Shown here piece after piece: positions 1 through 35,838 of a stretch of 35,838 nt of DNA; positions within the stretch are counted from its first letter, which is position 1, and each line of letters opens with the position of its first letter. The notes under the pieces are model-generated. The model made no database searches, was not told the DNA's origin, and saw only the letters and a list, made by a program, of their open reading frames with translations. The position numbers and the translations under genes are program-made. The stretch is from Deinococcales bacterium. GTDB taxonomy: Bacteria; Deinococcota; Deinococci; Deinococcales; JAAFIG01. The stretch lies in NCBI GenBank assembly GCA_043778225.1, contig JAYWGM010000026.1:1-35838 (forward strand), given 5' to 3'.

Positions 1-873
1 ATGCCAGTGGCTTGCGTCAAACTGCATAGTATCCCAGCCTTGTGGCTCGAGCCTTGCATCAAAAGTTTCGCCCATTAAAAAATCGGAAGCCCGAATCGCA
101 CCTGTGCTGACTTTCCATTTGTCCCATTCGCCACTCGAGGTGATGATTTGCTTTGAGCCGTCGGTCAGTTCAAGCTCGAGTTGTGCCAGAAGCTGAGGCA
201 ATGCGCCGTAATGCCGACGTTGGTGTTTGTAGCCAATAAACCCCGCAAACCAACCCTCGCCAAGAATTGCACCCAGAACATTCTGACCAACTTGAATATG
301 TTTGGTCACATCAAGCGTTTGATATTCGATACGCTTGGCATAATCCGTCCAACCGGGCGCAAGGGCTGCATCTCCAATCCGCCTGCCGTTCAAACTGGCG
401 ATATACAAACCTCGGGCAGTGATGTACAAACGTGCTTTGGCGATTGGTTGTGTCACCTCAAAACTCGAGCGTAAATACGGGGCTGGCAAAGGCTCATCGA
501 GCGTTATCCCAACCGTTGAATCAAAGCCAATCCACTGGGCTGACCAATCTGAAGGCTCGAGCAAACCCATTTCCCAAAAAGCCGTTTCGCTCCACTCGCA
601 TATTGTCTTGCTTTCATCCCAGACACGCACTTGCCAAGTGCAGTGCTGCCTCGAGATTAAGCCTAGACCAGCGTACTCGATTTGCGACATTTGGCTCGAG
701 GCAACTCGCCCAGAATCCCAAATAATCTGGTTATGGCTCGAGACTTGAATCTGATAAGCGATTTGTAGCACATTGCGGCGGCTTGACTCGAGCATCCAAC
801 TTAAACGCGGATTTGTTTCATCTATACCCAGTGGATTCTCGAGGTATTCGCAACGCAAGTTTGCAATTTTCAT
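1..873 (-). CDS. alpha-L-rhamnosidase, GH78 family, N-terminal part (runs off the window)
   Basis: Hand-translated from ATG 873, which overlaps the TGA of the upstream gene (ATGA): MKIANLRCEYLENPLGIDETNPRLSW...AYQIQV...WDSGRV...WQVRVWD...FWEMGLL..DWSAQWIG...APYLR..F...ARLYITARGLY...LAPGWTDYAKRIEYQTLDVT...GEGWFAG. This is the typical GH78 N-terminus. The frame is open to base 1, so the ORF track lacks it. Confidence 0.92.
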   Translation of the reverse strand, partial: MKIANLRCEYLENPLGIDETNPRLSWMLESSRRNVLQIAYQIQVSSHNQIIWDSGRVASSQMSQIEYAGLGLISRQHCTWQVRVWDESKTICEWSETAFWEMGLLEPSDWSAQWIGFDSTVGITLDEPLPAPYLRSSFEVTQPIAKARLYITARGLYIASLNGRRIGDAALAPGWTDYAKRIEYQTLDVTKHIQVGQNVLGAILGEGWFAGFIGYKHQRRHYGALPQLLAQLELELTDGSKQIITSSGEWDKWKVSTGAIRASDFLMGETFDARLEPQGWDTMQFDASHWH

Positions 874-1865
874 GATTGCACCTGTGGCGCGACAAGCGGT
901 AACTCGAGCCACGCCAAGCCAATGTCACGTTCCATATGCCATAAGTCCGAGCCAGTGTAGCCATCGTAGTAAATGGCTAGTCGGTTGCCGATTTTAAGCA
1001 CCGAGGGTAAACCAATAATGTTTTTTGACCAAGTGCAATTGCTCGAGTCTAGCACCACAGCTTTATTTTCTGGATTCCATTTGGTCAAATCTTGCGACCA
1101 ATAAACCCAAATGGCATCGGTGTACTCGGCTTTGGAGATGGGGTCTATGCCAATGTGGTTGGTAAATAAAAACCATGTGTTGCTCGAGGCTTCAAAGTAC
1201 AAACTGCTGTTTTCGACTTGCTCGGTTATCGGAAAAACCGGTTCGGTATCCACCACCCACGCACTGTTCAGGTCTTTAGTCCGAGCCAAGCCAAGGGTGC
1301 GTTTGATGCCATCGGCTTGGTGAACTGCGGCTGCAAAAAATATCAGGTATTCGCCTTGGTGCGCCACCACCATCCCCGGACTGGCAGTATCGGCATAAAA
1401 AGTATTCGGTACAGCCGCGACTGGAATAACACTGGGTTGCTTATGCCAAGTTCCATCGGCTGTTTCGGCTCGAGCCTTCAAGGTTTGGTACGGAAAAGCA
1501 GGTACTTTACCTGGCATTCCGACATTGGGTGTACCAAGGTAAAACATATGCCAAGTTGTGCCATCAAAAAAAGTCGTGCCATAACTGGTAGAAGCCGAAT
1601 CTGGTGTGCCAGCCGCACCTAACTCGAGAACCGCGCCTTGTTTTGTCCAAGTTAGACCATCGGGGCTGATTGCCAGTGCCGCCAGCCAACCGACTTCAGA
1701 CGCTGCATCGTAGTGCATATAAAAACGTTGGGTATCGGTAAAAACCCAGACATCTCGAGCATTAAATTGGTCTACTGTATCGCCGTGTCTCAGCACCACA
1801 CCAAAGTCCTGAGCCTCGAGCCGCAAAGTAGCATGGGGACGACCATCAATATAATTAGGCTGCAT
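870..1865 (-). CDS. five-bladed beta-propeller glycoside hydrolase-like protein (GH43/32/130-like fold), substrate unknown
   Basis: Repeated propeller-blade motifs (FYMHYDA, ISPDGLTWTK, WHMFYLG, GLARTKDLNSAW, SQDLTKW, LAIYYDG..DIGLA). AGGAG RBS upstream. Translationally coupled to the GH78 gene. Confidence 0.7.
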   Translation of the reverse strand: MQPNYIDGRPHATLRLEAQDFGVVLRHGDTVDQFNARDVWVFTDTQRFYMHYDAASEVGWLAALAISPDGLTWTKQGAVLELGAAGTPDSASTSYGTTFFDGTTWHMFYLGTPNVGMPGKVPAFPYQTLKARAETADGTWHKQPSVIPVAAVPNTFYADTASPGMVVAHQGEYLIFFAAAVHQADGIKRTLGLARTKDLNSAWVVDTEPVFPITEQVENSSLYFEASSNTWFLFTNHIGIDPISKAEYTDAIWVYWSQDLTKWNPENKAVVLDSSNCTWSKNIIGLPSVLKIGNRLAIYYDGYTGSDLWHMERDIGLAWLELPLVAPQVQS

Positions 1866-1946
1866 AAAACTCCTTACTCTGCACAGGGTGATAAATCCTA
1901 TGCTCGAGTTAATCTAAAACGCTGGTTGGATCTTAGTTCTCGAGCA

Positions 1947-2010
1947 ATTATATGTGCTTGAGCTAGACTCGAGAATGCCATGCGGTGCTAAAAAGATGTA
2001 CGATATTCCT
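1947..2010. promoter_or_regulatory. divergent AraC control region: two 21-bp-phased half-sites, target-operon -10 (TATAAT, minus 1947-1952) and regulator -10 (TACGAT, 1999-2004)
   Basis: The minus strand reads AGGA-N8-CAT then AGCA-N8-CAT 21 bp later, the geometry of E. coli araI1/I2. It aligns without gaps to 10339-10402. Confidence 0.65.
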
Positions 2011-2970
2011 GTGGCTTTTGTAAAATTGGAATCCCCGCACCCACCTTTTGCACCGTTTATTCATATAGCCCCGCGTCATGAACTTAAACACGCTGGTTAC
2101 TATGCGTGGCGGGTTCAGGGTACACATGATTGGTTACTTAAACACACCATTGCTGGACACGGACGATTTACTTATGAAGGCGGCGAAATTATCACCAAAG
2201 CTGGCGATGCGGTGCTGCTCAAACCGGGAACACGCCACGATTATGGTACGGCAGACCCCACAGCCTTGTCACATCCGCCAAGACAGGAGTTGTCACATCC
2301 GCCAAGACAGGAGTTGTCACATCCGCCAAGACAGGAGTTTTCACATCCGCCAAGACAGGAGTTGTCACATCCGCCAACATGGGAAGTGATTTGGGCGCAT
2401 TTTCGTCCACGCACCGAGTGGCTCGAGTGGCTCAACTGGCACGAAGTCGCATCGGGTGCAATGCACTTACACATCAGCGACCCAATAGACCGTAAACGCA
2501 TCGAAAAGCAATTGTTTGACATGAATCGCCTTGCCAGAAGCGATTCGCCGCGCCGTGAAGCCTTTGCAATGAATGCCCTCGAGAAAGCATTTTTGCTGTA
2601 TGACAAGCACAACCCAAATTTTGGCATCAAACACACCGACCCTCGGGTCTTGGCGGTTCTCGAGTACCTACAACAACACTTGACCAAAAAATTTCACAGC
2701 GCCCATTGTGTGGCAATCAGTGGATTATCGCAAAGTCGGTTGTATCATTTGTTTGGGCAACAAGTCGGGCAGAGTCCACAAGAACATTTAGAGTTGTTGC
2801 GAATCGAAAAAGCCAAGCATTTACTCGAGCAAACCCGCAGCACGATTCAAGATATTGCTTTAGCGCTTGGTTTTACCGACCCCTTGTATTTTAGTCGGCG
2901 TTTTAAGCACCGCACAGGCTTTAGTCCACGAGAATACCGAGAATCCATGTCCAACCGTGAGCAATGGTGA
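2011..2970 (+). CDS. AraC-family transcriptional regulator (arabinose-binding-like cupin plus double HTH) with an in-frame 8-aa repeat insertion
   Basis: C-terminal SRLYHLF..Q.G.SP...LRIEKAKHLL...IQDIALALGFTDPLYFSRRFKHRTGFSPREYR. Clear paralog of 9469-10338. Start reassigned to GTG 2011 from the conserved upstream context (TACGAT-attcct-GTG vs TAGAAT-aatcct-ATG). Confidence 0.9.
   Translation: MAFVKLESPHPPFAPFIHIAPRHELKHAGYYAWRVQGTHDWLLKHTIAGHGRFTYEGGEIITKAGDAVLLKPGTRHDYGTADPTALSHPPRQELSHPPRQELSHPPRQEFSHPPRQELSHPPTWEVIWAHFRPRTEWLEWLNWHEVASGAMHLHISDPIDRKRIEKQLFDMNRLARSDSPRREAFAMNALEKAFLLYDKHNPNFGIKHTDPRVLAVLEYLQQHLTKKFHSAHCVAISGLSQSRLYHLFGQQVGQSPQEHLELLRIEKAKHLLEQTRSTIQDIALALGFTDPLYFSRRFKHRTGFSPREYRESMSNREQW
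2266..2377 (+). repeat. 24-bp tandem repeat, 4 full copies plus a 16-bp partial, encoding (L/F)SHPPRQE
   Basis: TTGTCACATCCGCCAAGACAGGAG at 2266, 2290, 2314 and 2338 (one G>T change), partial copy at 2362-2377. Confidence 0.97.
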
Positions 2971-2976
2971 AGCTGT

Positions 2977-4065
2977 TCACCCTCTCAAACTTGCAACAGT
3001 CGAATGACGCACAATCAACCGCGTCTCGAGAATGACGGCTCGGGAGGCTAATCGTGTTTCAGAGCCGTTGGTTATTCGTTCAAGCAGCATCTGCGAAATA
3101 ATGCGTCCAAATTCGTAGCCCCTTGGATGGGCTGCAACTGTGATTGGTGGGTAGGATTCAGCCGTGGATGTCCCGTCTCCGATACAAGCCAAGGCTAAGT
3201 CCTGCGGGATTTGCAAATTTAGCACTCGAGTGGCTTGAATAACGCCGTTGGCAATCAGTTCGTCGGCTGCAAAAATAGCACTGATTTCTGGGTGCTGCTC
3301 GAGTAATACTCTTGTACCAGCCAGACCTGTTTCTTTTTGAAAATGATCGAAATAGATGATTTCAGGTCGTATTGGTAGATTGTATTGTTTCAAGGCACGC
3401 TCATAGCCAGTGGTGCGTCTCGAGCCTGTGCTGCTGTGTTGTGGTCCGTTAATTAAAGCAATTTTTCGGTGTCCTAAAGCCAATAAATGGTCTACTGCTT
3501 TGAACGCTGCCAGTTCTTCGTCAATCGAAACCGAATCGGCATTTGGCATCACCAAATCGGGTGTTAAGCCAACTACGGGTAAATCCATTTGCTCGAGTTG
3601 CTTGGCTAAGTTGCGTCTGGCGTTGCCTTGAGCGCTGCTGCTGGGCTTATCTAAAATGGCGGGTTCAATCAAGATTCCGTCCACGCCAGTTTGGGCAAAG
3701 GTGATTAAGTTCCGCAGTTCACGGTTGGGTTGGTCGTCGGAGTTCGCCAGTAATAACTGGTAATTGTTTTGGTCAAGTGTATCTTGTGCGCCTCGAGCGG
3801 CTTGCGAAAAAAATGGATTGGTAATGTCGGAAATTAAAAGTGCAATGCGTTTGGTTCGTTTGGTCACGAGGCTGCGAGCGCTGCCATTGGGAATGTATTT
3901 GAGTTCTTGGATGACGGCTAAAACCCGTTGTTGGAGGGTTGGGTCTACTTTTGGATTGCCATTCAGGACTCGAGAAACAGTTGCCGTCGAAACACCTGCT
4001 TTTTCTGCCACATTGTAAATGTTGACACCAGTTTCGGGAGTGATGGTTTTACGGCGAATGGTCAT
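2977..4065 (-). CDS. LacI-family transcriptional regulator
   Basis: N-terminal IYNVAEKAGVSTATVSRVLNG...LKYIPNGSARSL HTH and hinge, followed by a periplasmic-binding-protein-like effector domain ending LIVRHST. Confidence 0.95.
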   Translation of the reverse strand: MTIRRKTITPETGVNIYNVAEKAGVSTATVSRVLNGNPKVDPTLQQRVLAVIQELKYIPNGSARSLVTKRTKRIALLISDITNPFFSQAARGAQDTLDQNNYQLLLANSDDQPNRELRNLITFAQTGVDGILIEPAILDKPSSSAQGNARRNLAKQLEQMDLPVVGLTPDLVMPNADSVSIDEELAAFKAVDHLLALGHRKIALINGPQHSSTGSRRTTGYERALKQYNLPIRPEIIYFDHFQKETGLAGTRVLLEQHPEISAIFAADELIANGVIQATRVLNLQIPQDLALACIGDGTSTAESYPPITVAAHPRGYEFGRIISQMLLERITNGSETRLASRAVILETRLIVRHSTVASLRG

Positions 4066-4075
4066 GAATGGATAG

Positions 4076-4090
4076 TGTAAGCGCTTCCCA
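4076..4090. promoter_or_regulatory. LacI-type operator overlapping the lacI promoter (minus -10 TACACT 4074-4079, 8 nt from the ATG)
   Basis: TGTAAGCGCTTCCCA matches the LacI-family TGNAANCGNTT pattern and the perfect site at 4252. Confidence 0.65.
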
Positions 4091-4206
4091 ACATAAAGTA
4101 CAAGTTGTTGTTTTCTTAACTAAAAGGTTTGTTTCTCTATATCCATCTTGTAGAACAGGATTTTTTGAATTTATAATAAGAATCAGGATGCTCTTTAGCG
4201 CGAGGC

Positions 4207-4236
4207 TTGACAAGTGGCTTTAAGACAAGCTAACAT
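4207..4236 (+). promoter_or_regulatory. sigma70 promoter of ABC operon 1
   Basis: TTGACA-N18-TAACAT. Confidence 0.65.
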
Positions 4237-4251
4237 CTTTTTACTAATCCA

Positions 4252-4265
4252 AGTAAGCGCTTACT
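4252..4265. promoter_or_regulatory. LacI-type operator
   Basis: Perfect palindrome AGTAAGCGCTTACT with central CG, just downstream of the predicted promoter and divergent from the LacI gene. Confidence 0.8.
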
Positions 4266-4377
4266 CAAAAGATTCTCAATCTGAGTGGCTGTTGTCGCTC
4301 GAGCTAAAAGAGTTGGCGGACTTTGTTTTAGGTGTGTTTATGCAGAGTAAACCCATATGTGTACAAAGGAGCAGCGT

Positions 4378-5421
4378 ATGATTTCAAGAAAAATTGCCAT
4401 TGCATTTGCCGTCTCGAGTTGCCTTGCCGTGGCAGCCTATGCCCAATCTGGACGCTGGACGGCTGCCGAAGTCAAGACTGCCAGTGGTAGAGAAGGCTGT
4501 CAACAATTGGCGGTACTGCCTAAGCGTTTAACCCGCCCTTGGAAGCTCTCTTTTATTAGCCCAAACAAAGGTCATCCGTTCTTTGGCGTTTGGTCTGGCG
4601 CGATGAAAGATGCTGCTAAGTTTTACGGCGCAAGCATTGCCGAAACCGATGCGGCTGGCGATTACAGTAAAGTCCCCGACTTACTCGAGACGATGCTGGC
4701 AGCTAAACCTAATTTTGTTGGCACGGGCGGCACTGGTCCGGATGTCACCGATGGAGTTGCTGCTCGCCTTCAGGACTTAAAAATTCCATTTATGGGGATT
4801 GACACTGGTCCGAATGAATACTCGCCGTATGTCTACGGAATCCCAGATAATTTTGCTGGAAAACTGGGCGCAGAAACCTTGGCTAAAGGGGTACAAGCCC
4901 GTCAAGCTGCCGATTGGAAAGGAAAAGAATTGTTCTTTATCGAATTCACGATTAAAGGTTTCCCAGTTTGCGCTAACCGCACCGGTGCATCGGCAAAAGC
5001 CTTCAAGTCTGCCTTTAAGCTCGATGATAAACACGTTTTAACCGTGGATGTGGGTACTGGAATTTCTGGGGCAGATGGTATGAAAGCCATTTTAGCTGCC
5101 AATAAAAATGCAGTCTTTGCTTTTATTCCATGCTGGGATGGTCTGGGCTTTGATGGCTACAATGCTGCCAAAGACGCAGGGCGCGAAAAAGATGTGATGA
5201 TGGTCACACTCGGTGGCGATAAACCAAGTGCCGATTTACTGATGACCAAACCAGTCGGTTACTATGGTTACGTCGAATTCCAACCGTACTGCGAAGGTTG
5301 GGGTTGGGTCGAAAGTGCGCTTGGTATCCTCCAAGGTGTGCCAATTCAACCGTACCAAACACGCCGAGTCACCACCCAAGCCAATATCGAAACACGCTAC
5401 AAAGAACTCTACGCCAAATAA
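4378..5421 (+). CDS. monosaccharide ABC transporter substrate-binding protein (RbsB-like, CUT2)
   Basis: AAGGAG RBS before ATG 4378. Signal peptide ending AYA-Q. HPFF...MKDAAK and IPFMGIDTG...GIPDNFAGKLGAE motifs. First gene of a CUT2 operon. Confidence 0.85.
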   Translation: MISRKIAIAFAVSSCLAVAAYAQSGRWTAAEVKTASGREGCQQLAVLPKRLTRPWKLSFISPNKGHPFFGVWSGAMKDAAKFYGASIAETDAAGDYSKVPDLLETMLAAKPNFVGTGGTGPDVTDGVAARLQDLKIPFMGIDTGPNEYSPYVYGIPDNFAGKLGAETLAKGVQARQAADWKGKELFFIEFTIKGFPVCANRTGASAKAFKSAFKLDDKHVLTVDVGTGISGADGMKAILAANKNAVFAFIPCWDGLGFDGYNAAKDAGREKDVMMVTLGGDKPSADLLMTKPVGYYGYVEFQPYCEGWGWVESALGILQGVPIQPYQTRRVTTQANIETRYKELYAK

Positions 5422-5440
5422 CCTAAGCCTCCTCCTCCTT

Positions 5441-5474
5441 AAAAGCCGTCCATGTGCCACAATGGGCGGCTTTT
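5441..5474 (+). terminator. stem-loop after the binding-protein gene (partial terminator or mRNA stabiliser)
   Basis: AAAAGCCGTCCAT...ATGGGCGGCTTTT inverted repeat. Confidence 0.7.
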
Positions 5475-5493
5475 ATCCGACGCAAGGGAACAC

Positions 5494-6483
5494 ATGACTA
5501 CTTCTACAATAAAAATAGCCAAAGCACCCTCGAGCCGATGGCTAATTTGGTTACTCGAGAACGCAATTTTTGTGGCACTGGCACTGGCAATAGTGGTTTT
5601 TTCGCTGGCTTCGCCTGATAATTTTTTTACCACCACCACTTTTATTGCCGTGCTGCGCTTTGCTTCGTTGGGTGGTATTTTGGTGGCGTTTTTTACCTGC
5701 GCGATGATTGCTGGGCAACTGGATTTATCGGCATTAACCGTTGGGGCTTTAGGTGCGATGGCGTTTGCGGTTTGTTTCCAAGTGCTGCAATTACCGCTTT
5801 TATTGGCACTTATTATTGCTCTTGGGGTGGCTGCACTGTTTGGCGCACTGAACAGTCATTTAATTTACCAGGTACAGATTCCTTCGCTGGTCACGACACT
5901 TGCAGTCGGAACACTGGCGTATGGTGTCAGTTACTTGTTGCTCGATGCGTTTGGAACTTCTAACATCATGCGGCTATCGAGACCACCGCTACGCAGTTTA
6001 ATCAATACCGAAGTGCTGGGATTACCCATTTCGATCGTGCTGATGTTTATTTGCTACTTTGTTTTGTATATTGTCCTTAACCATACCAAGCTCGGTTCGC
6101 ATATTTACGCGGTTGGAGCAAATGCCAATGCCGCCCGCTTAAACGGGGTTCGTGTCTCGAGCGTGATTTATTTTGTTCTCATCAGTACAGCAATGGCGGC
6201 TGGTTTTACCACCATTATGCTGGGCGGGCGGCAACTTGCCGTTACCCCCCTGATGACGGTGATTAGTGCGCCGCTTGTGGCATCTTTATTTGCTGGTGTG
6301 AGTTTATCGGGCGGGTCTGGTCGGATTGAACGCACACTGGTTGGGGTATTATTTTTTGCAGTTCTTGGCATTGGGCTCTCTATTTTGGCATTGCCATCTT
6401 GGGTGCGGTTTAGTGTTGAAGGATTGGCGTTTATTTTAGCCTTATTGACCGATAGTATTCGCAATCATTTGGAGACTCGCTAA
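5494..6483 (+). CDS. sugar ABC transporter permease (RbsC-like)
   Basis: Hydrophobic helices with GQLDLS, IPSLVTTLA, HTKLGSHIYAVGANANAARLNGV and GVSLSGGSG motifs. Start at ATG 5494 after AAGGGA. Confidence 0.9.
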   Translation: MTTSTIKIAKAPSSRWLIWLLENAIFVALALAIVVFSLASPDNFFTTTTFIAVLRFASLGGILVAFFTCAMIAGQLDLSALTVGALGAMAFAVCFQVLQLPLLLALIIALGVAALFGALNSHLIYQVQIPSLVTTLAVGTLAYGVSYLLLDAFGTSNIMRLSRPPLRSLINTEVLGLPISIVLMFICYFVLYIVLNHTKLGSHIYAVGANANAARLNGVRVSSVIYFVLISTAMAAGFTTIMLGGRQLAVTPLMTVISAPLVASLFAGVSLSGGSGRIERTLVGVLFFAVLGIGLSILALPSWVRFSVEGLAFILALLTDSIRNHLETR

Positions 6484-7472
6484 TGGAAAATATTCAGCGT
6501 GGCTCGAGTAACTTTAAGCAAAGCCAAGAAAAAGTAATTGATTTCTTACTCGAGAACGGATTGTACTTATCCACGATTATTTTATTCATAGGTTTTTCAG
6601 TTTCAATTCCAAATTTTTTTGGACTCGAGACGGCTGTCAATATTTTATCCTCAGCTTCGCTTAAAGGCATTATTGCCGCAGGTTTTACAATTGCCTTAAT
6701 CGCTGGACTGATAGACACCTCGATTCTTGGCGTGGCGGCTTTTACCACAATCCTGACTGGTGTACTCTACCAGCAACTTGGGTGGTCTTTGGCTGCCACA
6801 TTGTTGACGGTCACTTTTGCGGCTTGTGTTTGTGCTGCTATCAACTATTCGTTGGTGGTGCTGGCAAAAGTCAATTCTTTTGTGGTCACGACTGCCACTG
6901 GTGGATTGTTCTTAGGTGCAGCTTTGTTTTTTGGCAATGGGCAAACGATTGTGATTGTGCGTACCGAATTTCAGGATGTCTTGATGGCACGTCCACTTGG
7001 CATTCCAGTTTCGGTTTGGTTGCTGTTTTTGGTCTATACAGTTGCTTATATCATGCTCAATCACACCAAACTTGGAGCGCATATTTACGCCAGTGGTGCA
7101 AATGCCAATGTGGCTCGAGTCACAGGGGTTCGCACGGCTCGAGTCACGATGATTGCTTTTGCCTTGTGTGCCTTGGCAACCGCGCTTGGGACAGTGCTTT
7201 CAACAGCGCGTTCGGGTAGTACCTTATTGTTTGGCACGACTTTTCCTAGTTTTGACTTAGCCGAAATTTTTACAGCCGTGTTACTTGGAGGCGCAAGTTT
7301 ATTTGGTGGTTCTGGCAAAATAGAACGCAATTTGGTGGCGATATTGTTTTTAACAATTTTGGTTTTTGGACTGCAAATGCTTGGGACAAAAACAGGAATT
7401 TGGCTGGTGGTTAAAGGTATTGCCTTTGTAGCCGCCATTATTTTTGATGTCATACGACAAAGGAGAATCTAA
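6483..7472 (+). CDS. sugar ABC transporter permease (RbsC-like)
   Basis: GLIDTS, HTKLGAHIYASGANANVARVTGV and AVLLGGASLFGGSG motifs. Confidence 0.9.
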   Translation: MENIQRGSSNFKQSQEKVIDFLLENGLYLSTIILFIGFSVSIPNFFGLETAVNILSSASLKGIIAAGFTIALIAGLIDTSILGVAAFTTILTGVLYQQLGWSLAATLLTVTFAACVCAAINYSLVVLAKVNSFVVTTATGGLFLGAALFFGNGQTIVIVRTEFQDVLMARPLGIPVSVWLLFLVYTVAYIMLNHTKLGAHIYASGANANVARVTGVRTARVTMIAFALCALATALGTVLSTARSGSTLLFGTTFPSFDLAEIFTAVLLGGASLFGGSGKIERNLVAILFLTILVFGLQMLGTKTGIWLVVKGIAFVAAIIFDVIRQRRI

Positions 7473-8246
7473 ATGCTACAAGCCCCAGAAATAATTCTCG
7501 AGACTCATAACCTTTCAAAATCCTTTGCGGCGGTTCAAGCCGTACAAGAAGTCAATTGGAGTGTCCCGAAAGGACAAGTCTCTGCGCTGCTTGGCGATAA
7601 CGGTGCAGGTAAAAGCACCTTGGTTAAACTGGTTTGCGGCGCGATTATGCCAAGCTCTGGTGAAATTTGGGTTCGTGGTCAACCAGCCCGCATCACAGCC
7701 CCAAACGATGCACTCGAGTTAGGCATCGCACCGGTTTATCAGGACTTAGCCCTGATTGAAAGCCGCAACGTCACACAAAATCTTTTTCTAGGCGGAGAAT
7801 TAACCCATGGCTTATTTAATTGGTTTTTAGACCATAAACGCATGGAACTCGAGACCCAACGGGTACTTGCCGAAATTCGCTCGAGAATCCCCAGTGCCAA
7901 AGAAATTGTACGAAAACTCTCGGGTGGGCAGCGCCAAGCCGTAGCAATCGCTCGAACCCTGATTCGTGGTGGCGAAATCATTATCATGGATGAGCCAACG
8001 GCTGCGCTAGGGGTAGAACAAACCCGTGAAGTGCTGAATTTAATCCAAACACTAAAAACCCAAGGAAAAACCGTGATTCTTATTACCCATAACATCAGTC
8101 ATGTTTTTGAAGTTGCTGACCAAGTATCGGTGATGTTTCGAGGCGAAATGATTGGTACAAAACGAACAGAAGACACCACACCCGATGAAGTCATAGCCAT
8201 GATTGTTGGCGCAAAAAGCGATCAAAAAACACTGGGGTCAGCATGA
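7473..8246 (+). CDS. sugar ABC transporter ATP-binding protein (single domain)
   Basis: Walker A GDNGAGKST, signature LSGGQRQ, Walker B IIIMDEPT, H-loop ITH. Confidence 0.95.
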   Translation: MLQAPEIILETHNLSKSFAAVQAVQEVNWSVPKGQVSALLGDNGAGKSTLVKLVCGAIMPSSGEIWVRGQPARITAPNDALELGIAPVYQDLALIESRNVTQNLFLGGELTHGLFNWFLDHKRMELETQRVLAEIRSRIPSAKEIVRKLSGGQRQAVAIARTLIRGGEIIIMDEPTAALGVEQTREVLNLIQTLKTQGKTVILITHNISHVFEVADQVSVMFRGEMIGTKRTEDTTPDEVIAMIVGAKSDQKTLGSA

Positions 8247-9379
8247 AAAAAGTAGAAACAATGGCATATTATTTTCCGCAATATCATCAAGACCCACGCA
8301 ATGATTCTTTACACGGTACAGGCTGGACCGAATGGAACTTGTTACGCAATGCCAAATCGCGTTTTGACGGACACCGCCAACCGATTATTCCAGCTTGGGG
8401 CGAATTTGACGAATCTGACCCAGTTTGGGCAGCCAAAGAAATAGACTTAGCGGCTGACCACGGCTTAACGGGTTTTATTTACGATTGGTACTGGTACGAC
8501 GGCAAACCATTTTTAGAAGCTGGACTCGAGCAGGGATTTTTACAAGCCCCTAACCGCAACCGCTTAAAGTTCGCCCTGATGTGGGCAAATCATGATTGGG
8601 TTCACTTATTTCCAAACAAAGCTGGTGTAAAACCCGAACTGCTGATGTCTGGCAGCACCAACCGCGAATCGTTTTCACGCCAGTGTGATTATATAATTAA
8701 GCATTTTTTTAGCCAAGAAAATTATTATTGTATTAACGGCGAACCGTATTATTCGTTGTATGAACTCGGAACGTTTATCAAGGGCATGGGCGGAGTGCAA
8801 GAAGCCCGAGAAGCACTCGAGGAATTTCGTGCCAAAGTAATTAAAGCAGGTTTTTCTGGACTGCATTTGAACGGCATTGTCTGGGGCGTGACCGTACTAC
8901 CAACCGAATTAAAACTCGATAATCCACGCGAAGTTGTCCAGCAACTTGGCTTCTCGAGCATCACATCTTATGCTTGGGTGCATCATTTTGACTTAGGTAG
9001 TGAACCTAAAACTCGAGCCTACACCGAAGCTGCTAATGCCAATTATGCAGTCTGGGAAGAATACGCCACCGCGTTTGGGATTCCGTACTATGCCAGTGTT
9101 TCGATGGGTTGGGATGCCAGTCCACGTACTGCACAAGACACAGAATTCAAGGTCATGGGTTATCCGTGGACAGCCATTCTCGAGGGCAATACGCCCGCCG
9201 CATTTCAAACTGCTTTGGAACGCGCTAAAAATCATGCTTTGAAACATCAAACGCCAATGGTCACGGTCAATGCTTGGAATGAATGGACAGAAGGCAGTTA
9301 CTTATTGCCAGACACAGTTGAAGGCACGGGGTATCTCGAGGCAATTCAAAATGTTTATGCACTCGAGACTGTAGGCTAA
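8243..9379 (+). CDS. GH99-like / WbsX-family glycoside hydrolase
   Basis: YYFPQYH, WTEW, DWYWY, MWANHDW, GWDASPR and NAWNEWTEGSYLLPD motifs typical of the WbsX/GH99-like TIM barrel. Confidence 0.8.
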   Translation: MKKVETMAYYFPQYHQDPRNDSLHGTGWTEWNLLRNAKSRFDGHRQPIIPAWGEFDESDPVWAAKEIDLAADHGLTGFIYDWYWYDGKPFLEAGLEQGFLQAPNRNRLKFALMWANHDWVHLFPNKAGVKPELLMSGSTNRESFSRQCDYIIKHFFSQENYYCINGEPYYSLYELGTFIKGMGGVQEAREALEEFRAKVIKAGFSGLHLNGIVWGVTVLPTELKLDNPREVVQQLGFSSITSYAWVHHFDLGSEPKTRAYTEAANANYAVWEEYATAFGIPYYASVSMGWDASPRTAQDTEFKVMGYPWTAILEGNTPAAFQTALERAKNHALKHQTPMVTVNAWNEWTEGSYLLPDTVEGTGYLEAIQNVYALETVG

Positions 9380-9380
9380 A

Positions 9381-9410
9381 TTTTGAGTCTCGAGTTACTG
9401 GAACTCAAAA
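9381..9410. terminator. hairpin between convergent genes
   Basis: TTTTGAGT...ACTCAAAA inverted repeat followed by a T-rich tract. Confidence 0.5.
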
Positions 9411-9468
9411 CTCAATTTTTTTATGACCAGCCCAAACCTCACGCTCGAGCAACTCGAAAATGGGAGCT

Positions 9469-10338
9469 TTAATCTCTGTCTACAACCGTTAATTCAGAAA
9501 TATCGCTCAAGTTTTTTCTGTAACCGCGTGGGCTTAACCCAACCCGATGCTTGAAGCGCCGACTAAAATTAAGGGCATCTTCAAAGCCTACCAATTCGGC
9601 TATTTCATGAATTTTTGAACGGGTTGTTTCTAACAGGTACTTGGCTTGGTCTAAGCGCATAAATTCGAGGTATTCATAGGGCGGTTGCCCGATTTCACTG
9701 CTGAACAAATGGTACAAGCGCGAAGCTGATAATTGACTGATTTTTGCCAGTTCTGGTAATGAAAATTTCTTTTGCAGATTGCCGCGTAAATGCTCGAGAA
9801 CGGCGGTAATTCGTGGGTCTATGTTGTTGCTGGTTGCTTCAAAGTTGTACTCGTCGTACATCAACAAGGCTTTCTCAAGGGCGTTTAGGGCAAAAACTTC
9901 GCGTTTCGGGGTGATACTGCGGGCTAAACGATTCATTTCTTTGAGTTGAATTTCGATTTTTCGTGCCACTTGCTTATTGGTTATTTGCATCAGCATTAAG
10001 CCGGGTGCAATTTCAGTCCAATTGAGTAACTCGAGCCAGCCCGGTCGTGGTCGAAAATGTGTCCAGATGATGTCCCAAGACTCGAGGCTCGGTTCAACCC
10101 CGTAATCGTGCAGTGTACCTGGTCGAAACAGCACCGCATCGCCAGCTTTTACAATGATTTCTCCGCCTTCAAAACCAATTCTGCCTTTTCCTGCGACCGT
10201 GTGTTTTAACAGCCAATCGTTTGTGCCGTGCTGTCGCCAAGCTGAGTAACCACGGCGTTTAATGTGATGACATGGGGCTATTTGACTAAACGGAAAAAAG
10301 GGTGGGTGAGCCGATTCGGCGGGTAAAGAATTCGTCAT
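9469..10338 (-). CDS. AraC-family transcriptional regulator (paralog of 2011-2970, no repeat insertion)
   Basis: DWLLKHTVAGKGR...LFRPGTLHDYG...WTHFRPR, plus C-terminal SASRLYHLF...LVGFEDALNFSRRFKHRVGLSPRGYR. Confidence 0.95.
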   Translation of the reverse strand: MTNSLPAESAHPPFFPFSQIAPCHHIKRRGYSAWRQHGTNDWLLKHTVAGKGRIGFEGGEIIVKAGDAVLFRPGTLHDYGVEPSLESWDIIWTHFRPRPGWLELLNWTEIAPGLMLMQITNKQVARKIEIQLKEMNRLARSITPKREVFALNALEKALLMYDEYNFEATSNNIDPRITAVLEHLRGNLQKKFSLPELAKISQLSASRLYHLFSSEIGQPPYEYLEFMRLDQAKYLLETTRSKIHEIAELVGFEDALNFSRRFKHRVGLSPRGYRKNLSDISELTVVDRD

Positions 10339-10402
10339 AGGATTATTCTACATATTTTTGACAAATCAAGCCATTTTAATACGGGCTGTGGCAGCTTAAA
10401 CT
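10339..10402. promoter_or_regulatory. divergent AraC control region: two 21-bp-phased half-sites, operon -10 TAAACT (10397-10402), regulator -10 TAGAAT (minus 10345-10350)
   Basis: AGGA-N8-CAT followed by GACA-N8-CAT at 21-bp period. Spacing to the -10 is identical to the region at 1947-2010. Confidence 0.65.
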
Positions 10403-10664
10403 CTGGCATCAGAATTTAGTTTCGCTGTTTGAGCCGCTAAGGACAGCCTCGAGTCACATCAACGAGGTGGCTTTAGATGTTTTTAGCTCGAGAAACAAAC
10501 CCGATAGATTTTCCGTTTTTGTTGTAGAAAAGCTGCTTGATGCTTGGAGGAAACCATGAAGAATCGCTTTGGAGTTCAATTGGTTTTTAGGATGTGATTT
10601 GATATGTAAAAAACTTGGCAGCGGCATAGTTTCTAAAAGCGAGTTCGTGTAATGGAGGAGAGAT

Positions 10665-11987
10665 ATGAATAATCAAAAAGCTCGAGGTACATCAAAAGCA
10701 CGTAAATTCTGGATGGCAAGTGCAACATTGCTAACGTTGGGTACAGCCGTTTGGGTTGCTGGGCAAGTACAAGCCCAAAATGCCCCGATTACCTTGGTCT
10801 ACTGGACACACGGCGCGGGTCGTCCGGCTGGCGCAGAGTTATACATGAAAGCCAATCCTAATGTCAAAATCGAGATTGTTAATCAAGTACCTGGTTCGAT
10901 TAACGAAAAAGTTCGTTTAGCACGTCGGGCGGGTTCGGGTATACCAGATGTTATTTTTGGTACAGCCGCCGAAACCCCAGAGTTTGTGCGTAAAGGTTTT
11001 GCCGCCGACATCACCCCATATGTTCCAAAAACAATTCTAAAAGATTTTGCACCGCGTACCCTACAACCACTGACGATTGGCGGAAAACTGTACGGAATGC
11101 CAAACGATACAGGTTCGACTGGTCTTTGGTACAACCAAAAACTACTGACCGAACTGAAAATGAAATTACCAACCAGCATCGAAGACCTTGTGGTATTCAG
11201 TAAAGAACTCAAAGCCAAACATCCGGGTTACTTTATCAATACCTCGTTCTTATATTCGCAGTACGGTCCAAATATCTTTGCGGCAACTGGTGAGCGTTGG
11301 CTGCGCCGAATGAACGACAAAACCTACGACATTAAAATTAATACAGCACGCTCCAAAGAGGTCATGGAAAAATTAGTTTCGATTGTTCGTGATGGCGCTG
11401 GCTATCCACAAAATCCGTTTACACCGGGGGCAACCAAGCTCGTATCCGAAGGCAAAATGGTCTTGGTGCTGTTGCCAACTTGGTATGGTCCTTATGTTTT
11501 GCAACTTAACGAAGGCGCAAAACAACCGGGGCAATGGGCTTTTTCTGGAACAATGCGGCTTCGTAATTCCGAACCCTCGAGAGCCGGCATTTGGGATGGT
11601 GGTGTCTACCAAGTCACAACCACCAAACCAGAATTGGTCAAAGCTGCCGCCGAATTTATTACTTTTGTGACCACCAGCCGCGAGTATTACGCGGGTCGTG
11701 AAGCGGTTGTACCACCGTACAAACCACTCTGGAAAGGTACACCAACCGTGGCTGCCTTCAAGAATGATGATTACTATGCTCGCCCGTTATCGCCCGAGTA
11801 CATTAAAGGGGTTCAACTGGGTGCTTCTTGGGAATTTGGACCGAATGACATCTTTATTCAAAATTATGCCGATACCAATTTCCCTGATATGTTCTCGGGT
11901 AAAGTATCAGTGGCTGATGGTATGGATGCGTTCCAAAAAGCCGTCGAAGAGGATTTTGTAAAGCAGGGCTTTGCGATTAAGAAATAA
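10665..11987 (+). CDS. oligosaccharide ABC transporter substrate-binding protein (CUT1)
   Basis: GGAGGAG RBS. Signal peptide ending VQA-Q. ITLVYW, NPNVKIEIV, IPDVIF and GKLYGMPND...LWYNQKLL motifs. Confidence 0.9.
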   Translation: MNNQKARGTSKARKFWMASATLLTLGTAVWVAGQVQAQNAPITLVYWTHGAGRPAGAELYMKANPNVKIEIVNQVPGSINEKVRLARRAGSGIPDVIFGTAAETPEFVRKGFAADITPYVPKTILKDFAPRTLQPLTIGGKLYGMPNDTGSTGLWYNQKLLTELKMKLPTSIEDLVVFSKELKAKHPGYFINTSFLYSQYGPNIFAATGERWLRRMNDKTYDIKINTARSKEVMEKLVSIVRDGAGYPQNPFTPGATKLVSEGKMVLVLLPTWYGPYVLQLNEGAKQPGQWAFSGTMRLRNSEPSRAGIWDGGVYQVTTTKPELVKAAAEFITFVTTSREYYAGREAVVPPYKPLWKGTPTVAAFKNDDYYARPLSPEYIKGVQLGASWEFGPNDIFIQNYADTNFPDMFSGKVSVADGMDAFQKAVEEDFVKQGFAIKK

Positions 11988-12002
11988 ACCCTTGCTCGAG
12001 AC

Positions 12003-12041
12003 AATAACGAGTGCATTCTAAGTTTGAATGCACTCGTTATT
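12003..12041 (+). terminator. perfect 16-bp stem-loop after the binding-protein gene
   Basis: AATAACGAGTGCATTC-N7-GAATGCACTCGTTATT. Confidence 0.75.
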
Positions 12042-12053
12042 AAAGGAAATTTT

Positions 12054-12980
12054 ATGATAATCAGGCAACCAAAAAAAAGAATAAAATCAAATTTGGCTGG
12101 AATTCTATTTGCACTACCGTATCTTATTTTCTTGTTTGGATTTATGATTTTTCCTGTTTTGTACACCTTTTACACCAGCTTATTTAGCGATGCACAGGGC
12201 AATCCATTTGTCGGTTTGAAAAATTACGCCGAAGTTCTGAGCGATAAGAATTTCCAAAAAGCCGTGAAGATTATTGTTGGTTATATCGTGGTTGGTGTTC
12301 CGATGTTTTTGGTCTTAGCCATTTCTTTGGCACTGCTGATAGATTCTCCGTTTGGGCGCTTAAAAAATGTTTCTAAATTCTTGTTTTTCTTGCCTTTTGC
12401 CATGCCACCCGCCGTTTCTACTTTTATGTGGGCATTTGTTTATACCCCAGAAGTCAGTCCGTATCAGGGTGTGTTTGGATTATTCCCATTTATCAAGGAT
12501 TACCAATTTTTCTTATCGCGTAACGAAATTCTTGATTTGCCATTTATGACAATAGAAAACCTAACTTTTTCGATCGTCAACATTATCTGTTGGCAAAATG
12601 CAGGGGGTTGGATTTTAGTCCTCAGTTCGGTGTTACAAAATGCCTCTCGAGAAGTGGTGGATGCCGCCCGAATAGATGGCGCGAACGAATGGGACGTTAT
12701 TCGCTACATTAAAATTCCACTTTTATCGGATACACTTGTGGTGATGGGGGTCAGCACTTTTGCTTACATTTCGCAATTGGTGGCTGAACCAATCATGCTG
12801 ACCGCCAGTTTACAACTCAGTAAATACTACACCCCCAATTATTGGGCTTCGACTCAAGCATTTTCTTCTGGAAATTTTAATTTATCGGCGGCAGCTTCTA
12901 ACATCATGATTTTAGTGGTGATTTTGGCTTCGGCTGGCGCGTTGTTCTTTTCAAGATCATTAGAAAGGCAGCGTGATTAA
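12054..12980 (+). CDS. carbohydrate ABC permease (MalF/UgpA-like)
   Basis: FVGLKNY motif and EAA loop EVVDAARIDGANEW. Start at ATG 12054 after AAGGA. Confidence 0.9.
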   Translation: MIIRQPKKRIKSNLAGILFALPYLIFLFGFMIFPVLYTFYTSLFSDAQGNPFVGLKNYAEVLSDKNFQKAVKIIVGYIVVGVPMFLVLAISLALLIDSPFGRLKNVSKFLFFLPFAMPPAVSTFMWAFVYTPEVSPYQGVFGLFPFIKDYQFFLSRNEILDLPFMTIENLTFSIVNIICWQNAGGWILVLSSVLQNASREVVDAARIDGANEWDVIRYIKIPLLSDTLVVMGVSTFAYISQLVAEPIMLTASLQLSKYYTPNYWASTQAFSSGNFNLSAAASNIMILVVILASAGALFFSRSLERQRD

Positions 12981-13919
12981 ATGAGATCAATAAATGCCCA
13001 TCAAGCCTCGAACATCGGTAAGAACAAGACACAGCGTTTACTAGCCGATTTTCCAATCACTTTTGTTTTACTTGGTTACTCGCTTTATTTTATTATTCCG
13101 ATTTTATGGATGGTGATTGCCGCCACAAAATCGCCTGATGCCTTAACCCAGAATCCTTTGGGTTTAGCGGGCGAATTTCGTTTGCTCGAGAACATTCAAC
13201 ATATTTTTGCGATTGGCAGTGGGCAGTATGCCAAGTGGTTACTGAACAGCCTGATGTACACCGTTTCGATTACCTTCCTTGCCACGGTCATTGCGGCAAC
13301 AGCAGGCTATGCCTTGGCGATTTATCCGTTTACAGGCGCAAATTGGATTGTTGGTATTACGGTTGTGGCAATGCTTGTGCCTTCAACAGCCACAGCTTTG
13401 CCGTTATTTTATGCCTTTAGTGCAGTCGGCACAGCCATTCCTCAGTTATCCATTTTGAATACACCACTGGCATTTATTTTGCCAGCCTCGCTTAATCCAT
13501 TCGGGGTGTACTTAATTTACTTGTATTTCAAAAAGCAATTTCCGCACGAATTACTCGAGGCTGCCCGTATGGATGGGGCTGGGCATCTGACCGTATTTTT
13601 ACGAATTGCGCTGCCGAGCATGGCTGGTTTACTGGCAACCGTTGGCATTTTAACCTTTGTTAGTTCGTGGAATAATTTTTTCTTACCGTGGCTGATGGTT
13701 TCCAATCAGGATTTACAACCTGTACCAATTGGTTTGGCAACTTGGGCTGCCAGTCAATCGAGTTTGGTGGTCGGTGGCTCGACGGGTGGCGACCAGTTTA
13801 TTACTTTAGCCGATTTAATTACAGGTGGCGCATTAGCGGTTGTGCCTGTGGCGATTGTATTTACCTTACTGCGTCGATATTGGGTTCAAGGCTTTCTTGA
13901 AGGTGGAGTGAAAGGTTAA
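12981..13919 (+). CDS. carbohydrate ABC permease (MalG-like)
   Basis: LLNSL, ELLEAARMDGAG, SWNNFFLP and C-terminal GGVKG. Confidence 0.92.
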   Translation: MRSINAHQASNIGKNKTQRLLADFPITFVLLGYSLYFIIPILWMVIAATKSPDALTQNPLGLAGEFRLLENIQHIFAIGSGQYAKWLLNSLMYTVSITFLATVIAATAGYALAIYPFTGANWIVGITVVAMLVPSTATALPLFYAFSAVGTAIPQLSILNTPLAFILPASLNPFGVYLIYLYFKKQFPHELLEAARMDGAGHLTVFLRIALPSMAGLLATVGILTFVSSWNNFFLPWLMVSNQDLQPVPIGLATWAASQSSLVVGGSTGGDQFITLADLITGGALAVVPVAIVFTLLRRYWVQGFLEGGVKG

Positions 13920-13921
13920 AA

Positions 13922-15220
13922 ATGAAAATTACCAATATAACGACTCGAGATATTCGTTTTCCGACTTCCAAGCACTTAGATGGTTCGGATGCCATGAACC
14001 TAGACCCTGATTACAGTGCAGCCTATGTGATACTGCACACTGACTCGAGTTTAACGGGACATGGACTAACCTTTACCATTGGACGCGGTAACGAGATTGT
14101 GGTGGCGGCAATGCAGGCGCTTAAACCACTGATTGTTGGGCATACGCTCGAGGAATTTACGGCTGACATGGGCAAGTTTTATCGGCACATGACCTCAGAT
14201 TCGCAGCTTCGTTGGGTTGGTCCCGAAAAAGGTGTGATGCACCTTGCCACAGCCGCGATCATCAACGCTGTTTGGGATTTGTGGGCGAAACTCGAGGGTA
14301 AACCACTTTGGAAATTACTGGCAGACATGACCCCTACCGAATTGGTGCGTTGTATAGATTTTCGTTACATCACCGATGCTCTAAGCCCATCAGAAGCGCT
14401 CGAGATTTTAACTAAACTCGAGCCAACCAAAGCAGTCAGAACCACGCAGATGCTTGAGCAGGGTTTTCCGGCTTATACCACTGGCGCGGGTTGGCTTGGC
14501 TATTCGGACGATAAAGTAAAGTTCTTATGTCGTGAGGCTCTGGCGGATGGTTTTAAGCACATTAAAATTAAAGTCGGGAGTAATCTCGAGGCGGATATTC
14601 GCCGCGCTGCGCTTATCCGCGAGGAAATCGGTTGGGATAATTTTTTGATGGTGGATGCCAACCAAGTTTGGGATGTGCAGGAAGCGATAGATTGGATGCA
14701 GCACTTGGCGGTCTTTAAGCCGCTCTGGATTGAAGAACCGACCAGCCCTGATGATATTCTGGGTCATGCGACCATTGCCAAGGCGATGCAGCCTTACGGA
14801 ATTGGCGTGGCGACTGGCGAAATGGGTCAGAACCGAGTTTTATTTAAGCAATTGCTGCAAGCCAAGGCGATTGCTTTTTGCCAAATAGATGCAACTCGAG
14901 TCGGTGGAGTCAACGAAAACTTAGCGGTGCTGCTGATGTGCGCTAAGTTTGGCATTCCAGTCTGTCCGCACGCGGGTGGTGTTGGCTTATGCGAGTACGT
15001 GCAGCACCTAAGTATTTTTGATTACATTGCTGTTTCGGGTTCACTCGAGAACCGTGTGATTGAATTTGCCGACCATTTGCACGAGCATTTTGTTGACCCT
15101 TGCATCGTTAAAAACGGGCATTATCTTGTGCCAAGTGCATCTGGATACAGTGCTGAAATAAAAAGCGCCTCGCTCGAGGAGTTTGAATTTCCAACAGGTA
15201 AGGCTTGGAAAGTTGTATGA
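13922..15220 (+). CDS. fucD: L-fuconate dehydratase (enolase superfamily, rTS-beta/ENOSF1-like)
   Basis: DIRFPTS..LDGSDAMN.DPDYSAAYV, SDSQLRWVGPEKGVMHLATAA, KIKVG, MVDANQVW, WIEEPTSPDD, ATGE and VCPHAGGVGLCEYVQH are diagnostic of this family. Confidence 0.92.
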   Translation: MKITNITTRDIRFPTSKHLDGSDAMNLDPDYSAAYVILHTDSSLTGHGLTFTIGRGNEIVVAAMQALKPLIVGHTLEEFTADMGKFYRHMTSDSQLRWVGPEKGVMHLATAAIINAVWDLWAKLEGKPLWKLLADMTPTELVRCIDFRYITDALSPSEALEILTKLEPTKAVRTTQMLEQGFPAYTTGAGWLGYSDDKVKFLCREALADGFKHIKIKVGSNLEADIRRAALIREEIGWDNFLMVDANQVWDVQEAIDWMQHLAVFKPLWIEEPTSPDDILGHATIAKAMQPYGIGVATGEMGQNRVLFKQLLQAKAIAFCQIDATRVGGVNENLAVLLMCAKFGIPVCPHAGGVGLCEYVQHLSIFDYIAVSGSLENRVIEFADHLHEHFVDPCIVKNGHYLVPSASGYSAEIKSASLEEFEFPTGKAWKVV

Positions 15221-18200
15221 CACAGCCATTTGGTCGTCCAAATAAACTCGGGACTCGAGCCGAATTGCTGGCGCTTTTTCAAAATCCAAGTCTGGATTTC
15301 GCAGCAATTTCGTTTTTCTTCTGGAATGGCGAGGCTATCACCAAGGAACGCCTTTCTTGGCAACTCGAGCAACTAAGTTCAAAAGGTGTTGGTGGCACGA
15401 TTGTTAGTTATATTCACCAAGCCAATTTGGACATTGATAACAGCGACCCGCCCGTATTTTCTGCCATGTGGTGGGAATTATTTGTCTGGTTTATCGCAGA
15501 ATCCAAACGGCTTGGTATGAAAGTTGGCATTCAGGATTACTGCATTGTCAACCCGATTCTCGAGCAATTAGCCGTGGATTTCCCCGAGTTGCGCGGCGCA
15601 TCGCTCGAAAAAATCCATCTCGAGGCAACTGGGGCTGGTGCGGTTAAACTCGAGCTTCCCGAGACGGCGGTGCTGGTTTCGATTCGGGCTTTTCCTCGAG
15701 TTGAGGCTGGGCTGGATTCGGGGACTTCGCTGGATTTGCAATCTTTGGTGCATGAATCAAAACTCGAGTGGACTGCGCCGAACGGTTTATGGACTGTGGT
15801 GGCTGTCTACGCCTCGCCAAAAGGTTTTAGTCCGCTCCACCCAACTTCGGGCGCTCGAGCCATTGAACGGCTTTACACGCCATTTGAAACGCATTGTGCC
15901 AACGAAATCGGACAGACATTAGCCGTTTTTTTTCAGGATGAACTTGATTTTGGCAATCGAATGCCGCGTTGGTCGCCCGAAGTTCTAGCAGAATTCAAGC
16001 AACGCAAAGGTTACGACCTCGAGCCTGAACTGGCAGCGCTGTGGTTTGATTTAGGCGCACGCACCAGTAAAATCCGCATTGATTATGCCGATGTGATTAC
16101 GCAACTCACCGAAGACCATTATTTCAAACCAGTCTTTACCTGGCACGAACAACACGGGACTTTATTTGGACACGATAACCTCGGGCGTGGCGATATTACC
16201 GAGAGCCTGAGCGCTTACGGCGATGCGATGCGTACCATGCGTTGGTATTCTGCGCCCGGCAGCGACGACCCGCATCTCGAGGGTAAACGGCGTTTTATGG
16301 GTTTTAAGGTCAACAGTTCAATCGCTCATTTGTACGAACGACCCCGAGTTTGGAACGAAGGCTTTTACGGCAGTGGTTGGGGAGTCACACCCGCCCAGTT
16401 ATTAGCCGCCCTGAACGAAGATTTCGCCTATGGTGTGACACTTTTTAATCCTCATGCGGTTTACTACACCACGCTGGGTGGATGGTGGGAATGGGCACCA
16501 CCCGATTTTCATTTCCGTCAACCGTACTGGAATATGACCGCGCCATTCTGGACGTACATCACCCGAATAAGTGCGGTTCTCTCGAGCGGGCATCATCGTT
16601 GTGATGTGGCGATTTTGTACCCCAGTACCGACCTCGAAGCAGGATTCACTGATGCTGTTGCCTGCGCCGAAGAACTTGGGCGGAATCTTTTTGACACTGG
16701 GCTGGATTTTGATTTTCTGGACTTTGAATCCTTGGCTCGAGCCACCATCGAAAACTCGAGTCTTAACGTGTCTAACGAACAATACCGTGTGCTGATTTTC
16801 CCAAATGTTCAGGCGGTGCGCTTCTCGACTTTAGAGCAAGCACTAAGTTTCAAACGCGCTGGTGGCATTGTTCTGGCACTAGGTTGTATTCCAACTTGCA
16901 CCGACCGTCTTGGTAGTCACGACCCAGAAATGCAGGCGATACTCGAGGAGTTGTTTGCTGGTTTTACACCTACTATAGACACGGTTATCAGCACCATTAA
17001 CGCCAATCTCGAGCGAGATTTTATTCCCGACCAAGCCAATGTATGCGTTTTACATCGGGTGATTGGGCAACAAGATTTGTACTTTGTGTTGAATAAAAGT
17101 TCGGAACAAAAAGCCGTTGCGCCGTTGTTTCGCAATCTTGGACAAGCCGAAATTTGGGATGCGTGGACAGGCACAACCCAGACTGCTCGAGGTTGCAGCC
17201 AAGAAAGCAATTATCAACGTGTTCCTTTGATGCTCGAGCCTCATGCTGCCCAAGTGGTTGTTTTTGATCGCACCCAAGTTGCTGTGCAATTGCAGGCAAC
17301 TCGAGAAACCATTGTCAATCGGCTTAGATTAAATCAAGATTGGGCATTTGAACTTGTGCCTTTACTCGATAATCGCCACGGTGATTTCAGACAACCAGCC
17401 AGTTTTGAACCACTGAAACCCGAATTGCGTCATTTCAAATGCTTAGAAGCCTTGCCCGAAGAAGACTGGTCAGCCGCAACTGTCAACGATGCAGCTTGGC
17501 AAGAGATTCTGGCAGATTACGGCACGCATTTCTGGCAGTTAGAACCCGTCCCAGAAAACACCAATCTCGAGTCCTTAGAGCAAATCTTGCTCAGTCTCGA
17601 GCAAATTAATCCGCAAGAAAAACTTGAATGGAATGGGTTGTCGTTGGGCTGGAAAGAATACGCGTACTCGGAGCGTTTTGGCATTGAACACGACCCATTA
17701 CTTTCGCATTGGCTCACAGGTCCGCATGGCTTAAAAGGACAAGTGCCAGACGAATACCTCGATGTGACCCAAGGCGAGCCAAGCACTGCCCAAAACGGTT
17801 ATGTGTACCTCTGGACAACTTTTGAAAACACAAAACCAATGTATTTGAATGCCAAAAGCCGAGCCTCATATTGCCTTTGGTTAAATGGTCAGGTTGTTCT
17901 CGAGCAACCACATAGTTTGGGCGCAGCCCATTACGCCCCTTGGGACATTCCAATTTACGACGCACCAACACTAAAAACACAGGTTGCAAATGCCCAACAT
18001 AAGGTTTTACTGCGCTTAAAACTCGAGCCTATTCAGCGCACTCGAGCCAGTTTAAGCATTCAAGCCATACCAAACCCAGAATCTCGAGGACTGGAATTGG
18101 TTGCCAATGGTTTTAATCATCGTCCAAATCAAAATAAGCAAATTACATGGTTGCGTTGCCTGACACCACCCGGTACGAATAATTTGCAAATTCATGTGCG

Positions 18201-18762
18201 CGGCACACTAAACGCTTGGCTTGACGGGAAAGCCCTTGAAACAGTCAGCACCAGCATCAACACCGATGGCTCGAGAAGCATTGAACTGAAAACCAATATG
18301 CCCCCCGAACAAGCCTCGGTGCTTGCCTTACGCATCCAAGCCGACGCTGGACATTATGGTGGCAGTGTCCTGACCCGACCCATTACTTTCGATTGTCATG
18401 CTAAAACCGTACCACTTGGCGCTTGGGCAGATTTTAGCTTAAACACCTACTCGGGCGGGGCAAAATACCAGCAAATCATCAACCTCGAGCCACTCAAAAC
18501 AGGTCAAAGACTCGAGTTGCACCTTGGGGAAGTGATTGCGGCTGCCGAAATTATGGTCAATGGAATCAGTGCAGGTATTTTACTGACCGCACCTTGGAGC
18601 ATAGACATCAGCGACCATGTACAGGCTGGTCAGAACACCCTCGAGATTGTGGTTGCCAACACCATTGCCAACGAATTTTCGGATGCACCTTCGCCTTATG
18701 TTAATCCCGCACAGACCAAATCTGGATTATTCGGACCTGTAGAGTTGGTCTGGCTCGAGTGA
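15217..18762 (+). CDS. large glycoside hydrolase, GH106 (alpha-L-rhamnosidase)-like, with C-terminal beta-sandwich domains
   Basis: FFFWNG, FQDELDF, EFKQRKGYDL, SSIAHLYERPRVWNE, HAVYYT...WWEWAPP and C-terminal LHLGEV...VNG...APWSIDI...GQNTLEIVVANT...SGLFGPV. Start at ATG 15217 (ATGA overlap with fucD). Specificity is uncertain. Confidence 0.72.
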   Translation: MTQPFGRPNKLGTRAELLALFQNPSLDFAAISFFFWNGEAITKERLSWQLEQLSSKGVGGTIVSYIHQANLDIDNSDPPVFSAMWWELFVWFIAESKRLGMKVGIQDYCIVNPILEQLAVDFPELRGASLEKIHLEATGAGAVKLELPETAVLVSIRAFPRVEAGLDSGTSLDLQSLVHESKLEWTAPNGLWTVVAVYASPKGFSPLHPTSGARAIERLYTPFETHCANEIGQTLAVFFQDELDFGNRMPRWSPEVLAEFKQRKGYDLEPELAALWFDLGARTSKIRIDYADVITQLTEDHYFKPVFTWHEQHGTLFGHDNLGRGDITESLSAYGDAMRTMRWYSAPGSDDPHLEGKRRFMGFKVNSSIAHLYERPRVWNEGFYGSGWGVTPAQLLAALNEDFAYGVTLFNPHAVYYTTLGGWWEWAPPDFHFRQPYWNMTAPFWTYITRISAVLSSGHHRCDVAILYPSTDLEAGFTDAVACAEELGRNLFDTGLDFDFLDFESLARATIENSSLNVSNEQYRVLIFPNVQAVRFSTLEQALSFKRAGGIVLALGCIPTCTDRLGSHDPEMQAILEELFAGFTPTIDTVISTINANLERDFIPDQANVCVLHRVIGQQDLYFVLNKSSEQKAVAPLFRNLGQAEIWDAWTGTTQTARGCSQESNYQRVPLMLEPHAAQVVVFDRTQVAVQLQATRETIVNRLRLNQDWAFELVPLLDNRHGDFRQPASFEPLKPELRHFKCLEALPEEDWSAATVNDAAWQEILADYGTHFWQLEPVPENTNLESLEQILLSLEQINPQEKLEWNGLSLGWKEYAYSERFGIEHDPLLSHWLTGPHGLKGQVPDEYLDVTQGEPSTAQNGYVYLWTTFENTKPMYLNAKSRASYCLWLNGQVVLEQPHSLGAAHYAPWDIPIYDAPTLKTQVANAQHKVLLRLKLEPIQRTRASLSIQAIPNPESRGLELVANGFNHRPNQNKQITWLRCLTPPGTNNLQIHVRGTLNAWLDGKALETVSTSINTDGSRSIELKTNMPPEQASVLALRIQADAGHYGGSVLTRPITFDCHAKTVPLGAWADFSLNTYSGGAKYQQIINLEPLKTGQRLELHLGEVIAAAEIMVNGISAGILLTAPWSIDISDHVQAGQNTLEIVVANTIANEFSDAPSPYVNPAQTKSGLFGPVELVWLE

Positions 18763-18791
18763 ATACCAAATTAAGGTATTGTTATGCTTGC

Positions 18792-18816
18792 GGGACAAGG
18801 CAAACTGCCTTGTCCC
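18792..18816. terminator. intrinsic terminator between convergent operons
   Basis: GGGACAAGGCA-aac-TGCCTTGTCCC followed by ATTTT. Confidence 0.8.
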
Positions 18817-18837
18817 ATTTTCTAAAACTCGAGCCAA

Positions 18838-20934
18838 TCAGTATCCCGGTTCAATTCCAGCGTTATTGATCGTAGTTTGCGAATTCCCGCCATTGTTGGT
18901 GTCTTCGATATTGGTTGTACCACCGCAACAAGGTTGTCTAAAGAACGGATTGACGTTAGCGCCAAGTGGTTGCAAGACATTGTTGCGAATAGCAATGTTG
19001 TTACCTTGCTGGTCTATGTAAATTCCCGCCACAGTGTAGCCACCTGCTACAGGTGAACGGTTAATGTCGTGAATATAATTTTCACTCACAATACTGGTCG
19101 GTTGTTGATTTGACCAAGTGTAAATTCCACCGCCGTCATCGTGCAACTTCATGACATTAAAGATGTTGTTATAACTGGTGTTAATTCCGCCAAGTTGGGT
19201 GACATTGCTGGTCCAACCCCAACCTACACTGATGCCAGTGTAGGGTATATCCCAGACTTGGTTGTGCAGAATTTCGGAGTTTTTAATGTAGCCAACTTGA
19301 ATGCCGACACTGCCAGTATAATCTAAGCCAATTCGGGTCACGCGGTTATTTTTAATGCCAATACCTTGGATGATGGCTCGAGTATCGGCTGGGTTTTGAA
19401 CCCCATCGGCATCTATGCTGATTCCTTGCCCAGAAAGATCGTTAAAGGTATTACCGATGATGTTGCTGTTTTGCACTCCACCATAAAAATTGAGTCCGTT
19501 TGCGCCCATGTTATGGAACGTATTGCGTTCAAACACAATGTTGTTGGCAGCCGCCACCCGCACGCCACCGGGTTGAAATTCGGCGAGGTCGTTCGGTCCG
19601 ACATTAAATGCCCCAGCTTGCCAACCCGCGAAGCCTTCGCTCGAGGGGCGCATCCAAGTGCTGTTCTCAAAAATCAGGCGCTGAAATTGCAAATGATGCA
19701 CAGGGCTTGCCAACGTACCTTCGATGTTAAAAATCACTTCGAGTTTAGGGGTGATAACCGCCACACTGTTCATGGTTTCACCAGCCCTAGGCATATAAAA
19801 AAGTTCGTTGCTCGAGGTATTTAAGTACCACTCGCCGGGTTGGTCAAGCAGTTCTAAGGCATTTTCAAAGAAATACGTTTGGTTATCTTCTTTGGGTGGA
19901 AAAGGTAAATTTAGACTGCGGGTGCGTTCTGGTTCTTGTGGCGTAATGACCGTTGGATTTTGTACACCACCACTGGTCAGCACCCGAACTTCGGCTAAAG
20001 TAAAGTATTCGTTAGTGGTTTTGGTGACCGAAACATAGCGGTAGGCGATAGAACTATTGACAGCAATACTTTTGGTAGCTTGATGAGGCAGGCTACTCGA
20101 GCCTTGCGAACCCAACACCACATAACCGCTCATGTTGGCGTTATTGCTGGCACGGACTTCATAATTGCGGCGCGTTTCGGCTTGGTCGGTATCTTGGCGG
20201 TGAACCACATCTATGCCTGTGATGCTGTAGGCTTGCCCTAAATCCACTTGCCAATTGTGCAATGCCTGCGTGGCTGCCGAAGACCAAAGCGTTCCAATAC
20301 TGTTGTCCACAGCTTTAGAAGCATCAAAACTGGCACTAAACGAACTCGAGGCACTGGCGGTTTTGCCGGCTGCCAAATTGCTGCTGGGCGGTGGTGGTGG
20401 GCTGGTGTCGGCAAAAACCCGTACTTCGGCAAAAGCATTGCCTTCGGCGGCGGTCTTAAAAACTCCAACGTAGCGAAAGGTACTTGTGTTGCTGATGTTC
20501 AGTGTCCACGTTCCAAGGTTTGGATAAGGTGTTGCACCTTGGCTACCCAGCACGGTGTACCCAGAACTGAGGTTGCCGTTATTTGAAGCGCGAATCTCAA
20601 AATTATTGCGTGACCAACCATAATCACCATCTTGCCGAGCCACGATTTCTATTTTGGTCAGGGCGTAACCTTGGACCAAATCCACTTGCCAACTCGAGTT
20701 GGTTTCTCCTGCTGCCGATGCCCAAAAACTATTGCTATTGCCATCCACAGCTTTTTCGGGTGCAAAACTGGCATTGTAACTCGAGGTTGCCCCGACACCT
20801 TTACCAAGTGCCACATTGCTAATGGCTTGCAAGCGCAAGGGTGAATTCTGAGGCATCTGCCCTGTACAAGATGAAATGATTAAGCATCCCATCAAACCAA
20901 GAACGTGTGAAGCTCGACGAAAATCTAGCTGCAT
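18838..20934 (-). CDS. lipoprotein with two F5/8 type C (CBM32-like) domains and the C-terminal part of a GH141-like right-handed beta-helix
   Basis: Lipobox ISS-C. Two NVALGK/NLAAGK...ASS...KAVD...WQVDL...(F/Y)RYV...AEVRV domains. Poly-Pro linker. Then FENALELLDQPGEWY, PYTGISVGWGW, DGGGIYT and GIYID. Confidence 0.72.
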   Translation of the reverse strand: MQLDFRRASHVLGLMGCLIISSCTGQMPQNSPLRLQAISNVALGKGVGATSSYNASFAPEKAVDGNSNSFWASAAGETNSSWQVDLVQGYALTKIEIVARQDGDYGWSRNNFEIRASNNGNLSSGYTVLGSQGATPYPNLGTWTLNISNTSTFRYVGVFKTAAEGNAFAEVRVFADTSPPPPPSSNLAAGKTASASSSFSASFDASKAVDNSIGTLWSSAATQALHNWQVDLGQAYSITGIDVVHRQDTDQAETRRNYEVRASNNANMSGYVVLGSQGSSSLPHQATKSIAVNSSIAYRYVSVTKTTNEYFTLAEVRVLTSGGVQNPTVITPQEPERTRSLNLPFPPKEDNQTYFFENALELLDQPGEWYLNTSSNELFYMPRAGETMNSVAVITPKLEVIFNIEGTLASPVHHLQFQRLIFENSTWMRPSSEGFAGWQAGAFNVGPNDLAEFQPGGVRVAAANNIVFERNTFHNMGANGLNFYGGVQNSNIIGNTFNDLSGQGISIDADGVQNPADTRAIIQGIGIKNNRVTRIGLDYTGSVGIQVGYIKNSEILHNQVWDIPYTGISVGWGWTSNVTQLGGINTSYNNIFNVMKLHDDGGGIYTWSNQQPTSIVSENYIHDINRSPVAGGYTVAGIYIDQQGNNIAIRNNVLQPLGANVNPFFRQPCCGGTTNIEDTNNGGNSQTTINNAGIEPGY

Positions 20935-20989
20935 ACTAACTCCTTATCGAGATGGCTTTTCGCCACTCGGTGACAATTAAATTATTGAT

Positions 20990-22066
20990 TTAAGACACAG
21001 GTATTTTCTGCCACGGTTTTTGTCCAGCCCAAATTTGTTCATAGCCAACCCCATGACCGTCGGGGGCATGAACCAAACCATTTTTATCCACTCGAGCTTC
21101 ACGCACGACTTTATTGGTTTTAATCAAGGATTCGTAATAGGTGTTGTTGCGGATACTCATGCACAAATGTGCATTCTCGAGTCCAGCCCCGTGCATTTCG
21201 GCTCGCAAATGGTGCGCTTCGGCTAAATGGGCAATGCGGATTGCACCTGTAAAACCGCCCTTAAAACCTGCGCTGGTACGGACACTCGAGGCACAACCGC
21301 TTTTAATAAAATCAGCCGTTGTCCAGTGTGAGCCGCTTGTTACTTCGGCGACTAATAACGGCACTTTGACCCGTTCACCAAGGCGTTTATAGGCATCTAC
21401 GCTGTGTTCTTTCATCGGTTCTTCGTACCACAAGTAATCGGCTTCTGATAGCGCATGACCTAAGTAAACTGCGTCTTGAAGGTCAAATCCCGCACTGCCA
21501 TCGTACATTAAAGGGATACTGGGTCCAACATGGGCGCGTAGTGCCAAGCACAATTCGGCATCGCGCCTCGCATCGCCCCAAGCATGGAGTTTAATCGCAG
21601 GGTAGCCCAGTTCTAAACACTGGTCGGCAACATCTATAAATTCGGCAATACTCGAGAAGGTAACTGTACTGGCATAGGCTTCTATACTGGTTTTTGCGCC
21701 ACCCAAGAGTTTCCACACAGGTTGCTCGAGGGCTTTACCGGCAATGTCCCACAGCGCAATGTCTACTAAGCCAAGCATATAGACTGGAAAATACTCGATG
21801 CGGTCAAGTTCCCAAATTCTGTGCCAAAGGTATTCGCGCATAAAGGGGTCTTGCCCCAGTAATTCTGGTTTTAAGCGCCGTTCGACATAATCCTCGAGTA
21901 ATTTGCCTCGGTGACAAGCGGCATAACCACTGATGCCTTGGTCGGTGCTAATCTCGAGCCAACCGATAATTCCTGCTGGGTCAGAGCCGGGCAAACCATC
22001 GCGCCACCTAAATGTATGGTCGGCTGGCACGGAAACAAGGTGAACTTGGACATCGGTGATTTTCAT
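20990..22066 (-). CDS. mandelate racemase/muconate lactonising enzyme family protein (probable acid-sugar dehydratase)
   Basis: VDIALWDIAGKAL..PVWKLLGG, AIKLHAW, metal ligands in MYDGS/YEEP/VAEV, and EMH. Confidence 0.88.
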   Translation of the reverse strand: MKITDVQVHLVSVPADHTFRWRDGLPGSDPAGIIGWLEISTDQGISGYAACHRGKLLEDYVERRLKPELLGQDPFMREYLWHRIWELDRIEYFPVYMLGLVDIALWDIAGKALEQPVWKLLGGAKTSIEAYASTVTFSSIAEFIDVADQCLELGYPAIKLHAWGDARRDAELCLALRAHVGPSIPLMYDGSAGFDLQDAVYLGHALSEADYLWYEEPMKEHSVDAYKRLGERVKVPLLVAEVTSGSHWTTADFIKSGCASSVRTSAGFKGGFTGAIRIAHLAEAHHLRAEMHGAGLENAHLCMSIRNNTYYESLIKTNKVVREARVDKNGLVHAPDGHGVGYEQIWAGQKPWQKIPVS

Positions 22067-22986
22067 GATTTTTCTGCTCCTGCAATCATGCCTTCGCGCA
22101 CAAATCGCTGCGAGAATAAGAACACCAGCAATATCGGAATGGCAATCATTAAGCCAGCCAAGGCAACTTCAGGGCGTTTGATAGGTAAGTCGTTGATGTT
22201 GCTTGGGTTTACTGCGCCTGTGCTGTTGAGGAGCGTTGCAAGCCCGACAGGCAGGTTATAAAGTCGGTCGTCGGTGATTAAAATAAATGGCAAGAAATAA
22301 TTGTTCCAATTGGCAACAAAGGCAAAAAAAGCAATTAAAGAAACCACTGGCGCAGCCAGCGGCAGCGCAATTCGGGTGAACACCTGAAATTCAGTTGCGC
22401 CATCCATGCGAGCCGCATTGAGCAGGTCTTTAGGAATGGTGGTTGAAAAGAAAATAAAAGCAAGGTACACCCCAAATGGGAAAAATCCACCGGCAATAAT
22501 CATGCCAAAATAAGTGTTGGTCAGTTTAAGTGCGTTAAACTCGAGAAAAAGCGGTAAGGTACTGGCAGCACTGGGGATAATCATCGTGATTAAAGTCATA
22601 ATCAGAATCAGTCGGCGTGGTGCAAAGTCGGACATCGCAAGGGCATAACCCGCCGGTATTGAAACCGCCAAATTAAGCAGTAATCCGCCCAGCACATAAA
22701 AAATAGAATTGTAAACCCATGAAACCATCTGATAATTATTGAACGAAACAAGGTTATTCCAAGTCAGCACAAGCCGTTCAAACGAACCCAAGGCAAGTGG
22801 TGGTAATTCGATCAACTGGTCTTGGCTTTTGGTCGGGGCAATCAGTAACCACAGCAATGGCACGACAAAAAACACGGCAAAACTGAGCAGCACTAAAAGC
22901 CTTGGGCTGTCGCTCAGTAGACTAAACAGCGGATTGACTCGGGCTTTTTTAGGGCGGCTCGAGTTGCGAACAATGATTCGGCTCAT
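22063..22986 (-). CDS. carbohydrate ABC permease (MalG-like)
   Basis: DLLNAARMDGATEFQVF, NWNNYFLP and LPVGL. Confidence 0.92.
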   Translation of the reverse strand: MSRIIVRNSSRPKKARVNPLFSLLSDSPRLLVLLSFAVFFVVPLLWLLIAPTKSQDQLIELPPLALGSFERLVLTWNNLVSFNNYQMVSWVYNSIFYVLGGLLLNLAVSIPAGYALAMSDFAPRRLILIMTLITMIIPSAASTLPLFLEFNALKLTNTYFGMIIAGGFFPFGVYLAFIFFSTTIPKDLLNAARMDGATEFQVFTRIALPLAAPVVSLIAFFAFVANWNNYFLPFILITDDRLYNLPVGLATLLNSTGAVNPSNINDLPIKRPEVALAGLMIAIPILLVFLFSQRFVREGMIAGAEKS

Positions 22987-23882
22987 GCCTCTGTCCTGTA
23001 AAAATCGGTTTTGAAAATCATGATTAAGGCAATAATAATTCCAGCCAACATCAGCAGGCTCGAGAGGGCAGCCCCAGCCCCAAAATTACCAAGCCCAAAA
23101 GCGTAGGTGTATGCCAGTTGGTTGGGTGTCCAATTGGTGGTGGCAATCGTGCCAGAACTGGCAGCACTGATAATTTGGGGTTCGGCAAACAACTGAAAAC
23201 CACCCGAGAAAGAAAGTATCAGCATAAAAATCACGTTTTTGATAATCAAAGGCAGTTTAATTCGCCATGCCAATTGCCAGTTGTCACAACCATCTATGCG
23301 GGCTGCCTCGAGAATTTCTTGGGAGATTCCACTCAAAGCACCGCTCATGACCACAATCCAGCCGCCAGCCCCGGAAGTGAATGCCATCAGCGCAAAGACG
23401 GTCGGTAAACCAATTTTATTGACCACGCCAAAAACATCGCCTTGATTTAAGGGCGCAAGTGCAAAGGCAAAAGGGCTAACGCTTGGGTCGAGTACCGACA
23501 ACCACAAAAGCACCACGGCTGTGCCAGAAACCGCGCCCGGTAAGTAATAAATGCTGCGTAGACCATTGGAAAAACCACCTGGGCGAACATCGAGTAAAAA
23601 AGCAATCAACAGCACCCCAAGCACCATCATCGGTAGCCAAATAGCAATATAAGAAAGCACGTTCAGAACAGTTTGGAAAAAGCGGTAATCGGTTAGCACG
23701 GTCATATAATTTGTTAAACCCACAAAGGCTTTTTTAGAGCTTAAAAAACTTAGTACCAGTGCATAAATGGTCGGTGCAATACCAACCACCAAGAGTAAAA
23801 TTAGGTACGGTAAGGCAAAAAAGTAGGGTGTTACATTTATTCTCTTTTTTAATTTTAGGGTATTCACAAGGTTTATTCTCAC
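22983..23882 (-). CDS. carbohydrate ABC permease (MalF-like)
   Basis: FVGLTNY and EILEAARIDGC. GTG start with GGAGG RBS. Confidence 0.9.
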   Translation of the reverse strand: MRINLVNTLKLKKRINVTPYFFALPYLILLLVVGIAPTIYALVLSFLSSKKAFVGLTNYMTVLTDYRFFQTVLNVLSYIAIWLPMMVLGVLLIAFLLDVRPGGFSNGLRSIYYLPGAVSGTAVVLLWLSVLDPSVSPFAFALAPLNQGDVFGVVNKIGLPTVFALMAFTSGAGGWIVVMSGALSGISQEILEAARIDGCDNWQLAWRIKLPLIIKNVIFMLILSFSGGFQLFAEPQIISAASSGTIATTNWTPNQLAYTYAFGLGNFGAGAALSSLLMLAGIIIALIMIFKTDFYRTEA

Positions 23883-24103
23883 TTAACTACCTCCCCGAAT
23901 TTTCTAGCGTTTTTTACTAGAAAATTCCGACTAACAGGAGCAGGGATGACGTGTCTATCGCTGTAATGAAGGAATTGCCGTTTTTTGAAAATTCCAAAAT
24001 GTAGGTGATAGACACTTATTTTGACTCGAGGGACGGGGGGCTTAGACCCATCCCTCTCGAGGAGGAAAGCAGCCCTAAAAGTAGCTTAGGGCTTAAAAAG
24101 AGG

Positions 24104-25393
24104 TTAGCGAGTGGTGACTTGGTAGCCACTGGCTCTTGCCAGATTGACCATTTCGGTTTGCACGGCTGGCAGGACAGCTTCGACTGATTTACCGTCTTTT
24201 ATAGCGGGTAGAATGTATTTTGTCATTGGTTCCCAGGCAGCGTAACGGGTGCTGGCTTGGGCTGGGGTGAGGTTGTTGGCGGCAGCTTTTAGGACTGGGT
24301 AGACATCGTTGGCGTAGTATTTATCGGCGGTCACTTTTTTGCCCCATAGGTCGGCACTTGGTAAATGGGCTGGGAAGGTTGGCGCATCGGTCTGGTTTTC
24401 TGGGCTGGTGGTCATCCAGAGCATGATGTCAACTGCGCCTTTAAGGTTCTTGGCTTTTTTCGAGACTCCAAATGCGCCGCCGCCCCAACCTGCGGTGTAG
24501 GTCGTGCGTTCATCGTTCCAACGCAACGGTGCAGCCGCACTGGTTTGACCGGCTGGCACTTTATAATTGGGTTTAATGATGTACTCGCCAAACCATGAAG
24601 CGGTTGGAATCATCAGTAAATTGCCTTCAGCAGCAATTTTATTAAAGGCTGGTTCAAATGGGCTGAGGCTGCTGAGGCTGCCAGCTTTGACCAGATTATC
24701 AATCATTTTGGCAACTCGAGTACATTTGACCGATGCCATGTTAATTCGCACACTGTTGGCGTTGGTTCTCGAGAGTTCAGAGATTGGGCAGTTACTGGCA
24801 TAGAAAAAATGCGAAATAATTTGCGGGTCGCCAAGTGTTCCAACCACTGTACCGGGGTGTTCTTTGGCGGCTCGTAAACCAAGGGCTTCGTATTCTTCCC
24901 ATGTTTTTGGAGCGGTGTAACCGTAGTCTTTCATCAGTTTGACGTTGTACCACAAAACATTTTGCGCTAAGTCGTTGCGTAAACAAAGCAGCTTGCCGCC
25001 GACGGTACAAAAACCGTTTGAGCCTTTGGCAAATTGATTTAGGGTTTTACTGGTCACGTAGTCTTTTAGGTGCAACAAGTAATCTATTTCTGGGTCGGCA
25101 AGTTGGGCGGGCATCGGTTGCGAACCCATAAAAATTACATCAGGGCTACCCGCACCAGCTTGGGTGGTCAAACGGATTTTTGCCACTTGTTCGCCTTGGT
25201 CTACCGTCACAATTCGCATTTTTACATCTGGGTGGATCTTTTGGTACATTTGGAAACCCGCTAAACGGGCTGGGTCGGTCCAGACCAGAATTTCTTCGCT
25301 TTGGGCGCTGGCAAACAATGCTGCGCTGGCAGCAGCGATACCACCAATAGTTAAGAGTGGTTTGAGCAAGGATTGACGACTAACTTTTGACAT
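24104..25393 (-). CDS. oligosaccharide ABC transporter substrate-binding protein (CUT1)
   Basis: AAGGAGG RBS before ATG 25393. Signal peptide ending ASA-Q. HPDVKMRIV, SPDVIF and RNDLAQNVLWYN motifs. Distant paralog of 10665-11987. Confidence 0.9.
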   Translation of the reverse strand: MSKVSRQSLLKPLLTIGGIAAASAALFASAQSEEILVWTDPARLAGFQMYQKIHPDVKMRIVTVDQGEQVAKIRLTTQAGAGSPDVIFMGSQPMPAQLADPEIDYLLHLKDYVTSKTLNQFAKGSNGFCTVGGKLLCLRNDLAQNVLWYNVKLMKDYGYTAPKTWEEYEALGLRAAKEHPGTVVGTLGDPQIISHFFYASNCPISELSRTNANSVRINMASVKCTRVAKMIDNLVKAGSLSSLSPFEPAFNKIAAEGNLLMIPTASWFGEYIIKPNYKVPAGQTSAAAPLRWNDERTTYTAGWGGGAFGVSKKAKNLKGAVDIMLWMTTSPENQTDAPTFPAHLPSADLWGKKVTADKYYANDVYPVLKAAANNLTPAQASTRYAAWEPMTKYILPAIKDGKSVEAVLPAVQTEMVNLARASGYQVTTR

Positions 25394-25473
25394 AATGATT
25401 CCCTCCTTGGGATGAACAAAGAACAACACGAGGCGCTGCCAGATTGAGGTTCAATAGATATTTGGACTACAAA

Positions 25474-25502
25474 AAGTTATCATACTCATTTTCAGATGTC
25501 AA
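25474..25502 (-). promoter_or_regulatory. sigma70 promoter of the third ABC operon
   Basis: Minus strand TTGACA-N17-TAACTT with a TGn extension. Confidence 0.65.
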
Positions 25503-25681
25503 GCACCTAACTCGAGAATTTGTGGTATAACTTAAATTCACCAATCCAGTGCAGAAAGTTGGCTCGAATTGGTTCTATTCGTGTAAAACGGGCTTTAGAA
25601 TCTTTGATGTTAGACCAAAAAAATCATCATTCGTATGAGGTTAGTTGCTAATTTTAATTTATTACTTCAAAAATTTTTTCA

Positions 25682-25695
25682 AAGTTGTATGACTT
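25682..25695. promoter_or_regulatory. putative GntR/FadR operator
   Basis: Imperfect palindrome AAGTTGTATGACTT upstream of the FadR gene. GTATGA/TCATAC also occurs in the promoter spacer at about 25480 and at about 25633. Confidence 0.45.
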
Positions 25696-25741
25696 ATTTA
25701 CAAAATAAATCCACCAAATAAATCCACTAAGCGAGGTTTTC

Positions 25742-26491
25742 ATGCACACCCTAACGCCACCCATACAAAGTTCCGAACCGGCATACAACACAGTTGCCAC
25801 TAAAATTCTCGAGTACATCCGCCATAACCAACTCCAACCAGGCGATAAACTCCCGACCGAACAACAAATGGGCAAACAGATGGAAGTCAGTCGTACTGTC
25901 ATCCGCGAAGCCGTAAAAGTGCTAACGACCGTTGGTGTGGTGCGCCCCAAACGCGGTAGTGGCTTGTATGTAACCAACGAACCCAGACCATTTGCCAGTA
26001 CCGCAATCGAATTTTCTGTGACCAACGAACCCGAAAATGTGCTGCACCTCTTTGAATTCCGTACGATTCTCGAGCCAGTGGCTGCCGCCCAAGCCGCCGA
26101 GCGCATCTCGCCACGCGAATTGCGGCGTTTAGAGGGCTATGTGCAGGCATACCGAAACGCGGCTCAGAACGCCGATAGCGTTGGTTGTCGAGATGCCGAC
26201 TTGGCATTTCATATGTGCATTGCCCAAGCCACCCGCAATCCATTGATTGCCAGTTCGTTATCGGCAACCCAGCGCCTACAAAACTGGGCTTACGACCTCG
26301 AGCAGGGAGTTAAAGCAATTATCCCAGCCGAGTTACAACCACATTTGCAATTGGCAGTGATTGAACATCAAGCCATTTTTGAAGCCATCAGCCACGGCGA
26401 AAGTATGGCGGCGGATACTGCCATGCGAAAGCACTTGGCATCTTCGCAAGCCAATTATCAACTCGAGGTTCGGCGCAGGATGGGAACATGA
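25742..26491 (+). CDS. FadR/GntR-family transcriptional regulator (FCD domain)
   Basis: LQPGDKLPTE...VSRTVIREAVKVL...RGSGLYV winged HTH, plus EFRTILE, DLAFH and EHQAIFEAI. Confidence 0.95.
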   Translation: MHTLTPPIQSSEPAYNTVATKILEYIRHNQLQPGDKLPTEQQMGKQMEVSRTVIREAVKVLTTVGVVRPKRGSGLYVTNEPRPFASTAIEFSVTNEPENVLHLFEFRTILEPVAAAQAAERISPRELRRLEGYVQAYRNAAQNADSVGCRDADLAFHMCIAQATRNPLIASSLSATQRLQNWAYDLEQGVKAIIPAELQPHLQLAVIEHQAIFEAISHGESMAADTAMRKHLASSQANYQLEVRRRMGT

Positions 26492-26811
26492 AAAGATTTG
26501 CCTCTGTCACTCGAGTACGCCCAGAAAAACTCGAGCAGTACAAAGAACTTCATGCCAAACCGTGGCTTGGTGTGCTTGAAACCCTCAAAAAAGCTGGTAT
26601 TCAAAATTATAGTATTTACCTGCATGACGACCTGCTCTTTTCGTACCTCGAGTACCACGGTTCAGATTGGGAAGCCGCCACGCAGATGATTGCAGCCGAC
26701 CCGATAACTCGAGACTGGTGGAAACTAACCGACCCATGCCAGAATCCATTCCCCAGTGCAAAGAACAAAGAAATGTGGTCTAGTATGGAACAAGTTTTTT
26801 TAATGGAGTAG
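26488..26811 (+). CDS. rhaM: L-rhamnose/L-fucose mutarotase (RhaM family)
   Basis: YKELHAKPW...GIQNYSIYL...LFSYLEY...WW...MEQVF. In this context it probably acts as an L-fucose mutarotase. Confidence 0.85.
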   Translation: MKRFASVTRVRPEKLEQYKELHAKPWLGVLETLKKAGIQNYSIYLHDDLLFSYLEYHGSDWEAATQMIAADPITRDWWKLTDPCQNPFPSAKNKEMWSSMEQVFLME

Positions 26812-26817
26812 TTATTC

Positions 26818-27804
26818 ATGACCCCACTTTGTGCGACCGATCAGGTTTTTATTGGCAAAAATGTTCCGATTACCAGACTTGGGCTTGGCGTTGCCACCCA
26901 AGGCGGGCTGTTCCAAGCCGTATCCGAACTCGAGGCTCGTGCCGTCTTTCAAGCCGCTTGGGAGGCTGGAATTCGGTACTTTGACACTGCACCTTGGTAT
27001 GGATTTGGCTCGAGTGAACAACGACTTGGTGCGTTTTTACAAGACAAAACAGGTTTTCGTGTCTCGAGCAAAACAGGGCGTTTACTCAGTCAGGATTATC
27101 CGGTGCATCCGAGTCAAGCCACCGCTAGTTTTGTTACGCCTTCTATCTTGAATGTGAAATACGATTATTCTTATGATGCGACGATGCAATCACTCGAGGA
27201 ATCCTTGGGACGAATGAAGATTCCTAGAATTGATATTGCCCTTATTCACGACCCTGACAGTGTTGGTTTAACTACCCAAGAAGTGCTTTCTGGGAGTGCC
27301 AAAGCATTATTCAAGTTGCGCGACCAAGGTGTAATTGGGGCAGTTGGCGCAGGCATGAACCAATGGCAAATGCCGCTTGAACTTGCCCAAGCCGCCCCGT
27401 TTGATGTGTTTTTACTGGCTGGGCGTTACACCTTACTCGAGCAGGAATCGTTGCCTTTTATGAATTATTGCGCGGATAACAATCTTAAAATCCTAATTGG
27501 TGGAGTCTATAACAGTGGTTTACTGGCGAATCCAAAACCAGACGCACATTACAACTATGCCCCTGTTCCCCAAGCTGTGCTAACCCGAGCAATGTCTTTA
27601 CAACGAATTTGTTTAGAATATGGTGTGCCACTTAGGTCGGCGGCATTACAATTTCCATTTCGCCATAAAGCCGTTGCCAATGTGATTGTTGCGGCTCGAG
27701 ATGTCAAGCAACTCGAGGATAACTTAACCATGTTTAATACACCAATACCTAATGAACTCTGGGCTGCTTTAAGTGCATCTGGATTACTCGAGGAGAACGA
27801 ATGA
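26818..27804 (+). CDS. aldo/keto reductase, L-fucose dehydrogenase (D-threo-aldose 1-dehydrogenase)-like
   Basis: [66 protein letters not shown] and AALQFP. Confidence 0.85.
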
Positions 27805-28541
27805 ATCGTCTGCAAGGAAAAACTGTTTTAATCACGGCGGCTGGACAAGGCATCGGACGGGCTATTGCCGAAGCGATGATGCTCGAGGGCGCAAACGTTA
27901 TTGCCACTGATGTCAAACCAGAATTGCTGCTTGGTTTAACGTGTCAAACCCAAGCCTTAAATGTTCTCGAGAAACCCCAAATTCTCGAGTTGATTGGTTC
28001 ACTGCCCAATTTGGATGTGCTGGTTAATTGCGCTGGTTTTGTACATCACGGCAGTATTCTCGAGTGCGCCGATTCGGACTGGGATTTCTCGTTTAACCTT
28101 AATGCCAAAAGTATCTTCTGGACAATGCAGGCGGCGATTCCAAAAATGCTCGAGAATAAAAGTGGCAGTATTATCAACATTTCCTCAGTAGCCTCGAGCA
28201 TCAAAGGCGCACCAAACCGCTTTGTGTACGGCGCAAGTAAAGCCGCAATTATAGGCATGACCAAGGCTGTAGCATCTGATTTTATCACCCAAGGTATTCG
28301 GGTTAATGCCATCTGCCCGGGTACAATTGAATCGCCATCATGGAATGCTCGGGTTAGCAGCCAAGCCCAGAATTCGGGAACGAATGAAGATGCTGTGCGT
28401 CAGGCTTTTGTTGCGCGTCAACCAATGGGCAGAGTCGGAACACCACAAGAAGTCGCAGCCTTGGCGGTCTACCTTGGTTCGGATGAAAGTGCGTACACCA
28501 CAGGTCAAGCCCATATTATAGATGGAGGTTGGAGCTTATGA
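27801..28541 (+). CDS. SDR oxidoreductase, 2-keto-3-deoxy-L-fuconate 4-dehydrogenase (BDH2-like)
   Basis: [47 protein letters not shown] and FVARQPMGR. Confidence 0.88.
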
Positions 28542-29380
28542 AATTACTGCGCTTTGGAGCAATTGGACTCGAGAAACCCGGTGTGCTTGATGCCAACAAT
28601 CAAATTCGTGACCTCTCGGGTGTGATGACCGACATCAATCCAAGCAGCCTTGCAAACCTCGAGCCACTGAGAAACCTTGACTTGGAATCATTACCACTTG
28701 CCCCAGCCAACTCGAGAATTGGGGCTTGTGTACACGGTGTTGGAAAATTCATTTGTATCGGACTTAATTACCGTCAGCACGCCCTCGAGACAGGTGCAAG
28801 TATTCCAACTGAACCCGTGGTTTTTATGAAAGCCACCTCGAGTATTATTGGTGCGAACGATAATGTACGCATCCCACGTGGTTCAGTCAAAACCGATTGG
28901 GAAGTTGAACTTGGTGTGGTGATAGGTAAAACCGCCAAGTATATTTCTATCGCCCAAGCCCTCGAGTACGTGGCTGGGTACTGTGTGATTAACGATCTTT
29001 CCGAGCGTGAGTATCAACTTGAGCGTGGTGGGCAATGGGATAAAGGCAAGGGTTGCGATACCTTTGGACCAATCGGACCTTATTTGGTGACACGGGATGA
29101 AATTGCCGATGTCCAGAATTTACGGCTCTGGCTTGAAGTGGATGGACATAAATACCAAGACTCGAGTACCGCCGATATGATTTTTGGAGTGGCTGAAATT
29201 GTTGCCTACCTATCCAATTTTTTTACGTTACATCCTGGCGATATTATCAGCACAGGCACGCCCCAAGGCGTTGGGCTTGGCATCAAACCCATTCCGATTT
29301 ACTTAAAAGCAGGGCAGACCATGCACCTTGGCATTGACGGACTGGGAACGCAAATCCAAATAACAGAGCTAGACCCATGA
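28538..29380 (+). CDS. fumarylacetoacetate hydrolase family protein (2,4-diketo-3-deoxy-L-fuconate hydrolase-like)
   Basis: [53 protein letters not shown] and STGTPQGVG. Start at 28538 (ATGA overlap). Confidence 0.88.
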
Positions 29381-30201
29381 TGATAGATACGCACCAGCAC
29401 TTTATTTTTCCAAGCCGTATCCATTACCCTTGGCTCGAGGGTGAAGCCTCAAAGCCATTGCAACGCGATTTTACCCCAGCCGATTTACAGCTTCTACTCG
29501 AGCCAAATAAGGTGCAAAAAACCATTCTGGTACAAACCAGACACAGCTTAGAAGAAACCCATGAATTTTTGCAAATCGCGGCTGATACAGATTATGTGGC
29601 AGGTGTGACCGCATGGGCTGACCTGACCGACCCGAATCTTGAAGCGACCCTAAAAACCCTGCTCGGGTCGGAAAATGGGCAGTGGCTCAAAGGCATTCGC
29701 CATCAAATTCAAGAAGAATCAGACCCCAATTGGTTACTGCGCCAAGATGTTCAGCAAGGCTTATTGACCCTCGAGAAGTTTGGATTACTTTACGAATTTG
29801 TTTGCTCAAAACGTGAGTACAAGGCTTGTCTCGAGACTGCTAAACATCACCCCAAACTGCAATTCATCCTCGACCATGCTGGCAAACCAGACATTCAAAA
29901 CAATGACTTGACTGCATGGCAAGAATCCATGCAGCAATTTGCGGCGCTCGAGAATGTGGTGGCTAAAATCAGTGGATTAACCACCCAAACTGACCAAAAA
30001 GATATTGTGGTATTCAAGCCTTATGTTCAAACCTTGATTCAAGAATTTGGCTCGGGTCGGTGTATGTACGGCAGCGATTACCCCATTTGTTTACTGGCTG
30101 GGCAGTACCCACAGACCATCAGCATCATTGGCGAAAATTCTAATGCAATCGAACAACCAGCTATTTTTTTTGAAACGGCTGCGCGGATTTACCAAATTTA
30201 G
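29377..30201 (+). CDS. amidohydrolase-2 family, L-fuconolactonase-like
   Basis: IDTHQH, ILVQ, GIRH, LDHAGKP, KISGL and MYGSDYPIC. Confidence 0.85.
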   Translation: MMIDTHQHFIFPSRIHYPWLEGEASKPLQRDFTPADLQLLLEPNKVQKTILVQTRHSLEETHEFLQIAADTDYVAGVTAWADLTDPNLEATLKTLLGSENGQWLKGIRHQIQEESDPNWLLRQDVQQGLLTLEKFGLLYEFVCSKREYKACLETAKHHPKLQFILDHAGKPDIQNNDLTAWQESMQQFAALENVVAKISGLTTQTDQKDIVVFKPYVQTLIQEFGSGRCMYGSDYPICLLAGQYPQTISIIGENSNAIEQPAIFFETAARIYQI

Positions 30202-30360
30202 TTAGATTCATAATGTCACTTTAGTGCTGTTGTAAGACAGTGTTTGACAATCATTTCTAAACGCTTCTAAAGTCACTCGAGTTTTCTGGAATGTCAAGTA
30301 AGCTACTCCCAATTTATCTCGAGGTGTCGAGAATTATTGATTGCTCTGATACGAAATTAA

Positions 30361-30391
30361 GTTAATCAGTTGCGTATTTTGACTGATTAAC
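30361..30391. terminator. inverted repeat downstream of the catabolic operon
   Basis: GTTAATCAGT-N11-ACTGATTAAC. Confidence 0.45.
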
Positions 30392-30396
30392 CGACT

Positions 30397-30447
30397 AAGC
30401 GACCCTGCCCGTGAGCGACCACGCCCGTCAGCGACCCAGCCCGTAAG
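30397..30447. repeat. three 16-bp tandem units abutting the IS110 right end (R arms of nested mini-elements)
   Basis: aag-CGACCCTGCCCGT-gag-CGACCACGCCCGT-cag-CGACCCAGCCCGT-aag. Confidence 0.9.
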
Positions 30448-30455
30448 CAGCCGTG

Positions 30456-31594
<1,139 letters not shown>

Positions 31595-31607
31595 ATTATT
31601 AACTTAC

Positions 31608-31680
31608 AAGGTGCATCTTTAGGGTCAAGACAGGTGCGCGTTTGTGGTCAAGAGAGGTGCGTGTTTAGGGTCAAGAATAG
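31608..31680. repeat. three 23-bp tandem units abutting the IS110 left end (L arms of nested mini-elements)
   Basis: aag-GTGCATCTTTAGGGTCAAGA-cag-GTGCGCGTTTGTGGTCAAGA-gag-GTGCGTGTTTAGGGTCAAGA-atag. Confidence 0.9.
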
Positions 31681-31733
31681 GAGTAATAACGATACCAAAT
31701 TTACGCGTGAACGACAGTTCGACCTGCTTTTTG

Positions 31734-31771
31734 CGACCCAAGCCCGTAAGGTGCTGCTTTCAGGGTCAAGA
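31734..31771. repeat. free, uninterrupted copy of the mini-element (empty IS110 target site)
   Basis: CGACCCAAGCCCGT-aag-GTGCTGCTTTCAGGGTCAAGA, i.e. R arm, core and L arm joined. Confidence 0.85.
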
Positions 31772-31799
31772 TGGTCAAACGAGAGTGATTAAGTTAATT

Positions 31800-31808
31800 T
31801 GGTATGAT
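31800..31808 (+). promoter_or_regulatory. extended -10 promoter for the phyH-araC pair
   Basis: TG-G-TATGAT. Confidence 0.45.
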
Positions 31809-31948
31809 AGTAGCTTTGAGGGCTGCATACTACAAGAGGCTAAAGGCAATAATATCAATTTTGTGCTATTCAATGCAGAGCTTTAGGCTAACACCTTATC
31901 AGTCAGTTCAAGCACACTGATGATGTTCAAAAAATAAGGAGTCCAATT

Positions 31949-32713
31949 ATGAATAAAACAGCTTTTACTGTCAGTGAGGCAATGAAACAAACTTATCGGC
32001 GCGATGGTTTTGTTCACGTTCCCAGTATTATCAACCCTGAAGAAGCCAGTGCTTTTCGGCTTGCGGCGCTTGCGGCAACCGAACGCCTTGGCGCAATTTC
32101 TGACAATGCGATGTTCAGGCAATCGGTCAATGTCTGGCGCGAAGATGACCAAATGGCAGCCTTGACCACCCACCCGAATATCGCGGCAGCCGCCGAACAA
32201 TTGGCAGGGGTTGCTTTGCGCTTATGGCACGATCAAATTCTGATTAAACCAGCCCTCAACAGCAAACCCACCGAATTTCATCAAGACCAACCGTACTGGC
32301 CTCATTCGCAATCGACCCACCCGATCAGCGCTTGGATTGCACTGGTGGATGTACCCGTCGAGCGTGGCTGTATGACCTTTATCGCTGGCGCTCAAGGCAG
32401 AACCGAACTCCCGCCTTCTAATTTGGCTGCCCAACGAGGCTTATTTGACCTCGCACCAGACCTAATTTGGGAGCAACGTATTACTGTGCCATTAAAAGCT
32501 GGCGATTGTACTTTTCATCATGGGCGCTGCCCGCACATGGCAACCCCTAATTTTACCGAAGAAGCTCGAGTTGCCCATGTGGTTATTTTTGTGGATGCAG
32601 CCACTATTTACAATGGCTTGAGCCATGTTGTGACCGACCCACTCGGGCTTGTGGCAGGGAGTCTGCTAGAAGGCGAGATGTTTCCACTGGCTCAATCATT
32701 CTTAGACCAATAA
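31949..32713 (+). CDS. phytanoyl-CoA dioxygenase (PhyH) family Fe(II)/2-oxoglutarate dioxygenase
   Basis: YRRDGFV, LWHDQILIKP, FHQDQPYW (HxD), WIALVD...GCM and AGDCTFHH...H.....N....R. AAGGAG RBS. Confidence 0.9.
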   Translation: MNKTAFTVSEAMKQTYRRDGFVHVPSIINPEEASAFRLAALAATERLGAISDNAMFRQSVNVWREDDQMAALTTHPNIAAAAEQLAGVALRLWHDQILIKPALNSKPTEFHQDQPYWPHSQSTHPISAWIALVDVPVERGCMTFIAGAQGRTELPPSNLAAQRGLFDLAPDLIWEQRITVPLKAGDCTFHHGRCPHMATPNFTEEARVAHVVIFVDAATIYNGLSHVVTDPLGLVAGSLLEGEMFPLAQSFLDQ

Positions 32714-32724
32714 CTTACTGTACG

Positions 32725-33582
32725 ATGAAAGCTATGGTTGAACCTATTGGTTTTGAACGATTGTCTCGTTTACAAGTCCTGAGTCAACAAACCAGTGTTG
32801 ATTCAGGACGTTTTGTCTTGAATGGCGATTATCAGTATCACGAACATGAATTTTACGAAGTTGTGGTGGTTCTTGGTGGTTCAGGTATCCATAGCTCACC
32901 GCTTGGCGAACAAATACTGAGCGTAGGTGATGCTTTTTTTCTTCGTCCGGGTGCATGGCACGCCTATCTGAGTTGTCAGCAGCTCGAAGTTTTTAATTGT
33001 TATTTTGCACCTGAATTACTCAAATATGAACTTTCTTGGACACTGAACGACCAAATTCTAGGGCATCTGATGTGGACTGGAACTCGAGCCGGAACGCACG
33101 GCTTGGTCAGTGCCAAACTGAGTACCATTGCAGTTCAAAAAGCCGAAGCTCATTTGTTGGCACTTTTGGAGGCAACCGCTTTATCGCAACGAATTGCCAG
33201 ACTGTTGTTATTTCTTGGCTTAATTGCCAAAGCAACTCCTGAAACTGCTCAGTCTAAGGTCTATCATCCTGCGGTGCTGCGTGGTGTACAAATGCTCGAG
33301 GCTAACCCATTGCAGCCTTGGACGCTGACCGAACTGGCAGAGGCACTGCACGTCGCACCTTCGTACTTATCACGGTTGTTTCAACAGCATTTGGGCATAC
33401 CACCAATGGCTTATCTAACGCACTGGCGAGCCGAACGTGCTGCCGCATTGCTACTAGGTACGACCCGAAGCATTAGCCAAATTGCCGAGGAAGTTGGTTG
33501 GTCAGATGCCAATTATTTTTCTCGGCGTTTCAAGAAACACTTTGGCATCAGTGCCAGTGACTACCGAGCAGCCAAGATTTAA
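32725..33582 (+). CDS. AraC-family regulator (RhaS/RhaR-like cupin)
   Basis: HEHEFYEVVVVLGGSGIH...RPGAWHAY, plus C-terminal SYLSRLF...IAEEVGWSDANYFSRRFKKHFGISASDYR. Confidence 0.93.
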   Translation: MKAMVEPIGFERLSRLQVLSQQTSVDSGRFVLNGDYQYHEHEFYEVVVVLGGSGIHSSPLGEQILSVGDAFFLRPGAWHAYLSCQQLEVFNCYFAPELLKYELSWTLNDQILGHLMWTGTRAGTHGLVSAKLSTIAVQKAEAHLLALLEATALSQRIARLLLFLGLIAKATPETAQSKVYHPAVLRGVQMLEANPLQPWTLTELAEALHVAPSYLSRLFQQHLGIPPMAYLTHWRAERAAALLLGTTRSISQIAEEVGWSDANYFSRRFKKHFGISASDYRAAKI

Positions 33583-33588
33583 GTGGGA

Positions 33589-34458
33589 TTACAAAAGCCG
33601 TGTTTGCCGACGAAATACTTGTGGCGATTGACCAACTACTCGTTTGAAAAGTTTGGAGAAGTGAAACGGGTCTACAATTCCAATCTGAGCGGCGATAACA
33701 TAAATCGGCAAGGTTGTACTGCACAATAATTGCTTGGCTTTTGTAATCCGTGTTGCTGTCACCCAAGCACTTGGGGTAGAAGCACTAAACTGCTTAAATA
33801 AGCGGTGAAGACTGGCAGGGCTGCACTCAGCCACTCGAGCCAGTTCTGGTATGGTCAGGGTTTTTTGAAGATTGGCTTTGACGTAATCCTGAATTTTTCG
33901 TAAGGCAACTGGAATACTGACTAAATAATCAACTTTTGTGTGCGCCACAATCAATTCCTCGAGCAGCAAAGTGGCTAAAGCCCGCATTGGTTTTTCGGCA
34001 ACCGATTCGCCAATAAAACGCCCAACGATGTAATGTGCCAGTAAGCGCAAAGTTGGCGTTTGCACAAGTGAACCTTGTTGGATTCCCACGAGTTCTGACC
34101 AATCCCAATCTGTTCTCCAAGGGCTTTGTGCCAATGGGTCGTCTGGGTCGTGTGCCACAGAAAAATCAATATTTTTCGACAGATGATAATCTGGAATCAA
34201 GTGTATCCCGCCAACCCGAAATGTTTGTTCTGGGTCGGCTTCATAAAGCATTTCGCGCCCCCAAGGGAGAAACAAATAGTCTTCTGGCTCGAGCCGATAC
34301 CATTGTCCATTGACTCGTACCCTTCCTTTACCATGAACTGCCCACAACAACATTCGGCTTTGAACACATGGCTGGGCGATACGTTCGGCTTTTCTAAACT
34401 CAAACCAATTGGCAAGCACAATCACAGGACAAGGATTCATTCTGACAGAAATATACAT
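33589..34458 (-). CDS. AraC-family regulator (start could be ATG 34440)
   Basis: LARVAECSPASLHRLF...IAAQIGIVDPFHFSKLFKRVVGQSPQVFR. Divergent from the second phyH gene. Confidence 0.9.
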   Translation of the reverse strand: MYISVRMNPCPVIVLANWFEFRKAERIAQPCVQSRMLLWAVHGKGRVRVNGQWYRLEPEDYLFLPWGREMLYEADPEQTFRVGGIHLIPDYHLSKNIDFSVAHDPDDPLAQSPWRTDWDWSELVGIQQGSLVQTPTLRLLAHYIVGRFIGESVAEKPMRALATLLLEELIVAHTKVDYLVSIPVALRKIQDYVKANLQKTLTIPELARVAECSPASLHRLFKQFSASTPSAWVTATRITKAKQLLCSTTLPIYVIAAQIGIVDPFHFSKLFKRVVGQSPQVFRRQTRLL

Positions 34459-34516
34459 CCTATGATGGTTTTGGCTATGGTCAATTGGTGCTTTGGGCTT
34501 TTATCATGCTGCAATC

Positions 34517-35437
34517 ATGACACCAGCTTCTGAACAAATGCTTGACTCATCATCGCTGCTCGAGCAACCGAGTTTGCTACAAGCCCAAGCCAAACAAGAC
34601 GGGTATCTTTTTTTTCGAGGACTTTTACCTGTGCCTGATGTCTTGGCGCTACGGGCTGACTTTCTCGAGGTTGTTGACCATCAAGGCTGGCGCACCGCAG
34701 GTCAGGATAAATTTGGAGACCATGTAGAAAAAACGGTCATTGACCAAACACCCTCCGATCAAATGCGACTCGACATTGGTGTGGGCATTGCAGCCTACAA
34801 CGATATTCAACGTCTCGAGCGTCTGCATCGTTTACCGCATCATCCTCAATTGCTGGCGCTTTTCACAACCCTTTTTGGCTGCAATCCGTTTGTTCATCCG
34901 CGCCATATCGCAAGGATGGTCACACCGCATCGTGACATGATTGCCACTCCGATTCATCAGGATTTTCCACTGATTCAAGGCAGTCAGAACACTTGGACGT
35001 GCTGGTTTCCGCTAGGCGATTGCCCTCGAGAACTGGGTGGATTAAGTGTATTGCGTGGCTCACACCACAACGGTTATTTACCCGTACAAACTACGGCTGG
35101 CACTGGAGGCATCGAAGCTCAACTGTGCGAGCATGAAACCGATTGGCTCGAGACCGATTATCACTGTGGAGATGTACTGATTTTTCCGTGCTTTACAGTC
35201 CACCGAGGTATCAAGTCTGTTTTCAAAGACCGTATTCGGTTATCGCTGGATGTGCGTTACCAACCAGACAATGAACCCATCGAAGCCAAATCACTCTTGC
35301 CTCACTGCGACTTGACTTGGCACGAAATCTATGCGAATTGGCAAAGTACCGATTTGCAGTATTACTGGGAGTCTTTGAAGCTCGAGCCTAGCCCGTGGAA
35401 TCCAGAATTATTTGTACCAAGCCAACGAATTTGCTAA
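34517..35437 (+). CDS. phytanoyl-CoA dioxygenase (PhyH) family Fe(II)/2-oxoglutarate dioxygenase
   Basis: DGYLFFRGLL, TPIHQDF (HxD), WTCWFPLGDCPRELGGL.VL.GSH, GDVLIF...TVH and RLSLDVRYQ. Likely start ATG 34517, no RBS. Confidence 0.9.
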   Translation: MTPASEQMLDSSSLLEQPSLLQAQAKQDGYLFFRGLLPVPDVLALRADFLEVVDHQGWRTAGQDKFGDHVEKTVIDQTPSDQMRLDIGVGIAAYNDIQRLERLHRLPHHPQLLALFTTLFGCNPFVHPRHIARMVTPHRDMIATPIHQDFPLIQGSQNTWTCWFPLGDCPRELGGLSVLRGSHHNGYLPVQTTAGTGGIEAQLCEHETDWLETDYHCGDVLIFPCFTVHRGIKSVFKDRIRLSLDVRYQPDNEPIEAKSLLPHCDLTWHEIYANWQSTDLQYYWESLKLEPSPWNPELFVPSQRIC

Positions 35438-35583
35438 GAGGTTTTCATGATTTAACGCCTGCTTGAAAAACGTGCTGGATAAACTGAATTCGTTCGCTAA
35501 CTTGAAATTCACTGCCGCCTTTATGATTGTTGTATCAATAAATTCGGATAGACTACCCACATACAGGTCAACTGATTTTCCAT

Positions 35584-35630
35584 AAACGCGGTGCGCCTTG
35601 AGAGGTTTTCTCGAGTGACGCACTGCGTTT
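35584..35630 (-). terminator. hairpin downstream of the tRNA operon
   Basis: AAACGCGGTGCG...CGCACTGCGTTT inverted repeat with an inner CTTGAGA/TCTCGAG stem. Confidence 0.6.
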
Positions 35631-35639
35631 TTTGGCTTT

Positions 35640-35715
35640 TGGTGATCCCAACGAGACTTGAACTCGTGTCTGCGCCTTGAGAGGGCACCGTCCTAGACCG
35701 CTAGACGATGGGACC
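35640..35715 (-). tRNA. tRNA-Glu (anticodon CTC)
   Basis: GGTCCCATCGTCTAGCGGTCTAGGACG-GTGCC-CT-CTC-AA-GGCGC-AGAC-ACGAG-TTCAAGT-CTCGT-TGGGATC-ACCA forms a 76-nt cloverleaf with CCA. Confidence 0.95.
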
Positions 35716-35762
35716 ATCGTGGGTGGTGCAAGCCTATTCGAGGCGGACGTTCTCGAGAGCTT

Positions 35763-35836
35763 TGGCTGGGGAACGTGGATTTGAACCACGATAAACAGAT
35801 CCAGAAACTGTTGTCCTGCCATTAGACGATTCCCCA
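35763..35836 (-). tRNA. tRNA-Gln (anticodon CTG)
   Basis: TGGGGAATCGTCTAATGGCAGGACA-ACAGT-TT-CTG-GA-TCTGT-TTAT-CGTGG-TTCAAAT-CCACG-TTCCCCA-GCCA, 74 nt. Confidence 0.93.
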
Positions 35837-35838
35837 CC

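Follow-up and report, generated by a model that had tools for sequence, protein, structure and literature searches.

The window, i.e., the whole stretch of 35,838 bases analysed here, is strewn with the palindrome CTCGAG, which runs through enolase-superfamily and GH106-like genes and an IS110-family transposase gene (Table 1). The exact regular-expression count of 185 sites, with 20 of them at positions ≤2000, matches the manual count of an earlier reading made from the letters of the window. About 7.7 copies are expected from base composition (computed by hand), giving an observed/expected ratio (O/E) of about 24. No hexamer is more frequent in the window than CTCGAG, and the runners-up are its own overlaps, e.g., ACTCGA (74). 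Sites within called open reading frames (ORFs) number 97, 32, and 35 in frames 0, 1, and 2, respectively. Another 21 lie outside called ORFs, five of them within a truncated ORF at 1-912. The enolase-superfamily and GH106-like stretch is 80% identical to its homologous stretch in another genome (G009) and is an example of the CTCGAG load within ordinary sugar-utilisation genes. The transposase gene carries its sites (30763, 30796, 30927, 30959, 31014, and 31163) at the host density.

Table 1 Features of the window related to CTCGAG
Feature	Positions	Strand	Basis or remark
Dispersed CTCGAG array, 185 sites	1..35838		5.2/kb; no conserved flank past six bases
Densest stretch singled out by the sequence-only reading, 20 sites in 2 kb	1..2000		Site count
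Enolase-superfamily and GH106-like genes, sites in all three frames	13922..18762	+	ORFs, Pfam, site positions
IS110-family transposase gene, 6 CTCGAG in 1 kb	30456..31466	-	Pfam PF01548/PF02371
Longest CTCGAG-free stretch of the window, 1.4 kb	31164..32564		Gap between sites 31163 and 32565

The source genome, an assembly of 107 contigs with 4,029,277 bases, contains 24,877 CTCGAG against 931 expected (O/E 26.7). CTCGAG is its top hexamer at 6.2/kb, i.e., one per about 160 bases. The over-representation of about 20-fold claimed by the sequence-only reading is borne out in both window and genome, and it extends beyond a single contig, with 4.0-7.6 sites per kb on each of the 88 contigs of at least 10 kb. 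Under a maximal-order Markov expectation, the genome-wide O/E is 1.16, which is uninformative because the excess is carried by the word's own 5-mers.

Genes were called with our own ORF-based set (3,531 ORFs of at least 100 aa, 90% of the genome). In these ORFs, CTCGAG falls 13,221, 4,514, and 4,667 times in frames 0, 1, and 2, and the Leu-Glu frame accounts for 59% of the coding sites. Intergenic DNA (414,040 nt) holds 2,531 copies (O/E 32), at a density nearly equal to that of coding DNA (6.11/kb vs 6.21/kb). The density is also uniform relative to gene starts, gene ends, and coding status. Sites in intergenic DNA and in all three frames, as earlier described from the window, are therefore found genome-wide. 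It had also been argued that codon or dipeptide preference could not suffice, and shuffling agrees. A synonymous-codon shuffle within genes, which preserves the protein, its dipeptides, and per-gene codon usage, left 2,372 ± 37 coding sites (10 replicates) of the 22,402 observed, a 9.4-fold difference with 89% of the sites removed. A codon-order shuffle (5 replicates) left 1,068.

The word has reshaped the proteome, in which the O/E of Leu-Glu (LE) is 2.33, against 0.97 for EL, and that of SS is 1.58; CTCGAG encodes 69% of all LE. RpoC contains 18-31 LE in the host family, i.e., the family of the source genome, vs 13-20 in motif-free relatives, and many of these LE occupy positions with other residues in the latter. 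CTCGAG encodes 20 of 26 LE in RpoC, where 0.6 would be expected from codon use elsewhere. In Thermus-like high-GC relatives, observed and expected numbers in RpoC are close (10 vs 7.5; 12 vs 8.0), and the moderate densities of such genomes follow codon usage. This agreement, together with the predominance of the Leu-Glu frame, is what could be said for the excess being a by-product of codon usage, of dipeptide preference, or of a dispersed repeat containing CTCGAG. The chance of such an artefact is practically nil, given the losses in the synonymous shuffle, the intergenic excess, the RpoC codon comparison, and the lack of a conserved flank. Base composition within ±10 bases of the 24,877 sites is flat, which also rules out a dispersed repeat element (REP/MITE) with a CTCGAG core. 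No extended consensus was found genome-wide among eight-base extensions or within ±10 bases; the eight-base extensions have 243 to 2,132 copies, the sole low one being CCTCGAGG.

The genome-wide median spacing of sites is 117 bp. Copies less than about 60 bp apart interfere with each other, and occupancy is flat over spacings of 60-300 bp, which leaves short-range interference alone; the idea of a regular spacing or a spacing optimum was dropped. Apart from the 3-bp signal of codons and some weak peaks, pair distances up to 1.2 kb show no periodicity. The interference is most simply a by-product of palindromy, as two adjacent copies would form an inverted plus a direct repeat, liable to hairpins and slippage. 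The genome has 19 CTCGAG-free gaps longer than 1.5 kb (1.5-5.6 kb). Their GC content is 0.31-0.47, mostly <0.40, and in every case below that of the genome (0.487). The 1.4-kb gap in the window is much shorter than these low-GC motif-free islands. Among viral contigs, the best 25 motif-rich of the 84 long loci listed are all GC-rich (0.58-0.73), and most of these 25 are also rich in GAGCTC.

Retention of sites was measured on 213 kb of alignments, at positions with conserved amino acids and at three divergence levels. The probability that CTCGAG is kept was 0.83, 0.81, and 0.72, against 0.43, 0.34, and 0.28 for control hexamers. For instance, between G003 and G005 (5.8% divergence), 28 of 318 CTCGAG of G005 (8.8%) are non-sites in G003, whereas 25.2% of control hexamers differ. 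An LE that is a non-site in one genome is a site in the other in 43, 53, and 68% of cases as divergence rises. At the greatest divergence, this 68% nearly equals the probability of finding a site opposite a site (72%). Between genera, conserved Leu-Glu positions keep a stationary occupancy of about 70%, and a compatible position, whatever its ancestry, reads CTCGAG for about 70-78% of the time.

The single-mismatch neighbours, of which a depletion had been anticipated, show no strong depletion when compared with G151, a relative free of the motif. Transition neighbours reach 0.86-1.06 of its level (CTTGAG 0.86, TTCGAG 1.04) and transversion neighbours 0.47-1.20. By our arithmetic, the ratio of sites to neighbours departs from that in G151 by a factor of about 27 when the neighbour is a transition and of about 50 when it is a transversion. 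Every mismatch type is disfavoured, T:G being just one of them. Compensatory turnover was not seen, with 4 pairs within 150 bp vs 4.3 expected in a comparison of low power. Divergence in the flanks is 10.3% at differing CTCGAG sites and 8.4% at differing control hexamers; imported tracts are therefore not evident. In rpoC, five of seven site differences spanned several bases. Over 67.6 kb, the excess of such multi-base differences was modest (23 of 58 vs 24% in controls), and concerted rewriting of sites was dropped as an explanation.

Across 364 surveyed genomes of the phylum, CTCGAG is enriched in all 19 of the host family and in three from the base of the sister family (G149, G150, and G032). 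Among genomes with the trait, rpoC third-position GC spans 0.46 to 0.92. The trait is missing in G151, a close relative whose RpoC is 82% identical to that of G150, and in all 111 genomes of a Deinococcus-like genus (g7; 0.01-0.36/kb). No clear fossil of a former Leu-Glu excess was seen in G151, where LE (1.29) is comparable to IE (1.30) and LD (1.16), so that, on LE, loss is indistinguishable from never having had the trait. A somewhat doubtful possibility is that CTCGAG, as the word of a drive, was already ancestral to both the host family and the basal part of the Deinococcus family. G151 and Deinococcus proper would then have lost it, and the latter would have come to avoid it.

CTCGAG is thus held at about 6/kb by a force on the precise hexamer that persists throughout the lineage. 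This force is felt equally within genes, whatever the frame, and between them, and it doubles Leu-Glu in the proteome. Because every departure from CTCGAG is disfavoured, whatever the mismatch, the force probably operates on whole alleles. Its strength would correspond to a population-scaled bias of about 3.5-5. A site-by-site adaptive benefit could hardly produce a bias this strong and this uniform at 25,000 sites, which makes a drive likelier than classical selection.

Tentatively, and as the likeliest of the mechanisms considered although possible rather than probable, we propose that CTCGAG is kept by a DNA-uptake and/or recombination drive of natural transformation, acting through a hypothetical reader protein. 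A sequence-biased DNA uptake and/or recombination step would lead to the preferential transmission of fragments or alleles with CTCGAG. Uptake sequences in Pasteurellaceae and Neisseria are known to work in this way, and the same has lately been proposed for HIP1, the highly iterated palindrome of cyanobacteria. HIP1 has been reported to increase transformation efficiency and has lately been put forward as an uptake signal. ComEC was found in 11 of 12 genomes and pilin-like N_methyl genes in all 12. ComEC and pilin clusters also occur in motif-free G151 and in the motif-free Deinococcus-like genus, and their presence or absence is therefore uninformative. No specificity factor for CTCGAG uptake was found. 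The flat occupancy between 60 and 300 bp speaks against an uptake drive, under which saturation would be expected if one site per fragment sufficed, as does the failure to see compensatory turnover and imported tracts.

Methylation-linked biased repair (Elhai-type or Dcm/Vsr-like) is unlikely. In this model, CTCGAG would be marked by a methyltransferase of that specificity, and a nuclease guided by methylation or context would mend mismatches toward the word. The model would predict the flat, neighbour-independent occupancy beyond 60 bp, as expected of a local, site-by-site bias, and about 22 methyltransferase-like genes are present in G000. Moreover, HIP1 and alternate HIPs are reported to co-occur with cognate methyltransferases (PMC4390886), and methylated CTCGAG occurs in nature, as reported for Halorubrum and hot-spring community genomes. 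The sequence-only reading had likewise linked the word to a conserved cognate (XhoI/PaeR7I- or TaqI-like) methyltransferase. This link found no support, as a search with five Pfam families and BLAST clustering for orthologs revealed no methyltransferase ortholog common to G000, G006, G010, G011, and G013, a result that covers orthologs within these five families. The search turned up no m5C enzyme in G010 and G002, and no beta-class methyltransferase in G002, G014, or G013 (a closed genome). An m5C enzyme accompanied by a conserved neighbour does occur, but solely in genus g1. As for nucleases, the XhoI family (PF04555) is present in none of the 19 host-family genomes; G021, outside the family, has such a gene with an adjacent beta-class methyltransferase. 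Since the word is enriched rather than avoided, an XhoI-type restriction-modification target was rejected as well. Vsr was found in none of the 10 host-family genomes searched and neither of two HIP-positive g19 genomes, but only in G032, and MutH in one of the 10 (G003). T:G-specific patch repair does not fit transition neighbours that are undepleted and transversions that are disfavoured at least as much. A Vsr-type very-short-patch product was rejected on the lack of Vsr, on G010 without an m5C enzyme, and on the levels of CTTGAG and TTCGAG.

Two other readings appear improbable, each about as much as the other. Under direct selection, an abundant protein of the nucleoid-associated or chromosome-organising kind would bind CTCGAG as a dimer, and each site would be kept for that role. 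The palindrome fits a dimeric reader, the density is uniform across the gene landscape, and the range of the interference is similar to a protein footprint, although the hairpin and slippage liability of paired palindromes also explains the latter. A nucleoid role and selection were favoured for HIP1 by Xu et al. 2018 (PMC5861425). However, no candidate protein was found, compensatory turnover was not seen, and the estimated bias would be hard to sustain at each of 25,000 sites through individual fitness effects. Alternatively, a sequence-specific nuclease could act among the chromosome copies of a polyploid cell, with gene conversion biased to CTCGAG and no transformation involved. Deinococcus, Thermus, and cyanobacteria are polyploid, and an advantage at the level of the allele over all mismatch types, as well as the stationary occupancy, would be in line with such a drive. 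Nevertheless, cutting at CTCGAG would remove the word, not spread it, and the reading is wholly inferential, no such nuclease having been identified.

HIP1 has puzzled biologists for three decades and was treated as peculiar to cyanobacteria. CTCGAG is a second, independent, and denser case of a highly iterated palindrome in another phylum, with informative contrasts: no conserved methyltransferase, a wide range of third-position GC, and a close relative free of the motif, which makes the question of the word's reader tractable by comparative genomics and biochemistry. The phylum survey, the absence of a shared methyltransferase, the stationary occupancy, the short-range interference, and the disfavour of all mismatches are new. 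If the proposed transformation drive is true, the palindromes of two unrelated, transformable, polyploid phyla would have one explanation, and the reader protein would best be sought in this lineage, which offers a relative that lost the trait naturally. In practice, CTCGAG flags foreign DNA in these genomes and skews the codon, dipeptide, and k-mer statistics used by binning and annotation tools.

Several known systems invite comparison. CTCGAG has the same six bases as the XhoI/PaeR7I restriction-modification site. Restriction sites are normally avoided in genomes, a pattern that fits the Deinococcus-like genus g7; the host family shows the opposite and has no XhoI-family gene. In E. coli, the Dcm/Vsr system raises CCWGG through a bias of repair linked to methylation of this palindrome, but the effect is small and T:G-specific, in contrast to a 27-fold excess that involves all mismatch types and arises without Vsr or a universal m5C enzyme. 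The uptake sequences USS and DUS are non-palindromic, 9-12 nt long, and spaced at about 1/kb, and their uptake bias has been shown experimentally. CTCGAG is a 6-nt palindrome at 6.2/kb with no extended consensus. Nevertheless, in both cases a short word is spread genome-wide, the encoded peptides are about doubled (LE and SS here), genes that have no homologs in relatives are devoid of the word, and the lineage encodes competence genes. For the uptake sequences, Findlay and Redfield 2009 (PMC2817400) reported such a doubling, foreign genes without the motif, and sites at poorly conserved residues; the low-GC motif-free gaps and the use of variable RpoC positions are the counterparts here.

The closest parallel is HIP1, GCGATCGC, of cyanobacteria (Elhai 2015, PMC4390886; Xu, Lawrence, Durand 2018, PMC5861425). 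The excess in all frames and between genes, and the presence of the trait in every genome of the family, support the HIP1-like, lineage-wide, DNA-level phenomenon proposed by the sequence-only reading, and CTCGAG can be called a highly iterated palindrome. Both are short GC-containing palindromes, 15- to 300-fold over-represented in genic and intergenic DNA, retained between genomes past neutral expectation, missing from foreign DNA, and lineage-wide with exceptional members lacking the word. For HIP1, a chromosome-scale periodicity of 10-90 kb has been reported (Xu et al. 2018, PMC5861425). Unlike HIP1, CTCGAG has no conserved cognate methyltransferase that we could find. It belongs to another phylum, is another word of six bases instead of eight, and is about 2-20 times denser, at 4,300-8,600/Mb vs the 300-2,700/Mb given for HIP (PMC4390886).

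CTCGAG is the most over-represented hexamer of the source genome (G000), with 24,877 copies against 931 expected in 4,029,277 bases and 107 contigs (O/E 26.7), and the runners-up are its own overlaps (O/E 5.6-9.2). The window, contig C26 of G000, holds exactly 185 copies, and its first 2 kb account for 20; base composition predicts about 7.7 in the whole window (hand arithmetic). These figures agree with the manual counts of the sequence-only reading (about 185 and about 20). Confinement to one contig, which that reading had considered, does not apply, as 88 of 88 contigs of at least 10 kb carry 4.0-7.6 copies per kb. The classes CYCGRG and CTYRAG show no enrichment as classes in G000; the enriched word is therefore precisely CTCGAG. 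It contains 68% of the 36,442 TCGA tetramers, and the remaining palindromic NTCGAN words are almost missing (TTCGAA 34, GTCGAC 49, ATCGAT 224). No extended consensus was seen, the composition being flat over 10 bases on each side. As a separate observation, other palindromic hexamers are almost purged from G000 (O/E of at most 0.1 in 34 of 64). Its 4 Mb contain 131 GGCC and a single copy each of AGGCCT, GACGTC and GGGCCC. The purge is also found in G150, G006 and G003, not in G032 (5 of 64) or G151 (3 of 64).

The excess is not a coding artefact. With genes called from ORFs for this analysis (3,531 ORFs, 90% of G000), the density is 6.21 per kb in coding and 6.11 per kb in intergenic DNA, where the O/E is 32. 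Coding copies number 13,221, 4,514 and 4,667 in frames 0, 1 and 2, and the occurrence in all three frames and between genes noticed earlier is thus confirmed. A within-gene shuffle of synonymous codons, which alters neither the encoded protein and its dipeptides nor the codon usage of each gene, leaves 2,372 +/- 37 of the 22,402 observed sites. The earlier argument that codon or dipeptide preference is insufficient therefore stands. Gene starts, bodies and stops alike carry about 6 copies per kb, with a slight increase just upstream of stop codons. At the window end, two tRNA genes are flanked by copies and contain none.

Proteins are reshaped by this DNA word. Leu-Glu is the most over-represented dipeptide of the G000 proteome (19,108 vs 8,208 expected, 2.33-fold), while Glu-Leu has an O/E of 0.97. 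CTCGAG encodes 69% of all Leu-Glu, and it fills 69%, 56% and 42% (frames 0, 1 and 2) of the positions able to hold it with the protein unchanged. From codon use outside the motif, about 2% of Leu-Glu would be predicted as CTCGAG; hand arithmetic puts the odds in favour of the word at about 100 to 1, which corresponds to a scaled bias near 4.6, and the intergenic excess matches a bias of about 3.5.

The sites both turn over and are maintained. Codon alignments of G000 with close, middle and distant family members (213 kb) were compared where amino acids are conserved. A frame-0 CTCGAG recurs at the matching position of the other genome in 83%, 81% and 72% of cases, respectively, and other hexamers are identical in 43%, 34% and 28%. 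Of the Leu-Glu that lack the word in one genome, 43%, 53% and 68% have it in the other, so that between genera the occupancy of Leu-Glu, about 70%, is almost memoryless. It reflects a stationary process rather than conservation by descent. Over 67.6 kb, the family members G003 and G005 (5.8% divergence) have 290 sites in common, besides 28 and 30 present in one of the two alone; of the G005 sites, 8.8% lack the word in G003, vs 25.2% of control hexamers differing. The non-site allele is one, two or three bases away from CTCGAG in 35, 14 and 9 cases. With G000 as polariser, the differences suggest losses in 30 cases and gains in 17, a count skewed to losses because G000 is itself mostly occupied. 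Many Leu-Glu of the family RpoC are Val-Ala, Arg-Val, Thr-Asp, Glu-Glu and similar in motif-free relatives. The depletion of single-mismatch neighbours that the sequence-only reading had proposed to look for was not strong: relative to G151, of equal GC content, G000 has transition neighbours at 0.86-1.06 and transversion neighbours at 0.47-1.20, and the site-to-neighbour ratio is shifted for all mismatch types.

INTERFERENCE between copies was seen in G000, where occupancy of Leu-Glu positions varies with how close the nearest neighbouring copy lies. It is 31% at 6-12 bp, 48% at 12-20 bp, 63% at 20-30 bp, 68-71% at 30-60 bp and a flat 75-79% at 60-300 bp. The effect is similar in frames 1 and 2; the trend is also present in G003, G005 and G006 and weaker in G150 and G032. 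This short-range effect accounts for there being too few short and long gaps compared with random occupancy. The gap deficits, with occupancy flat from 60 to 300 bp, are not taken as evidence of a spacing optimum. The simplest cause would be a hairpin or slippage liability, because two copies of a palindrome form an inverted and a direct repeat together; a protein footprint is the alternative. A spacing of 6 bp, which would generate GAGCTC (24 in total in G000), never occurs. Spacing of exactly 7 bp (CTCGAGNCTCGAG, a 13-base palindrome) was observed in 123 cases, vs 30-53 for 8-11 bp.

Within the phylum, all 18 other family genomes (five genera) carry 4.3-6.8 copies per kb. A survey of 364 genomes, one of which (G325, unpublished) bears no claim, identified carriers in the sister family: G149 (8.6 per kb), G150 (7.0) and G032 (3.6). 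G151, congeneric with G149 and G150, has only 0.3 per kb, and the Deinococcus-like genus g7 avoids the word (111 of 111 genomes at 0.01-0.36 per kb). The calls for G150, G032 and G151 were confirmed on samples of 92-400 kb. Leu-Glu O/E is 2.35, 2.12 and 1.29, respectively, with 83%, 70% and 7% of Leu-Glu as CTCGAG against codon-usage expectations of 11%, 20% and 8%; the O/E of CTCGAG itself in the G151 sample is 1.1. G151 thus serves as a natural trait-negative control. Its genome (2.3 Mb, 5 contigs; loci L192-L211, L188) has kept ComEC and pilin clusters. Judged from RpoC, a single gene, the 2-3.5 copies per kb of several high-GC genera look largely codon-driven (CTCGAG-encoded Leu-Glu 10 vs 7.5, 12 vs 8.0 and 9 vs 5.0 expected). 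RpoC is colinear with the beta-prime chains (1,524 residues) of PDB 1l9u and 1iw7, which we take to be Thermus enzymes (2,100 bits, vs at most 1,318 bits for matches to other bacteria), in keeping with a position in Deinococcota. In a tree built on RpoC, the sister group of the family is (((G150, G151), G149), G032) plus g7. On this topology, the trait would either go back to the common ancestor, with losses in G151 and g7, or have arisen by two gains with one loss; parsimony favours neither.

Other features of the window were recorded (see table). The repeat of about 140 bp has many copies (74-83% identity) on at least 12 other contigs of G000 and in 7 of 7 other genomes of the genus, and matches zero Rfam families at the gathering threshold. 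The IS110-family element has the motif density of its host and is therefore either long resident or mobile only within the lineage.

Coordinates of features (window positions unless genome and contig are named)
Feature	Position	Strand	Remark
Enolase-superfamily gene	13948-15208		Second copy at G000:C82:10456-11716, 84% DNA identity
Repeat of about 140 bp	23872-24030		Intergenic between ORFs 22983-23882 and 24104-25429
IS110-family transposase gene	30456-31466	-	CTCGAG at 6 sites per kb
CTCGAG copies flanking the tRNA genes	35610 and 35752
Two tRNA genes	35643-35715 and 35766-35836 (-)
m5C methyltransferase (about 335 aa)	G000:C33:16107-17105		Conserved ORF adjoining downstream (locus L023)
Beta-class methyltransferase next to XhoI-family nuclease	G021:C1:75199-76562		Loci L144, L097

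The force on CTCGAG that these comparisons show is persistent, exact-word-specific, context-independent and acts on alleles; we infer a drive, in preference to adaptive selection on each site separately. Sequence-biased DNA uptake or recombination may keep the word abundant. This mechanism is placed first, as a tentative proposal that is itself rather unlikely. Methylation-linked biased repair, placed second, is unlikely. Methylated CTCGAG has been reported in Halorubrum and hot-spring genomes, in passages silent on abundance, and G000 encodes about 22 DNA-methyltransferase-like genes, most of which contain the word at 3-7 per kb. A conserved cognate methyltransferase, for which the earlier reading had proposed a search, did not emerge among matches to five Pfam models; some m5C and beta-class genes of some genomes had no locus. 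Clustering of the loci of the best 30 m5C and best 30 beta-class matches, with all gamma and alpha matches of five-genome panels, gave zero orthologs common to G000, G006, G010, G011 and G013. No m5C enzymes were found in G010 (91% complete, zero candidates) or G002, and no beta-class enzymes in G013 (one contig), G014 or G002. An m5C methyltransferase with its neighbouring ORF (see table) occurs in 7 of 8 genomes of genus g1, the other genera being without it.

As for nucleases, the XhoI family has no match in the 19 family genomes; its sole occurrence is outside the family, in G021, beside a beta-class methyltransferase that shares no more than about 31% identity with family enzymes. Homologs of this G021 methyltransferase (62-64% identical) occur in G022 and G027. 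None of 10 family genomes yielded Vsr, which turned up only in G032, and MutH was found only in G003. A binding-site function of CTCGAG seems quite improbable, and the same low probability is given to other conversion drives.

A literature search returned no report linking CTCGAG to highly iterated palindromes or to palindrome over-representation in genomes. For HIP1, the highly iterated palindrome of cyanobacteria, published work describes a link to a methyltransferase (Elhai 2015, PMC4390886), selection and periodicity (Xu et al. 2018, PMC5861425), methylation-dependent enhancement of transformation (Kamoku and Nielsen 2024) and an uptake-signal hypothesis (Rodriguez-Cruz et al. 2026). For uptake sequences, Findlay and Redfield (2009, PMC2817400) report that the tripeptides they encode are doubled, that they are absent from genes without homologs and that they are located at poorly conserved residues. 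The pattern they describe is the one seen for CTCGAG.
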